Source: Alphaproteobacteria bacterium
GTDB lineage: Bacteria > Pseudomonadota > Alphaproteobacteria > JAAXGF01
DNA length: 64,000 bases
Direction of reading: 5' to 3'
Assembly (NCBI GenBank): GCA_963555825.3
Contig: CAUVXB020000002.1
Span: 1,632,001-1,696,000, forward strand
Made by a program: the position numbers and the translations under genes. Shown one piece after another: positions 1-64,000 of this stretch. Every line of letters begins with the position of its first letter. The first letter of the stretch is position 1. The notes under the pieces are model-generated. The model was not told the DNA's origin. It searched no databases and saw only the letters and a list, made by a program, of their open reading frames with translations.

Positions 1-1
1 G

Positions 2-142
2 GAGATAGCGCGTCATCTTCTTAAGACCTACAACGACGAGTGCTCGTGGGGGAAGCGCAACGGACTGTATTACAAGGAGTATTTGGAGGACTGGATCGGC
101 GAGAAAGCGTATGAAGACCATGCTGTAACAAAATCTCGGTAG
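2..142 (+). CDS. 3' end of an unknown lower-GC ORF, possibly an IS1595 passenger gene (runs off the window start)
   Basis: Open frame EIARHLLKTYNDECSWGKRNGLYYKEYLEDWIGEKAYEDHAVTKSR* ends at TAG 140-142. It is more AT-rich than host genes and converges on the transposase. Confidence 0.45.
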   Translation, partial: EIARHLLKTYNDECSWGKRNGLYYKEYLEDWIGEKAYEDHAVTKSR

Positions 143-153
143 ATTAAACAATC

Positions 154-351
154 ATGAAACCGATGCTTGATCCCGCCCGCGATCTTGCGGGCGCAACGCC
201 GGAAAAACTGGCTAAGGCGCTGTTCCGGCGCACGGAGCCTTTACGCCCCGGAACCCGACGAAAGCCCGTTGTCCGCGATGAGGTCGCGGTAGAGAAGGTT
301 GCGCCCGACCAGCCGAGCGACAGTATCCCGCATTTGCACAAGCGTCCCTGA
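154..351 (+). CDS. Small 65-aa ORF antisense to and overlapping the 3' end of the IS1595 transposase
   Basis: ATG start after an AT-rich stretch. N-terminus MKPMLDPARDLAGATPEKLAKALF lies outside the transposase, and the last 111 nt overlap it. Confidence 0.4.
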   Translation: MKPMLDPARDLAGATPEKLAKALFRRTEPLRPGTRRKPVVRDEVAVEKVAPDQPSDSIPHLHKRP

Positions 352-1215
352 ATCGCGGATGTTGTGCTTGCCAGCGAACTCCTGGACGTAACGGTCAAGA
401 TGCTTGGGGCTGATCTTGTGGAAGGTGCCCTTGTGGGCGCGCTTGAGCATCGACCAGAAGGACTCGATCCCGTTGGTGTGCGCCATCCCGTTGACATATT
501 CGGAGACCGAGTGCTTCACGCTTTGATGCGGGTTCGGTATCCCTTCGTAGGCCGCCGCGTCATCGGTGTAGACCACGGCGTCCGGCTCGGCGTTCTCGGC
601 TACGAAGTCATGCAGCGTCTCGCGGTCGGTCGCTTCTACCACCTGCGCCGCAACCTTGTTGGTGGCCCGGTCCTTCGCGCCAACGACCGCGACCTTGCCT
701 ACCGCGCCCCGGCCCGTTCCCGCAAGCTCCTTGCGCTGGGCATTCGACATGTTGCGGCGCTTCCCGCCGAAGTAGGTTTCGTCGAACTCGACCGGCCCGT
801 CGAACGGACCTTCGCTGTCGCCGCCCCAGGCTTCCCTAATGCGATGAAGCATGAACCACGCCGTCGGCTGCGATACACCGATGTCGCGTTTCAGCTTCAT
901 CGACGAAACCGACTTGAGCGAGGTCAGGCACAGATAGATCGCGATCGCCCACTTCCGAAGTGGGATTTTCGACCGCTGCATGGCGGTGCCCGTCTTGACG
1001 CTGAAATAGGATCGGCAATCGGTGCACCAATAGGGCATCTTCGCGTGGCTGGCCTCACTGGTGCGGAGCGATCCGCACTTGGGGCAGTGGCGACCGTCTG
1101 GCCAGATTACCGATTCGAACCACGCCGTGGCGGCTTTCTCGGTCGGAAACATATCCATCAACTGAACGATGGTGAGCCCATTGCGGTGAGCTTTTCCGGG
1201 TGCTTTTTTCGCCAT
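241..1215 (-). CDS. IS1595-family (ISXO2-like) DDE transposase
   Basis: Zn ribbon CPKC...YWCTDC, then VEFDETYFGG, VYTDD and HTNGIESFWSMLKR motifs. ATG at 1215 follows a GGGAGAG RBS. Confidence 0.95.
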   Translation of the reverse strand: MAKKAPGKAHRNGLTIVQLMDMFPTEKAATAWFESVIWPDGRHCPKCGSLRTSEASHAKMPYWCTDCRSYFSVKTGTAMQRSKIPLRKWAIAIYLCLTSLKSVSSMKLKRDIGVSQPTAWFMLHRIREAWGGDSEGPFDGPVEFDETYFGGKRRNMSNAQRKELAGTGRGAVGKVAVVGAKDRATNKVAAQVVEATDRETLHDFVAENAEPDAVVYTDDAAAYEGIPNPHQSVKHSVSEYVNGMAHTNGIESFWSMLKRAHKGTFHKISPKHLDRYVQEFAGKHNIRDSGTLVQMRDTVARLVGRNLLYRDLIADNGLSSGSGA

Positions 1216-1532
1216 TTCCACTCTCCCTTCCTACCCTTAAGATATGGGGAGGCGGCATGAAAATGTCAACCCTTCTTTGTAATTCCCTTTGTATTTGCGT
1301 GTCCAGGCACGAAAAATCGAATTAAACCGTTACGACTATTCATGATGGATATGCAACTATGAGAAGCGCGGTGGTCGCGCCATGACAAGTGGGACGCCCA
1401 ACGGCGTAAGCGAGAGATCTTGACCAGGCATCCGTACCGCCACGTGACAATGTGGCCAGATCCGGCCGATCGAATTCACCATGCCAAGCCGAAATCAGCG
1501 CGTAACCCGCCGCCGCCGCGATGCCCGCGCCG

Positions 1533-2135
1533 CTAAAGGAGTTCGATGACGAGTTCGGTCGGGCCGCCTGGTGCGTTGACTTGCCAGTCGTTGACCTTGA
1601 GGTCGTAAGGGCACGATGAGACGACGCAAATCAGCTCGGCGCAGGCCTCGAGCTCGACATAGGCGCCCGGCGGCACCGGGTTGGGCGGCGAGGTCAGCCG
1701 GCCGTCGGCGTCGACATGGGTGTTGGTGAAGAAGTTCACCGGCTGCGGCACGACGTCGATCTGATGGCCGATCGCGTGCATCGCCGCCTTGCAGTTCTCG
1801 GCGCAGCTGGCGTGCGGGCCGACGTGGCCGAGCTGGGCGTAGCGTTCGGCATCGCAGGCCGACAGCAGCATGTCATGGACGCCGTCGGCGCCGTCCTCGA
1901 CGAAGTCGACGATCGGCCGGCGGTGACGGCTCAGGAAACTTTCGCCGGGCCGTGGCTTGATCGAACGGTTGGCCACCCAGGTGTGCATCGGCGCCAGCCA
2001 TTCGCCGATGTCGTCGGCGCGGAAGGCAAAGAAGTCGGCCGCCTGCCTGCCGTGCGGCGTGACGATACGGAAGTGCTGGCCGGCGGCGACGCGCACCGCG
2101 AGACCGCCAGCGGCGGGTACAGTGTGGCGTTCCAT
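1533..2135 (-). CDS. DUF1989 / urea carboxylase-associated family protein
   Basis: GRQAADFFAF, HDMLLSACD, SCAEN, PQPVNFF and SSCPYDL motifs. ATG at 2135 has a GGGAGA RBS. Confidence 0.85.
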   Translation of the reverse strand: MERHTVPAAGGLAVRVAAGQHFRIVTPHGRQAADFFAFRADDIGEWLAPMHTWVANRSIKPRPGESFLSRHRRPIVDFVEDGADGVHDMLLSACDAERYAQLGHVGPHASCAENCKAAMHAIGHQIDVVPQPVNFFTNTHVDADGRLTSPPNPVPPGAYVELEACAELICVVSSCPYDLKVNDWQVNAPGGPTELVIELL

Positions 2136-2190
2136 GCCTCGGTTCTCCCTTGTCGCGGATTCCGCACAAATACCGATTGGTCGGACTTTA

Positions 2191-2320
2191 CTAACCCGCG
2201 CCAATCTTATCCCAACAAGAGGGCGGGCCGCCGACCGTTCGGCCAGCTTTGATTCCATAAGATTGGCATGCGCGGCGATTGAGCGCAGGTCGTCTTCACG
2301 AAGTGAAGGTGACCGGAAAA
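2191..2320 (-). repeat. Modular hairpin repeat, copy A (one internal unit, loop inverted)
   Basis: Reverse complement aligns by eye with the copies at 15465, 17799, 31517 and 34306 (GACCTGCGCTCAATCGCCGCGCATGCCAATCTT...TGGCCGAACGGTCGGCGGCCC...CTCTTGTTGGGATAAGATTGGCGCGGG). Confidence 0.9.
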
Positions 2321-2327
2321 TAATCTA

Positions 2328-3506
2328 GTGTCCCGATCGATAAATTGATATGATTATGTCTCTATTTGTTTTTAGGAGGCGCGATTGATGGCGAGAGTGG
2401 CGGTGACGATCTCTTTGAGCGATGACGAGCGCGCCGAATTGGAGGCGCTGTCTCGTCGTCGCAAGACGTCGCAGGGGCTTGCGCGGCGGGCTCGGATCGT
2501 CTTGGCGGCGGCGGAAGGGTTGGAGAACAAGGAGATCGCCGTTCGTCTCGAGGCGAGCGCGGACACCGTGGGCAAGTGGCGTCGCCGCTATGCGGCGGAG
2601 GGCCTCGACGGTCTGTACGACGAACCCCGCCCCGGCGCGCCGCGTCAAATCGGCGATGACGCCATCGCGGAAGCGGTCCGGCTGACGCTGGAAGAGACGC
2701 CGCCGGACGCGACCCATTGGAGCCTTCGCTCGATGGCGCGGGCGAGCGGCCACGCGCCCTCGACCATTCATCGCATCTGGCGGGCCTTCGGCTTGCAGCC
2801 GCATCGCTCGGAGACCTTCAAGCTGTCGAGCGATCCCTTCTTCGTGGAGAAGGTCCGCGACATCGTCGGTCTGTATTTGGCGCCGCCGGATCGTGCCCTG
2901 GTTCTCTGTGTCGACGAAAAGAGCCAGATCCAGGCCCTGGACCGTTCCCAGCCCCTCTTGCCGATGCGCCCCGGGCAGGCGGAGCGGCGCAGCCACGACT
3001 ACAAGCGCCACGGCACGACCTCTCTCTTCGCGGCCCTCGACATCGCCACGGGAGAGATCATCGGCAAATGTTTCCCGCGCCATCGGGCCCGAGAGTTCCG
3101 CAAATTCCTCGACCTCGTCGAGGCGAACGTCCCTGCTGATCTCGACATCCACATCGTCATGGACAACTACGGGACCCACAAGACCAAGGCGATCCGCGAC
3201 TGGTTCGCCAAACGGCCGCGCTGGCAGGCCCATTTCACACCCACCAGCGCCTCCTGGCTGAACCAGGTCGAGCGCTGGTTCGGGCTGCTGACCGACAAGC
3301 AGATCAGGCGCGGCGTCCATCGCTCCACCAAGGAGTTGGAGCGCACCATCCTCGACTACATCGACACGACAAACCAGAACCCCAAACCCTTCAAATGGAC
3401 CAAATCCGCCGATGACATCCTCGGCGCCATCCAGCGCTTCTGCCTCCGAACAATCGAAATCGCTGAACAGCAGGCGAAAATCATGCGAACTTCGGAATCG
3501 GGACAC
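2328..3506 (+). mobile_element. IS630-family insertion sequence, complete copy 1
   Basis: Terminal IRs GTGTCCCGAT / ATCGGGACAC, each flanked by TA within CTAG (2325-2328 and 3506-3509). Confidence 0.95.
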
Positions 3507-3509
3507 TAG
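2388..3509 (+). CDS. IS630-family transposase
   Basis: HTH N-terminus with THWSLRSMA, and DDE motifs [18 protein letters not shown] and [19 protein letters not shown]. Confidence 0.97.
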
Positions 3510-5380
3510 TGCAGGACCCGCCTGGTCCTCGCGCGGTGGCGTGGCGCCACCGCCGCATCGTCGTCGAACAGGTCGGCGAGCTGGTCGAGCATGACGCCGC
3601 CGAGTTGCTCGGCGTCGACCAGGGTGACCGCGCGGCGGTAGTAGCGCGTCACGTCGTGGCCGATGCCGACGGCGATCAGCTCGACCGGCGAGGTCGCCTC
3701 GATCCAGTCGATGACCTCGCGCAGATGGCGTTCGAGGTAATTGCCGCTGTTGACAGAGAGCGTCGAATCGTCGACCGGCGCGCCGTCCGAGATGACCATC
3801 AAAATGCGCCGCTGCTCGGGCCGTCCGAGCAGACGTTGATGCGCCCACATGAGCGCCTCGCCGTCGATGTTCTCCTTGAGGATGCCCTCGCGCAGCATCA
3901 GGCCGAGGTTCTTGCGCGCGCGCCGCCAGGGCGCGTCGGCCGCCTTGTAGACGATATGGCGGAGATCGTTGAGCCGCCCCGGGTTGGCCGGCTTGCCGTC
4001 GGCCAGCCAGTGCTCGCGCGCCTGGCCGCCCTTCCACGCCCGCGTCGTGAAGCCGAGGATCTCGACCTTGACATCGCAACGCTCGAGCGTGCGCGCAAGG
4101 ATATCGGCCGACAGCGCGGCGACGGTGATCGGCCGGCCGCGCATCGAGCCCGAATTGTCGATCAGCAGCGTCACCACCGTATCGCGGAAATCGCTCTCCT
4201 TCTCCTGCTTGTACGAGAGCGGCATTTCGGGGTTGACGATGACGCGGGCGAGCCGCGCGGCGTCGATGATGCCTTCCTCGAGATTGAATTCCCAACCGCG
4301 CGACTGCTTCGCCAGCAGCATGCGCTGAAGCCGGTTGGCGAGGCGCGCGGTGACGCCCTGCAGTTGGGCGAGCTGGAGGTCGAGCTGGGTCCGCAGGCGG
4401 CTGAGCTCGCCCGGCTCACACAGCGAATCGGCGGTGACGACCTCGTCGAACGCGGCGCTGTACACATGGTAGGTCGGCTTGCGGCGCTCATTGGCGCCGC
4501 TCCAATCGGGGCGCCAGGGCTGGTCGGCGTGGCCGGCTTCCTCCGAGCCCGAACCGGCCATCTGGTCGTCGATCTCGCCGGCCTCGGCCGCGCTGTCGCT
4601 GGTCTCCTGGTCGTCGTCGCCAGACGCGGCGAATGCCTCGAGACCAGCCGCCTCGGCGCCCTCCGCATCGCCTTCGCCTTCGCCGCCCTGGGCCTCGGCG
4701 TCGTCGCCGGCGCCTTGCGACTCGGCGTCGTCGGCCGCGTCGGGATCGCTTTCGGGCTCGGCCAGATCGAGCTCGGCCAGGAGCTGGCGCGCCATGCGCG
4801 CGAAGGCGTCCTGGTCCTCGATCGCCGCGTCGAGCCCGTCGAGCGTGTCGTGCGCCTTGGCCTCGATCAGCGGGCGGCACAGATCGACCATCTTGCGCGC
4901 CGGTTTGGGCGGGCGGGCGCCGGTCAGCCGCTGGCGTACCAGGAAGCCGATCGCCTCGGGCAGTGGTACGTCGTGGTAATGCGCGATGCGCTCGTAGCCG
5001 CGCGCCTTGCAGCGCTGCTCGAGCATCTCGCTCAGATTGGCCGCAACACCCTTGAGCTTACGCGCGCCGATCGATTCGACGCGCGCTTGCTCGACCGAAT
5101 CATAGACCGCCTGCGCGATGTCGCCGCCCGGGCGGCGCCTGGCGTGAACCGCGGTGTCGTGGTGGCGCAAGTGCAGCGCCAGCGCGTCGGCCAAGCCGCG
5201 CGTCCGGCTCACCGCCCCGGGCGCGAGATCGCGCGGCGGCGGCAGTGTCGCCTCGTCACCCTTGGCGCTGGGCGTCTCGCCCGAATAACTGACGACCAGC
5301 TCGCGATGCCGCGACAGCGCCCGCATCGCCGAGGCGACAGCGCGCTTGAACGGCTCGACCGGGTTCTCCCTGTCGTCCAC
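3506..5380 (-). CDS. cobT: Cobaltochelatase subunit CobT
   Basis: vWA motif [36 protein letters not shown] and an acidic linker. GTG start at 5380 inferred; follows cobS. Confidence 0.93.
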
Positions 5381-5390
5381 CCCACGTTCC

Positions 5391-6404
5391 CTATTGTAGC
5401 GAGACCCCGGCCGCCGATTCAGGCAGCTCGATGTTGAAGCAGCGCTGGTAGTATTCAGCCACCACGGCGCGCTCGAGCTCATCGCATTTGTTGAGGAAGG
5501 TCATTCGGAACGCGGTGCCGACGTCGTCGAAGATCTGCGCGTTCTCGGCCCAGGTGATGACCGTGCGCGGCGACATTACGGTCGAGATGTCGCCGGACAT
5601 GAAACCGGCGCGGCTGAGGTCGGCGACCTTGATCATGGTGCTGATCAGCTCGCGGCCCTCTTCGTTGTTGAAATTCGGCGTCTTGGACAGCACGATCTTC
5701 ATCTCGTCGTCGTGGGACAGATAGTTCAGCGTGGCGACGACGTTCCAGCGGTCCATCTGCCCCTGGTTGATCTGCTGGGTGCCGTGATAGAGCCCAGTGG
5801 TGTCGCCCAGACCGATGGTGTTGGTCGTGGCGAACAGGCGGAACGCGTCGTGCGGCTTGAGCACGCGGTTCTGGTCCAACAGCGTCAGGCGACCCTGCGA
5901 CTCCAAGAGGCGCTGGATTATGAACATGACGTCGGGCCGGCCGGCGTCGTATTCGTCGAACACCAAGCTGGTCGGCCGCTGATAGGTCCAGGGCAGCATG
6001 CCTTCGCGGAACTCGGTGACCTGCTTGCCGTCACGCAGCACGATAGCGTCCTTGCCGATCAGGTCGATGCGGCTGATGTGGCCGTCGAGGTTGACGCGAA
6101 TGCACGGCCAGTTGAGCCGCGCCGCGACCTGCTCGATATGGGTCGACTTGCCGGTGCCGTGATAGCCCTGGATCAGGACGCGCCTGTTGTGGGCGTAGCC
6201 GACCAGGATCGCCAATGTCGTGTCGTGGTCGAAATGATAGGTCTCGTCCAATTCGGGCACGTGCTCGCTGGGCTGCGAGAACGCCGGCACCTCCATGTCG
6301 GAGTCGATTCCGAAGACTTGGCGGACCGAGATTGTCAGGTCGGGTCCGTTGGGCGGCATGAGCGGCAGGCCGCTCTTGGGGGAAGCTTCTGTTTGCGTCG
6401 TCAC
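5391..6404 (-). CDS. cobS: Cobaltochelatase subunit CobS (AAA+)
   Basis: Walker [23 protein letters not shown] and [13 protein letters not shown]. Start codon uncertain (GTG 6404). Confidence 0.95.
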
Positions 6405-6609
6405 GTTCGGGCTCACTGCAGTAAGGGGAGGGCGATCCTGTGGCGCCGCCCATATGCGGCGCCGGACGCAATCCATACAAACGTTGAGCGCGAGAGGCCT
6501 GCGCCCCGCGCGCCGCGAAACACGTCACCTATCACGAGTAGGCTTGCTTCACAAGAAGACGTCCCCCATCGGGCAGCCGCGCGGCCGCCGCAATGTCTGA
6601 AATCAAGGA

Positions 6610-7170
6610 TCAGGCGTAATGCTGGCGAACCAGCAGACGATAGGCTTCGATGACCACTCTCAGACGCTCTTCGGCCGATTCGTCGCGCCCGTTGACGTCG
6701 GGGTGGAGCTGCTTGACGAGCGCCTTGAAGCGATCCTTGATCTCTTCCGGTGTCGCGGTTCGCTCGAGATTCATGGTCGCCAACGCGTCGCGCTCGTTGT
6801 TCGGCAGCTCGACCGCGGGCGCGTCGGGCGCGTCGCCGTCGGCGCCGAAGACGCCGAAGGCGTCCTTGAGCCCGTCGCCGCGAAACGGCGGCCCGTCACC
6901 GCGCGGTACGCCCATCGGCCAGGTCGGCCGGTGACCGGTGATGTCGGCGACGATAAAGGCCTCGACTTCATCCTCGCTCATGCCGGCGAAGTAGTCCCAT
7001 TGGGCATTGTAGCCGCGCACGTGCTCGAGGCAGAACCAGTAGTATTCGGTCAGCGCGTCACGCGAGCGCGGCGCGCGGTGGGCGCCCTCATTCGTACAGC
7101 CCGGGATGTCGCACAAGCGGTGTGGGTGCGATTCTTCGACTTCGGCCGTGACGGTTCGTCTGTCTGCCAT
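6610..7170 (-). CDS. J-domain (DnaJ-like) protein
   Basis: CxxxGC...FCLEHVRGYN N-terminus and a C-terminal J domain with HPD. Usual position upstream of cobS. Confidence 0.88.
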   Translation of the reverse strand: MADRRTVTAEVEESHPHRLCDIPGCTNEGAHRAPRSRDALTEYYWFCLEHVRGYNAQWDYFAGMSEDEVEAFIVADITGHRPTWPMGVPRGDGPPFRGDGLKDAFGVFGADGDAPDAPAVELPNNERDALATMNLERTATPEEIKDRFKALVKQLHPDVNGRDESAEERLRVVIEAYRLLVRQHYA

Positions 7171-7357
7171 GGAACAAGTATGGCGATTACATCGAAGGCG
7201 GGCAAGACGCAGCGCCACCGCCGAAGAGAGGCGGTTCGCGCAGCTACCACCTCCACGCGATAAATACTAGCATGATTCATACTAATAGGCGTCGAAAGTT
7301 GTCGATTTGCATCGGCACTACGTTTATATTCGCGTGTGATATCAGGGGGATCGCAGT

Positions 7358-7618
7358 ATGGCGGGAAGCAAGAAGGGCGAGCGCAACCGCCGCGTGCGCA
7401 GCGGACTCGTCAACCATAATGTCGTGATCAACGGCCGTCGCACGAGCGTCCGCCTCGAGCCCCAAATGTGGGATGCGTTGAACGAAATCGCGCGGCGTGA
7501 AGGGCGGACGATCCACGACATCTGTAGCGAAGTCGACGCCGATCGCGTGCAATCGACATTCTCGGCGTCGCTTCGCGTCTACATTCTCACCTACTTCAGG
7601 TCGGCCGCCAAAGACTGA
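7358..7618 (+). CDS. Ribbon-helix-helix (RHH_4) domain protein
   Basis: NVVINGRRTSVRLEPQMWDALNEIA...SASLRVYIL pattern. Confidence 0.85.
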   Translation: MAGSKKGERNRRVRSGLVNHNVVINGRRTSVRLEPQMWDALNEIARREGRTIHDICSEVDADRVQSTFSASLRVYILTYFRSAAKD

Positions 7619-7645
7619 GCCCGGCCCCGCTGCCGATACCGAGGA

Positions 7646-8194
7646 TCAGTCGCCGGTATACCACTCGGGGAAATTTTCGCGCACGACCGCGCCGTCGCTC
7701 GCCAGCGCGTGGCAGCGGTCGAGGTAACCCGGCTTCGTCTTGGATGCGCCGTCGTCCGCCGTCTTCTCGCGCGACGACCAGATCGTCTGGTACGCCACCG
7801 TCGCCATCGGCCCGAGCAGTTCGACCAGATGGGTGCAACCATTCACGCCGCCGACCACCTCACGCACCTTGCGCATCCAGCCACTGCCGATCTGCAATCC
7901 CTCGATCATGGCGAAACGCGGCGTGATCGCCGGGCACAGCGCGAAGGGTCCGGCGTCGGTCACGGCCTCGGCGCCGCGCACGACGAAATTTTCGTCGACG
8001 GTCAGCCTGAGCCACATGTCGTGCAGCGGCTCGCCTGGCTTGATGTCACCCCGATGGCGGTTGGCGAAGACATAGCTCTTGGTGTCGGTCATATGCGCCT
8101 CGATGTCCCACAAACCGTCGTCGCGGCGGTAGCCGTGACATTCGATGGCGCGCTTGTGCAGCGGCTTGCGCGGCGCTGGATCGGAGAGCGGCAT
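7646..8194 (-). CDS. DUF2889 domain protein
   Basis: GYRRDDGLWDIEAH, PLHDMWLRLT, GCTHLVEL and CHAL motifs. Confidence 0.85.
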   Translation of the reverse strand: MPLSDPAPRKPLHKRAIECHGYRRDDGLWDIEAHMTDTKSYVFANRHRGDIKPGEPLHDMWLRLTVDENFVVRGAEAVTDAGPFALCPAITPRFAMIEGLQIGSGWMRKVREVVGGVNGCTHLVELLGPMATVAYQTIWSSREKTADDGASKTKPGYLDRCHALASDGAVVRENFPEWYTGD

Positions 8195-8300
8195 GGTGAC
8201 CTCGGGTTGGGAGCCTCGTTCGGGACCGCCCCGATATAGAGCCGGCGGCGCGAATTGCAAGAAACTTCGCCGGGACGGCGACCTGGCCTCGGCGCGCGCG

Positions 8301-9590
8301 TCAGCTTTTCCGCGTGTCCTCGTCGTCGGGCGGGGGGGTCACGCGCAGCGACGTGATCTGGTTGCGCTGACGGGCCAGCACCTCGAAGTGGAAGCCTTTC
8401 AATACGAATTTCTGGCTGACCTCGGGGATGCGCTGCACCTCGTGGATAACCAGGCCGGCGATGGTGTTGGCCTCGTCGTCAGGCAGGCGCCAGCCGTAGT
8501 CGCGGTTGAGGTCGCGCAACGTCACCGTGCCGCTCACCGTGTACGAGCCGTCGGGACTTGCGCGCACACCGGTGTAGGCGATGTCGTGCTCGTCGGCGAT
8601 GTCGCCGACGATTTCCTCGAGCACGTCCTCGAGCGTCACCATGCCCATCAGCGCGCCGTATTCGTCGACCACCAGCGCGATGTGGGTGCGCCGCCGCCGG
8701 AACGCCTGCAGCTGCTGGATCAGCGTCGTCGTGTCGGGGATGAACCACGGCTCGGAGGTCATCGCGGTGACGTCGACCTTGTCGATTTCAGTCGAGTTCT
8801 TCGCGACAGCGCGCAGGATGTCCTTCGAATGCAGCACGCCGATAATGTTATCGGTCTCGTCGCGCCACAACGGGAATCGCGTATAGGGGCTCGACGTGAC
8901 CTGCTCGACGATGCGCGCCGGCGGCTGATCGGCGTCGATCATCAACATGTTCCGTCGGTGCACCATGATCTCGCCGACCTCGACGTCGCCGAGATCGAGG
9001 ATGCTGTCGAGCATGTCGCGCTCCTGCTTGATCATGTCGCCCTCGCGGCTGTGCAGGTCGATGGCGCCGCGCAGCTCGTCCTGGGCGCTCGTCATGCGCG
9101 CGCTCTCGTCGATGTTCGCGCCCATCAGCTTTAGCGTGACGCGCACGATGCGCTGGACCACCACGGTGACCGGTGAAAACACGACGACGACGACGCGCAT
9201 CAGTGGCGCGACGCCGAGCGCGACGCGCTCGGCGTTGCGCAAGGCATAGGTCTTGGGCAGCACCTCGGCGAAGATCAGCACCAAGAGCGTGACGCCGAGC
9301 GTCGCATAGGCGATGCCGGCCTCGCCGAACAGGCCGATCATTACGCTGGTGGCGAGCGACGAGGCGAAGATGTTGACCGCGTTGTTGCCCAACAGGATGG
9401 CGCCGATCAGCCGGTCCTTGTGGTCGAGCAATCGGTTGACCAAGCGCGCGCGCCGGTTGCCTTCGTTCTCCAGGTGGCGCAGGCGCGGCCGCGACGCGGC
9501 CGTCAGCGCCGTCTCGGAGCCGGAGAAGAAAGCGGATACGACGAGCAGCCCGGCGATCGTGAGCAGGGAGATCAGCAGCGCTGTTTCCAT
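8301..9590 (-). CDS. HlyC/CorC (CNNM-CBS) family transporter
   Basis: SAFFSGSETALT, ILLGNN, FAEVLPK and CBS pair VVDEYG...TLEDVLEEIVG. Confidence 0.93.
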   Translation of the reverse strand: METALLISLLTIAGLLVVSAFFSGSETALTAASRPRLRHLENEGNRRARLVNRLLDHKDRLIGAILLGNNAVNIFASSLATSVMIGLFGEAGIAYATLGVTLLVLIFAEVLPKTYALRNAERVALGVAPLMRVVVVVFSPVTVVVQRIVRVTLKLMGANIDESARMTSAQDELRGAIDLHSREGDMIKQERDMLDSILDLGDVEVGEIMVHRRNMLMIDADQPPARIVEQVTSSPYTRFPLWRDETDNIIGVLHSKDILRAVAKNSTEIDKVDVTAMTSEPWFIPDTTTLIQQLQAFRRRRTHIALVVDEYGALMGMVTLEDVLEEIVGDIADEHDIAYTGVRASPDGSYTVSGTVTLRDLNRDYGWRLPDDEANTIAGLVIHEVQRIPEVSQKFVLKGFHFEVLARQRNQITSLRVTPPPDDEDTRKS

Positions 9591-9676
9591 GGCCTAATCG
9601 GAACCCGCCCAGCGCGTGCATGCGCGGGCTTGAGGGCTCCCAGTCCCTTTCATATGGCTCGGGGTGGGTGGCGTCG

Positions 9677-10831
9677 TCAAGGGCGTCCGGTCAAGGCGTC
9701 GTCGAGCAGGGCGCGGACGTCGTCGAGATCGACCTCCAGGCTCAGGTATGCGTCGCCGATGCCACGCGCGAGCACAAACATGACGCGCCCGTCGCGAACC
9801 TTCTTGTCCTGCGCCATATGCGCGACCAGCCGATCGGCCGCGCCGTCGCCCCCGCCGAGCAGGTCGGCGGGCGAGATCGGCAGGCCGATCGAACCGAGCA
9901 ATGCGCGAAGCCGCGCCGCGTCGGCCGCCGCGCAGTGGCCGAGCCGGACCGACAGATCGAAGGCCAGCACCATGCCGATGGCGACCGCCTCGCCATGCAG
10001 CAGCCGCGCGCCGTAGCCGGTCTCGACCTCGAGCGCGTGGCCGAAAGTGTGACCCAGGTTGAGCAACGCGCGGATCCAGGACTCGCGCTCGTCGGCAGCG
10101 ACGATGCGGGCCTTGGCGTCGCAGCTCTTGATCACCGCGTGGCGTCGCGCGGCGCGGTCGCCGGCGATCAGGTCGTCGGCGTGCGTCTCGAGCCATGCGA
10201 AGAAGTCGCCGTCGTCGATCAGGCCGTATTTGACGACCTCGGCGAGGCCGGCGCGGAACTCGCGCGCGGGCAGACTGTCGAGCACGCCGATGTCGGCCAG
10301 CACCAGGCGCGGCTGATGGAAGGCGCCGACCAGGTTCTTGCCGTGCCGGGTGTCGATCGCGGTCTTGCCGCCGACCGAGCTGTCGACCTGGGCGAGCAAG
10401 GTGGTCGGCACCTGAACGATGTCGACGCCGCGCTTCAGGATCGCCGCGGCGAAGCCGGTGAGGTCGCCGATCACGCCGCCGCCCAGCGCGACGATCGCGT
10501 CGCCACGCGCGATCCTGGCGTCGAGCAGGTCGTCGATCAGCCGTTCGAGATGGCCGAAGTCCTTGGTCGCCTCGCCGGGCGGCAGGATCACCGCGCAATG
10601 CTCGATGCCGCCGCCGTCGAGCGCGCCGCACAACGGCTGCAGGTAGAGCGCCGCAACGGTTTCATCGGTCACCACGGCGACCCGATGGCCGGGCAGGACG
10701 GGGTGCAGATGGCGCGCCGCGTCGGCGATCAGACCGTCGCCGACGACGATATCATAGCTCCGCTCGCCGAGTTCGACGCGCAGCCGTGCGGGTGCGTCGC
10801 CGGCGCTGTCCGGGGTTATCTGCTGGTTCAT
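9677..10831 (-). CDS. aroB: 3-dehydroquinate synthase
   Basis: ALGGGVIGD, PTTLLAQVDSSVGGKT, LNLGHTFGHA and LHGEAV. Confidence 0.97.
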   Translation of the reverse strand: MNQQITPDSAGDAPARLRVELGERSYDIVVGDGLIADAARHLHPVLPGHRVAVVTDETVAALYLQPLCGALDGGGIEHCAVILPPGEATKDFGHLERLIDDLLDARIARGDAIVALGGGVIGDLTGFAAAILKRGVDIVQVPTTLLAQVDSSVGGKTAIDTRHGKNLVGAFHQPRLVLADIGVLDSLPAREFRAGLAEVVKYGLIDDGDFFAWLETHADDLIAGDRAARRHAVIKSCDAKARIVAADERESWIRALLNLGHTFGHALEVETGYGARLLHGEAVAIGMVLAFDLSVRLGHCAAADAARLRALLGSIGLPISPADLLGGGDGAADRLVAHMAQDKKVRDGRVMFVLARGIGDAYLSLEVDLDDVRALLDDALTGRP

Positions 10832-11385
10832 GCGGTGTCCGTCGCCGACGCTTTGTCACGCGCGGCCAACGCCTTGATGATCTTGTCGACGACCGCTTCG
10901 TGCGGACCGTTGACGCTGTCGACGACGATGTCGGCCTCGGCATAGACCGGATAGCGTTCGTCGATCAGGCGGCCCAGGATTTCGCGCGGATCGCCCTGCC
11001 ACAACAGGGGGCGGTTGTTGCGCCGCGCACAGCGTGCGGTGAGCACATCGAGGTCTGCGCGGAGCCAGATCGAGATGCCCTTCTCGGCGACCTTCGCGCG
11101 TGTTTCGGGATCGAGGAAGGCACCGCCACCGGTACCCAGCACGCCCGGCTGGTCGTTGAGCAAGCGCGCGATGACGCGACGCTCGCCGTCGCGGAAGGCG
11201 GCTTCGCCATGGGTCTCGAACATCTCGGTAATCGTGCGGCCCGCCGCGGTCTCGATCTCGGCGTCGGCATCGACGAACGAGACGCCGAGCCGGGACGCCA
11301 GGCGGCGTCCGACCGAGGTCTTGCCCGCGCCCATCAGCCCGACCAGTACGACGGATTTCTCGAGCTTCGGTTTGGTCTCAGCCAT
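10828..11385 (-). CDS. aroK: Shikimate kinase
   Basis: GLMGAGKTS P-loop, GEAAFR and TGGG. ATGA-coupled to aroB. Confidence 0.96.
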   Translation of the reverse strand: MAETKPKLEKSVVLVGLMGAGKTSVGRRLASRLGVSFVDADAEIETAAGRTITEMFETHGEAAFRDGERRVIARLLNDQPGVLGTGGGAFLDPETRAKVAEKGISIWLRADLDVLTARCARRNNRPLLWQGDPREILGRLIDERYPVYAEADIVVDSVNGPHEAVVDKIIKALAARDKASATDTA

Positions 11386-11560
11386 TCGGTTCCGTCCGTC
11401 GTGCCAAAGCCGGCGGGCTGCATCGTTGAATCGGTCCCCACAAGCCGGTAAACTGCCGCAAAATTGCCATTAATCCAATCTAGCATAGTTCCGTGCACCG
11501 CCGCACCCCGCCAACCAAGCCGCCAATCGCCACGCCGCCAATAGAATGACCGAGTAAGCC

Positions 11561-11722
11561 ATGCGCCGCGTTTCCGATTCCTCGACGCGACTGAATAGAC
11601 TGGCGATGCTCACCCTCGCCGTTCTCCTGGTGGCCGGCGTCGTCTTTCTCATGACGTGGGACATACCACCGCCCACGGCGTCGGTCGAAAGGTCCATCGC
11701 GGATGACCGTTTCCCGCAGTAG
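11561..11722 (+). CDS. Small single-TM membrane protein (53 aa, below ORF-track cutoff)
   Basis: Translated by hand: MRRVSDSSTRLNRLAMLTLAVLLVAGVVFLMTWDIPPPTASVERSIADDRFPQ*. Overlaps the start of the next gene. Confidence 0.7.
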   Translation: MRRVSDSSTRLNRLAMLTLAVLLVAGVVFLMTWDIPPPTASVERSIADDRFPQ

Positions 11723-13469
11723 CGCGGCGCTCGCGGCGCTTCTTGCCGTGACACTCGCCAGCGCGACGCCGCTCTGCGCCCAGACCACCGAACCCCTGCT
11801 TATCGTGCCCGAGCCGGCGCCCGAACCGGTCAGCCCGGGCGCATCGCCGCCGGCCGCCGACTTCAGCGTCGGCGGCGATGTCGTGCTGGTCGAGGAGATC
11901 GACCCCGAGGCGGTCGGCCTCTACGAAGAAGCCGACGGCGGGTTCGGTCTCGATATGTGGCGCGGCAGCGCGCGCGCGCTGGTCGAGCGGCTGCTGCCCA
12001 GGCTGCCCGCCGGCACCGCGCGGCCGGTGCTCAACGACCTCACCCGGCGGCTTCTGTTGTCGACCGCGCGGGCGCCCGAGGGACCCGGCGCGACGAGCCT
12101 CCTTGCGTTGCGCATCGAACGGCTGGCGGCGATGGGCGAGGCCGTGGCGATGGGCCATCTGCTGCGCGCCGCGCCGCCCGATCTCGACGCCGCCGCCTTC
12201 GCCCGTGCGCGCATCGACGCGCTGCTCTTGGCGGGCGACGACGTGGCGGCCTGTGCCCAGGCGCGCGACCTGATGCGTGGCGACGACGCGCCCTACTGGC
12301 AGCGCGTCGGAATCTTCTGCCAGGCGGCGGACGGCCGGACCGCGGCCGCCAATATGGGGCTCGATATGCTCGCCGAGAGCGGCGCGGCCGACGATCCGGC
12401 GTTCGAAGCGATCCTGCTGGCGCTGGCCGGCGACGACGACATCGAGATACACAGCCTGCGCGACCCGACCGCCCTGCACATCGCGATGATGCGGGCCGCC
12501 GGCCTGCCGGCGCCCGGCGACGCCGCAACCGGCGCCAGCCCGTCGATCGCGCGTGCCATCGCGCTCGATCGCGCCATGCCGCTCGAGACGCGGCTGCTCG
12601 CCGCCGAGCGTGCCGAAGCGATCGGCGTGCTGCCGACCGAAACGCTGATCGAGCTCTATTCCAGCGTCGCCTTCGGCGCGGACGAGCTGGCCAATCCGCT
12701 GAGCCTTACCAGCGGCGATTACGGGCCGATGGCGCGCGCGCTCTTGTACCAGGCGATCGACATTCAGATTGGCCCGGCGGCGCGCGGCGAGGTGCTGCGC
12801 GCCTATCTGCAACACGCCCGCGAGGTCGGCGGCTGGCCGGGTTTCGCGACCGCATCGCGGGTCGCGCTCGGTCCGCTCATGCGTCTGGCGCCGTCGCCGT
12901 CGCTCGGCTGGATGGCGGGCGACGCCGTGCGCGCCCTGCTCGTCACGGGCCGCCACGATGTCGCGCGCGTCTGGCTCAGGCTGGCGGCCTCGGTGGCGTC
13001 GGTCGACGCGGAAGCGAAGGCCGCGGTCCAGTCGATCTGGCCGCTGCTGCGCCTGATCGACGACGAGGGCCGCTTGCCGTGGAGCGAAGCCCGCCTCGCC
13101 GCCTGGTGGGAAAGTCAAGAGGCCGCACCCGTTGTCATCCGCCGCGAGCGTGCTGAGATGCTGTTCGGCCTGCTCGGCGCGCTCGGCGACGAGGTTCCGG
13201 CCGAGGCCCTGCTGTCGATGCTCGAGGGCCGGCTGAGCAAGTGGTCGAAAACGCCGTCGCCGGCGCTTTGGCTACAGCTCCACGCCGCGGCCAACGGCGC
13301 GCGCCTCGCCGAGACCGTGATGCTCGTCCTGATCGCGCTGGATCCCGCGGTGCCCCGGCCGATCGACCCGCTGACCGCGTCGACGGCGATCTCGGCGCTC
13401 TACCGTGTCGGTCTGGTCGTCGAGGCGCGCGCGCTCGCGCTCGAGCTGGCGCTGGCCAGTGGCCTCTAA
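11703..13469 (+). CDS. Conserved hypothetical exported helical protein upstream of xerD
   Basis: Signal-peptide-like N-terminus, GGFGLDMWRGS motif and host-like codon usage. Typical aroK/xerD neighbourhood. Confidence 0.8.
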   Translation: MTVSRSSAALAALLAVTLASATPLCAQTTEPLLIVPEPAPEPVSPGASPPAADFSVGGDVVLVEEIDPEAVGLYEEADGGFGLDMWRGSARALVERLLPRLPAGTARPVLNDLTRRLLLSTARAPEGPGATSLLALRIERLAAMGEAVAMGHLLRAAPPDLDAAAFARARIDALLLAGDDVAACAQARDLMRGDDAPYWQRVGIFCQAADGRTAAANMGLDMLAESGAADDPAFEAILLALAGDDDIEIHSLRDPTALHIAMMRAAGLPAPGDAATGASPSIARAIALDRAMPLETRLLAAERAEAIGVLPTETLIELYSSVAFGADELANPLSLTSGDYGPMARALLYQAIDIQIGPAARGEVLRAYLQHAREVGGWPGFATASRVALGPLMRLAPSPSLGWMAGDAVRALLVTGRHDVARVWLRLAASVASVDAEAKAAVQSIWPLLRLIDDEGRLPWSEARLAAWWESQEAAPVVIRRERAEMLFGLLGALGDEVPAEALLSMLEGRLSKWSKTPSPALWLQLHAAANGARLAETVMLVLIALDPAVPRPIDPLTASTAISALYRVGLVVEARALALELALASGL

Positions 13470-14415
13470 GCAAACCGAACCGAAGATCGAACTCGCGCCG
13501 GGCGACGCGCGCCACGTCGACAGCTTTCTCGAGATGCTCGCCGCCGAGCGTGGCGCCGCCCGGTTGACGATCGACGCCTATCGCCGCGACCTGACCGACT
13601 TCGCCCGATTCGCCGGCGGCAGCGGCCGCGCCATCGCCGACGCCGACGCCGAGACGGTGCGCGGCTATCTGTCGCATCTGGCGACGCGCATGGCGCCCGG
13701 CACCAGCGCCCGCCGCCTGTCCTGCCTGCGCCAGTTCTACCGCTTCCTGTTCGCCGAAGATCTGCGCGCCGACGACCCGACGGCGACGATCGCGAGCCCG
13801 AGAAAATCCAAGCCGCTGCCCAAGGTGCTCGGCGAGGACGAGGTCGAACGCCTGCTCGCCGCGGCGCGGGCGCGCGAGGGCGCGCGTGGTCGGCGCCTGG
13901 TCGCGCTGGTCGAACTGTTGTACGCCACCGGCCTGCGCGTCACCGAACTGGTCGGCCTGCCGCTCGCGGCGATGGGCGGCGATCCGCGATTCTTGATGGT
14001 CACCGGCAAGGGCGGCAAGGATCGCCTGGTGCCAATGGGCGAGGTCGCGCTGCGCGCCGTCGCCGATTATCTCGAGGTACGCGCGGCGTTCGTGCCGGAC
14101 GGTAAAGTGTCGCCCTGGCTGTTCCCGTCGCGCGGCCGCTCGGGCCATCTGACGCGCCTGCGCTTCGGCCAGCTCTTGAAGGAACTCGCCGTCGAGGCGG
14201 CGATCAAGCCTGAGCGCGTCTCGCCCCATGTGCTGCGCCACGCCTTCGCGAGCCACCTGTTGGCGCATGGCGCGGACTTGCGCGCGGTCCAGAAAATGCT
14301 CGGCCATGCCGACATCGCGACGACGCAGATCTACACCCATGTGCTCGACGAACGGCTCAAGGCGCTGGTCCGCGACCACCACCCGTTGGCCGGCGGCGAT
14401 CGGCGTCGGGGTTGA
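13459..14415 (+). CDS. xerD: Tyrosine recombinase XerD
   Basis: TIDAYRRDL, LYATGLRVTEL, GKGGKDR, SPHVLRHAFASHLL and LGHADIATTQIYTHV. GTG start inferred. Confidence 0.93.
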   Translation: MASKQTEPKIELAPGDARHVDSFLEMLAAERGAARLTIDAYRRDLTDFARFAGGSGRAIADADAETVRGYLSHLATRMAPGTSARRLSCLRQFYRFLFAEDLRADDPTATIASPRKSKPLPKVLGEDEVERLLAAARAREGARGRRLVALVELLYATGLRVTELVGLPLAAMGGDPRFLMVTGKGGKDRLVPMGEVALRAVADYLEVRAAFVPDGKVSPWLFPSRGRSGHLTRLRFGQLLKELAVEAAIKPERVSPHVLRHAFASHLLAHGADLRAVQKMLGHADIATTQIYTHVLDERLKALVRDHHPLAGGDRRRG

Positions 14416-14484
14416 CATCGGGCGCCCAACGCGGGATACCCCGGCGCCAGTTTGCCAATCACAATCGTCGTCGGGGGGAATGAC

Positions 14485-15459
14485 ATGAGCTTTCACATCG
14501 TCGAGCAGGCCACGCCCAGGCTGCACCGCAGCGAACTCGCCGTGCCCGGGAGCGAGACCAAGCTGTTCGAGAAGGCGGCCGCGTCGAGCGCGGACGTCGT
14601 GTTCCTCGATCTCGAGGACGCCGTCGCGCCCGACGACAAAGTGCAGGCGCGCAAGAACGTCATCGAGGCGGTCAACGATATCGACTGGAGCGGCAAGACC
14701 ATCACCATTCGCGTCAACGGCCTCGACACCCATTTCATGTACCGCGACGTGGTCGACGTCGTCGAGCAGACCGGCGGCAGGCTCGACATGATCATGATTC
14801 CCAAGGTCGGCAACGCCGCCGACGTCTATGCGCTCGACATGATGGTGACGCAGATCGAGGACGCCATGGGCTATGATAAGCGCATCGGCTTCTCGCTGAT
14901 CATCGAGACCGCGCTGGGCATGGAGAACGTCGGCGCCATCGCCGGCGCCAGCCCGCGCAACGAGGCGCTGCACTTCGGCGTCGCTGATTATGCCGCCTCG
15001 ACCCGGGCGCGTACGACCAACATCGGCGGCGTCAGCCCGGGCTATGTCGTCTTGACCGATCCGGACGACGACGGCGGGCGCGAGACCCACTGGGGCGACA
15101 TGTGGCACATGGCCGTTGCGCGCATGGTGGTCGCCGCGCGCGCCCACGGCCTGCGCCCGATCGACGGCCCGTTCGGCGACTTCAAGGACGCCGACGGCTA
15201 TCGCGCCGCGGCGCACCGCGTGGCGGCGCTCGGCTGCGAGGGCAAATGGGCGATCCACCCGTCGCAGATCGCGCTCGCCAACGAGGTGTTCAGCCCGTCC
15301 GACGCCGAGATCGACAAGGCGCACCGCATCATCGAGGCGATGGCCCAGGCGGCGCGCGACGGCAAGGGCGCGGTCTCGCTCGACGGCCGGTTGATCGACA
15401 TCGCCTCGATCCGCCAAGCCGAGGCGCTGGTCAAGAAGGCCGAGATGATCGCGGGTTAG
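14485..15459 (+). CDS. mcl: L-malyl-CoA/beta-methylmalyl-CoA lyase (CitE family)
   Basis: MSFHIVEQATPRLHRSELAVPGS, FLDLEDAVAPDDK and GKWAIHPSQI closely resemble Methylobacterium-type MclA as recalled. TTGACA at 14412 is a candidate promoter. Confidence 0.88.
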   Translation: MSFHIVEQATPRLHRSELAVPGSETKLFEKAAASSADVVFLDLEDAVAPDDKVQARKNVIEAVNDIDWSGKTITIRVNGLDTHFMYRDVVDVVEQTGGRLDMIMIPKVGNAADVYALDMMVTQIEDAMGYDKRIGFSLIIETALGMENVGAIAGASPRNEALHFGVADYAASTRARTTNIGGVSPGYVVLTDPDDDGGRETHWGDMWHMAVARMVVAARAHGLRPIDGPFGDFKDADGYRAAAHRVAALGCEGKWAIHPSQIALANEVFSPSDAEIDKAHRIIEAMAQAARDGKGAVSLDGRLIDIASIRQAEALVKKAEMIAG

Positions 15460-15464
15460 AGTTT

Positions 15465-15584
15465 TTGTGCGGCCATCTTTGGTGACCTGCGTTCAGTCGC
15501 CGCGCAAGCCACTCTTTATCCCACAAGGATTGGCCGGACGGTCGACGGCCCCCCTCTTGTCCCAATAAGACTGGCGCGGGCTGG
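15465..15584 (+). repeat. Modular hairpin repeat, copy B (one unit, 15508-15527)
   Basis: Aligns with the other four copies and starts about 5 nt after the mcl stop. Confidence 0.9.
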
Positions 15585-15668
15585 CGGAATTCCATCTACG
15601 TTCGGGCTCGTTGCCCGGGAACGATTACAATCGTTCCCGGCGCGGCGCTGTGTTAACAAATTCAGATC

Positions 15669-16625
15669 ATGAGTACCTATCTCGATTTCGAGAAGCCGAT
15701 CGCCGAGCTCGAGGGCAAGATCAAGGAACTGCGCCATCTCTCCGACGGTGGCGAGATCAATATCGTCGACGAGATCACGCGCCTGCAGACCCGCGTCGAC
15801 CGTCTGCTGCGCCAGACCTATGGTAAGCTGACGCCGTGGCAAAAGACGCTGGTCGCGCGGCATCCCGAGCGGCCGCATTTTTCCGACTACATCGACGCTT
15901 TGATCGAGGATTTTACGCCGCTCGCGGGCGACCGTACCTATGCCGAGGACAAGGCGATCATCGGTGGGCTGGGGCGCTTTCGCGGCCTGTCGGTCATGGT
16001 CATCGGCCACGAAAAGGGCGCCGACACCGATGAGCGCATCGCACACAACTTCGGCATGGCGCGGCCCGAGGGCTACCGCAAGGCGGCGCGCCTGATGCGC
16101 CTCGCCGACCGCTTCGGCCTCGCCGTCATCACGCTGGTCGACACGCCGGGCGCCTATCCCGGCATCGGCGCCGAGGAACGCGGCCAGGCCGAGGCCATCG
16201 CGCGCTCGATCGAGACCTGCCTGGACCTGCGGGTGCCGCTGGTCAGCGCGATCATCGGCGAGGGCGGCTCGGGCGGCGCCATCGCGCTGGCCGTCGCCAA
16301 CCGCGTGCTGATGCTCGAGCACTCGGTCTACTCGGTGATCTCGCCCGAGGGTTGCGCCTCGATCCTGTGGCGCAGCGGCGAGAAGGCCGAGGAAGCGGCC
16401 AACGCGCTCAAGCTGACCGCCGCCGATCTGCTCGAGCTCGGCGTCATCGATCGGCTCATCGACGAGCCGGTCGGCGGCGCCCACCGCGACCCGGCGGCGA
16501 CCGCCGTGGCGCTCGGCGACGCCATCGAGGCGGCGCTCGACGACCTGGTCGGCGTCTCGGCCGGCCAACTCAAGAGCCGGCGCCACGAGAAATTCATGAA
16601 GATAGGCCGCGTCGCCGAGACCTGA
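15669..16625 (+). CDS. accA: Acetyl-CoA carboxylase carboxyltransferase alpha
   Basis: [31 protein letters not shown] and GEGGSGGA. Confidence 0.97.
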
Positions 16626-16654
16626 CGGCGCGGCGGACAAGGAGCCTCGCCGTC

Positions 16655-17797
16655 ATGAGCCACGACGTCACCGAAGAAGCGCTGCCGGCGATCAGCCCGG
16701 GCACGGCGCGCTCACTCACGGTACACCGCTTCGGCGATGCCGCGGCGCGACCCAAGGCCTATCTGCACGCCGGCACCCACGCCGACGATATCCCCGGCAT
16801 GCTGGTGCTGCACCACCTGATCGGCCGGCTGATCGAGGCCGACCGGGCGGGCGACATCGTCGGCCATCTGGTGATCGTGCCGGTCGCCAACCCGATCGGT
16901 CTGTCGCAGCGCGCCAACGACAAGCTGATGGGGCGCCACGATTTCTCCGGCGGCGAGAACTTCAATCGCAACTTCGCCGACCTCGCCGAGGCGGTCACCG
17001 ACGAGGCCGGCGCGGCGCTCGGCGACGACGCGGCGGCCAATGTCGCGGCGATCCGCGCCGCGATGGCCGATTGGCTGGCCGCCAAGACGCCGGCGACCCA
17101 GCTCGAGGCGCAGCGTGTCACGCTCATGCGGCTCGCCGTCGACGCCGACATCGTGCTCGACCTGCATTGCGATTCCGAAGCCGTCATGCACCTCTTCCTG
17201 GGCAACCACCTGTGGCCCGACGCGGCCGATCTGTCGGCGCAGATCGGTAGCGAGGCGACCATGCTGGCGGTCGATTCGGGCGGTTCACCATTCGACGAGG
17301 CGCTCGGCCGGCCGTGGGCCGCGCTCGCCGAGCATTTCGCCGACAAAGCCATTCCGCCGGCCTGCCTCTCGGCCACCGTCGAGCTGCGCGGCACCGCCGA
17401 CGTCGACGACGCGATGGCCGCGACCGACGCCGACAACCTGTTCCGCTTCCTGCAGCGCCGCGGCGTCGTCGCCGGCGATCCCGGCCCGCTGCCCGAAGCC
17501 AAATGCGACGCGACGCCGTTCGAGGGCACCGACATGATCGTCGCACCGGTCGCCGGCGTCGTGGTCTACCACAAGGCGCCGGGCGACCGCGTCGCCGCCG
17601 GCGAGATCGTCGCCGAGATCGTCGACCCGATCGCCGCCGACCCGACGAAAGCGCGCACGCCGCTGACCAGTCGCGCGGCGGGCGTCATGGTCGGCCGACA
17701 CCTGATGAAGTTCGCCCGCCCCGGCGAGCACATCTGCAAGGTCGCCGGGCCCGAGCCGCTGCCCGACCGCGTCGGCGGCAATCTGATGACGGATTAG
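16655..17797 (+). CDS. Succinylglutamate desuccinylase/aspartoacylase (M14-like) family protein
   Basis: AGTHADDIPG (D where E is usual), ANPIG, NFNRNF, LDLHCD, TVELRG and a C-terminal barrel domain. Confidence 0.85.
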   Translation: MSHDVTEEALPAISPGTARSLTVHRFGDAAARPKAYLHAGTHADDIPGMLVLHHLIGRLIEADRAGDIVGHLVIVPVANPIGLSQRANDKLMGRHDFSGGENFNRNFADLAEAVTDEAGAALGDDAAANVAAIRAAMADWLAAKTPATQLEAQRVTLMRLAVDADIVLDLHCDSEAVMHLFLGNHLWPDAADLSAQIGSEATMLAVDSGGSPFDEALGRPWAALAEHFADKAIPPACLSATVELRGTADVDDAMAATDADNLFRFLQRRGVVAGDPGPLPEAKCDATPFEGTDMIVAPVAGVVVYHKAPGDRVAAGEIVAEIVDPIAADPTKARTPLTSRAAGVMVGRHLMKFARPGEHICKVAGPEPLPDRVGGNLMTD

Positions 17798-17798
17798 G

Positions 17799-18013
17799 TT
17801 TCCGGTCACCCTTTTGTGTGGTCACCTTCGGTGACCTGCGCTCAATCGCCGCGCATGCCAATCTTTATCCCACAAGGCCATTCTTAATCCCACAAGGCCA
17901 TTCTTGATCCCATAAGGCCAGTCTTGATCCCATAAGGCCAGTCTTGATCCCATAAGGACTGGCCGAACGGTTGGCGGCCCCCCTCTTGTCCGATTAAGAC
18001 TGTCGCGGGCTGG
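17799..18013 (+). repeat. Modular hairpin repeat, copy C (five tandem 20-nt units, 17857-17956)
   Basis: GCCA(A/T/G)TCTT(T/A/G)ATCCCA(C/T)AAG x5 between the conserved left and right modules. Confidence 0.95.
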
Positions 18014-18039
18014 CATCATCCGATTGATCGGATGATGCT

Positions 18040-18837
18040 CTATGCATTCCCCGCGAAATATCGCCCTGGCGTCGTGCCGAGGGCCTTCTTGAACATGGCG
18101 ATGAAGGCGCTCGGGCTGTCGTAGCCGAGGTCGAGCGCGACGGTGGTGACCGGTTCGCCGGCCGCCAGCCAGGCCAGCGCGGTCATCAGCCGCGCCTGCT
18201 GGCGCCACTGGTGGAAGGTCATGCCGGTCTCGCGGTGGAACAGCCGCGCCAGCGTGCGCGCACTGGCGCCCGCCGTTTCGGCCCATTGCGCGAGCGTGCG
18301 GCCGTCGCCCGGCGCCACGGCCAGCGCGTCGGTAACGCCGCGCAGGCGCCGGTCGCGCGCCGCCGGCAGGTGCAGCGGCACGACCGGGAGCGTTCGGATG
18401 CGATCGAGGATGACCGCCATCAGCCGTGCCTCGGGGCCGGCCTCGAGATAGGCCGCCTCGAAACCCATCGCCTCGAGGATCAACGCGCGCAGCAGCGGTG
18501 GCACGGCGACGACGCAGCACGCCTCGGGCAGCCAGGGCGCCGCGTCGGGCGCGATGTAGAGCGTCCGCATGGCGACCGGCCCGCGCATGCGGATGCGGTG
18601 CTCGGTCTCGGCCGGCACCCAAACCGCGCGCTCGGGCGGCACCACCCAGGTGCCTTGCGCCGTCGCCACCACCATGACGCCCACCGAGGCGTAGACCAGT
18701 TGCGCCGAGCGATGCCGGTGCGGCGCGATGCGGAAGCCCGCCGGATAATCGGCGGCGCCGGCGGCGACCGGGCGGACCAGCGCGTCGGGATCGACCGAAT
18801 CGTAAATCGTCGGTTGGGTTTGACCCGATTTCGACAT
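18040..18837 (-). CDS. AraC-family regulator (cupin + HTH)
   Basis: PHRHRSAQLVYA cupin, GMTFHQWRQQARL and LGYDSPSAFIAMFKK. Confidence 0.93.
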   Translation of the reverse strand: MSKSGQTQPTIYDSVDPDALVRPVAAGAADYPAGFRIAPHRHRSAQLVYASVGVMVVATAQGTWVVPPERAVWVPAETEHRIRMRGPVAMRTLYIAPDAAPWLPEACCVVAVPPLLRALILEAMGFEAAYLEAGPEARLMAVILDRIRTLPVVPLHLPAARDRRLRGVTDALAVAPGDGRTLAQWAETAGASARTLARLFHRETGMTFHQWRQQARLMTALAWLAAGEPVTTVALDLGYDSPSAFIAMFKKALGTTPGRYFAGNA

Positions 18838-18891
18838 TAACTGTCAGAATAGCGAAAGATTGTCGCAAACGCGACCCTTAGATTGATCGTC

Positions 18892-20088
18892 ATGACGACA
18901 CGTCGCAGATCGCTGATCTTCGTCCATCTCGGGCATAGCTACGACCACCTGTTCATGCTGCTGTTCCCGACCGTGGTGCTCGCGCTCGAGGACGAGTTCG
19001 GCCGCTCCTACGGCGAGCTGCTGACGCTCTCGGTGTGGGGCTTCATCGCCTTCGGCGCCGGCACCCTGCCGGCCGGCTGGCTGGGCGACCGCTGGAGCCG
19101 GCGCGGCATGATGGTCGTCTTCTTCCTCGGCATCGGCGCCTCGTCGGTGCTGACCGGGCTCGCCACCTCGACCGTCGGCATCGCCGTCGGCCTCGCGTCG
19201 ATCGGCCTGTTCGCCTCGATCTACCACCCGATCGGCACGGCGATGGTGGTCGGCGGCGCGGCCGAGCCGGGCCGGGCGCTCGGCGTCAACGGCGTGTGGG
19301 GCAACATGGGCGTCGCCGCGGCGGCGCTGATCGCCGGCGCGCTGACCGATTGGGTCGGCTGGCGCGCCGCCTTCATCGTTCCCGGCGTGATCGCGGTCGC
19401 GACCGGTCTGGTTTACGCCGTGACGCTGCGCGATGGCGCCGAGCGATCGGTCGCCGCCGCGCCGGCCGCCGCGCCGGCGCCGAGCCGCGCGGCGCAGGTC
19501 CGCGCCTATATCGTGCTTGCCGTCGCGGCGCTCTGTGGCGGGGTCATCTTCAACGCGATCATCGTCGCCATGCCCAAGATCTTCGACGAGCGGCTGGCCG
19601 GCCTGGTCGACACGACCTTCGGCGTCGGCGGGCTGTTGGCGATCGTCTACGCCGTCGCCGCCTTCACCCAGATCATCGTCGGTCGGCTGATCGACCGCCA
19701 CGCGCTCAAGCCGATCTTCCTGGCGCTGCTGCTCGCCCAGCCGCCGGTCTTCCTGCTCGCCGCCGGCGCCGAGGGCTGGCCGCTGTTGATCGCCGCCCTG
19801 GCCGCCATGGTGCTGGTGTTTGGCGAGATCCCGATCCACGAGACGATCGTCGCGCGCTACACCGCCGACGCCTGGCGCTCGCGCGCCTATGCGCTGAAGT
19901 ATGTGCTTGGCCTGGGCGTCGCCGCGTTGGGCGTGCCGCTGGTCGCCTTCGTGTACCAGACGAGCAGCGGCTTTGCCTGGCTCTTCGTTATCTATGCCGG
20001 GCTCGCGCTGGTCATCGCTGCCACCGCGCTGCTGCTGCCCGGCGAACCGGCGCCGCGCCCGGTGACCGCCGCGGCCGCGGCCGAATAG
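18892..20088 (+). CDS. MFS transporter
   Basis: About 12 hydrophobic segments, GWLGDRWSRR motif A and IYHP. Divergent from AraC. Confidence 0.9.
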   Translation: MTTRRRSLIFVHLGHSYDHLFMLLFPTVVLALEDEFGRSYGELLTLSVWGFIAFGAGTLPAGWLGDRWSRRGMMVVFFLGIGASSVLTGLATSTVGIAVGLASIGLFASIYHPIGTAMVVGGAAEPGRALGVNGVWGNMGVAAAALIAGALTDWVGWRAAFIVPGVIAVATGLVYAVTLRDGAERSVAAAPAAAPAPSRAAQVRAYIVLAVAALCGGVIFNAIIVAMPKIFDERLAGLVDTTFGVGGLLAIVYAVAAFTQIIVGRLIDRHALKPIFLALLLAQPPVFLLAAGAEGWPLLIAALAAMVLVFGEIPIHETIVARYTADAWRSRAYALKYVLGLGVAALGVPLVAFVYQTSSGFAWLFVIYAGLALVIAATALLLPGEPAPRPVTAAAAAE

Positions 20089-20167
20089 GCTTTGCCCGCA
20101 AGAAGCGGATGTCGGCGGTCGTCGCGTCGCGCTTAACTGCCCCGGACGACAACCCGGGGAGGCGATC

Positions 20168-21073
20168 ATGGCGATGCGGCGGATGGGTGCGACGGAATGG
20201 GCGCTGCTGATCACCCTGTCGGTGTTGTGGGGCGGCTCGTTCTTCTTCGTCGAGGTCATGCTCGATGCGCTCGATCCCTATTCGGTCGTCTTCTGGCGCG
20301 TCGGCCCGGCGGCCGTGGCGCTGGTCGTGCTGGTCTACGCGACCGGCCATCGGCTGCCCGGCGACGGGGCGACCTGGCGCGCCTTCGTCGTCATGGGCGT
20401 GCTCAACAACGTCGCGCCGTTCACGCTGATCGCCTGGGGCCAGACCGAGATCGAGAGCGGCCTGGCGGCGATCCTCAACGCCACGACGCCGCTCTTCACC
20501 GTGGCGCTCGCCCATCTGGTGACCACCGACGAACGCCTGACGGCGTCGCGTGGCGTCGGCGTGGTGGCCGGCCTCGCCGGCGTCGCCGCTCTGGTCGGGC
20601 CGGGCGCGCTCGCCGGCGTCGGCGCCGGCGTCCTTGGCCAGGCGGCGATCCTCGGCGCCGCGCTCTCCTACGCCTGCGCCGGGCTCTACGGGCTCCGGCT
20701 CACGGCGCTGCCGGTGCCGGTCGCCGCGGCCGGCATGGTGGGCGCCTCGGCGGCGATGGCGCTGCCGATCGCGCTCGCCGGCGGCACGGCCTTCGCGTTC
20801 GAGCCCGGCCCCGCCACGATCGGTGCTATCGCCGGCCTGTCGCTGTTGAGCACGGCATTGGCCTATCTGATCTATTTCCGCGTGCTCGCCGCGGCTGGCG
20901 CGACCAACCTGCTGCTGGTCACCTTCCTGATCCCGCCCAGCGCGCTCGCGCTCGGCATCGGGTTCCTGGGCGAACGCCCGACGCTCGGCGCCTTCATTGG
21001 CATGGCGCTGATCTTCGTCGGATTGGCGGCGGTCGACGGGCGGTTGTTCAGAACAGCTCGTCGAGCCCTGTGA
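20168..21073 (+). CDS. DMT/EamA family transporter
   Basis: LWGGSF, SGLAAILNATTPLF and AYLIYFRVL. Confidence 0.9.
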   Translation: MAMRRMGATEWALLITLSVLWGGSFFFVEVMLDALDPYSVVFWRVGPAAVALVVLVYATGHRLPGDGATWRAFVVMGVLNNVAPFTLIAWGQTEIESGLAAILNATTPLFTVALAHLVTTDERLTASRGVGVVAGLAGVAALVGPGALAGVGAGVLGQAAILGAALSYACAGLYGLRLTALPVPVAAAGMVGASAAMALPIALAGGTAFAFEPGPATIGAIAGLSLLSTALAYLIYFRVLAAAGATNLLLVTFLIPPSALALGIGFLGERPTLGAFIGMALIFVGLAAVDGRLFRTARRAL

Positions 21074-22283
21074 TCAGGCGGTCGACCTCGTCGAGCGTGT
21101 TGTAGTGCACCATCGAGACGCGCACGACGCCGTCCTGGTCACGCAGGCCCAAGGTGTCGATCAATCGGGCGGCATAGAAATCGCCCTCGCGGACGGTGAC
21201 CTTGTGGGGGATGAGGCCGGCGACGATGTCGGCCGATGAGCGGCCCTCGACGACGAAGGAGATGGTCGGCGCGCGCAGCGCCGGGTCGCCGGTCGGCCGC
21301 CCGATGATGCGGACGTTCGGCTTCGAGTTCAGGTAATCGACGAGGCGTGTCGCGAGCGTCGCCTCGTGGGCCTCGACCAAGCCGAAGACCTCGCCGAGGC
21401 GTTCGCGCAGGTCGGCGTTCGAGCCCGGGAAGTGGTGCGCGTGGACGGCGTCGAAATAGTCGATGATGCCGGCCGGGCCACAGGTGATGTCGTGGTTGTA
21501 GCCGCCCAGCGTCAGCTTGCCGGGGATCTGGTCTTCCGCATAGAAATAATGGTTCTGACTGTGCGCGGCGAGCAGATGCGCGCGCTTGCCGTACATCACG
21601 CCCATGTGGGGCCCGTAGAGCTTGTAGAGCGAGAAGGCGTAGAAATCGACGTCGGTCGCCATGACGTCGAGCCGGCGGTGCGGCGCGTAGGCCACGGCAT
21701 CGACGCAGACCAGCGCGCCGGCGTCGTGCACCAGCCGCGTGATCGCGGCGACGTCCTGGATCGAGCCGGTGACGTTCGAACAATGCGTGAAGCAGACCAG
21801 CCGGGTGCGCTCGGTCAGCAGCGCCTCGAGATCGGCAATCTCGAGGTCGCAACTCGCGGTGTCGACCCGCCATTCCACAACCACGACGCCGATCTCGGCG
21901 AGCCGGCGCCAGGCGCCCGAGTTGGCCTCGTGGTCGAGGTCGGTGACGATGACCTCGTCGCCCGGCGCGAACCAGGGCCGAAGCGCGTGCGACAGCACGA
22001 ACATGTTGACCGTCGTCGAGGGCCCGAAGACGACCTCGTCGGGCGAGGCGTTGATCATCTCGGCGACCAGGCGGTGCGACAGCGCGTGGTGCTCGGCGGC
22101 CTCGGCCGAGGCCGGGTAGGCGGTGCCCGGCTGGACCCGGTTTTGGACCAGATGGCGGGTGATGCGGTCGATCACCGTCCGCGGCAACAGGCTGCCGCCG
22201 GCGTTCTCGAAGAACGCCCAATCGTCGATACCCGGGAACTGGCCGCGGACGAAATCGACATCGAGTCGGCCGGCGCTGGTTAT
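21048..22283 (-). CDS. Class-V PLP enzyme (cysteine desulfurase-like) with an apparent ATA start; possibly a pseudogene
   Basis: DHEANSGAW, HCSNVTG, DAVAYAPH, SLYKLYGPH and RVSMVHYN. The conserved N-terminus LDVDFVRGQFP...FENAGGS is upstream of the first TTG and begins at ATA 22283. Confidence 0.82.
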   Translation of the reverse strand: MTSAGRLDVDFVRGQFPGIDDWAFFENAGGSLLPRTVIDRITRHLVQNRVQPGTAYPASAEAAEHHALSHRLVAEMINASPDEVVFGPSTTVNMFVLSHALRPWFAPGDEVIVTDLDHEANSGAWRRLAEIGVVVVEWRVDTASCDLEIADLEALLTERTRLVCFTHCSNVTGSIQDVAAITRLVHDAGALVCVDAVAYAPHRRLDVMATDVDFYAFSLYKLYGPHMGVMYGKRAHLLAAHSQNHYFYAEDQIPGKLTLGGYNHDITCGPAGIIDYFDAVHAHHFPGSNADLRERLGEVFGLVEAHEATLATRLVDYLNSKPNVRIIGRPTGDPALRAPTISFVVEGRSSADIVAGLIPHKVTVREGDFYAARLIDTLGLRDQDGVVRVSMVHYNTLDEVDRLITGLDELF

Positions 22284-23443
22284 TTCGTTTCCCCTTCGAC
22301 GTCACGGTGCTCGCGCGCGACGACGAAGCACTCGTTGTTGAACCACAGGCCCTTGTGTTCGGCCAACACCCGGCTGGTCGCCTCGAGATAGTCGCCGTGG
22401 GTCATCGCCTCGGTCAGCCGGTCGTCCTCGATCTGGGCGACGTAGACGGCGGCGTTCCAGGCCGCCAGCAGGGTCGAGGTGCCGATGCTGCTGGCGACCT
22501 CACGCGACGAAATCTGCAGGTGGTAGCGAAATTCGCAGTCGTCGCCGTGGTGATAGACGAAGCCGTCGTCGCCGAGTTGGTCGCGCATCGCGGCCACCAG
22601 CATGCCGCGCGGCGTCTGGAACGGATCCTCGCCGGGCCACACGGCGCGCACGATTTCCATGCCCGGATCGTCGCCCGCCGACTGGATGACGATCATCCGC
22701 CCACCCGGCGCGAGCGACTTGGCAAGCGGCGCCAGCACGGTGCGCGCCTTGGCCTCGGCCGAGCTGCGCGCGCGGTAGGGCTGCGAGACGATGACCAGAT
22801 CGTAGGCGTGATCGATGTCGCCCTTGCGCGGGATCACCGCGGACAGCGCGAAGCGCTGGTCGGCGCGGTAGAAGACCAGCACCGAGGGCGTGACGTAGTG
22901 CGGGTTGCCGGTGCGCTTGCCCGGCGTCGTGCGCCAGCCGTCGTTGACGAAGCCGAGCTGGGCCTTGATCTGGGCGTCGAACTCGTGCGCCGAGGCGCCG
23001 TCGAGCGCGACCTCGCGCCAATTTAGTCGCTCCTGGGCCTCGGGCTTGTGCGGCATCAGCCAGGGCGCCTCGACGTAATAGAGGTTGGTGATCACCATGA
23101 CCATCTGCGGGTGCTCGTAGAAGCGGTCGGCCAGCTTGTCGAGGCAGATGCGCACGTCCTCGGCCGAGATCTCCTTGCCGACGACGAAGAACGGCACCGT
23201 CGGCATGGTGTGGTGCAGGTCGCGCAGCACCATCGAGAGCACCGTGCCGTCGCCCATGCCGGCGTCGAAGACGCCGAGCGCCGGCGGGCTGGGTCTGAGC
23301 TCGTCGACCTCGCGGCCGATGCGATCGGCGGCCACCTGCTTCTCCGAGCAGGTGGTGACGAACATCAGGTACTTCTCGCGGTTGTCGAAGAAGCGGAACG
23401 GCCGGTCGTCGGCGGCCGTCGCACCGGTGGTCGGTTCATCCAT
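22280..23443 (-). CDS. Conserved hypothetical protein, SAM-methyltransferase-like fold
   Basis: FRFFDNREKYLMFVTTCSEK, FDAGMGDG (motif-I-like) and LAPGGRM. Host codon usage. Confidence 0.75.
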   Translation of the reverse strand: MDEPTTGATAADDRPFRFFDNREKYLMFVTTCSEKQVAADRIGREVDELRPSPPALGVFDAGMGDGTVLSMVLRDLHHTMPTVPFFVVGKEISAEDVRICLDKLADRFYEHPQMVMVITNLYYVEAPWLMPHKPEAQERLNWREVALDGASAHEFDAQIKAQLGFVNDGWRTTPGKRTGNPHYVTPSVLVFYRADQRFALSAVIPRKGDIDHAYDLVIVSQPYRARSSAEAKARTVLAPLAKSLAPGGRMIVIQSAGDDPGMEIVRAVWPGEDPFQTPRGMLVAAMRDQLGDDGFVYHHGDDCEFRYHLQISSREVASSIGTSTLLAAWNAAVYVAQIEDDRLTEAMTHGDYLEATSRVLAEHKGLWFNNECFVVAREHRDVEGETK

Positions 23444-23473
23444 GGCGCAGCCTCCCCGTGAACGCCCGGTTGG

Positions 23474-26197
23474 TCAGGCCATCCGGCCGTGGCAGTGTTT
23501 GTACTTCTTGCCCGAGCCGCAGGGGCAACGCTCGTTGCGCCCGACCTTGCCCCAGGTTGCCGGGTCGCCCGGGATGCGTTCGTCGGCCGCGACGCGGGAG
23601 CCGACCGCGGCGGTCACCCGGCTCGGCCGCATCATACCGACCCGGTCCTCGCCATTGCCGCGCCGGTTCTCCGCCGTCCGGCGCGGCGGCGCCTGCGGCG
23701 TCATGTCGCCTTCGGGCGGGGCGACGCGCAGCTCGAGATGGGCGAGCACCATGGTGATCGATTCGCGGAAGCGCGACAGCAGGCTCTCGAACATGTCGAA
23801 CGCCTCGCGCTTGTATTCGTTCAAGGGATCGCGCTGGCCATAGGCGCGCAGGCCGATGCCCTCGCGCAGGTGGTCGAGCGAGAGCAGGTGGTCCTTCCAG
23901 GTCTCGTCGAGGATCTGCAGCAGCAGGGTCTTCTCGGCCACGCGCATGATCTCGGGGCGGTAGCGTGCGACCTTCTCGGCCATCGCGCGGTCGGAGGCCT
24001 CGAACAAGCGCTCGCGGATCTCCTCGTCGGCGATGCCCTCTTCCTTGCTCCAGTCCTCGATCGGCAGGTCGAGGCCGAGAACGCGCAATGTGTCGGCGTG
24101 CAGGGCGCCGACCTCCCACTGCTCGGCATAGGCCTTCTCGGGGATGAAGGTGGCGACCATGTCGTCGATCACCGCATGGCGCATGGCGACGACCTCGTCG
24201 GAGACGTCGTCGGTGCTCATCAATTCGATGCGCTGCTCGTAGATCGCCTTGCGCTGGTCGTTCATGACGTCATCGAACTTGAGCAAGTTCTTGCGAATTT
24301 CGAAATTTCGCGCTTCGACCTTCGACTGGGCCTTCTCGATCGCCTTGTTGATCCACGGGTGGATGATCGCCTCGCCCTCTTCGAGACCGAGCTTCTGCAG
24401 CATGCTGTCCATGCGCTCGGACCCGAAGATGCGCATCAGGTCATCCTCGAGCGAGAGATAGAAGCGCGACGCGCCGGGATCGCCCTGGCGGCCCGAGCGG
24501 CCGCGCAGCTGGTTGTCGATGCGCCGGCTCTCGTGGCGCTCGGTGCCGACCACATAGCAGCCGCCGGCGGCGATCACCTTGGCCTTGTCGTCGGCGATCT
24601 CGGCCTCGATCTGGCTGATACGCCTGGCGCGCTCGGCTTCGTCCTCGACGCCGTCGAGTTCATGTCGGATGCGCATGTCGCGGTTGCCGCCGAGCTGGAT
24701 GTCGGTGCCGCGGCCGGCCATGTTGGTGGCGATCGTCACGTTGCCGCTGACGCCGGCCTGGGCGATGATGTAGGCCTCCTGCTCGTGATAGCGCGCGTTG
24801 AGCACGTTGTGCGGGATCTTGCGCTTCTTGAGCATCGCCGACAGGCTCTCGGACTTCTCGATGCTGACCGTGCCGACGAGCATCGGCTGGCCGCGCTCGC
24901 GGCATTCCTCGATCAGGTCGCAGACCGCCTGGAACTTCTCGCCTGAGGTCCGATAGACCTCGTCGTCCTCGTCGTCGCGCACGCAGGGCAGGTTGGTCGG
25001 CATCTCGATCACGTCGAGGCCGTAGATGTCGCCGAACTCGGCCGCCTCGGTCATCGCCGTGCCGGTCATGCCGGCGAGCTTGGGGTAAAGCCGGAAGTAG
25101 TTCTGGAAGGTGATCGAGGCGAGCGTCTGGTTCTCGTTCTGGATCGAGACGCCTTCCTTGGCCTCGAGCGCCTGGTGCAGGCCCTGCGAGTAGCGCCGGC
25201 CCTCCATCATGCGGCCGGTGAACTCGTCGATGATGATGACCTTGTCGTCCTTGACGATGTAGTCGGTGTCGCGCTCGAACAGGTTGTGGGCGCGCAGCGC
25301 CTGGTTGACGTGGTGCACGACCGAAACGTTCTGGATGTCGTAGAGGTTATCGCCCTCGAGTTGGCCGGCGTCGCGCAACAGACCCTCGATGCGCTCGGCG
25401 CCGGCGTCGGTCAGCGACACCGCCTTGGCCTTCTCGTCCTTCTCGTAGTCGTCCGGGCCCAGCTTGGGCATGAACTTGTCGATCTCGACGTAGAGTTCGG
25501 AGTTCTCCTCGGTCGGACCCGAGATGATCAGCGGCGTGCGCGATTCGTCGATCAGGATCGAATCGACCTCGTCGACGATGGCGTAGTTGAAGGGCCGCTG
25601 GACCATGGCGTCCAGCCTGTGCTTCATGTTGTCGCGCAGATAGTCGAAGCCGAATTCGTTGTTGGTGCCGTAGGTGACGTCGCAGGCATATTGCTGGCGC
25701 CGTTCGTCGTCGATCAGGCCGTGGACGATGCAGCCCACCGTGAGGCCGAGGAACCGGTAGATCTGGCCCATCCACTCGGCGTCGCGCTGCGCCAGGTAGT
25801 CGTTGACCGTGACGACGTGGACGCCCTTGCCCTCGAGCGCGTTGAGATAGACCGCCAAGGTGGCGACCAGGGTCTTGCCTTCGCCGGTCTTCATCTCGGC
25901 GATCATGCCCTGGTGCAGCACCATGGCGCCGAGCAGCTGGACGTCGAAATGGCGCTGTCCGAGCGTGCGCTTGGCCGCCTCGCGCACCACCGCGAAGGCG
26001 TCGACGAGCACGTCGTCGAGCGCTTCGCCGCCGGCCAACCGCTCGCGCAGCGCGGGCGTCTGGGCGGCGAGCTCGTCGTCCGTGAACGCCTCGAACGCGG
26101 CCTCGCGTTGGTTGACGGTCGCGACCGTGTCATCGAGCGTTTTGAGAATGCGATCGTTGGCGGTGCCGAACATCCGCCGCGCCAGAGCGCCGAACAT
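23474..26197 (-). CDS. secA: Preprotein translocase SecA
   Basis: [30 protein letters not shown] and [18 protein letters not shown]. Confidence 0.98.
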
Positions 26198-26395
26198 GAG
26201 TGCTGGGTGACCCTTGGAAAAGCCTGACTGCCGGCGCACAAGCGGTGCCGACGGCCCACAGATAATCAACCACGCGCGGACTGTCAACGACCGGCCCGAT
26301 CACCCGGTCCCGGACCGGCGCGGCCGGTACCGCTTGTCTCGTCCTTGGACGATGTGCAAGATGCGGTTCTCTGCTCATCGTCGATGGATGCCGCC

Positions 26396-27628
26396 ATGCC
26401 GCCGCTGTCTCCTCTGGCGCCCGCCGCCTTTCCGGCGATGCCGCCGGTCGCCGGCGTGCGTCTCGCGACCTGCGAGGCCGGCGTGCGCTATCACGGGCGG
26501 ACCGATCTCACGCTCGTCGAACTGGCGGCCGGCACCACGGCGGCCGGTGTCCTGACGCGCTCGAAGACCGCCGCCGCGCCGGTCGACTGGTGCCGCGCGG
26601 CGCTCGCCGACGGCCTCGGCCGGGCGCTCGTCGTCAGCGCCGGCAACGCCAACGCCTTCACCGGCCGGGCCGGCGACGCCGCGGTCCGACACACCGCCGA
26701 GTCGGCCGCCGCGTTGTTCGGGGCGGCGTCCGAGGACGTCTTCATCGCCCAGACCGGCGTAATCGGCGAGCCGATGGACGCCGACAAGATCGTGACTGCC
26801 CTGCCGGGCCTCAGGGCCGCGCTCGACGCCGGCGCGTGGCACCAGGCCGCGCGGGCGATCATGACGACCGACACCTTCGCCAAGGGCGCCAGCGCCAGCG
26901 CGCGGATCGACGGCCACACCGTCACGATCAACGGCATCGCCAAGGGCTCGGGCATGATCGCGCCCGACATGGCGACCATGCTCGCCTTCGTCTTCACCGA
27001 CGCGCGGCTGCCATCGGCGGTGCTGCAGAACATGCTGAGCCGCGCCAACCAACGCTCGTTCAACGCCATCACGGTCGACGGCGACACCTCGACGAGCGAC
27101 ACGCTGCTCGCCTTCGCGACCGGCCGGGGGCCGGCGCACGGCCCGGTGACGCGGCTCGGCGACGCGCGGCTCAAGGGATTCCGCAAGGCGCTCGAGGCCG
27201 TCCTCGTCGACCTCGCCCACCAGGTCGTGCGCGACGGCGAGGGCGCGCAGAAGTTCATCGCCGTCACCGTGACCGGCGCCACATCGCGCAAGGCGGCGCG
27301 GCGCATCGCCCTGTCGATCGCCAACTCGCCCTTGGTCAAGACAGCGATCGCCGGCGAGGACGCCAACTGGGGGCGCATCGTCATGGCGGTCGGCAAGGCG
27401 GGCGAGAAGGCCGACCGCGACCGCCTGGCGATCCGCATCGGCGGCGTCGTGGTCGCCGAAGACGGCGTCGTCCACCCGGATTACGTCGAGGCCGAGCTGG
27501 TGCCCCATATGAAGGGTCAAGAGATCGACATCGAGGTCGACGTCGGTGTCGGGCGCAGCCGCGCGACGGTCTGGACCTGCGACCTGACCCACGGCTACAT
27601 CGACATCAACGCCGACTACCGCAGCTAG
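26396..27628 (+). CDS. argJ: Ornithine acetyltransferase / N-acetylglutamate synthase
   Basis: [28 protein letters not shown] and [15 protein letters not shown]. Confidence 0.97.
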
Positions 27629-27635
27629 CGGTGTG

Positions 27636-28187
27636 ATGTCGTTCCAACCCATCGAAACCGACCGACTGGTCGTGCGTGCGCTGGAACCGGCCGACGCCCC
27701 GGCCATGCACCGGCTGATCGGTGAGTGGGAGGTTGCGCGAATGACGGCGAACGTTCCGCATTCCTACGAAGCCGGCATGGCCGAGGACTGGATCACACGA
27801 TCGGCTGGCCTGCTCGAGGCGGGTGAGGCCTACAATCTCGCCGTCGTGCATCGCGACGTGCCCGGCCTGATTGGTTCGGTCGGCCTTGGCCTGCCCGAAC
27901 GGCGTGCGCCGGTGCTCGGCTACTGGATCGGGCGTCCCTACTGGGGCCGGGGTTTTGCGACCGAGTCGGCGGGCGGCTTGGTCGCCTTCGGCTTCGACGC
28001 GCTCGGCTTCGAGAAGATCACCGCGAGCGTGTTTCCCGAGAACCCGGCGTCCGCACGCGTGCTGGAAAAGCTTGGCTTCGTCCGCACCGGCCACGCAATG
28101 CACGACGCGCCGGCGCGCGGCGCGCGGCAGGAGGTCGACACCTACGAGCTGAGCCGCGTCGACTTCGAGGCGCGCTGCGATGGCTGA
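27636..28187 (+). CDS. GNAT (RimJ/RimL-like) acetyltransferase
   Basis: IETDRL, LGYWIGRPYWGRGFATE and NPASARVLEKLGF. Confidence 0.9.
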   Translation: MSFQPIETDRLVVRALEPADAPAMHRLIGEWEVARMTANVPHSYEAGMAEDWITRSAGLLEAGEAYNLAVVHRDVPGLIGSVGLGLPERRAPVLGYWIGRPYWGRGFATESAGGLVAFGFDALGFEKITASVFPENPASARVLEKLGFVRTGHAMHDAPARGARQEVDTYELSRVDFEARCDG

Positions 28188-28590
28188 CGCGCGCCCCGTC
28201 GTGCTGGTCGCCGCGGTCGCCATGATCGACCCGGACGGCCGCGTGCTGCTCGCGCGGCGCCCCGAGGGCAAGTCGATGGCGGGGCTGTGGGAGTTTCCCG
28301 GCGGCAAGGTCGAGGCGGGCGAGACGCCCGAGGCGGCGCTCGACCGCGAGCTGCGCGAGGAGCTCGGTGTCGAGATCTGCGTGCCCTGTCTTGCGCCGCT
28401 CAGCTTCGCCTCGCACGCCTACGACGACTTCCACCTGTTGATGCCGCTCTACAGCCTGCGCAAGTGGGACGGCATCGCGCGCCCGCGCGAGGGTCAGGAA
28501 CTCGCCTGGGTGCGCCCCGAACGCCTGCGCGACTACGCCATGCCGCCGGCCGACGCGCCCTTGGTGGCGGCATTGCAGGATCTGCTGTAG
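28180..28590 (+). CDS. mutT: 8-oxo-dGTP diphosphatase (Nudix)
   Basis: WEFPGGKVEAGETPEAALDRELREELG Nudix box and PPAD. Confidence 0.92.
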   Translation: MADARPVVLVAAVAMIDPDGRVLLARRPEGKSMAGLWEFPGGKVEAGETPEAALDRELREELGVEICVPCLAPLSFASHAYDDFHLLMPLYSLRKWDGIARPREGQELAWVRPERLRDYAMPPADAPLVAALQDLL

Positions 28591-28599
28591 GGCCGCCCT

Positions 28600-29019
28600 T
28601 CAGCCTCGGGTCAACGCTTCGACGGCTTGGCGCAAAGCCATTACGTCTGTCGGATGAAGCGATCCCATGATCAAGCGGTCGCCGCCGGGTCTTACCGTGA
28701 AAAATTGGATTGCCCACGGTAGCCGGACGGTCCGTCCCAGATCGAATTTGGTTGCGAGATCGAGGCCGGCGGCGCGCCTACCGGAGGGCGTGGCGACCAG
28801 GAACTCGCCTTTATACAGCCGGTCCGTCTTCTTGCTCGTGCCGAACGCCACCTCGACCGAACTGCGGCTCGTGCGGCGGCCCAGGAAAACGGCGCGAACG
28901 ATGGCTGGACGCGGCTTGGGGCCCGGTTTGTCGGGCATCTCGCGAAACGGGAAGCGGCACCAGACGACATCGCCCGGCCGAGGCAGCGTCGTTGGGTCGT
29001 AACACTCGTAGCTTACCAA
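28600..29019 (-). CDS. Putative PemK/MazF-like toxin
   Basis: PRPGDVVWCRFP...PGPKPRPAIV...VAFGTS pattern. TTG start overlaps the upstream gene's stop; atypical codon usage. Confidence 0.7.
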   Translation of the reverse strand: MVSYECYDPTTLPRPGDVVWCRFPFREMPDKPGPKPRPAIVRAVFLGRRTSRSSVEVAFGTSKKTDRLYKGEFLVATPSGRRAAGLDLATKFDLGRTVRLPWAIQFFTVRPGGDRLIMGSLHPTDVMALRQAVEALTRG

Positions 29020-29285
29020 AGCGACGGGCCGAGCCGTTCCTCGCCGTCGAAACTGCTTTCGGGGAATTGATTGCGAAGCCAGGCGATCTGCGCGTCGGTC
29101 AGCGGCCCGTCGTCGGCGAGCGCCGTATGCCCTTCCCGTTCGCGCTCGTGGACCAGCGCGCTCATGATGAAGTCACGAAGCGACATGTTCCGAGACCGCG
29201 CGAGCGCCATGGCTTCATCCTTGGTGATCGGTGCCTCGGGCGAGCGATCGAAGCGCAAAGTATAAGCATTCTTGGGGGTGGCCAT
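29013..29285 (-). CDS. Putative antitoxin (RHH-like N-terminus, acidic C-terminus)
   Basis: 90 aa with a beta-strand YTLRF, then helices, then DDGPLTDAQI. Directly upstream of and overlapping the toxin-like gene. Confidence 0.6.
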   Translation of the reverse strand: MATPKNAYTLRFDRSPEAPITKDEAMALARSRNMSLRDFIMSALVHEREREGHTALADDGPLTDAQIAWLRNQFPESSFDGEERLGPSLW

Positions 29286-29310
29286 TGACACATCATGCCC
29301 TATTGGCGCT

Positions 29311-29331
29311 TAGATGTCTATTAGATATCTA
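29311..29331. promoter_or_regulatory. Tandem palindromic operator upstream of the TA pair
   Basis: TAGATGTCTA-T-TAGATATCTA in an AT-rich patch about 25 nt upstream of the antitoxin ATG. Confidence 0.6.
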
Positions 29332-29357
29332 CAACATTCAGATTATGGCGGTCCGCT

Positions 29358-30233
29358 TTACGGCGTCGCCTTGTCGCCGGCGGGCCGCTCCTCGGCGTCG
29401 AGCGCGTCGGCCAGGCGCGCGCGCGCGCTGCCCGGCGCCAGCGGCTTCTGCTGCGTCTCGTGGGGCGCCCAGCCGGTCAGGAAGACGATCTGGAAGGTCG
29501 CCCGGATGCGGCCGTCCTGGTCGGCGTGGTTGGCGTGATAATGCTCGGCCATGGCCATCAGCGTAGCGCGCCGGGTGAAGCGCTTGCGTCGCTCGTTGGC
29601 CGCGTTGGTTTCGCCCATGCCGCGCAGCTCGCGCATCAGGGCGAAGGCGTCCGGGTAGCTCACCGTGATGCTGTCGAGGTCGACGACCGGCAGGGCGAAG
29701 CCGGCGCGCTGCAGCAAGGCGCCCGCGTCGCGCACGTCGACCAGCGGCGCGACGCGCGGGCTCGCGCCGCCTTCCTCGGCGATCTCGGCCGCCGCCCATG
29801 ACGCGCGCAGCTCGTGCAGCGTGTCGCCGCCGAACATGGCGGCCAGCAACAGGCCGTCGGGCTTGAGCGCGCGGCGGAGCTGCACCAGCGCGCCGGGCAG
29901 GTCGTTGACCCAGTGCAGCGACAGCAGGCTGACCGCCAGGTCGAAGGAAGCGTTGGCGAAGGGCAGCAGCGCCTCGTCGGCCGCGACCGGTCCGTGGTCG
30001 GCCACGGTGCCGCAGCGCAGCACGCGGCCGATGCCGCCGCGGCCCGCCGCCAGGGCAGCGTGATGGCCGAGATCGAGCGCGACGGGAAAACTGCGGCGCA
30101 CGTCGTCGAGCCGGCCGGCGAGCCGCTCGGCGATCTCGCGCACGAGAAAGTCGTGCGAGCCGAAGTCCGGCGCGGCGCGCGCGCGGTGGCGGCGCACCGC
30201 GGCGGGATCGAAGACGTCGATGGCGTCGCCCAT
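29358..30233 (-). CDS. SAM-dependent methyltransferase (BioC/NDUFAF5-like)
   Basis: ADEALLPF, SLHWVNDLPG, GGDTLHELR, LQRAGFALPVVD and LAPGSA. Confidence 0.9.
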   Translation of the reverse strand: MGDAIDVFDPAAVRRHRARAAPDFGSHDFLVREIAERLAGRLDDVRRSFPVALDLGHHAALAAGRGGIGRVLRCGTVADHGPVAADEALLPFANASFDLAVSLLSLHWVNDLPGALVQLRRALKPDGLLLAAMFGGDTLHELRASWAAAEIAEEGGASPRVAPLVDVRDAGALLQRAGFALPVVDLDSITVSYPDAFALMRELRGMGETNAANERRKRFTRRATLMAMAEHYHANHADQDGRIRATFQIVFLTGWAPHETQQKPLAPGSARARLADALDAEERPAGDKATP

Positions 30234-30298
30234 GACGCCACTATAACCCGACGGCGCCGACGTGCTAAACGTCGCGCAGCGATACCGAAGGGGATGCC

Positions 30299-31513
30299 AT
30301 GGCGCGACGCATCGCGATCGTCGGCGGCGGGGTGATCGGCGCGAGTGTCGCCTGGCATCTGGCGGCGGCCGAGGCCGGCGAGATCGTGCTGGTCGAGCGC
30401 GCGACGCTTGGCGCCGGTTCGACCTGGCATTCGGCCGGCAACATCACCTGGTCGGCGCGCAACGACGGGCCGGTGCTGGCCACTCTCGAGGCGGCCGAGA
30501 CGGTTGCCCGCGAGGCCGACCAGGCGACCGGCTGGCTCAGGACCGGCCGTCTGTTCCTGGCGCGCAAGCCCGAGACGCTCGATGACTTTACCGATTCGAT
30601 GCGCATTGCCGAGCAACGCGGCTACGGATCGCGACTGCTCAGCCCCGCCGAGGCGGCGCGCCACCACCCGCTGCTCGATCCCGGCGCGATCGCCGGCGCC
30701 TGGCTCAACGGCCTGTCGGGCCGGCTCAACCCGGCCGACCTGACAGCGGCCTATGCGCGCGCGGCGCGCCGACGCGGCGTCGTGCTGCGCGAGGGCTGCA
30801 CGGTCACCGGCCTGGTAACCCGGGGCGGCCGCATCGCCGGGTTCGACACGGCCGACGGGCGCATCGATGCCGATGTCGTGGTCGTCGCCGCCGGGCTGTG
30901 GTCGCGCCGTTTCCTGGCCGGCGCCGGCGTCGCGCTGGCGCAGTGGGGCTGCGAGCATTTCTACCTCATCGCGCGGCCCGAACCGGCGCTCGCCCCGGCG
31001 ACGCCATCGTTCGTCTCGCCCGAGGATTCGATTTACGGTCGCGAGGAGATCGGCGGCATGCTCTACGGCTTCTTCGACGCCGACGCCAAGACGCTGGACG
31101 CCGGCGACGGCGCGCCGCCCGACAACTTTACCTTCTCGCTGCTCGACGAGGACTGGGACAAGATCGCGCCTTATGCAGAACGCGCGATGCAACTATTTCC
31201 GGCGCTCGAGCACGCGCCGGTCACGCGCTTCGTCAACGGCCCGGAGGCCTTCACGCCCGACGGCGAGCCGCTGGTCGGCCCGGTCGGTGGCATCGACGGG
31301 CTGTTCGTGGCGAGCGCCATGAACTCGGCGGGCGTCACGCTCTCGGGCCTCGCCGGGCGTCTCATCGCAGATGCCGTGACCGGCGCGAAACCACGTCTCG
31401 ACCCCGCGCCCTATGCGGCCGACCGCTTCGGTGAGCGGGCGTCCGACGAGGCTTGGCTGCGCGCGGCGGTCACCCAGACCCCGAGCAGCCACTACCGGTT
31501 CAGCCAAACGTAA
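30299..31513 (+). CDS. FAD-dependent oxidoreductase, dimethylglycine/sarcosine dehydrogenase-like flavin domain only
   Basis: IVGGGVIG, GSTWHSAG and NGPEAFTPDG. No GcvT-like C-terminal domain. Confidence 0.85.
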   Translation: MARRIAIVGGGVIGASVAWHLAAAEAGEIVLVERATLGAGSTWHSAGNITWSARNDGPVLATLEAAETVAREADQATGWLRTGRLFLARKPETLDDFTDSMRIAEQRGYGSRLLSPAEAARHHPLLDPGAIAGAWLNGLSGRLNPADLTAAYARAARRRGVVLREGCTVTGLVTRGGRIAGFDTADGRIDADVVVVAAGLWSRRFLAGAGVALAQWGCEHFYLIARPEPALAPATPSFVSPEDSIYGREEIGGMLYGFFDADAKTLDAGDGAPPDNFTFSLLDEDWDKIAPYAERAMQLFPALEHAPVTRFVNGPEAFTPDGEPLVGPVGGIDGLFVASAMNSAGVTLSGLAGRLIADAVTGAKPRLDPAPYAADRFGERASDEAWLRAAVTQTPSSHYRFSQT

Positions 31514-31516
31514 CTA

Positions 31517-31656
31517 TTGTGCGGTCACCTTTGGTGACCTGCGCTCAATCGCCGCGCAAGCCAATCTTTATCCCACAAGGCCATTCTTGATCCCATAAGG
31601 ATTGGCCGAACGGTCGGCGGCCCCCCTCTTGTTGGGATAAGATTGGCGCGGGCTGG
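31517..31656 (+). repeat. Modular hairpin repeat, copy D (two units, 31560-31599)
   Basis: Aligns with the other copies and starts 3 nt after the oxidoreductase stop. Confidence 0.93.
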
Positions 31657-31724
31657 AAGTTTCAGTTCGAGCCTATATCAGGCGGAAGCCTTTGCTCTCG
31701 ATGAAAGCGTCGAAGTCGCCGCGC

Positions 31725-32030
31725 TCAATCGCCGTCGAGTGCGTAGAACCGATCCTCCCAGGCGCGCCGCTGGTGCTCGAGCCACGCCGCGGTGGCGCGC
31801 AGCCGATCGGGGTCGAGACGGCAGCGGTGCACGCGGCCGTCGCGTTCGCGCCTGATCAGCCCGGCGTGCTCGAGCAGCTTGAGGTGCTTGGAGACCGCCG
31901 GCAGCGACATGTCGAAGGGCGCCGCCAGCGCGCCGACCGTGGCGTCGCCCTCGGCGAGGCGCGCGAGAATGGCGCGCCGCGTCGCGTCGGCGAGCGCCGC
32001 GAAGGCCGTGTCGAGACTATAGTTAACCAT
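31725..32030 (-). CDS. ArsR/SmtB-family regulator
   Basis: FAALADATRRAIL and MSLPAVSKHLKLLEHAGLI. Confidence 0.88.
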   Translation of the reverse strand: MVNYSLDTAFAALADATRRAILARLAEGDATVGALAAPFDMSLPAVSKHLKLLEHAGLIRRERDGRVHRCRLDPDRLRATAAWLEHQRRAWEDRFYALDGD

Positions 32031-32043
32031 TAAGTTAACTATA
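32018..32043. promoter_or_regulatory. Inverted-repeat operator over the ArsR start codon (probable autoregulation)
   Basis: TATAGTTAAC-cattaa-GTTAACTATA, perfect 10-bp arms. Confidence 0.75.
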
Positions 32044-32120
32044 TGTGATGATCGTTGGTCTGTCGAGCCGTCCAGCCGCCGCGCTTGACGCGGGGCCGGG
32101 GGCGGCGCGCATACTGGGTC

Positions 32121-32879
32121 ATGTTGCCGCCCGAGACATCGTCCGGGGCGCCCCGGCGCTGGGGTGCCGCGCTGCTCGATGCGCTGTTGCCGCTGCGCTG
32201 CCTGGCCTGCCCGGCGCCGGTCGACCGGCCGGGCCGGCTGTGCCCGCGCTGCTGGACCGGCGTCGATTTCATCACGCCGCCGAACTGCGCGCTATGCGGT
32301 TTCCCGTTCGACGTCGACGAGGGGCCGGATGCGCTGTGCGGCGCCTGCACCGCGACGCCGCCCGACTTCGACCATGCCCGGTCCGCGGTGCGCTATGCCG
32401 GCGTCGGGCGCGAGGTCGTGCTCGGCCTCAAGCACGGCGACCAGACCCACGCGGCGCTGTCGCTCGCCCAACTGATGATGCGCGTCGGTGGCGCGTTGCT
32501 CGCCGACTGCGACGCGGTCGTGCCGGTGCCGCTGCACCGCTTCCGCCTGTTCGCGCGGCGCTACAACCAGTCGGCGCTGATCGGCGGCGCGCTGGCGCGC
32601 CTCGCCGGCGTCGATTTCGTACCCGATCTGCTCAAGCGCACGCGGCCGACGCCGAGCCAGGCCGGCCGCACCCGGCGCCAGCGCTTTGAGAACATGCGCG
32701 GCGCCTTCGCCGTGCGCGCCAAGCGCCGCACCCTGTCCGACGGCCGCCATCTGGTACTGGTCGACGACGTCATGACCACCGGCGCGACGGCCGGCGCCTG
32801 CGCCAAGGCGCTCAAGCGCGCCGGCGCCGTCCGCGTCGACGTCCTCAGCTTCGCCCGTGTGGTGCCCGGGCACGAGTGA
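32121..32879 (+). CDS. comF: ComF-family protein (double Zn ribbon + PRTase)
   Basis: Four CxxC pairs, VPVPLH, RRYNQS and LVDDVMTTGAT. Confidence 0.92.
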   Translation: MLPPETSSGAPRRWGAALLDALLPLRCLACPAPVDRPGRLCPRCWTGVDFITPPNCALCGFPFDVDEGPDALCGACTATPPDFDHARSAVRYAGVGREVVLGLKHGDQTHAALSLAQLMMRVGGALLADCDAVVPVPLHRFRLFARRYNQSALIGGALARLAGVDFVPDLLKRTRPTPSQAGRTRRQRFENMRGAFAVRAKRRTLSDGRHLVLVDDVMTTGATAGACAKALKRAGAVRVDVLSFARVVPGHE

Positions 32880-32935
32880 CATTATGATAGAATACAAACT
32901 GCGGTCGCGTGCCGTGTGACGTTGGAGGGAATTCG

Positions 32936-33793
32936 ATGAGCGGGAAGTTCAAGGTCGCGTTGGTGCAGAACTGCGCGGCGGGCGACATGGCGGCGAATGT
33001 CGCGGCGGTGAGCGATCTGGTGCGTCGGGCGGCCGAGGCCGGGCCCCACCTGATCGCGCTGCCCGAGCATGTTTCCTACATGGATTCGCGGACCGAGAAC
33101 TGGCACGCGCATGCGCTGCCGGTCGCCGAGCATCCGGCGTACCACGCCTTCCAGGCGCTGGCGCGCGAGGTCGGCGCGTGGCTGCTGGTCGGCTCGCTGC
33201 CGGTGCGCGCGGGCGATGGCCGCATCGCCAACTGCTCGTTCCTGTTCGACGACGCTGGCGCGCGCGTCGCGCATTATGAGAAGATCCACATGTTCGACGT
33301 CGATCTGCCGACCGGCGAGCGCTTCCGCGAGAGCCAGGACTTCCAGCCGGGCGAGGCGGCGCGGCTGGCGGCGACGCCGTGGGGCACGCTCGGCATGACG
33401 ATCTGCTATGATCTGCGTTTCGCCGCGCTCTACCGCGCGCTGGCGCAGGCTGGCGCCGAGTTCCTGAGCGTGCCGTCGGCGTTCACCAAGGTGACCGGCG
33501 CGGCGCATTGGCACCTTCTGCTGCGCGCCCGGGCGATCGAGAACGGCTGCTTCGTCATCGCGCCGTGCCAGGTCGGCCATCACTACGGCAACCGCCACAG
33601 TTTCGGCCACTCGCTGGTCATCGATCCGTGGGGCGAGGTGCTCGCCGACGGCGGCGAGGACATCGGCTTCGTCAGCGCCGAGATCGACCCGGCGCGTGTC
33701 GCCGAGGTGCGCGCCATGATCCCGAGCCTCGAGCACGACCGGCCGTTCAGCCCGCCCGATCGGGCGCGACCGCGCATATCCGCTGTATCATAG
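32936..33793 (+). CDS. Carbon-nitrogen hydrolase (Nit1-like amidase)
   Basis: [19 protein letters not shown] and RARAIEN (E-K-C triad). Confidence 0.93.
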
Positions 33794-34280
33794 CCGGCCT
33801 CGGCTCGCTCACCGCGACGTCCTCGAAGGCGACCACGCTGAGCCGGCCGAACACGACGTCCAATAGCTCGCCGCGTTCGAGCAGGTGGTCGGGGTTGCGC
33901 GGCCGGCCGAAGCGCTCGTTGCCGCGCGCGAAGGTCTCGTAGAGCAACACGCCGCCCGGCGCCACCGAGCGGATCAGCACCGGAAACAGCGGCCGATAGA
34001 GATAGTTGGTGACCACGACACCGCCGAAACGCGCATCACCAAGGGGCCAGGGCGCGCCGCTCTCGAGGTCGGCCTTGATGCGCGCGAGACCCGGCGCGTC
34101 GTCGAGCGTCATCTCGCGGTCGATCGCCGTCACCGGGTGGCCGCGCTCGAGGAACAGCCGGCTGTGGCGGCCGTTGCCGCAGGCGACGTCGAGCACGGAT
34201 TCGCCGGTTGGGACCAGCGCGGCGAAGCGCTCGACCCAGGTCGAGGGCGTCTCGAAGACATGCGCGCGATCGCGCCCCAT
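33747..34280 (-). CDS. Class I SAM-dependent methyltransferase
   Basis: VLDVACGNGRH, VVTNYLYRP and PGGVLLYETF. Overlaps the nitrilase 3' end by 47 nt. Confidence 0.88.
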   Translation of the reverse strand: MGRDRAHVFETPSTWVERFAALVPTGESVLDVACGNGRHSRLFLERGHPVTAIDREMTLDDAPGLARIKADLESGAPWPLGDARFGGVVVTNYLYRPLFPVLIRSVAPGGVLLYETFARGNERFGRPRNPDHLLERGELLDVVFGRLSVVAFEDVAVSEPRPAMIQRICAVAPDRAG

Positions 34281-34305
34281 CGGCGGACTCCTGAAAGTTA
34301 CTTCA

Positions 34306-34475
34306 TTGTACGGTCATCTTTACTGCGTAAAGCTGACCTGCGCTCAATAGCCGCGCATGCCACTCTTAATCCCACAAGGCCATTCTTAATCCCACAAGGC
34401 CATTCTTTATCCCACTAGGATTGGCCGAACGGTCGGCGGCCCCCCTCTTGTCCCAATAAGGTTGGCGCGGGCTGG
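34306..34475 (+). repeat. Modular hairpin repeat, copy E (three units, 34359-34418)
   Basis: Aligns with the other copies and lies between divergent genes. Confidence 0.93.
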
Positions 34476-34553
34476 GACTTGACGAAACCCCTTGATTCTA
34501 CATAGTTAGGCGCTGATGTATCGGGGTATGATGCGCGCGATCGGAGTGGATTG

Positions 34554-35009
34554 ATGATCGTCTTCGACCTCAAATGCGCGGCGGCCCACGTCTTCGAGGT
34601 GTGGTTCCGCGATAGCGCCGCCTACGAGGCCCAGACCAAGGCCGGCGAGATCGCTTGTCCGATTTGCGGCGACACCGCGATCGACAAGGCGCCGATGGCG
34701 CCCAATCTGGCGCGCCGCGGTGAGTCCGACCGCGACGGCGAGGTCAAAGGGGATACGCCGGCGCCGCGCCAGGGTGACGTGGAAAAGGCCGGCCGGGTGA
34801 TGCGCTATCTGCGCGCCGCGCGCGACCATGTCGAGGCAAACTTCGACAACGTCGGCGAGCGTTTTCCGGAAGAGGCGCGCAAGATTCATCACGGCGAGGT
34901 CGACAAGCGCGACATCTATGGCCAGGCGACCGACGAGGAAGCCAGCGAGCTCAAGGACGAAGGCATCGAGATCGGCCAACTCCCCTGGCTGCCCCGCCAC
35001 GACAGCTAG
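34554..35009 (+). CDS. DUF1178 family protein
   Basis: MIVFDLKC...HVFEVWF, CPICG, KAPMAP and VGERFPEEARKIH. Confidence 0.9.
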   Translation: MIVFDLKCAAAHVFEVWFRDSAAYEAQTKAGEIACPICGDTAIDKAPMAPNLARRGESDRDGEVKGDTPAPRQGDVEKAGRVMRYLRAARDHVEANFDNVGERFPEEARKIHHGEVDKRDIYGQATDEEASELKDEGIEIGQLPWLPRHDS

Positions 35010-35081
35010 CCGACGCCTCGCTCACCGCGCCATCCGGCACAGCCGCGCGGTTCTCCCGACTTCAATATTTTGCCACGATTA

Positions 35082-35363
35082 ATACCAAGGACCAGTGATA
35101 AAGACCCCTAGAGACGGCTTGCCGTTGTTCTCGGCTACGCGCGCCCGTCGCGGCGATGCAGCGCATCGCAAGATGGGCGGAACGACGTCCGCCAGTCTGA
35201 TAGCGGGCGAGAGCCTCGGCAAGCCGCCCTTCGGGTCGCGGCCGCTTATCGCCGGAGGGCGTCAGGAAGACTAGCCGATGCGCTGCATCGCCCGCGGCTC
35301 CCTTGCCTCACCGCCGAAAAGCGGACGCGATCTCTAGGGGCCTTTATCACTGATCCTTGGTAT
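35082..35363. mobile_element. MITE-like element with 33-bp terminal inverted repeats
   Basis: ATACCAAGGACCAGTGATAAAGACCCCTAGAGA (35082-35114) vs TCTCTAGGGGCCTTTATCACTGATCCTTGGTAT (35331-35363), 2 mismatches. TA at both flanks; no ORF. Confidence 0.85.
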
Positions 35364-35474
35364 AATACCAAGGCTCATGTGTGGACATGTGTGGACATCA
35401 GCAGGCTAGACGCTCGGTGTCTGATTTGTCGCGGGAACCAGACACCGACCGCTGAAATTCAAACTCTCCGGACG

Positions 35475-35936
35475 CTAGCCGGCCTGCGAAGTCGCTCGCA
35501 GCCGGTCGAGCGCCGCTTTCGGCCAGACCGATTTCAGATCGTAGAATTCATCGAATTGCGGGACGCCTTCCGGGAGCACGACCCAGGCCTGCTTGGTGCT
35601 GGTGAATATATGCACGTCGGGCGGGCAGGCGCCCGGGTCGTCCAGGGTGCCGACGCGGACGAACCAGCAGGCCCCGAAGCCGCCGGCGTACGCGCTCCAG
35701 ACACAGGTGCCGCAGTCGCCGCAGAAATATGCGGTATGTCTGGTGCCCTCGAATTGGATGGGGCGTGGGGCGCCCGAGACCAGTTCGACCGCAGCCTGCT
35801 CGACCACCGCGTTCATCACGAAGGCGCTGCCCGTCACGCGCTGGCACTGCGTGCAGTGGCAGGCGTGGACGATCATCGGGTCGGCCGTCAGCTCGAACCG
35901 GACGTTTCCGCAGGAACACCGGCCTTCATGTGACAT
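35475..35936 (-). CDS. GFA (CENP-V-like) family Zn protein
   Basis: EGRCSCG, CHCTQCQR, FCGDCG and HIFTSTK. Confidence 0.9.
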   Translation of the reverse strand: MSHEGRCSCGNVRFELTADPMIVHACHCTQCQRVTGSAFVMNAVVEQAAVELVSGAPRPIQFEGTRHTAYFCGDCGTCVWSAYAGGFGACWFVRVGTLDDPGACPPDVHIFTSTKQAWVVLPEGVPQFDEFYDLKSVWPKAALDRLRATSQAG

Positions 35937-36083
35937 GGCGACGGCCTCCCAACCGACATTTCCCGGATGCGCCCCCCGGGCCGCTGAAACGGTATCATGA
36001 ACCGGCCTTATCGACAGAATCGATCACGAGGAGACATCGCGCAGAATTATCACCGATGTCAGGCGCCGGTCGGCGCACGGGTG

Positions 36084-36845
36084 TCAGTCGGCCGTCTTCG
36101 CGCCGACCGCCATGTAGTTGACCGCGAGGTCCCGGGTGAGCGTCCATTCTTCGGCGAACGGGCGGTAACGAACGCCGGTCACCTCGGTGAGCGTCACGCC
36201 GCCGCGGCGCAGCGCGCGCGCGAGTTCGGCCGGGCGCACGAAGCGCTGCCAGTCGTGGCTGCCGGGCGGCAGCCAGCGCAGCAGGTACTCGGCGCCGAGG
36301 ATGGCCAGCGCGAACGATTTCGGCGTCCGGTTGAGCGTCGCCACGATGATCAGCCCGCCCGGCTTGACCAGGGCGCAACAGGCATCGAGGAAGGCGCCCA
36401 GGTCGGCGACGTGTTCGACGACCTCGAGGCTGATCACGACGTCGAAGCGCGCGTCTTCGGCGGCGAGCGCCTCGGCGGTCGCGTGGCGGTACGCGATGGC
36501 GAGGCCGACGTCGGTCGCATGGGCCGCCGCGACGCCGATGTTCTCGGCCGCCGCGTCGATGCCGGTGACCGTCGCGCCGAGCCGCGTCATCGGCTCGCTC
36601 GCGAGCCCGCCGCCGCAGCCGACGTCGAGAACCGCGAGGCCGTCGAGCGGCCGCTCGCCGAGCGGGTCGCGGCCGAGCGCGGCGCAAATCTGGTCACGGA
36701 TGAAGCCGAGGCGCGTCGGGTTCAGCCGGTGCAGCGGTTTGAGCGGGCCCGACGGATCCCACCAATCCTCGGCCAGCGCGGCGAAGCGTGCGACCTCGTC
36801 CGCGTCGACCGAGGCGTCGGCGTGACCGGCGGCGGCGTCGCTCAT
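36084..36845 (-). CDS. ubiG: Ubiquinone biosynthesis O-methyltransferase
   Basis: WWDPSG.LKPLHRLNP.R, LDVGCGGG, EVVEHV and TLNRT. Confidence 0.95.
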   Translation of the reverse strand: MSDAAAGHADASVDADEVARFAALAEDWWDPSGPLKPLHRLNPTRLGFIRDQICAALGRDPLGERPLDGLAVLDVGCGGGLASEPMTRLGATVTGIDAAAENIGVAAAHATDVGLAIAYRHATAEALAAEDARFDVVISLEVVEHVADLGAFLDACCALVKPGGLIIVATLNRTPKSFALAILGAEYLLRWLPPGSHDWQRFVRPAELARALRRGGVTLTEVTGVRYRPFAEEWTLTRDLAVNYMAVGAKTAD

Positions 36846-37006
36846 GATGGCGGTGTCCGGGGCATGGGCTTTCCAGGCGGGGTTGAATTCGCGTCGCGCC
36901 ACAGAGTATGTATACGCGCCTTTTGCGCGGCAACAGGACTTTGCGCCCGGATGGCCGGGCGGTTTCGTACGCGTTGCACCGCGATTTCGGCAAGGAAAAG
37001 CAACTT

Positions 37007-38227
37007 ATGGCCCGAATCGTCCAGAAGTTCGGCGGCACGTCGCTCGCCGACCTCGACCGCATCAAGACCGTGGCGCAGCGCGTCAAGGCGACGGTCGGGG
37101 CGGGCGATGAGGTCTGCGTCGTCGTCTCGGCGATGGCCGGCGTGACCGACCAGCTGGCCGCCTGGGCGCATGAGGCGATGGCGGTCTACGACGGCTGCGA
37201 ATACGACATGGTGCTCGCGGCCGGCGAGCAGGTGACCGCCGGTCTCCTGGCGCTTGCGTTGCAGGACGCCGGCGTCACGGCGCGCTCCTGGGCCGGCTGG
37301 CAATTGCCGGTGCAGACCGATGATGCGCACGCCAAGGCGAGTATCCGCGCCGTCGAGGTCGCCGCGCTCGAGGCCATGCTGACCGAAGGCGGCGTCGCGG
37401 TGGTGACCGGCTTTCAGGGGCTCGGCGCCGACGGCCGCGTGACGACGCTCGGGCGTGGCGGCTCGGACACTTCGGCAGTCGCGCTGGCCGCAGCGCTTGG
37501 CGCCGAACGCTGCGACATCTACACCGATGTCGAGGGCGTCTATACGGCCGATCCGCGCATCGTTGCGCCGGCCCGCAAGCTTGATAAGATTACCTACGAG
37601 GAGATGCTCGAGCTGGCCTCGCAGGGCGCCAAGGTGCTGCAGACCCGCGCCGTGGCGTTGGCCATGAAGCACCAGGTGCGCGTCCAGGTACTCTCGAGCT
37701 TCAATGATTCCCCCGGAACCCTGGTTGTTGACGAGGACGAAATCGTGGAACAGGAACTGGTCAGCGGCATCGCCTACAGCCGCGACGAGGCGAAGATCAC
37801 TCTGGTCGGCGTGCCCGATCGCCCGGGCGTTGCCGCGGCCATCTTCGGCCCGCTCGCCGACGCCAACGTCAACGTCGACATGATCGTGCAGAACGTCTCG
37901 GCCGACGGCACCTCGACCGACCTCACCTTCACGGTGACCAAGGGCGATCTCGACCGCGCCGTCGGTATCTTGGAGAAGGCGCGCGGCGATCTCGACATCG
38001 GCCAGCTGGTGCCCGACGCGGGCGTCGTCAAGGTCTCGGTCATCGGCGTCGGCATGCGCTCTCACGCGGGCGTCGCCAAGCAGATGTTCCAGGCGTTGGC
38101 CGACAAGGGCATCAACATTCAGGTGATCTCGACATCGGAGATCAAGATCAGCGTGCTGATCGCCGAGGAGTACGTCGAGCTGGCGCTGAGGGCACTGCAT
38201 ACCGCCTACGGCCTCGACGCCGATTGA
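37007..38227 (+). CDS. lysC: Aspartate kinase
   Basis: [33 protein letters not shown] and two ACT domains. Confidence 0.97.
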
Positions 38228-38409
38228 ATCGGGCCTGTCGCCGGCGAGACGGCGGAAAGTACGCCGCCGAGTGTCCGGGCTGCGAATATTTGGCCGATTT
38301 CGATCCTTTTCCCGGCCACAGCTTGCATGTTATGGTTCACGACTGTAACGACGAGCGCGGCGACTTCGGCTCTAAGGTCGCAGCGACACGACATGAACGA
38401 ACGATAACG

Positions 38410-39678
38410 ATGGCGATTTCCGAAAAGCGCTCGGCTGGCGCGGCGCGCGGGCGCCGGCCGATGCTGCACGCCGTCGGGACCGACGGTGACGATGGCCGCG
38501 AAAGCACGGTCGCGACCGAGCTGGCCCAGACGCGGCTCGCGCTCGGCATCGATCTTGCCACCGTCGCCGACGAGCTGCACATCCGCGAGGAGCATCTCGA
38601 GGCGATCGAGGCGGGCCGCTTCGATGCGTTGCCGGGCCCGACCTACACGATCGGTTTTCTGCGCAGCTATGCCCGGTTCCTCAGCCTCGACAGCGACCGA
38701 TTGATCGACCAGTTCCGCGTCGAATCGGCGGGTTTCGCGGCGCAACGCAAACTGCGCTTTCCATCGCCCATCGATGACGGCCGAATTCCAACCGTACCGG
38801 TCCTGGTCTTCGCCTTGGTGCTTGCCGGGGCAATCGGTTTCGGCTGGTATTACGTCTCCGATGTCGAACAGGTCGCCCAGGAGGGCGTGCCCGAAGTGCC
38901 GGCCCATCTCGTCGCGCCGCCGCCGACGCCGACCCCCGTCGAGGCCGTCGCAATGCCGCAACCGCCGACCGACGTCGCGGTCGCTCTACCGGATCTGCAA
39001 ATTCCGGCGCCGCCGCCAGCCGAGGCGGCGAGCGCGGCCGACGCGCCGGTCGAGGCGGCCGAGGCGCCGGCCGAGACCGGTGTCGCCATCGACATCGCCG
39101 AACTCGATACCGCCGCTGGCGGCGAGGTGCCGGCCCTGCCGTCGGTGGCGCTCGAGCCGCAGCCCGCGGCCGCGCCGGTCGTCGAAGTGCCGGCCGCGTC
39201 GGAGCCGGTCGCTCCCATCGCGCTGATCGAACCCGCCGCCGTGGCGGCCCCCGACGTTACGATCGAGGCGCCGATGCCGCGTGTGCCGGCCGAGACCGCC
39301 GCCGCTGTCGAGGTGGCCGTGACCGCCGCTGCGACGGTCGACGTGCCGGCGCCGGCCGTCACCGATGGCGGCGCCACGCCGCGTGTCTACGGCCAGGCCA
39401 ACACCGATGCGCGCGTCCGACTGCGCGCCACCGAGGAGTGCTGGATTCAGATTACCGGCCCGGGCAACGAGCTGTTGCTGACGCGCATTCTGAAGCCGGG
39501 CGATGTCTATCTGGTGCCGAACCGCCCGGGTATCGTCATGATGACGGGCAACGCCGGCGGCTTGGAGATCGCCCTCGACGGCGAGGTGCTGCCGCCGATC
39601 GGCCCGGCCGGCGCGGTGCGCCGCAACATCGCCCTCGATCCCGAGGCGCTGCGCGCGCACCAGGCGTCGTCGCAGTAG
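38410..39678 (+). CDS. rodZ: RodZ-like protein (HTH, TM, Pro/Ala linker, DUF4115)
   Basis: LEAIEAG...GFLRSYARFL, one TM and GNAGGL in the C-terminal domain. Upstream of ispG. Confidence 0.85.
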   Translation: MAISEKRSAGAARGRRPMLHAVGTDGDDGRESTVATELAQTRLALGIDLATVADELHIREEHLEAIEAGRFDALPGPTYTIGFLRSYARFLSLDSDRLIDQFRVESAGFAAQRKLRFPSPIDDGRIPTVPVLVFALVLAGAIGFGWYYVSDVEQVAQEGVPEVPAHLVAPPPTPTPVEAVAMPQPPTDVAVALPDLQIPAPPPAEAASAADAPVEAAEAPAETGVAIDIAELDTAAGGEVPALPSVALEPQPAAAPVVEVPAASEPVAPIALIEPAAVAAPDVTIEAPMPRVPAETAAAVEVAVTAAATVDVPAPAVTDGGATPRVYGQANTDARVRLRATEECWIQITGPGNELLLTRILKPGDVYLVPNRPGIVMMTGNAGGLEIALDGEVLPPIGPAGAVRRNIALDPEALRAHQASSQ

Positions 39679-39688
39679 CATGGCGGCG

Positions 39689-39728
39689 CTTTACAGCCGC
39701 GCGCGGTACTTTACAGCCGCGCGCGGTA
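39689..39728 (+). repeat. Perfect 20-bp tandem duplication upstream of ispG
   Basis: CTTTACAGCCGCGCGCGGTA x2. Confidence 0.9.
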
Positions 39729-39777
39729 TAAGCTATCAGTTGCGGGCCGCGACCCGCGGGACATCCGGGAACTGACC

Positions 39778-40914
39778 ATGAGCGTGCGCCCCTACCGCGA
39801 TATCGACCGCCGCCCCTGTCGCCAGATCTATGTCGGTGACCAACCGGTCGGCGGCGATGCGCCGATCAGCGTGCAGTCGATGACCAACACGCCGACCGCC
39901 GACATCGCCGCGACGATCGCCCAGGTCCGCGCGCTCGAGGTCGCCGGCGCCGACATCGTGCGTATCTCGTGCCCCGACGCCGAATCGAGCGCTGCGCTCA
40001 AGGGCATCGTGCCCGAGGTGACGGTGCCGATCGTCGCCGACATTCACTTCCACTACAAACGCGCCATCGAGGCGGCGGAAGCCGGCGCGGCGTGCCTGCG
40101 CATCAACCCCGGCAACATCGGTTCTAGCGCGCGCGTGCGCGAGGTGGTCAACGCCGCCAAGGCGAATGGCTGCTCGATGCGCATCGGCGTCAACGCCGGC
40201 TCGCTCGGGCGCGACTTGCTCGAGAAATACGGCGAGCCCTGCCCCGAGGCGATGGTCGAGAGCGCGCTCAACCACGCGCGCATCCTCGAGGACAACGACT
40301 TCTTCGAATTCAAGATCAGCGTCAAGGCCTCCGACGTGTTCCTCTCGGTCGCCGCCTATCAGGGCCTGGCCGAAGCCTGCGATTACCCGCTGCACATCGG
40401 CATCACCGAGGCGGGCGGGCTGACCAGCGGTACGGTCAAGTCATCGATCGGGCTGGGCATGCTGTTGTGGTCGGGCATCGGCGACACGCTGCGCGTCTCG
40501 CTGTCGGCCGATCCGGTCGAAGAGGTGCGCGCCGGCTTCGAGATGCTCAAGGCGCTGAACTTGCGCCACCGCGGTGTCAACGTCATCGCCTGCCCGTCCT
40601 GCGCGCGCCAGCAATTCAACGTCATCAAGACGGTCGAGACGCTCGAGGATCGGCTCGCCCACATCCACACGCCGTTGACGCTGTCGGTGATCGGCTGCGT
40701 GGTCAACGGTCCGGGCGAGGCGCGCGAGACCGACATCGGACTGACCGGCGGCGGCAAGGGCAACCATTTGGTTTATTTGAGCGGCGTCGCCGACCACAAG
40801 ATCGAGGACGACCAGTTGGTCGACCACCTGGTCGCGCTGGTCGAGCAGAAGGCCGCCGAGATAGAGGCCGCGGAAGCCGCCGAGCCGACACCCGGCACCG
40901 CGCACTCCAGCTAG
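39778..40914 (+). CDS. ispG: HMBPP synthase
   Basis: VQSMTNT, ADIHF, RINPGN, CPSCAR and [10 protein letters not shown]. Confidence 0.97.
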
Positions 40915-40931
40915 TCCGAGGAGACGTTTTT

Positions 40932-42176
40932 TTGCCGACCCTCAGGCCGGTTCGCGGCACCCATGACCTGTTGCCCGAGGACAACAGGCGTCACCGCCGG
41001 GTGATCGAGACGTTCCGCGACATCGCCGAGCGCTTCGCCTTCGGCGAGATCGCGACGCCGATCTTCGAGTTCGCCGAGGTATTCAAACGCACCCTTGGCG
41101 AGACCTCGGACATCGTTACCAAGGAGATGTACAGTTTCACCGACCGCGGCGGCGATCTAATCACGCTGCGCCCCGAATACACCGCCGGCATCGCGCGCGC
41201 CTTTATCTCGGGCGGCTTGCGCCAGCAGCTGCCGCTCAAGTTCTACGGCCACGGCCCGATGTTCCGCTACGAGCGGCCGCAGAAGGGCCGCCAGCGCCAG
41301 TTCCACCAGCTCGACGCCGAGATCCTCGGCGTCGCCGAGCCGCTCGCCGACATCGAGGTCATCGCGCTTGGCGCGACCCTGCTCGACGAGCTCGGCATGG
41401 CCAATGTGACCGAACTCGAGCTCAACACGCTGGGTGACCCGGAGAGCCGCGCCGCCTACCGCGCCGCGCTGGTCGACTTCTTCGGGGGCCACCGCGACGC
41501 GTTGTCGGAGGACAGCCTCGTGCGGCTCCACCGCAACCCGCTGCGCATCCTCGATTCGAAGGACGAGGGCGACCGGGCGGTGATCGTCGACGCGCCACTG
41601 ATGGCTGACTATCTCAACGCCGCCTCGACCGACATGTTCGACGCAGTGCGCGCCGGGCTCGACTGCCTCGGCATCGCCTATCGCGTGAATCCCAGGCTGG
41701 TGCGCGGTCTCGATTACTACACGCACACGGCCTTCGAGTTCACGACGCAGGCGCTCGGCGCCCAGGGCGCGGTCATCGCCGGCGGCCGCTACGACGGCTT
41801 GATCGAGGCCATGGGCGGCCCGCCGACGCCGGGCATCGGTTGGGCGGCCGGCATCGAGCGATTGGCCTTGCTGCTTGCCGAGCCGCCCGCGGCGCCCCGG
41901 CCGATCGCGGTCATTCCGGTCGATGCCGGGGCCGAGGACGAGGCGCTCGAACTCACGCACCGGCTGCGCAGGGCGGGCTTCACGGTCGATCTGGGCTATC
42001 GCGGCAACGTCTCGCGGCGCATGAAGCGGGCCAACCGCATGCACGCCCGCGCGGCGCTGTTGCTCGGCGACGACGAACGCGCACGCGGCGCGGTCACATT
42101 GCGTGACCTCGATTCGGGCGAGCAGGTCGAGGTGCCCCTCGCGGAGCTCGAGGACCGGCTCGCGCCCTATCGTTAG
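40932..42176 (+). CDS. hisS: Histidine-tRNA ligase
   Basis: RGTHD, LRPEYTA, FRYERPQKGR and LVRGLDYY. TTG start after GAGGAG. Confidence 0.96.
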   Translation: MPTLRPVRGTHDLLPEDNRRHRRVIETFRDIAERFAFGEIATPIFEFAEVFKRTLGETSDIVTKEMYSFTDRGGDLITLRPEYTAGIARAFISGGLRQQLPLKFYGHGPMFRYERPQKGRQRQFHQLDAEILGVAEPLADIEVIALGATLLDELGMANVTELELNTLGDPESRAAYRAALVDFFGGHRDALSEDSLVRLHRNPLRILDSKDEGDRAVIVDAPLMADYLNAASTDMFDAVRAGLDCLGIAYRVNPRLVRGLDYYTHTAFEFTTQALGAQGAVIAGGRYDGLIEAMGGPPTPGIGWAAGIERLALLLAEPPAAPRPIAVIPVDAGAEDEALELTHRLRRAGFTVDLGYRGNVSRRMKRANRMHARAALLLGDDERARGAVTLRDLDSGEQVEVPLAELEDRLAPYR

Positions 42177-42183
42177 CGCCGCC

Positions 42184-43472
42184 ATGAGCGGCCCCCAAAA
42201 CCCACGTTTCCTGCTCGTCGGCGCCAATCATCGCTCGGCGTCGGCCGACCTGCGCGACCGACTGTTCGTCGACGAGAGCGACTTCGGCGATATGTTGTCG
42301 CGCTTGCGCGGCGCGGGTCTCGATCAGGCGCTGTTGCTGTCGACCTGCGATCGGGTCGAGGTGCACGCGCTGCACGCCGACCCGGCGGTTGCCGAGCGGG
42401 CGATCATCGAGACGCTGGCCGCCCACGCCGGGCTCGCGCCGGACGACATCGCCGGCGAGCTGTGCGTCTTGCGCGACGAGGCCGCGGCGCGCCACCTGTT
42501 CGCTATCGCCGCCTCGCTCGAGAGCCTGGTGATCGGCGAACCCTTCGTTCTCGGCCAGGTCAAGGAAAGCCACCGCGCAGCGCGCGCTGCCAATATGGTC
42601 GGCGCCGAACTCGAACGGCTGCTGCAGGCCGCCTACGCGGCGGCCAAGCGCGTGCGCAGCGAAACCGCGATCGGCGAGCGGCCGGTGTCGATCGCCGCGG
42701 CCGCGCTGGCGGTGTCGCGCGATGTTCATGGCGATCTGGCGGGCGCCGCGGGCCTGGTGATCGGCGTCGGCGAGATGGCCGAGTTGGTTGCGCGCCAGAT
42801 GCGTGAGGCCGGGCTTGGCCGTCTCGTCGTCAGCCACCGCTCGGCGGCACGCGCGGCGTCGCTGGCGCGCCGGCTCGACGCCAATGTCCAGCCGATCGAG
42901 GCGCTCGGCGACGCGCTCGCCGCCGCCGACATCGTGATTTGCGACGTCGGTCTGGGCCGCTACGTGCTGACCCGAGATCTGATGGTCGAGGCGCTCGCGC
43001 GACGGCGCCAGCGGCCGGTCTTCGTCGTCGATCTCGCCGTGCCGCCCGACACCGACCCTGCGGTGGTCGAGTTGGACGGCGCCTTCGTATACGATAGCGC
43101 CGATCTGGAGCGCGTCGCTCAGGCCGGCTTGGCCGGTCGCGAGGCCGAATCGGCGGCCGCCTGGCGGGTTGTCGACGCGGCGCTGGCGGATTATCTGCGC
43201 GCCCGGTCGATGCAGGCGGCGGCGCCGGCTATCGTCGCACTGCGCGAGCGGTTCGAGACGGTGCGCGAGGACGTGCTCGCCGAGACCGGCGGCGACGATG
43301 CCTCGGCGGCGACGCGGCTTCTGGTACAGCGCCTCTTGCATGCGCCGAGCGAGGCGCTGCGCGAGATCGCCGGCGAAGACGGCGGCGGCGCGACCCATCG
43401 GCGCGCCGAACGATTGCTGCGCCGCCTGTTCGAGCTGGGCGCCGATGACACGACGACCGAGGAGGACCAGGC

Positions 43473-43476
<4 letters not shown>
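42184..43476 (+). CDS. hemA: Glutamyl-tRNA reductase (C5 ALA pathway)
   Basis: [40 protein letters not shown] and LLHAP. GTGA-coupled to prfA. Confidence 0.9.
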
Positions 43477-44546
<1,070 letters not shown>

Positions 44547-44554
44547 TCCTTGGT

Positions 44555-45424
44555 ATGAGCGAGACCGTGACCATCGGCGCGGCGCTCGGCGCGGCGTCGC
44601 GGCGGCTCGAGGCAGCCGGTGTCGACGAGGCGCGACGCGACGCCCAGGTGCTGCTCGGCCATGTCCTCGACGCCGGTCGCGAGATCCTGATCGGCTACCC
44701 CGAGCGGCCGCTGACGACCGACCAGGCGATCGCCTTCGACGATCTCGTCGCGCGCCGCGCGCTGCGCGAGCCGGTCGCGCATATCGTCGGCGAACGCGAA
44801 TTCTGGAGCCTTGCCTTCCGGGTCACCGCCGACACGCTGGTGCCGCGACCGGCGAGCGAGACCGTGGTGGCCGCGGCGCTCGATATGGTTGCCGACCGCT
44901 CGGCGCCGCTCACGCTGCTCGACCTCGGTACCGGCAGCGGTTGTCTGTTGCTGACACTGTTGAGCGAGCTGGCGCACGCGCGTGGCGTTGGCGTCGACAT
45001 CAGCCCGGCGGCGCTCGCGGTCGCGCGCGTGAACGCCGATCGTCTTGCGCTGTCGCATCGGGCGCGCTTCCTGTGCGCCGACTGGGGTGGCGCGCTGACC
45101 GGCCGGTTCGATCTGATCGTCGCCAATCCGCCCTATGTCGACGTCGACGAGGTGCTGGCGCCGGAAATCGTCGACTACGAACCCGGCATCGCGCTCTATG
45201 GCGGCGCCGACCCGCTCGACGCGTACCGTGCGCTGGCCGGCGATCTTCGCCGGCTGCTGGCGCCGGGCGGCGCGGCGGCGCTCGAGATCGGCCAAGGGCA
45301 GGCCGCGTCAGTCACCGCTCTGATGGCGCGCGAGGGCCTCGTCGAGACCGCGCGGCGCGCCGATCTCGCCGGCATCGAGCGCTGCCTCGTGCTGCGCCAT
45401 GACGACACATTCGGCGGGTCATGA
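44555..45424 (+). CDS. prmC: Release factor glutamine methyltransferase
   Basis: EPVAHIVG, LDLGTGSG, NPPY and DLAGIER. Confidence 0.95.
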   Translation: MSETVTIGAALGAASRRLEAAGVDEARRDAQVLLGHVLDAGREILIGYPERPLTTDQAIAFDDLVARRALREPVAHIVGEREFWSLAFRVTADTLVPRPASETVVAAALDMVADRSAPLTLLDLGTGSGCLLLTLLSELAHARGVGVDISPAALAVARVNADRLALSHRARFLCADWGGALTGRFDLIVANPPYVDVDEVLAPEIVDYEPGIALYGGADPLDAYRALAGDLRRLLAPGGAAALEIGQGQAASVTALMAREGLVETARRADLAGIERCLVLRHDDTFGGS

Positions 45425-45618
45425 GAAAAAAGTTCTTGGAATGTGGCGGCGTCTTGATAAAGTACCGCCCCAGATGGATCCGCGAGATAGACCATCGGGG
45501 CCATGAGGGCTCCGGCGCCGCCGTAGGCGGGCGAACAGGTTCCATCCGCTACTGACAACGACAATTGAAGCGAGCGGCAGCGTGCCGCTGCGCATTTGGG
45601 AAATGAAATGAAGCAGTC

Positions 45619-45969
45619 ATGAGACCTGGCTTCCATTCAAAACGGCCGCGTAACAATCGTTCCAATCCCCGCAGAGGGCCGTCGAACAATCGTTCGAACT
45701 CCTTCGACAGCAACGGCCCCGACGTCAAGGTGCGGGGAAACGCCAACCAGATTTGCGAGAAATATCTGTCTCTTGCGCGGGATGCGACCTCATCCGGCGA
45801 CCGTGTCATGGCCGAAAGCTATCTTCAGCACGCCGAGCACTACCAGCGGATCGTCAATGCGAACGGATCGGCCCAACGGACCGATCAGGCGGCCCAGCCC
45901 CGGGCAAGCGGAGAAGTCAAGCCGACAGCCGACGACGTCGAGGAGCCGGTAGCCGCCGCGCGGTCCTGA
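45619..45969 (+). CDS. DUF4167 domain protein
   Basis: FDSNGPDVKVRGNA, EKYLSLARDA and QHAEHYQR. Confidence 0.9.
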   Translation: MRPGFHSKRPRNNRSNPRRGPSNNRSNSFDSNGPDVKVRGNANQICEKYLSLARDATSSGDRVMAESYLQHAEHYQRIVNANGSAQRTDQAAQPRASGEVKPTADDVEEPVAAARS

Positions 45970-46098
45970 CCCGGTAACGCCCGGTCTCGGCCGGGCCGTT
46001 TCCGAAGGCAACGATGTGACAGTGTGCCGGCGCCGCCGGTAGGCGGACCATCCGTGTCGAATACGGACGCTAGCCACACGATGTGTGGCCTGGCTTGT

Positions 46099-46137
46099 GT
46101 GGCATGCCAAATTCCTTATACAATGTCAATATGCCAC
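46099..46137. promoter_or_regulatory. Candidate GntR operator region upstream of tctC
   Basis: Palindrome TGGCATGCCA (46100-46109) plus TATACAA and TATGCCA half-sites, resembling TTGTATACCA upstream of gntR. Confidence 0.5.
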
Positions 46138-46246
46138 GGGGAGGCGCTGCCCTGACCGGGAGCGATCGTGGATGTTTACCTGCCATCCGGCGGGGCGTAC
46201 GCTACACGTTCCCGACTAAGAGAGTTGGCCCAATAGGGAGGATCCA

Positions 46247-47236
46247 ATGAATAACTTGCTGAAATCAGCAATGCTTGCGTTTGGTACCGTGGCGCTGCTC
46301 GGACTCGGTACGACGGTCACCGCGCAGGACGCCGCCGCGGCGTGGCAGCCCAAGAAACCGGTCGAATTCGTCATCATGGCCGGCAAGGGTGGCGGCGCCG
46401 ACAAGATGGCGCGGCTCATGCAGACGATCATCGAGAAACACGGCCTGTCATCGAAGCCGTTCGTGCCGATCAACAAGCCGGGCGGTTCGGGCGCCGAGTC
46501 GCTGATCTATCTGAAGCAGCACGATGGCGACAACCACGTCATCATGGTCACGCTCAACAGCTTCTACACCACGCCGTTGCGCCAGCCTGACCTCGGCGTC
46601 GACATCTCGACCTTCACGCCGATCGGCCGCATGGCCGAGGACACGTTCCTGTTGTGGGTGAATTCCGACACCGACATCATGAACGTCGGCGACTTCGTCA
46701 AGGCCGCCAAGGCGGCCGGCAACGACTGGATCATGGCGGGCACCGGCAAGGGCCAGGAGGACCAGCTCCTTACCACGTTCCTCAACAATGCCTATGGCCT
46801 CGACATGAAGTACGTGCCGTACAAGGGCGGCGGCCGCGTCGCCAAGGAGCTGGCCGGCAACAACGCCCACTCGACGGTCAACAATCCGTCCGAGCAGCTC
46901 GGTTTCTGGGAGGCCGGCAAGACGCGCGCACTGGCCACGTTCACGGCCGGGCGGCTGGCCGTCTTCCCGGACGTGCCGACCTTCAAGGAGCTCGGCAAGG
47001 ACTACGTCTACTTCATGCAGCGCAGCGTGGTCGGCGCGCCGGGCATGAGCGAGGAGGCCGAGACTTTTTACCGCAACGTCTTCGCCCAGGTCTACGCCAG
47101 CGACGAGTGGCAGGGGTACATGGCCAAGAAGAGCCTGCTGGGCGGCTTCCTGACGGGCGCCTCGCTGAAATCCTATTGGACGCGCGAGCGCGCGATCCAC
47201 GAGACCATTCTCAAGGATATCGGCGAGATCAAGTAA
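46247..47236 (+). CDS. tctC: Tripartite tricarboxylate transporter substrate-binding protein (Bug/TctC)
   Basis: Signal peptide, AGKGGGAD, NKPGGSG, VPYKGGG and PDVPTFKE. Confidence 0.92.
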   Translation: MNNLLKSAMLAFGTVALLGLGTTVTAQDAAAAWQPKKPVEFVIMAGKGGGADKMARLMQTIIEKHGLSSKPFVPINKPGGSGAESLIYLKQHDGDNHVIMVTLNSFYTTPLRQPDLGVDISTFTPIGRMAEDTFLLWVNSDTDIMNVGDFVKAAKAAGNDWIMAGTGKGQEDQLLTTFLNNAYGLDMKYVPYKGGGRVAKELAGNNAHSTVNNPSEQLGFWEAGKTRALATFTAGRLAVFPDVPTFKELGKDYVYFMQRSVVGAPGMSEEAETFYRNVFAQVYASDEWQGYMAKKSLLGGFLTGASLKSYWTRERAIHETILKDIGEIK

Positions 47237-47288
47237 GCGGGGCGCGTCTCCGCACCGCGTAGGCGTTAGTAGGGAGAGGACCGCGATC

Positions 47289-47795
47289 ATGCGGCGGGCC
47301 GAACTCGTCATGGCCGCCACGATGGCGGTCTTCTCCCTTTACTTGATGTGGAAGAGCGCGGAGCTGCCGGTCGGCTGGATACCCGGCGAAGGACCGGGCG
47401 GCGGGGCGTTCTCGTTCTGGCTGTCGGCGGGCATGCTGGTCTGCTGCGGCGCGATCATCGTCAAGTGGTTCCGGCGGACCAGCCCGCAGTCGCGCTCTGA
47501 CGAGCCCTACATCGACGCGCGCGGCCTCAAGCTGGTCGGCGTCGCCGCCGGCTCGCTCACCGTCATGATCGGTCTGATCCACATCATCGGCGTCTATGGC
47601 TCGGTGCCGCTGTTCATGCTCTTCTACATGCGCTACATGGGCCGCCACCCGTGGCTGATGACGAGTGGCGTCGCGCTGGCCATGCCGGTCGTCACCTTCT
47701 TTTTCTTCGAGATCGCCTTGAACATCACCCTGCCCAAGGGGCTGCCGGTGATCGAGGAGACGATCTTCTACCCCTTGTTCGACATCTTCTTATGA
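47289..47795 (+). CDS. tctB: TTT small membrane subunit
   Basis: About four TM segments, GPGGG and LPKG. Lies between tctC and tctA. Confidence 0.88.
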   Translation: MRRAELVMAATMAVFSLYLMWKSAELPVGWIPGEGPGGGAFSFWLSAGMLVCCGAIIVKWFRRTSPQSRSDEPYIDARGLKLVGVAAGSLTVMIGLIHIIGVYGSVPLFMLFYMRYMGRHPWLMTSGVALAMPVVTFFFFEIALNITLPKGLPVIEETIFYPLFDIFL

Positions 47796-47902
47796 GCATG
47801 TCGCGCGGGACTATGAGCGCCGCCGGCGCACCGCCGGACGCGTGGCGGGCGCACGGCCGAACGACGGCGACCGGCGAATCCGCAGGCAGCGGCTGAGCGA
47901 CG

Positions 47903-49423
47903 ATGGATATTCTCAATCTTCTGATCGGCGGGTTCGCCGTCGCCTTCGAACCGCTCAACCTGGCGGTCATCGTCGTCGGCTGCGCGGTCGGCCTGTTCGT
48001 CGGCGCGATGCCGGGGCTGGGCTCGGTCAACGGCGTCGCCATCCTGTTGCCGATGACCTTCCTGGTGCCGCCGACCTCGGCGATCATTTTCCTCGCCGCG
48101 ATCTATTACGGCGCCATGTACGGCGGCGCGATCTCCTCGATCATGCTCGGCATACCCGGCGCCTCGACGGCGGTCGCCACGGTGTTCGATGGCCGGCCCA
48201 TGGCGATGGCCGGCAAGGCCGACAAGGCGCTGGTCGCGGCGGCGACGGCATCCTTCGTCGGCGGCACCATCTCGGTGGTGCTGTTCACGCTGTTCGCCCC
48301 GCCGCTCGCCGAGGTCGCACTGACCTTCGGCTCGCCCGAGATCTTCGCGCTGATGATCCTGGCCTTCGCGACCTTCATCGGGTTGGGCGGCGACGACATA
48401 GCGAAGACGCTGTTCTCGATTTTCATCGGTCTGGTGATGAGCGCCGTCGGCCTCGACATCATAAGCGGCCAGCCGCGGCTGATCTTCATGGATCTGCCCG
48501 GCTTCTACCACGGCATCAACTTCCTGGTTCTGGCGATCGGCATCTACGGCATCGGCGAGATACTGTGGACCATCGAGACGACCAGGGGCGAGATGACGCT
48601 GTCGAAGGCGACGGTGTCGTTCCGCGGCATCGTCGCCAACATTGCCGCGCTGCGCCACAACATCAGATCGATGGTGATGGGCTCGTTCCTGGGCTATTTC
48701 GTCGGCATCCTGCCGGCCGCCGGCGCGACGCCGGCCTCGCTGATGGCCTATGGCGTCGCCAAGACCATCGCCAAGGACCCCGAGAGCTATGGCAAGGGCA
48801 ACGTCGACGGCGTGGTGGCGCCCGAAGCGGCGAACAACGCGGCGTCGACCGGCTCGATGCTGCCGATGCTGACGCTCGGCATTCCAGGCTCGCCGACGAC
48901 CGCGATCCTGCTCGGCGGCATGGTCATCTGGGGGCTCGAGCCGGGCCCGCTCCTGTTCGTCGAGCACAGTGACTTCGTCTGGGGCCTGATCGCCAGCCTC
49001 TATGCCGCCAACCTGTTCGCGGTGCTGATCAACATCGCCTTCATCCCGGCGTTCATCTACATGCTCAAGACGCCGTTCACCGTGCTCGCGCCGGTTATCT
49101 TCGTGCTGTGCATCATCGGCGGCTACGCGCCGACCCAGGACATGCACGATATCTGGCTGATGCTGATCTTCGGCGTCGTCGGCTATCTGATGCGCAAGCT
49201 CGACTACCCGATGGCTCCCGCCGTGCTCGCCATCGTGCTCGGGCCGCTCGCCGAGCCGGCGATGCGCCAATCGCTGCTGATCTCGAACGGTTCGTTCATG
49301 ATCTTCTTCGAGCGGCCGTTCGCCGGCGTCATCATGGTCACCGCCATCGCGCTGTTCCTGCTGCCGCTGATCCGGGTGCTGAAGCGCGCGCGCGGCAAGG
49401 GCGAGGGGGGTACGGCGGCGTAG
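47903..49423 (+). CDS. tctA: TTT large membrane subunit
   Basis: GAMPGLG, GAMYGG, PEAANNA and LTLGIPGS. Confidence 0.94.
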   Translation: MDILNLLIGGFAVAFEPLNLAVIVVGCAVGLFVGAMPGLGSVNGVAILLPMTFLVPPTSAIIFLAAIYYGAMYGGAISSIMLGIPGASTAVATVFDGRPMAMAGKADKALVAAATASFVGGTISVVLFTLFAPPLAEVALTFGSPEIFALMILAFATFIGLGGDDIAKTLFSIFIGLVMSAVGLDIISGQPRLIFMDLPGFYHGINFLVLAIGIYGIGEILWTIETTRGEMTLSKATVSFRGIVANIAALRHNIRSMVMGSFLGYFVGILPAAGATPASLMAYGVAKTIAKDPESYGKGNVDGVVAPEAANNAASTGSMLPMLTLGIPGSPTTAILLGGMVIWGLEPGPLLFVEHSDFVWGLIASLYAANLFAVLINIAFIPAFIYMLKTPFTVLAPVIFVLCIIGGYAPTQDMHDIWLMLIFGVVGYLMRKLDYPMAPAVLAIVLGPLAEPAMRQSLLISNGSFMIFFERPFAGVIMVTAIALFLLPLIRVLKRARGKGEGGTAA

Positions 49424-49458
49424 CGACCGCCGATAGACGCCGATCGATGGCGACGTGC

Positions 49459-49494
49459 TTGCGGTGGGCGATGTATTAGATATATTGTATACCA
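49459..49494 (+). promoter_or_regulatory. Putative gntR promoter with overlapping GntR box
   Basis: TTGCGG-N16-TATATT overlapped by TTGTATACCA (49485-49494). Confidence 0.5.
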
Positions 49495-49550
49495 GAAATC
49501 TCGAGGTCGCCCGGGCGCCCACGTCCCGGCACCGAACGGAGCGTTTCGAC

Positions 49551-50240
49551 ATGGCCACCGTGCGCGCCAACGTTCAGCCGATCGACGTCACCGTCAGCCT
49601 GACGGACAAGACCTACGACGCGCTGAAGGCCGCGATCACCTCGATGAACATCTATGATGCGCCGGGCGAGCCCAGGCTCGACGAACGCCAGCTCGCCGCG
49701 GACCTGGGCGTCAGCCGGACGCCGATCCGCGAGGCGATCGCGCGGCTCGAGCAGGAGGGCTTCCTGCGCATCGAGGCGCGGCGCGGCGTCTTCATCGTGC
49801 GCAAGACAAAACGCGAAGTGCTCGAGATGATCACCGTCTGGGCGGCGCTCGAGGGCATGGCGGCCCGGCTCGTCACCGAGCACGCGTCCGACGCCGAGAT
49901 CGCCACCCTGCGCGAGATGTTCGCCACCTTCGAGAGCGGCCAGGTCGAGGCCAAGATCGACGAATATTCCGAGACCAACATCAGCTTCCACCAAGCGCTC
50001 TTGCGCCTCGGCAAGTGCGATCTCTTGAACCAGATCGCCGAGAACCTGTTCATCCACATGCGCTCGATCCGCATGCGGACGATCGCCGAGGACCACCGGG
50101 CGAGCCGCTCGATCATCGACCACATGAACATCATCGAGGCGCTCGAGCAGCGTGACACCGAGCTCGCCGAGCGTCTGGCGCGCCAGCACACGCTCGACCT
50201 CGGCGCCCATGTCGAGAAGAACGTCGACTATCTCGACTGA
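49551..50240 (+). CDS. GntR (FadR/FCD) family regulator
   Basis: LGVSRTPIREA HTH and FCD residues N..FH and DH..II. Confidence 0.93.
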   Translation: MATVRANVQPIDVTVSLTDKTYDALKAAITSMNIYDAPGEPRLDERQLAADLGVSRTPIREAIARLEQEGFLRIEARRGVFIVRKTKREVLEMITVWAALEGMAARLVTEHASDAEIATLREMFATFESGQVEAKIDEYSETNISFHQALLRLGKCDLLNQIAENLFIHMRSIRMRTIAEDHRASRSIIDHMNIIEALEQRDTELAERLARQHTLDLGAHVEKNVDYLD

Positions 50241-50288
50241 CGAATGGCTCGACCGAACAACGGCGCCTGCGGGCGACGGGAGGAGACC

Positions 50289-52007
50289 ATGGCTGAAGCG
50301 GCAAAGAACGTCACAGAGATAAGGGCGCCCTCGGGCAAGATTTCGGGCGGCCACCTGGTCGCCAAGGCGCTCAAGAACGAGGGTGTCGACGTCATCTTCA
50401 CGCTGTGCGGCGGCCATATCATCGACATCTACGACGGCTGCCTCGACGAGGGCATCAAGATCATCGACGTGCGTCACGAGCAGGTCGCCGCCCACGCCGC
50501 CGACGGCTATGCGCGGATGACCGGCAAGCCGGGCTGCGCCGTGGTCACCGCCGGGCCGGGCACGACCGACGCGATGACCGGAGTCGCCAACGCCTTCCGC
50601 GCCGAAAGCCCGTTCCTCCTGATCGGCGGCCAGGGCTCGCTGAGCCAGCACAAGATGGGCTCGCTGCAGGACCTGCCGCATGTCGACATGATGCTGCCGA
50701 TCACCAAGTTCGCCGCCACCGTGCCGTCGACCGCGCGCATCGCCGACATGGTCTCGATGGCGTTCCGCGAGTGCTATAACGGCGCGCCCGGCCCGTCGTT
50801 CCTCGAGATTCCACGCGACGTGCTCGACGCCGAGGTCGATCTCGATGCGGCGCGCATCCCCGAGGCCGGCCGCTACCGCGCCTCGACCAAGCTTGCCGCC
50901 GACCCCGACGACGTCGAGCGGCTGGCCGACATCCTGGTCGCGTCCGAGCGCCCCTGCGTGTTGTTCGGCACCCAGGTGTGGACCTCGCGGGCGCATCAGG
51001 AGGCGCGCGAATTCGCCCGCACCCTCAACATCCCGGCCTATCTCAACGGCGCCGCGCGTGGCACGTTCGCGCCGGGCGATCCGCACCACTTCCACCGCAC
51101 CCGGCGCATGGCCTTCGACAAGGCCGACGTCATCGTCATCGTCGGCACGCCGTTCGACTTCCGCATGGGCTACGGCAAGCGCCTGCGCGCCGACGCGACG
51201 GTCGTGCAGATCGACATGGACTACCGCACCGTCGGCAAGAACCGCGACATCTCGCTCGGCCTGGTCGGCGACATCGGCCGCGTGCTCGGCGCGGTGACCC
51301 AGGCGACGACCGGCCGCGTCGACAACGGCGCCGGGGGCCGCCAGGCGTGGCTCGACGAGCTGCGCGCCGAAGAGATCGTGCGCACCGAGAAGCTGATGCC
51401 CGAGTTCACCTCCAGCGCGACGCCGATCAACCCCTATCGCGTCGCCTGGGAGATCAACGAGTTCCTCACCGAGGACACCATCTACATCGGTGACGGCGGC
51501 GACGTCGTGACGATTAGTGCCCAGGCCGTGCAGCCGCATACGCCGGGCCACTGGATGGACCCGGGCCCGCTCGGCACGCTCGGCGTCGGCGTGCCCTTCG
51601 CGATGGCGGCCAAACTCGCCCATCCCGACAAGGAGGTGCTGTGCTATTTCGGCGACGGCGCCTTCTCGCTGACCGGCTGGGACTTCGAGACCTGCGTGCG
51701 TTTCGGCCTGCCGTTCCTCGGCGTCGTCGGCAACAATTCGGCGATGAACCAAATCCGCTGCGGCCAGATCATCAAATACGGCGAGAACCGCGGCGACGTC
51801 GGCAACATCCTGGGCGACGTGCCCTACGGCAAGTTCGCCGAGATGCTCGGCGGCCACGGCGAGGATGTGCGCGATCCCGATCAGATCCGTCCGGCGCTCG
51901 AGCGCGCCCGCGAGGCGGTCGCCGGCGGCCAGCCGGCGCTGGTCAACATTTGGGTCGACCGCGATATCTGGGCGCCCGGCACGCGCAACCAGACGATGTA
52001 CAAATGA
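50289..52007 (+). CDS. ThDP-dependent enzyme, oxalyl-CoA decarboxylase / 2-hydroxyacyl-CoA lyase-like
   Basis: RHEQVAAHAADGYAR, TAGPG and GDGAF...NN ThDP motif. Immediately upstream of frc. Confidence 0.85.
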   Translation: MAEAAKNVTEIRAPSGKISGGHLVAKALKNEGVDVIFTLCGGHIIDIYDGCLDEGIKIIDVRHEQVAAHAADGYARMTGKPGCAVVTAGPGTTDAMTGVANAFRAESPFLLIGGQGSLSQHKMGSLQDLPHVDMMLPITKFAATVPSTARIADMVSMAFRECYNGAPGPSFLEIPRDVLDAEVDLDAARIPEAGRYRASTKLAADPDDVERLADILVASERPCVLFGTQVWTSRAHQEAREFARTLNIPAYLNGAARGTFAPGDPHHFHRTRRMAFDKADVIVIVGTPFDFRMGYGKRLRADATVVQIDMDYRTVGKNRDISLGLVGDIGRVLGAVTQATTGRVDNGAGGRQAWLDELRAEEIVRTEKLMPEFTSSATPINPYRVAWEINEFLTEDTIYIGDGGDVVTISAQAVQPHTPGHWMDPGPLGTLGVGVPFAMAAKLAHPDKEVLCYFGDGAFSLTGWDFETCVRFGLPFLGVVGNNSAMNQIRCGQIIKYGENRGDVGNILGDVPYGKFAEMLGGHGEDVRDPDQIRPALERAREAVAGGQPALVNIWVDRDIWAPGTRNQTMYK

Positions 52008-52044
52008 CGCGCAACGGACAAACAAATAGGCGACGAGGCAACCC

Positions 52045-53286
52045 ATGACCAAGGCACTCGACGGCATCCGCATTCTCGACATGACGCATGTTCAGTCGGG
52101 ACCCACCGCGACCCAGATCCTCGCCTGGTTCGGCGCCGACGTGATCAAGGTCGAGCTGCCCGGCCGCGGCGACATCACGCGCGGCCAGCTGCGCGATAAG
52201 CCCGACGTCGACAGCCTCTATTTCACGATGCTCAACTGCAACAAGCGGAGCATCACGCTCAACACCAAGACCGAGCGCGGCAAGGCGATCTTCGCCAAGC
52301 TGATCGAGGCCTGCGACGTCATCGTCGAGAACTTCGCGCCCGGCGCCCTGGCGCGCCAGGGATTCGACTGGGAAACCATCCACGGCATCAACCCGCGCAT
52401 CGTCTACGCCTCGATCAAGGGCTTCGGCCCGGGGCCCTTCGAGGATTGCAAGGTCTACGAGAACGTCGCCCAATGCACCGGCGGCTCGGCCTCGACGACC
52501 GGCTTCGACGACGGCCCGCCACTCGTCACCGGCTCGCAGATCGGCGATACGGGTAGCGGCATCCACTGCGTCGCGGGCATCCTGGCGGCGCTCATTCACC
52601 GCGACAAGACCGGGCTCGGTCAGCGCGTCGAGGTCGCCATGCAGGACGCCGTACTCAACCTCTGCCGGGTCAAGCTGCGCGACCAGCAGCGCCTCGCCCA
52701 CGGCCCCCTCAGGGAATATCCGCAGTACCCCAACGGCCAGTTCGGCGAGGCCGTGCCGCGCGCCGGCAACGCCTCGGGCGGCGGCCAGCCGGGCTGGGCG
52801 GTGCAGACCAAGGGCAACGGCCCCAACGACTACATTTATGTCATCATCCAGCCGCCCGCCTGGGCCAAGCTGATGACCATCATCGGCCGCGAGGAGCTGA
52901 TCGAGGACCCCGAATGGGCGACGCCCGAGGCGCGCCTGCCCAAACTCGACCAGTGCTTCGCGATGATCGAGGAATGGACCAAGACCAAGGACAAGTTCGA
53001 GGTCATGGAGATCCTCAATCGCGAGAACCTGCCCTGCGGCCCGATCCTCAGCATGAAGGAGCTGTTGGAGGACGAATCGCTCGCCGCGCGCGGCACCATT
53101 GTCGAGGTCGAGCACCCCGAGCGCGGTGTCTTCAAGACCGTCGGCAACCCGATCAAACTGTCGAACTCGCCGGTCGAGGTGACCACCTCGCCGCTCTTGG
53201 GTGAGCACACCGACGAAATCCTCAAGCGGGTCGTCGGCCTCGACGACGGCGAGATCGCGGCGGCGCGCGAAGCGGGCGCGGTCTGA
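52045..53286 (+). CDS. frc: Formyl-CoA:oxalate CoA-transferase (class III)
   Basis: [29 protein letters not shown], catalytic Asp in IGDTGSG and glycine loop [10 protein letters not shown]. Confidence 0.92.
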
Positions 53287-53311
53287 CAGGCGCGGGACCG
53301 GAGGCGGAAGC

Positions 53312-54229
53312 ATGCGCATCGTCGTCAACGGACAACAGGCCTTCGGCAAGGCGGTGCTCGATGCGCTGATCGAGCGCGGCGAGGACGTCGTCGCGGTCTA
53401 CGGCGCGCCCGAGAAAGCGGGCCAGCGCGCCGATCCGCTGAAGCAGGCGGCGCTCGAACACGGCTTGCCGGTCTACCAGCCGGCGTCGTTCAAGACGGCG
53501 CAGGTGCGCGACGAATTCGCCGCGCTCGAAGCCGACCTCGCCGTCATGGCCTTCGTCACGCTGTTGGTGCCCGAGACGATCTTGAACCTGCCCGCCAAGG
53601 GCACGATCCAGTATCACCCGTCGCTGCTGCCGCGCCACCGGGGCCCGAGCTCGATCAACTGGCCGATCATCCAGGGCGCGACGAAGACCGGGCTGACCAT
53701 CTTCTGGCCCGACGAGGGCCTCGATACCGGACCGGTGCTGCTGCAGAAAGAGATCGAGATCGCCGATGACGCGACGCTCTGCAGCCTCTACTTCGACCAC
53801 CTGTTCCCGATGGGCGTCCAGGCCATGGTCGAGGCCGTCGATCTGGTGCGCGATGGCACGGCGCCCCGCATCGCGCAAGACGAGCGGCAGACCACCTACG
53901 AGAGCTGGTGTCGCGCCGCCGACGTCGAGATCGATTGGACGAGGCCGCAGCAGGAAGTCTGGAACCTGATCCGCGGCGCCAATCCACAGCCCGGCGCCTG
54001 GACGCGCCACGACGGCGAAACGCTGCTGCTCTACGACGCGGCCAAGCTGCCGGCCGCCGGCGCGCATCGCCCGGGCGAGGTGGTCGCGGCGGACGCCAAG
54101 GGCATCACCGTCGCCGCCGGCGACGGCTATATCCAAATCCATCGTGTCCGCCCCGAGGGCGGCAAGAAGATCGATGCCGCCGACTTCGTTGCGGCAAGCA
54201 GCCTGACTGCGGGAGCCGTTCTAGGCTGA
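53312..54229 (+). CDS. Fmt-like formyltransferase (resembles the 10-formyl-THF dehydrogenase N-terminal domain)
   Basis: GQQAFG, YHPSLLPRHRGPSSINW, WPDEGLDTGP and NPQPGAW. Confidence 0.85.
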   Translation: MRIVVNGQQAFGKAVLDALIERGEDVVAVYGAPEKAGQRADPLKQAALEHGLPVYQPASFKTAQVRDEFAALEADLAVMAFVTLLVPETILNLPAKGTIQYHPSLLPRHRGPSSINWPIIQGATKTGLTIFWPDEGLDTGPVLLQKEIEIADDATLCSLYFDHLFPMGVQAMVEAVDLVRDGTAPRIAQDERQTTYESWCRAADVEIDWTRPQQEVWNLIRGANPQPGAWTRHDGETLLLYDAAKLPAAGAHRPGEVVAADAKGITVAAGDGYIQIHRVRPEGGKKIDAADFVAASSLTAGAVLG

Positions 54230-54266
54230 GCGATAGAAACGTTACGCAAGCATGGGGAATCGAACG

Positions 54267-54701
54267 ATGCAAGTTTCAGACATTCTCAAGACCGACCAAG
54301 ACGTCGTCACCATTGCCACCGACCGGACCATCGCCGAGGTCGCTCACACTTTGGCGGGCACGCGCGTCGGCGCCATCGTCGCGACCGACACGTCGGGCAA
54401 GCTGGCCGGCATCATCTCGGAACGCGACATCGTCCGCGCGCTCAACGAGCATGGCGCCGCGTTGCTCGCCATGCGCGTCGAGGAACTGATGACCAGCTCG
54501 GTCATCACCTGCACGCCCGACAGCAGCATCGTCGAGGTCATGAAGCTGATGATCGAGCACCACATCCGCAACCTTCCGGTGCTGGAGGATGGCGTGCTGG
54601 TCGGCGTTGTCACCATCCTCGACGTGGTGCGCTCGCGCCTCGCCGAGGTCGAGACCGACTACGGCACCCTGCGCGAGTTCATGGCCACGCGCATCGAGTA
54701 G
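54267..54701 (+). CDS. CBS-pair protein
   Basis: GIISERDIVR, IRNLPV and GVVTILDVV. Confidence 0.88.
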   Translation: MQVSDILKTDQDVVTIATDRTIAEVAHTLAGTRVGAIVATDTSGKLAGIISERDIVRALNEHGAALLAMRVEELMTSSVITCTPDSSIVEVMKLMIEHHIRNLPVLEDGVLVGVVTILDVVRSRLAEVETDYGTLREFMATRIE

Positions 54702-54715
54702 GCGCATCGCGCCGT

Positions 54716-54744
54716 CTTGTTGGCGCCGGGAGGGATGCCCATAT
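54716..54744 (+). promoter_or_regulatory. RpoH (sigma32)-type promoter of clpB
   Basis: CTTG-N18-CCCATAT about 100 nt upstream of clpB. Confidence 0.7.
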
Positions 54745-54846
54745 AATCTGTGACCGCTCTTCGGAGGGTCGCACGAGGGATCGGCCGCTTTTCGGAGGGC
54801 CGCTCACGCACCTGACCGCTCAGCCGAGGGTTATGGGAGACGCCGC

Positions 54847-57444
<2,598 letters not shown>

Positions 57445-57478
57445 CGCCGTTCAATTCAGACACAGAGATGGGTTGCTC

Positions 57479-57507
57479 GTAGGGGCGGGTTTGAAACCCG
57501 CCCCTAC
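57479..57507. repeat. GTAG-type REP palindrome
   Basis: GTAGGGGCGGGTTT-G-AAACCCGCCCCTAC, perfect 14-bp arms, just 3' of clpB. Confidence 0.85.
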
Positions 57508-57521
57508 ATCGTTTCGGATAT

Positions 57522-57544
57522 CTCCGTGACTCCGTGTCTCCGTG
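57522..57544. repeat. CTCCGTG x3 (period 8) short repeat
   Basis: CTCCGTGa-CTCCGTGt-CTCCGTG, partly complementary to CACAGAGAT at 57461. Confidence 0.6.
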
Positions 57545-57617
57545 GTTCCCAATAGACAGGTCACCGGTCGGGGCCGATACTCTCGCGAGCAACACGCACA
57601 GATCGGGCGGGTCAGCC

Positions 57618-58988
57618 ATGCCGAGCCGGAGCAAGCCTCTCTCAGCGCCATACAGCGCATATCATCGTGTCGAGATCGAAGACTTCGACGAGGTGTTGAC
57701 GCAAGTCGGGCGCGGCACGCCCTGCGGCGAGTACCTGCGCCGCTTCTGGCAGCCGGTCGCGGTGTCGTCGGAACTCGGCGACCTGCCGCGCGCCATCCGC
57801 ATCATGGGCGAGGACCTAGTCGTCTTCCGTGACGGCGGCGGGCGCGTCGGCGTGCTCGAGCGGCGCTGTTGCCACCGCGGCACATCGCTCGAGTACGGCA
57901 AGGTCATGGAGCGCGGAATCGCGTGCTGCTACCACGGTTGGCACTACGACGTCGACGGCACCATCATCGACACCCCCGGCGAGCCGCCCGAAAGCCGCAT
58001 CAAGGACCGCACCTTCCAGGGCGCCTATCCGGCGCGCGAGCAAGACGGCCTGGTGTTCGCCTATCTGGGGCCGCCGGCGGCGATGCCCGAGCTGCCGCGC
58101 TACGACGCCTTCGAACGGCCGGATGCCGAGTTCCGCATCAACAAGCGCTTGAGCCCGTGCAATTGGCTGCAGGTGCGCGAGAACGAGATGGACCCGATCC
58201 ACCTGTCGTTCCTGCACACGCGGCTGTTCGGCGTGCAGTTCACGCCAGTCTACGGCGATATCCCGGCGATCGAATGGCAGGAGACGCCGATCGGCATGAT
58301 CTACCTCACCACGCGGCGCTGGAAGGACCGCCTGTACCTGCGCACCAACGACATGATCCTGCCCAACGTGGTGCGTGTCGCCGGCATCGAGGACGGCGAG
58401 GGCGAAACCCTGTTCGACCGGCGCGGCAGTTCGCTCAACTGGGTCGTGCCGATCGACGACACCGCCTCGATGTCGATCGGCTATTCCGACATCGACAAAT
58501 CGCTCACACTCGACGGCCAGAACGGCTACATCGACCGCATGGCGCGCGACAACGCCCACGCGGTCGGCGCCGGCGATGTCGGCCAGACCGGCGAGCCGAG
58601 CTACGAGGAACGCCAGCGCGCGCCGGGCGACTGGGACGCCTGGGTCTCACAAGGCCCGATCACAATACATGGCCGCGAGCGTCTCGGCACGACCGACGGC
58701 GGCGTCATCCTCTACCGCAAGCTATTGAGGCGCGAGATTCGCTTAACCGCCAGGGGTGGCACGCCGATGAACACGCGCCTTGCCGCGGATGTTCCGGTCG
58801 CGACCTATTGCCACAACACGGTGATTGTGGTGCCACCGGCGACGACGCCCGAGGCCGACCGCGCGCTGTGCTTCGCCTTCGGCCGCGAGGTCACGCGCCG
58901 CGTTCTGGCGGGCGAGTACCCGAAAGATACGCTGGGCGCGGCGCCGCGCGCCGCACTCGACGCCTTCGACTTCCCGCCCACGGGTTAA
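57618..58988 (+). CDS. Rieske non-heme iron oxygenase alpha subunit (phthalate 4,5-dioxygenase/LigXa-like)
   Basis: GTPCGEYLRRFW, Rieske CCHRG...CCYHGW and Fe site ENEMDPIHLSFLH. Confidence 0.9.
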   Translation: MPSRSKPLSAPYSAYHRVEIEDFDEVLTQVGRGTPCGEYLRRFWQPVAVSSELGDLPRAIRIMGEDLVVFRDGGGRVGVLERRCCHRGTSLEYGKVMERGIACCYHGWHYDVDGTIIDTPGEPPESRIKDRTFQGAYPAREQDGLVFAYLGPPAAMPELPRYDAFERPDAEFRINKRLSPCNWLQVRENEMDPIHLSFLHTRLFGVQFTPVYGDIPAIEWQETPIGMIYLTTRRWKDRLYLRTNDMILPNVVRVAGIEDGEGETLFDRRGSSLNWVVPIDDTASMSIGYSDIDKSLTLDGQNGYIDRMARDNAHAVGAGDVGQTGEPSYEERQRAPGDWDAWVSQGPITIHGRERLGTTDGGVILYRKLLRREIRLTARGGTPMNTRLAADVPVATYCHNTVIVVPPATTPEADRALCFAFGREVTRRVLAGEYPKDTLGAAPRAALDAFDFPPTG

Positions 58989-59211
58989 AGCCCGCCGGCG
59001 AACGCCACCACTGCTTCAACCGCGGCGGCCAGATTGTCGGTATCGCTGACACCCGAGGCCTTGCGCGGCTTGAGCGAGTGGTCGCCGTCGGTCATCCGTG
59101 ATGCGGATGGCGGGCGACAGCGTGTAGCCCGCCACCTCGGCGCGCGCGCCGAGCGCGTCGCGCTCGCCCTGGACGATCAGCGTCGGCGTCGCCAGCGTCG
59201 CCAGATGCGTA

Positions 59212-60387
59212 ATACCAGTGAGCGCCTGAATTGACTCTCGGGATATTCATTGATGGCGGATGATGGCGGATTGTGATTCTATGGTCTCCCACCAGATGTG
59301 GGGGATGTCATGGGATCAGCACTCAAGATACGGGATGATTTGACGCCTTTGGAGCTTCGGCGCTGGGCTCGCGTGGAATCGTACGGTCGAGCGGCGGCGC
59401 GGGCCTATGGGATCGCGAATGCTTTGGAGGAGATGCCCCGGGCTGATGCCGCGCGGCTTGCGGGGATGGATCGCCAAACGCTTCGCGACGCGGTTGTTCG
59501 TTACAATGCAAAGGGATTGGAGGGGCTTCACGACCGTCCAAAGGGCTACTCGCCGCGGCGGCTGACGGCAGACGAGGAAGCGGCGCTGGCGGCGGTCATC
59601 ATCGCCGGGCCGGAGCCTGAGCGCGACGGGGTTTGCGCCTGGACCCGGGCCGATCTGTGCCGCTGGCTGGAGGAGCGCTTCGCCAAGACCTACCACCCCT
59701 CGAGCATGACCCGGGTTCTACGGCGGATGGGATTTTCCCGCCAGAAGGCGCGCCCGAGCCACCCGCGAAGGGACGCCGAAGCGCAGGAGCGCTTCAAAAA
59801 AGGGGGCTTCGCGACATCCTGAAGGCGACCGCCGCGGCGCATCCCGACAAGCGCCTACAGCTGTGGTTTCAGGATGAAGCGCGCGTCGGCAACAAGGGCC
59901 GGGTGTGTCACCGGTGGTGGCGCAGGGGCGAGCGTGCCCCCGGGACGCGTCAAATCGGCTACCAGTGGGCCTACATCTTCTCCGCCGTGCGCCCGGACAC
60001 CGGCGACGACGTCACCCTGGTGATGCCGAGCGTCAACGCCAAGGTCATGGACCTGTTTCTCGCACACTTCGCCGATACCCTGGACCAGGATGCGCACGCC
60101 GTCATGATGTGCGACGGCGCCGGTTGGCACGACGAGCGCGCCCTCACCGTCCCCGACAACGTCACCTTGGCGCTGTTGCCGCCTTACAGTCCCGAACTCA
60201 ACCCCGTCGAGCGGGTTTGGCTCTACCTACGCGAACGCTTCCTATCGCTCCGCGGCCTCGACGACACCGAGGCCATCATCGACGCCTGTTGCCAAGCATG
60301 GATCGACCTCATCGCAGAACCGGATCGTATGCGAACCCTCTGCGCCTATCCATGGATCATGAAGGTGATTTCATAGGCTCACTGCTA
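59212..60387 (+). mobile_element. IS630-family element (second type)
   Basis: Ends ATACCAGTGAGC / GCTCACTGCTA with TA duplicated at 59210-59211 and 60388-60389. Removing it restores the host reading frame. Confidence 0.9.
59310..60376 (+). CDS. IS630 transposase encoded as two ORFs joined by a -1 frameshift
   Basis: HTH ORF (to 59822) and DDE ORF (FQDEARVG, DGAGWH, PYSPELNPVE) overlap at AAAAAAGGGGG 59796-59806. Confidence 0.92.
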
Positions 60388-60777
60388 TAAGACGTTCGGG
60401 GGCCGCCGGCTTGCCCGGCGCGTGGAACGGGTAGCCCAGGCAAACCAAGCCGCGCACGCCCGCCTGGTCGGCCAGCATGCTGGCGATGCGCCCGCCGAGC
60501 GACTTGCCGCCGATGACCAGCCGGCCGGGCCCGAGCGTCGTGATAACCGCGCGCCAGGTCTCCAGCAGTACCGGCGCCCGGTCGGGCGGCCGGCGCGTGC
60601 CGTCGATGCGCCGCCTGTTCATGTAGGGAAACTCGAAGCGCGCCACGCGCAGCCCGGTGGCGGCCAGACCGGCCGCGATCGTCGCCATGAAGGGGCTGTC
60701 CATCGGGGCGCCGGCGCCGTGCGCCAGCGCGATCGTCAATTCGGCGTCGTCGGGCCCGTCGAAAACGAGCGACGTGT

Positions 60778-63294
60778 TCAGCACGCCTCGGCGTGGACGC
60801 TCGCCAGCTGCGTGCCGCAGGCGGCGCCCTGAACGGCGGTTGTGGCGCCGGCCTCGGCGACGCGCTGCATCAAGGGCAGCGCGCTGAGCTGTGCGTCGAT
60901 CGTGGCGCGCACGCGTTCGAAAGCGGCCAATGACGCGCCTTCGAGCTTGACGCCGGTCGGCAGGCGGACGCTCAACGGGTTCATCTGGCGGCCATTGCGC
61001 AGCACCTCGTAATGCAGGTGCGGGCCGGTCGCGTTGCCGCTCGCGCCGACATAGCCGATGATCTGGCCCTGGCGCACGCGCTTGCCCTTCTTGACGCTCT
61101 TGGCGATGCCCTTCATATGCGCGTAGGCCGTCGCGTACTTGCCCTTGTGCCGGATACGGACATAGCGACCGTAGCCGCCGTTCCAGCCGGCCGCCTCGAC
61201 CACACCGCCGCCGGCGGCCACGATCGGCGTGCCCGTCGCCGCGCCGAAATCGACGCCCCGGTGCATCTTGGTGTAGCCGTTGATCGGGTGCTTGCGCTTG
61301 CCGTAGCCCGAGGTCAGCCGGGCGTCGTCGATCGGCGTGCGCAGCAGCGCCTTGCGGATGCTGTGGCCGTCCTCGTTGTAGTACTCGACCGCGCCGCCCG
61401 CGAGCACGTGGCGGTAGATGCGGAGCGGTTTGCCGCTGAGCGTCAGCTCGCCATACAGCATGGCGCCCTCGCGCGTCATCAGGCCGGTGTCGTCGATGAA
61501 GCGCTCGAACAACACCGTGAAGCTGTCGCCACGCTGGATCTCGCGCTGGAAGTCGACGTCGAAACTGAACGCCTTGATCGTCTCCATCAGTACGGACACC
61601 GGTACGCCGACGTCGATGGCCGACTGATAGAGGCTCGAATCGATGCGCCCGCCGACGTGGATCAGCTCGCGCGCCATCGGCACCTCGACCTCGCGCGCGG
61701 CGTAGAAGTCGCCGGCCGCCGCGCGGCCGACCTCGACGCTGTAGCCGGGCGACGAGGCGAGCGTGATGCCGTGCAGCGCCGCGCGGCCGGCCGCCTCGTC
61801 GGGATCCATGACCACGGTCAACACTTGGCCGACCTTCAGCTTGTGCGGATTGTAGAGCTCGCTGAGCGCGACGATCGCATCATGCGCCTGGCGCGGATCG
61901 CAGCCGGCGCGCATCAGCGCGACCATCAGGGTATCGCCGGGCTTGAGCTTCATGCTCTTGCGCACCGCGCCCTCGGGCGCCGGCGCCAGCGCGACCTCGG
62001 GACGTTTCGGCAGATCGACGCCCTCGATCACCGCGTCGAGCGCATCGCTCAGCGGCGCCTTGGTTGGCGTCGAGCTGAAATCGCCGTCGGTCTGGCGCCC
62101 GGCGACGAGGTGCGAATCCTTGCCCAGCGTCAGGCTCACCGCGGCGAGGCGGAGCCGCCCGGCGCTTGCCGGGATGAACACGACGGTCAGTTCCTGGCCG
62201 ACCTGCAGGCGGCGCGGGTTGAAGTGGCGGCTGAGCGCGGTGATCGCCGCGTTGGCCTCCTTCTTGTCGCTGCCGGCGCGGCGCAGGACGCGCATCAATG
62301 TGTCGCCCTTGCGGATGATCACGGTCTTCTCGACCGCATCGTCGCGCCGTGAGGCCGGCATGGTCGGCGCCGCGGGCGCGCGCGCCGGCTCGACGGCATC
62401 GGCGTCGGCTTCGGGCACGGGCTCGGTTAGCGCGGCCGTCGTTGTCTCTTCGGCGGCCGCCTTCTCCGACGCGGCCGTTTCGGCGGCCTCTGCGGCGGCG
62501 AGCGCTTGCGCCGGCTCGATCGGCGCCTCGGCCTTGTTGGCGGTGAAGCCGCCGTCGCCGTTGCGTCCGGCGATGACGTAACCCTTCTGGCCGAGCGTCA
62601 GGCTGACGGCGGCGAGCCGCGGCCGGGTTTCGCCCGGCGCGAAGATCACGGTGAGCTGCTGGCCGACCTGCAGGCGGCGCGGGTTGAAATGACGGACCAA
62701 TGCGTCGATCGCCGCGCCGGCCTCGCGCGGCGCGTCGCCGGCGCGCAGCAGCACCTTCATCAGCGTTTCGCCCTTGTGCACCGTCATCGTGCGCGTGCCG
62801 CCCCGGTTGGTGAGCGGCGCGTCGAAGCGGGGCACGAAGACCGCCGCCGCGCGCGCGGCGACATAGCGCCTGCCTTCGCGCTGGACGACCAGATAGCGGC
62901 CCTTGGCGAGCGCCAGATTGACGACCGCGAGGCGCGGCGCGCCCGCGCCGCGGTCGTCGAAGACCAGCGTCAGCTCGTGGCCGACGCGCAGCTTGCGGGG
63001 ATCGAAGCGCTTCTTGATGGCGACGATAGCGGCGCCCGCGTCGGCCCGCGCGCTGCCGGCGCTGACGAGCAGCCCCATCAGCGTATCGCCCTTGGCGACC
63101 GTGACGTTGCGGACGATGGCGTGATCGGTTTCGGCGGCCGGGTTCGTCGCCGCGAGGCTGGTGGGGATGGATTGTGCGCTCAGCGCGGCCGCGGCAATCG
63201 GTGGTTCGGCGTGCTCTGGCGTCAAAGATGCGAGGAAACCGGCCATGAACAAGCCGGCGATGCCCGCAACCATCCCCCTTGGGTCTTGCCTCAT
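60778..63294 (-). CDS. M23-family peptidoglycan DD-endopeptidase with four tandem N-terminal modules
   Basis: HRGVD and TGPHLHYEV motifs; four GDTL/GETL...AG...L.VG modules. ATG start at 63294 inferred. Confidence 0.9.
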   Translation of the reverse strand: MRQDPRGMVAGIAGLFMAGFLASLTPEHAEPPIAAAALSAQSIPTSLAATNPAAETDHAIVRNVTVAKGDTLMGLLVSAGSARADAGAAIVAIKKRFDPRKLRVGHELTLVFDDRGAGAPRLAVVNLALAKGRYLVVQREGRRYVAARAAAVFVPRFDAPLTNRGGTRTMTVHKGETLMKVLLRAGDAPREAGAAIDALVRHFNPRRLQVGQQLTVIFAPGETRPRLAAVSLTLGQKGYVIAGRNGDGGFTANKAEAPIEPAQALAAAEAAETAASEKAAAEETTTAALTEPVPEADADAVEPARAPAAPTMPASRRDDAVEKTVIIRKGDTLMRVLRRAGSDKKEANAAITALSRHFNPRRLQVGQELTVVFIPASAGRLRLAAVSLTLGKDSHLVAGRQTDGDFSSTPTKAPLSDALDAVIEGVDLPKRPEVALAPAPEGAVRKSMKLKPGDTLMVALMRAGCDPRQAHDAIVALSELYNPHKLKVGQVLTVVMDPDEAAGRAALHGITLASSPGYSVEVGRAAAGDFYAAREVEVPMARELIHVGGRIDSSLYQSAIDVGVPVSVLMETIKAFSFDVDFQREIQRGDSFTVLFERFIDDTGLMTREGAMLYGELTLSGKPLRIYRHVLAGGAVEYYNEDGHSIRKALLRTPIDDARLTSGYGKRKHPINGYTKMHRGVDFGAATGTPIVAAGGGVVEAAGWNGGYGRYVRIRHKGKYATAYAHMKGIAKSVKKGKRVRQGQIIGYVGASGNATGPHLHYEVLRNGRQMNPLSVRLPTGVKLEGASLAAFERVRATIDAQLSALPLMQRVAEAGATTAVQGAACGTQLASVHAEAC

Positions 63295-63367
63295 CCGGCA
63301 CCCCCGTTCAAACGTTGTACTCCCCGGCCGCGCGCATTGCTCCCCCTGGCGCGGCGTATTGGGGCGC

Positions 63368-63396
63368 AAGATGCTGTGGACGCCGCAATTTGTCAA
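63368..63396 (-). promoter_or_regulatory. Putative sigma70 promoter of the M23 gene
   Basis: TTGACA-N17-CATCTT on the minus strand. Confidence 0.55.
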
Positions 63397-63414
63397 TGAT
63401 TTGGTACACTTCTA

Positions 63415-64000
63415 GTGTCCTGATCGATAAATTGATATGATTATGTCTCTATTTGTTTTTAGGAGGCGCGATTGATGGCGAGAGTGGCGGTGACGATCTC
63501 TTTGAGCGATGACGAGCGCGCCGAATTGGAGGCGCTGTCTCGTCGTCGCAAGACGTCGCAGGGGCTTGCGCGGCGGGCTCGGATCGTCTTGGCGGCGGCG
63601 GAAGGGTTGGAGAACAAGGAGATCGCCGTTCGTCTCGAGGCGAGCGCGGACACCGTGGGCAAGTGGCGTCGCCGCTATGCGGCGGAGGGCCTCGACGGTC
63701 TGTACGACGAACCCCGCCCCGGCGCGCCGCGTCAAATCGGCGATGACGCCATCGCGGAAGCGGTCCGGCTGACGCTGGAAGAGACGCCGCCGGACGCGAC
63801 CCATTGGAGCCTTCGCTCGATGGCGCGGGCGAGCGGCCACGCGCCCTCGACCATTCATCGCATCTGGCGGGCCTTCGGCTTGCAGCCGCATCGCTCGGAG
63901 ACCTTCAAGCTGTCGAGCGATCCCTTCTTCGTGGAGAAGGTCCGCGACATCGTCGGTCTGTATTTGGCGCCGCCGGATCGTGCCCTGGTTCTCTGTGTCG
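63415..64000 (+). mobile_element. IS630-family element, copy 2 of the 2328 element (truncated by window end)
   Basis: Matches the copy at 2328 by eye except GTGTCCTGAT vs GTGTCCCGAT in the left IR. CTAG site at 63412. Confidence 0.95.
63475..64000 (+). CDS. IS630 transposase, 5' part
   Basis: Same sequence as the ORF starting at 2388. Confidence 0.93.
   Translation, partial: MARVAVTISLSDDERAELEALSRRRKTSQGLARRARIVLAAAEGLENKEIAVRLEASADTVGKWRRRYAAEGLDGLYDEPRPGAPRQIGDDAIAEAVRLTLEETPPDATHWSLRSMARASGHAPSTIHRIWRAFGLQPHRSETFKLSSDPFFVEKVRDIVGLYLAPPDRALVLCV

Follow-up and report, generated by a model that had tools for sequence, protein, structure and literature searches.

What kind of sequence recurs five times, always in one modular layout, in the 64,000-nucleotide stretch of DNA analysed here (the window)? 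An earlier note had described a left module of hairpins, a variable number of 20-nt units and a right module, and had supposed a mobile element behind them. All five copies were re-found where they had been placed, with the layout described. They are listed below with the subdivisions of the most complete one (hairpins H1 to H5, right module R) and one neighbouring insertion sequence (IS); gene positions are those of a home-made gene caller.

2172..2327, − strand: copy A; TA(G) at 2327-2325, long H1, H2, one flipped-core unit, H3, a right module in 'TTGGGA' polarity and a degenerate H5; right end uncertain; the left terminal CTAG is common to the IS at 2325-3509
2325..3509, + strand: IS630-family IS (context, outside the element), 1185 bp, with a 374-aa DDE_3 + HTH transposase; its insertion point is copy A's terminal CTAG
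15457..15598, + strand: copy B, from the TA in the TAG stop codon of gene 14452-15459 to a CTA at 15596-15598; degenerate H1, H2, a single forward unit, H3, the right module and a shortened H5
17795..18042, + strand: copy C, the whole element from TA to TA; left TA within the TAG stop of gene 16655-17797, right TA at 18041-18042, 2 nt short of where the convergent AraC-type gene (18040-18837) ends
17802-17811: copy C, tandem half-copy of the H1 5′ arm, preceding H1
17820..17836, + strand: copy C, hairpin H1, 7 bp with loop TTC
17837..17855, + strand: copy C, hairpin H2, TGCGC-N9-GCGCA
17857..17957, + strand: copy C, array of five tandem 20-nt units in forward polarity
17962..17975, + strand: copy C, hairpin H3, GCCGA-ACGG-TTGGC; one of its pairs is G-T
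17983..18013, + strand: copy C, right module R (CTCTTG-core-TAAG) and the closing GCGGGCTGG
18013..18038, + strand: copy C, hairpin H5, rare variant CATCATCC...GGATGATG, missed in the earlier note
31511..31675, + strand: copy D, from the TA in the TAA stop codon of gene 30299-31513 to a CTA at 31673-31675; short H1, H2, two units in forward polarity, H3, a right module in 'TTGGGA' polarity and a shortened H5
34299..34500, + strand: copy E; left TTA at 34298-34300; long H1 and H2, then three units in forward polarity, H3 and the right module; right end uncertain because H5 is unrecognisable

Most of the original description stood. The left module (GGTCACC-N3-GGTGACC or an extended version, then TGCGC-N9-GCGCA) and the right module (GCCGA-ACGG-TCGGC, a C-run, CTTG-N6-TAAG, then (T)GGCGCGGG) were seen as reported, as were the compensated CTTCAC/GTGAAG versus CTTTAC/GTAAAG stems of copies A and E, the G-T pair in GCCGA/TTGGC of copy C, and the complementarity of right module and unit in copies A and D. 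The unit numbers of 1, 1, 5, 2 and 3 for copies A to E were reproduced, Tandem Repeats Finder returning 5.1, 2.0 and 3.0 for C, D and E. Some points required revision: the unit of copy A carries the 6-7-nt core in the opposite polarity (ATGGAAT, not ATCCCAC), and the true ends of the element lie further out, in a leader on the left and in H5 on the right.

The genome, 6.04 Mb at 65% G+C, holds about 190–200 copies of this family, the five of the window included. The census was anchored on H2, the best-conserved core. With up to three mismatches, its 18 nt gave 281 matches in the genome and 15 in the reversed genome; with at most one, 182 matches genome-wide against none for the backwards pattern. 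The five-copy repeat is far beyond chance, and 199 copies were kept for analysis. A full element consists of TA, a short leader (consensus TA(G)-N3-(c/t)ATTGTGC), H1, H2, zero to eight 20-nt units, H3, either a short H4 loop or the right module R, and the fifth hairpin H5, which finishes nC-TA. In the minimal form, H2-H3-short H4, which accounts for 52 of the 281 anchors, a 4-nt H4 loop stands where R and the closing sequence would be. Units are absent altogether from 82 of the 199 copies. The TA-to-TA length is 138–198 nt in the 31 copies whose two ends were located by strict patterns, and copies with longer unit arrays reach ~330 nt, giving a family range of ~115–330 bp.

Once the true ends are used, features that had not been visible at first, terminal inverted repeats (TIRs) and a target-site duplication, emerge. 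Both ends read TA|G--CAT--T-CG-TC, and the element frequently starts with G and finishes with C beside TA. The TIR is short (about 15–18 nt), imperfect and weak, at ~8/18 positions: in 20 copies with strictly defined ends, the left end and the reverse-complemented right end agreed on average in 7.95 of 18 positions, compared to 4.47 for letter shuffles, none of 1000 of which reached the observed value. Being small, non-coding, numerous, bounded by TIRs and flanked by a target-site duplication, the family has the hallmarks of a MITE. A search of the whole window against Rfam returned no match at the gathering score, in agreement with the earlier view that the family is not a known one; at E ≤1, the search of 17700-18100 gave a single chance match outside the element. 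Literature searches directed at such repeats turned up no description of the family. We take the repeat to be an undescribed, lineage-specific family of a known kind, a BOX-like modular MITE, and the likeness to BOX suggested at the outset holds for its modularity.

The element is mobile, as had been proposed, and its insertions can be read from filled and empty sites. In a paralogous pair, the empty copy has a single CCTAG, and the filled copy reads CCTA-[element]-CCTA-G, its left junction being CTAA and its right one CTAG. Further sites come from the contigs of a syntenic relative that is ~92% (90–94%) identical, where 22 of 40 indels relative to this genome carry the H2 core. In six clear orthologous pairs (L016, L043, L065, L070, L074, L089), TA is single if the site is empty and double if it is filled, and the bases beside TA are inconsistently duplicated; the junctions of L089, for example, are CTA-A (left) and TTA-G (right). 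The sequences at the target sites are CTAG, TTAG or CCTA. Clean junctions thus number seven in all, one paralogous and six orthologous, the latter read by eye; neither of two automatic junction solvers retrieved the TA duplication. Among the 21 orthologous indels that span at least 100 nt, the other 15 have junctions blurred by divergence, remnants or deletions between short repeats (e.g. the CGGCCA repeats of L044). The relative's contigs hold 97 copies. Of the 50 with both flanks collinearly mapped, 30 have a counterpart here and 20 lack one, the latter outcome being favored by ascertainment because the relative's loci were chosen for carrying the element.

The genomic position of the copies is equally distinctive. 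Almost all (196 of 199) are intergenic, and 82 of them lie between convergent, 17 between divergent and 97 between tandem genes, compared to 524, 723 and 1386, respectively, for background intergenic regions of at least 100 bp, which amounts to an enrichment between convergent genes. The terminal TA(G) is frequently the stop codon of the adjoining gene. A co-oriented upstream gene ends within 130 nt of H2 in 115 of the 199 copies; the stops of these genes are 73 TAG, 14 TAA and 28 TGA (genome-wide 1677, 792 and 3013), and their offsets relative to H2 cluster at −47 to −38 and −31/−30. To the right of the element, a convergent stop is found exactly 36 nt past CTGG in 33 of 105 cases. Copies pile up on stop codons because the TA sites at which insertion is tolerated are, at 65% G+C, largely TAG and TAA stops. 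The G...C termini of the element re-form TAG at either end, and the pile-up therefore occurs in both orientations and especially in convergent pairs.

We propose, with a probability of about three in four, that the repeat is a MITE-like non-coding family that inserts at TA, is probably moved by an IS630/Tc1-mariner-type transposase, and is remodelled in place. Such a transposase would act in trans, by cut-and-paste at the short imperfect inverted ends. Insertion is at a TA dinucleotide, usually within YTAR, and duplicates the TA. After insertion, slippage would alter the number of 20-nt units, and template switching or gene conversion between copies would swap the central cassette (units and right module versus none) and flip the cores of the small CTT...AAG palindromes. 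The arms of the hairpins would be kept complementary by those same processes or by selection on a folded strand; such selection could act on RNA or on single-stranded DNA, and correction of palindromes at the DNA level could have the same effect. We infer these remodelling mechanisms, and likewise a lack of host function.

The remodelling itself is visible in the copies. Units are 90% identical within arrays and 76% between arrays, and 60 arrays are forward, 57 flipped and none mixed. Unit presence goes with the right module R: copies with units have R in 72 cases and a short H4 in 31, and copies without units have them in 10 and 60 cases, respectively. Orthologous loci differ in how many units they carry, in the polarity of the units and in the central cassette (five units versus none, five forward versus one flipped, seven versus none), and these differing orthologous copies still share rare H5 variants.

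The stems H1, H4 and H5 clearly keep their pairing via compensatory changes. Double-compensated cells numbered 28 in H4 (column-shuffle mean 5.2), 75 in H5 (22.5), 24 in long H1 (3.8) and 18 in short H1 (1.0), with none of 500 shuffles reaching the observed value for any stem; inherited changes are counted repeatedly in these figures because they span paralogous copies, and the H1 sets were pre-selected for perfect stems. The same changes could be read as those of a primarily functional structured RNA (a 3′-UTR stabiliser, processing site or terminator that neighbouring genes share) whose hairpins are maintained by selection on the transcript, mobility being secondary. Copies begin at, or a few nucleotides from, stop codons, so that transcription of the upstream gene must often extend into them; the RNA fold of copy D is more stable than those of shuffled sequences (z = −4.07); G.T exceeds A.C in the H5 stems, albeit weakly (101 versus 70); and one RNA-library contig spans gene 16655-17797 into H1/H2 of copy C, but this contig may be DNA carry-over and is uninformative on transcript ends. 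We nevertheless regard a primarily RNA-level function as unlikely: copies in tandem gene pairs show no strand bias (43 sense versus 54 antisense), 40% of the close relative's mappable copies are absent here, modules vary freely between orthologous loci, Rfam holds no match, and the 8 terminator-like sites in 19.6 kb (8.6 in shuffles) include none inside copies B–E.

The mobile, MITE-like reading requires a mover, which is probably a transposase of the IS630/Tc1-mariner type. The element's mode of insertion, into TA with duplication of those 2 bp, is that of IS630/Tc1-mariner elements; for the IS630 family it has been shown by Feng and Colloms (2007, PMC2170065). The genome contains at least 150 matches to DDE_3, the IS630-type transposase, and the IS of the window (type A) is IS630-type and has 68 full copies, all bounded by CTAG. 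None of the ends of IS types A–D match those of the element. In 1 of 16 comparisons, the right end of the element and the left end of the type-A IS gave a local score of 12 (z = 4.3), with the similarity in a shifted register (5–6 nt further in) and at one end only. No autonomous copy was found, and no gene-sized insert lies between element ends in this genome. Four pairs of left and right ends are 450–3500 nt apart, one in locus L025 of the relative and three in this genome, the latter being two copies split by other ISs and one pair of separate copies.

The CTAG, TTAG and CCTA targets would also suit a MITE moved by another YTAR-preferring transposase, of the IS5 type with its 3-4-bp duplication, instead of an IS630-type enzyme, and the genome does carry other abundant unclassified ISs, among them one of 1.6 kb (43 megablast hits, 436-aa gene) and one of ~0.85 kb (7 hits). 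TA, however, is the sole constant duplication in the readable junctions (e.g. L089 and the paralogous pair), and the ends of those two ISs are, by eye, unlike those of the element, which makes such a mover improbable.

A different view of the remodelling is that the core flip in units and right module, together with the cassette swap, constitutes a programmed DNA switch and not mutational noise. It draws on the lack of mixed arrays and on the difference in polarity between orthologous loci. If true, the switch would toggle whether units and right module can pair as one long hairpin enclosing H3, and would thereby tune 3′-end processing or read-through of both genes whose stops the element carries. 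We consider this very unlikely.

Least credible of all is a REP/REPIN-type repeat spread on single-stranded hairpins by a RAYT (HUH Y1 transposase), a lead of the earlier note that fits the hairpin-rich, intergenic, 3′-end character of the element, as in REP/BIME, and the presence of three PF01797 genes, but which fails because these Y1-transposase genes lie 5.1, 35 and 24 kb from the nearest copies, each with its own flanking inverted repeat (recurring 61, 46 and 44 times) that has no sequence in common with the family, and because the element has a TA duplication and inverted ends.

BIMEs of gamma-proteobacteria and RIMEs of rhizobia are likewise intergenic mosaics of palindromic modules enriched after genes. 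REP, BIME, REPIN and RIME share this organization with the present MITE-like family, which differs in its TA duplication, inverted ends and lack of association with RAYTs, and, from REP/BIME, in that only 6-7-nt cores flip and modules do not alternate in orientation as whole REPs.

A parallel in design is found in streptococci. BOX of Streptococcus pneumoniae, as outlined by Croucher et al. (2011, PMC3049150), is a boxA-boxBn-boxC composite with stem-loops, a strain-variable unit number and ends resembling those of a resident IS. The likeness, compared by description, is one of design only: short units in tandem stand between a left and a right module, and their number varies, here at orthologous loci. 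The present family belongs to an unrelated lineage and, unlike BOX, has 20-nt units in two core polarities, a clear TA duplication, two further end hairpins and a minimal form without units and right module. RUP (Repeat Unit of Pneumococcus), in the same paper (PMC3049150), is a 107-bp non-coding repeat thought to be moved in trans, with a TIR similar to that of IS630-Spn1. Both are small non-coding repeats with supposed trans mobilization by an IS630-family transposase, as in other IS630-linked MITEs, but RUP is simple and its TIR matches its IS, whereas here no resident IS matches and the interior is modular and variable. Correia/NEMIS elements of Neisseria are described there (PMC3049150) as short, bounded by inverted repeats, high in copy number, located beside genes and forming hairpins in transcripts. 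Their 26-bp TIRs and fixed interior contrast with the weak ~15–18-nt TIR and 0–8 units found here. Correia elements duplicate TA.

The family provides a well-resolved BOX-like modular repeat outside streptococci, the insertion mode of which can be read directly as a TA duplication, and it explains the pile-up of such elements after genes. For annotation, its copies flag the ends of genes, and each of them interrupts short-read assemblies. The turnover against the ~92% identical relative and the module changes at orthologous loci show that the family is still generating variation between genes, in a genome already crowded with IS630-type elements; at the orthologous locus of the relative, the counterpart of the five-unit copy C is the minimal form.

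Reading each stretch anew bore out the earlier note's claim that the five copies of the repeat in the window (A to E) share one layout, with 1, 1, 5, 2 and 3 units of 20 nt, respectively. Its finer observations also stood: the first hairpin is extended in copies A and E with a compensated change, the H3 hairpin of copy C contains a G-T pair, and the right module, R (CTCTTG-core-TAAG), is complementary to a unit in copies A and D. The single consensus proposed for the unit held as to layout and failed for copy A, in whose unit the central 6–7 nt run in the opposite polarity. The 20-nt period was reported by Tandem Repeats Finder at 17857–17957, 31560–31600 and 34359–34419 of the window. Gene calling and domain matches place the start of three copies at a stop codon:

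2172–2327, minus strand: copy A
15457–15598: copy B, starting at the stop codon of an HpcH-type aldolase gene
17795–18042: copy C, starting at the stop codon of an AstE/AspA-like gene
31511–31675: copy D, starting at the stop codon of a DAO oxidoreductase gene
34299–34500: copy E

The genome comprises two contigs, C1 and C2 (6.04 Mb, 65% G+C), the window being C2:1632001–1696000. With the five copies as queries, BLASTN matched 207 merged places across the whole genome. The 18-nt core of the H2 hairpin, our anchor, occurs 281 times with at most three mismatches, as opposed to 15 times in the reversed genome, and 182 times with at most one mismatch, as opposed to none for the backwards pattern. 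We kept the 199 anchors that had a recognisable downstream chain or at most one mismatch in the H2 core. Rfam returned no match at the gathering threshold, nor for copy C at a permissive one, in agreement with the earlier note's view that the family was unfamiliar, and literature searches, which did not cover supplements, yielded no description of it.

Tokenising the sequence downstream of H2 gave a grammar in which H1 and H2 are followed by 0–8 units, H3 (GCCGA-ACGG-TCGGC) and then either a short H4 (CCCGC-nGTC-GCGGG) or R, which is closed by GCGGGCTGG. The commonest single architecture is the minimal H2-H3-H4 (52 of 281 anchors). The 6–7-nt cores of the units and of R are found in either polarity, and their CTT...AAG arms are constant. 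Upstream of H1, which takes a 7-bp form, a 12-bp form or that of unrelated stems such as GCAAAGCC...GGCTTTGC and is often preceded by a tandem half-copy, a leader TA(G)-N3-(c/t)ATTGTGC is conserved in every gene-context class. In most copies GGGCTGG is followed by a further hairpin, H5, of about 35 nt, which terminates in nC-TA-G. The element therefore spans from TA to TA, a length of 138–198 nt in the strictly delimited subset; strict end patterns caught 70 left and 78 right ends among the 199 copies, and internal landmarks were then used instead. The earlier note saw no long terminal inverted repeat; the ends do form a short imperfect inverted repeat, G--CAT--T-CG-TC, with 7.95 of 18 positions matching versus 4.47 in shuffles, a value reached by none of 1000 shuffles (20 copies).

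Compensatory change was assessed by counting double-compensated cells in Python against column shuffles, since a strict filter for tool-based alignment was passed by only 19 of the 52 minimal copies.

Table. Double-compensated cells per stem (500 shuffles each); the counts run over paralogous copies, so that inherited changes are counted many times.
H4: 28 observed, shuffle mean 5.2, reached by 0/500 shuffles
H5: 75 observed, shuffle mean 22.5, reached by 0/500 shuffles
H1 long: 24 observed, shuffle mean 3.8, reached by 0/500 shuffles; set chosen for perfect stems
H1 short: 18 observed, shuffle mean 1.0, reached by 0/500 shuffles; set chosen for perfect stems
H2: 6 observed, shuffle mean 0.5, reached by 0/500 shuffles

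H3 is uninformative here because it is invariant; contigs of related organisms hold complete elements with compensated variants, for instance GCCGC-AGGG-GCGGC in H3. H5 shows a weak asymmetry on the element strand, with 101 G.T against 70 A.C pairs in 87 symmetrically selected copies. The fold of copy D (−77.4 kcal/mol, z = −4.07) consists of H1, H2 and a long unit/R stem with H3 at its tip, and no terminator-like sites lie inside copies B–E.

The element was proposed to be mobile, and pairs of filled and empty sites confirm this. For the 199 copies, a search for sites where the two flanking sequences directly adjoin gave a single paralogous pair (...CCTAG... versus ...CCTA-[element]-CCTA-G...). 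Scanning metagenomes for the H2 core gave 80 loci; 75 of these can be aligned with the studied genome for 400 nt or more, most of them in synteny and at 90–94% identity. Of 40 distinct indels, 22 have the H2 core in the extra segment, and in six (L016, L043 at C1:113021, L065, L070 at C1:827222, L074 and L089) the junctions are readable. All six show one TA in the empty allele and TA on both sides in the filled one, and the bases beside TA are inconsistently duplicated. The TA present once in empty and twice in filled alleles, in the paralogous pair as in the six orthologous loci, overturns the statement that there is no target site duplication. These junctions were read by eye, since both automatic solvers fail on diverged intergenic flanks: the read-out from MAFFT gaps gave a TA duplication in 3 of 21 cases, and a gapless exhaustive solver found good flanks in 9 of 27 and TA in none. 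The remaining H2-core indels are blurred by divergence or represent remnants or deletions, such as L044, a deletion between CGGCCA repeats.

The contigs of the relative, a syntenic organism about 92% identical, carry 97 copies. From these we set aside 27 too close to the end of a contig, 15 for which one or both flanks failed to map and 5 that were not collinear. Of the 50 left, 30 are shared and 20 lack the H2 core in the matching interval of the studied genome, which is then about 130–180 nt shorter; because presence of the element was the criterion for choosing the loci, no meaning attaches to the direction of this imbalance. Turnover of copies between the two genomes is nevertheless clear. 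At L028, where the relative has a full copy, the studied genome (C1:2342363) reads CTAG, a stretch of about 15 nt similar to the beginning of H5, and CTAG again; this may be the footprint of an excision or the result of an internal deletion.

Gene context was taken from a codon-usage gene caller trained on the studied genome (5482 calls, 82% coverage), which replaced a GC3-threshold caller that covered only 57% of the genome. Intergenic copies number 196 of 199; the neighbouring genes are convergent for 82 copies, divergent for 17 and in tandem for 97, against an intergenic background of 524, 723 and 1386. Between tandem genes there is no orientation preference (43 sense versus 54 antisense). 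The ends of the element coincide with stop codons: the 115 co-oriented upstream genes that end within 130 nt of H2 have stops in tight clusters of offsets to H2 and use TAG 73 times, TAA 14 times and TGA 28 times, compared with 1677, 792 and 3013 genome-wide, and on the right side a stop falls exactly 36 nt past CTGG in 33 of 105 convergent genes. By our gene caller TAG makes up 31% of all stop codons, which seemed high for this G+C content, and CTAG is scarce, with 2617 occurrences in 6.04 Mb, several-fold under the expectation from base composition; the ends of insertion sequences (IS) and MITEs may contribute to these figures. A sigma-70-like match (TTGACG-16-CATAGT, 9/12) lies at 34479–34506 (+), at the right edge of copy E and upstream of a gene at 34551–35009; it is one of four such matches in 19.6 kb, versus 1.4 in shuffles.

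Units number 0 in 82 copies, 1 in 77, 2 in 26 and 3–8 in 14. No array mixes the two polarities (60 forward, 57 flipped); units of one array are 90% alike, units of different arrays 76%. Copies with units carry R in 72 cases and a short H4 in 31, those without units in 10 and 60, respectively, and the polarity of R is independent of that of the units (24 forward and 9 flipped R with forward units, 29 and 10 with flipped ones). Copy C, with five units and R, has a minimal ortholog in the relative with the same rare H5 variant; at a second locus, five forward units and R here correspond to one flipped unit and a short H4 there; at a third, a short H1 with seven units corresponds to a long H1 with none, the H5 variant being shared. 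As orthologous copies differ inside, the interior of the element changes at a fixed site. Slippage would alter the number of units; changes of cassette and polarity would come from copies exchanging sequence by gene conversion or template switching. Such loci may instead have arisen through the excision of one variant and the insertion of a different one at the same TA.

As for the agent of transposition, the element's target and duplication fit the IS630 family, whose members insert at TA and duplicate it (PMC2170065). DDE_3 matches in the genome number at least 150 and fall into several types, and the ORF at 2385–3509, beside copy A, encodes an IS630-type transposase with DDE_3 and HTH domains. 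A 1991 paper by Tenzen and Ohtsubo, cited in PMC2170065, names TA within CTAG in its title. The ends of the resident IS630-type elements read TA|GTGTCC... (type A) and TA|TACCA... (types B–D), and none of the four types has the ends of our element; only the right end of the element resembles the left end of type A (score 12, z = 4.3, different register), and the other 15 comparisons were at background. No autonomous version was found in the studied genome. A RAYT is rejected as the mover: the three Y1 genes all lie away from copies of the element and have REP families of their own, one each.

By design, the closest known system is the pneumococcal BOX element, as the earlier note had suggested, and by insertion chemistry RUP and other IS630-linked MITEs come closest (PMC3049150). 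The element is not a REPIN, and no RAYT is associated with it. The family is a new one within a known kind of element; it is distinguished by BOX-like modularity combined with a readable TA duplication, by termini that re-form TAG on both strands, by core flipping and by the exchange of cassettes at orthologous loci.

Among species genomes, 12 stretches contain the exact H2 core; of the eight inspected, L001, L002, L006, L007, L008 and L009 hold complete elements, and L003 and L012 a bare core in unrelated surroundings. In 12 further genomes from its family and order the core is matched 0–3 times each, which says little on absence because the assemblies are fragmented. L006 and L009, two public MAG contigs, look like orthologous loci of close relatives because their flanks are shared with copies in the studied genome. 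One is filed under candidate division NC10, a label that may be a binning error, and the other under Proteobacteria. Public runs suggest that the organism is sponge-associated; contigs from three DNA runs and one RNA run (window 15000–34600) all break at repeat copies, with joints connecting different copies, and transcript ends cannot be seen in those of the RNA run.

The type-A IS beside copy A (1185 bp, window 2325–3509) is present in 68 full copies of about 99.9% identity, each bounded by CTAG, and a second window copy runs from about 63412 off the window end. It also forms several head-to-tail tandem arrays overlapping by CTAG, and the near-identity, bounds and arrays together point to a very recent expansion. 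It adjoins an end of our element in 10 of the 68 copies; there are 1675 CTAG sites outside gene bodies, and we make no claim of a preference.

Other mobile sequences were met along the way. The RAYT-like Y1-transposase genes (loci L013–L015) are:

C2:1866978–1867667
C1:1325258–1325878
C2:2727579–2728112

Every one of them has a different inverted repeat on its flanks, one a classic GTAG-headed palindrome, with 61, 46 and 44 occurrences genome-wide at up to two mismatches; these make three distinct REP systems in addition to the element's family. Other IS interrupt the element at C2:1808364–1810206 and C1:178136–179249, a unit array being split by an IS of 1.6 kb (43 megablast matches, 436-aa gene) and an H1 by one of about 0.85 kb (7 matches, 282-aa gene); in several copies a type-B IS lies at TTA|TA within units or R. 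Two more MITE-like families are polymorphic between the studied genome and the relative, with indels at L016, L042 and L071 (versus C1:2097972, C2:3530204 and C1:1974546) and at L036, L040, L045, L065 and L070: one is 176–266 nt long with ends that start TACCAAGGATCAG, as in IS types B–D, and the other is 269–537 nt long with CTTCTCACCATGGACAGG within its ends.
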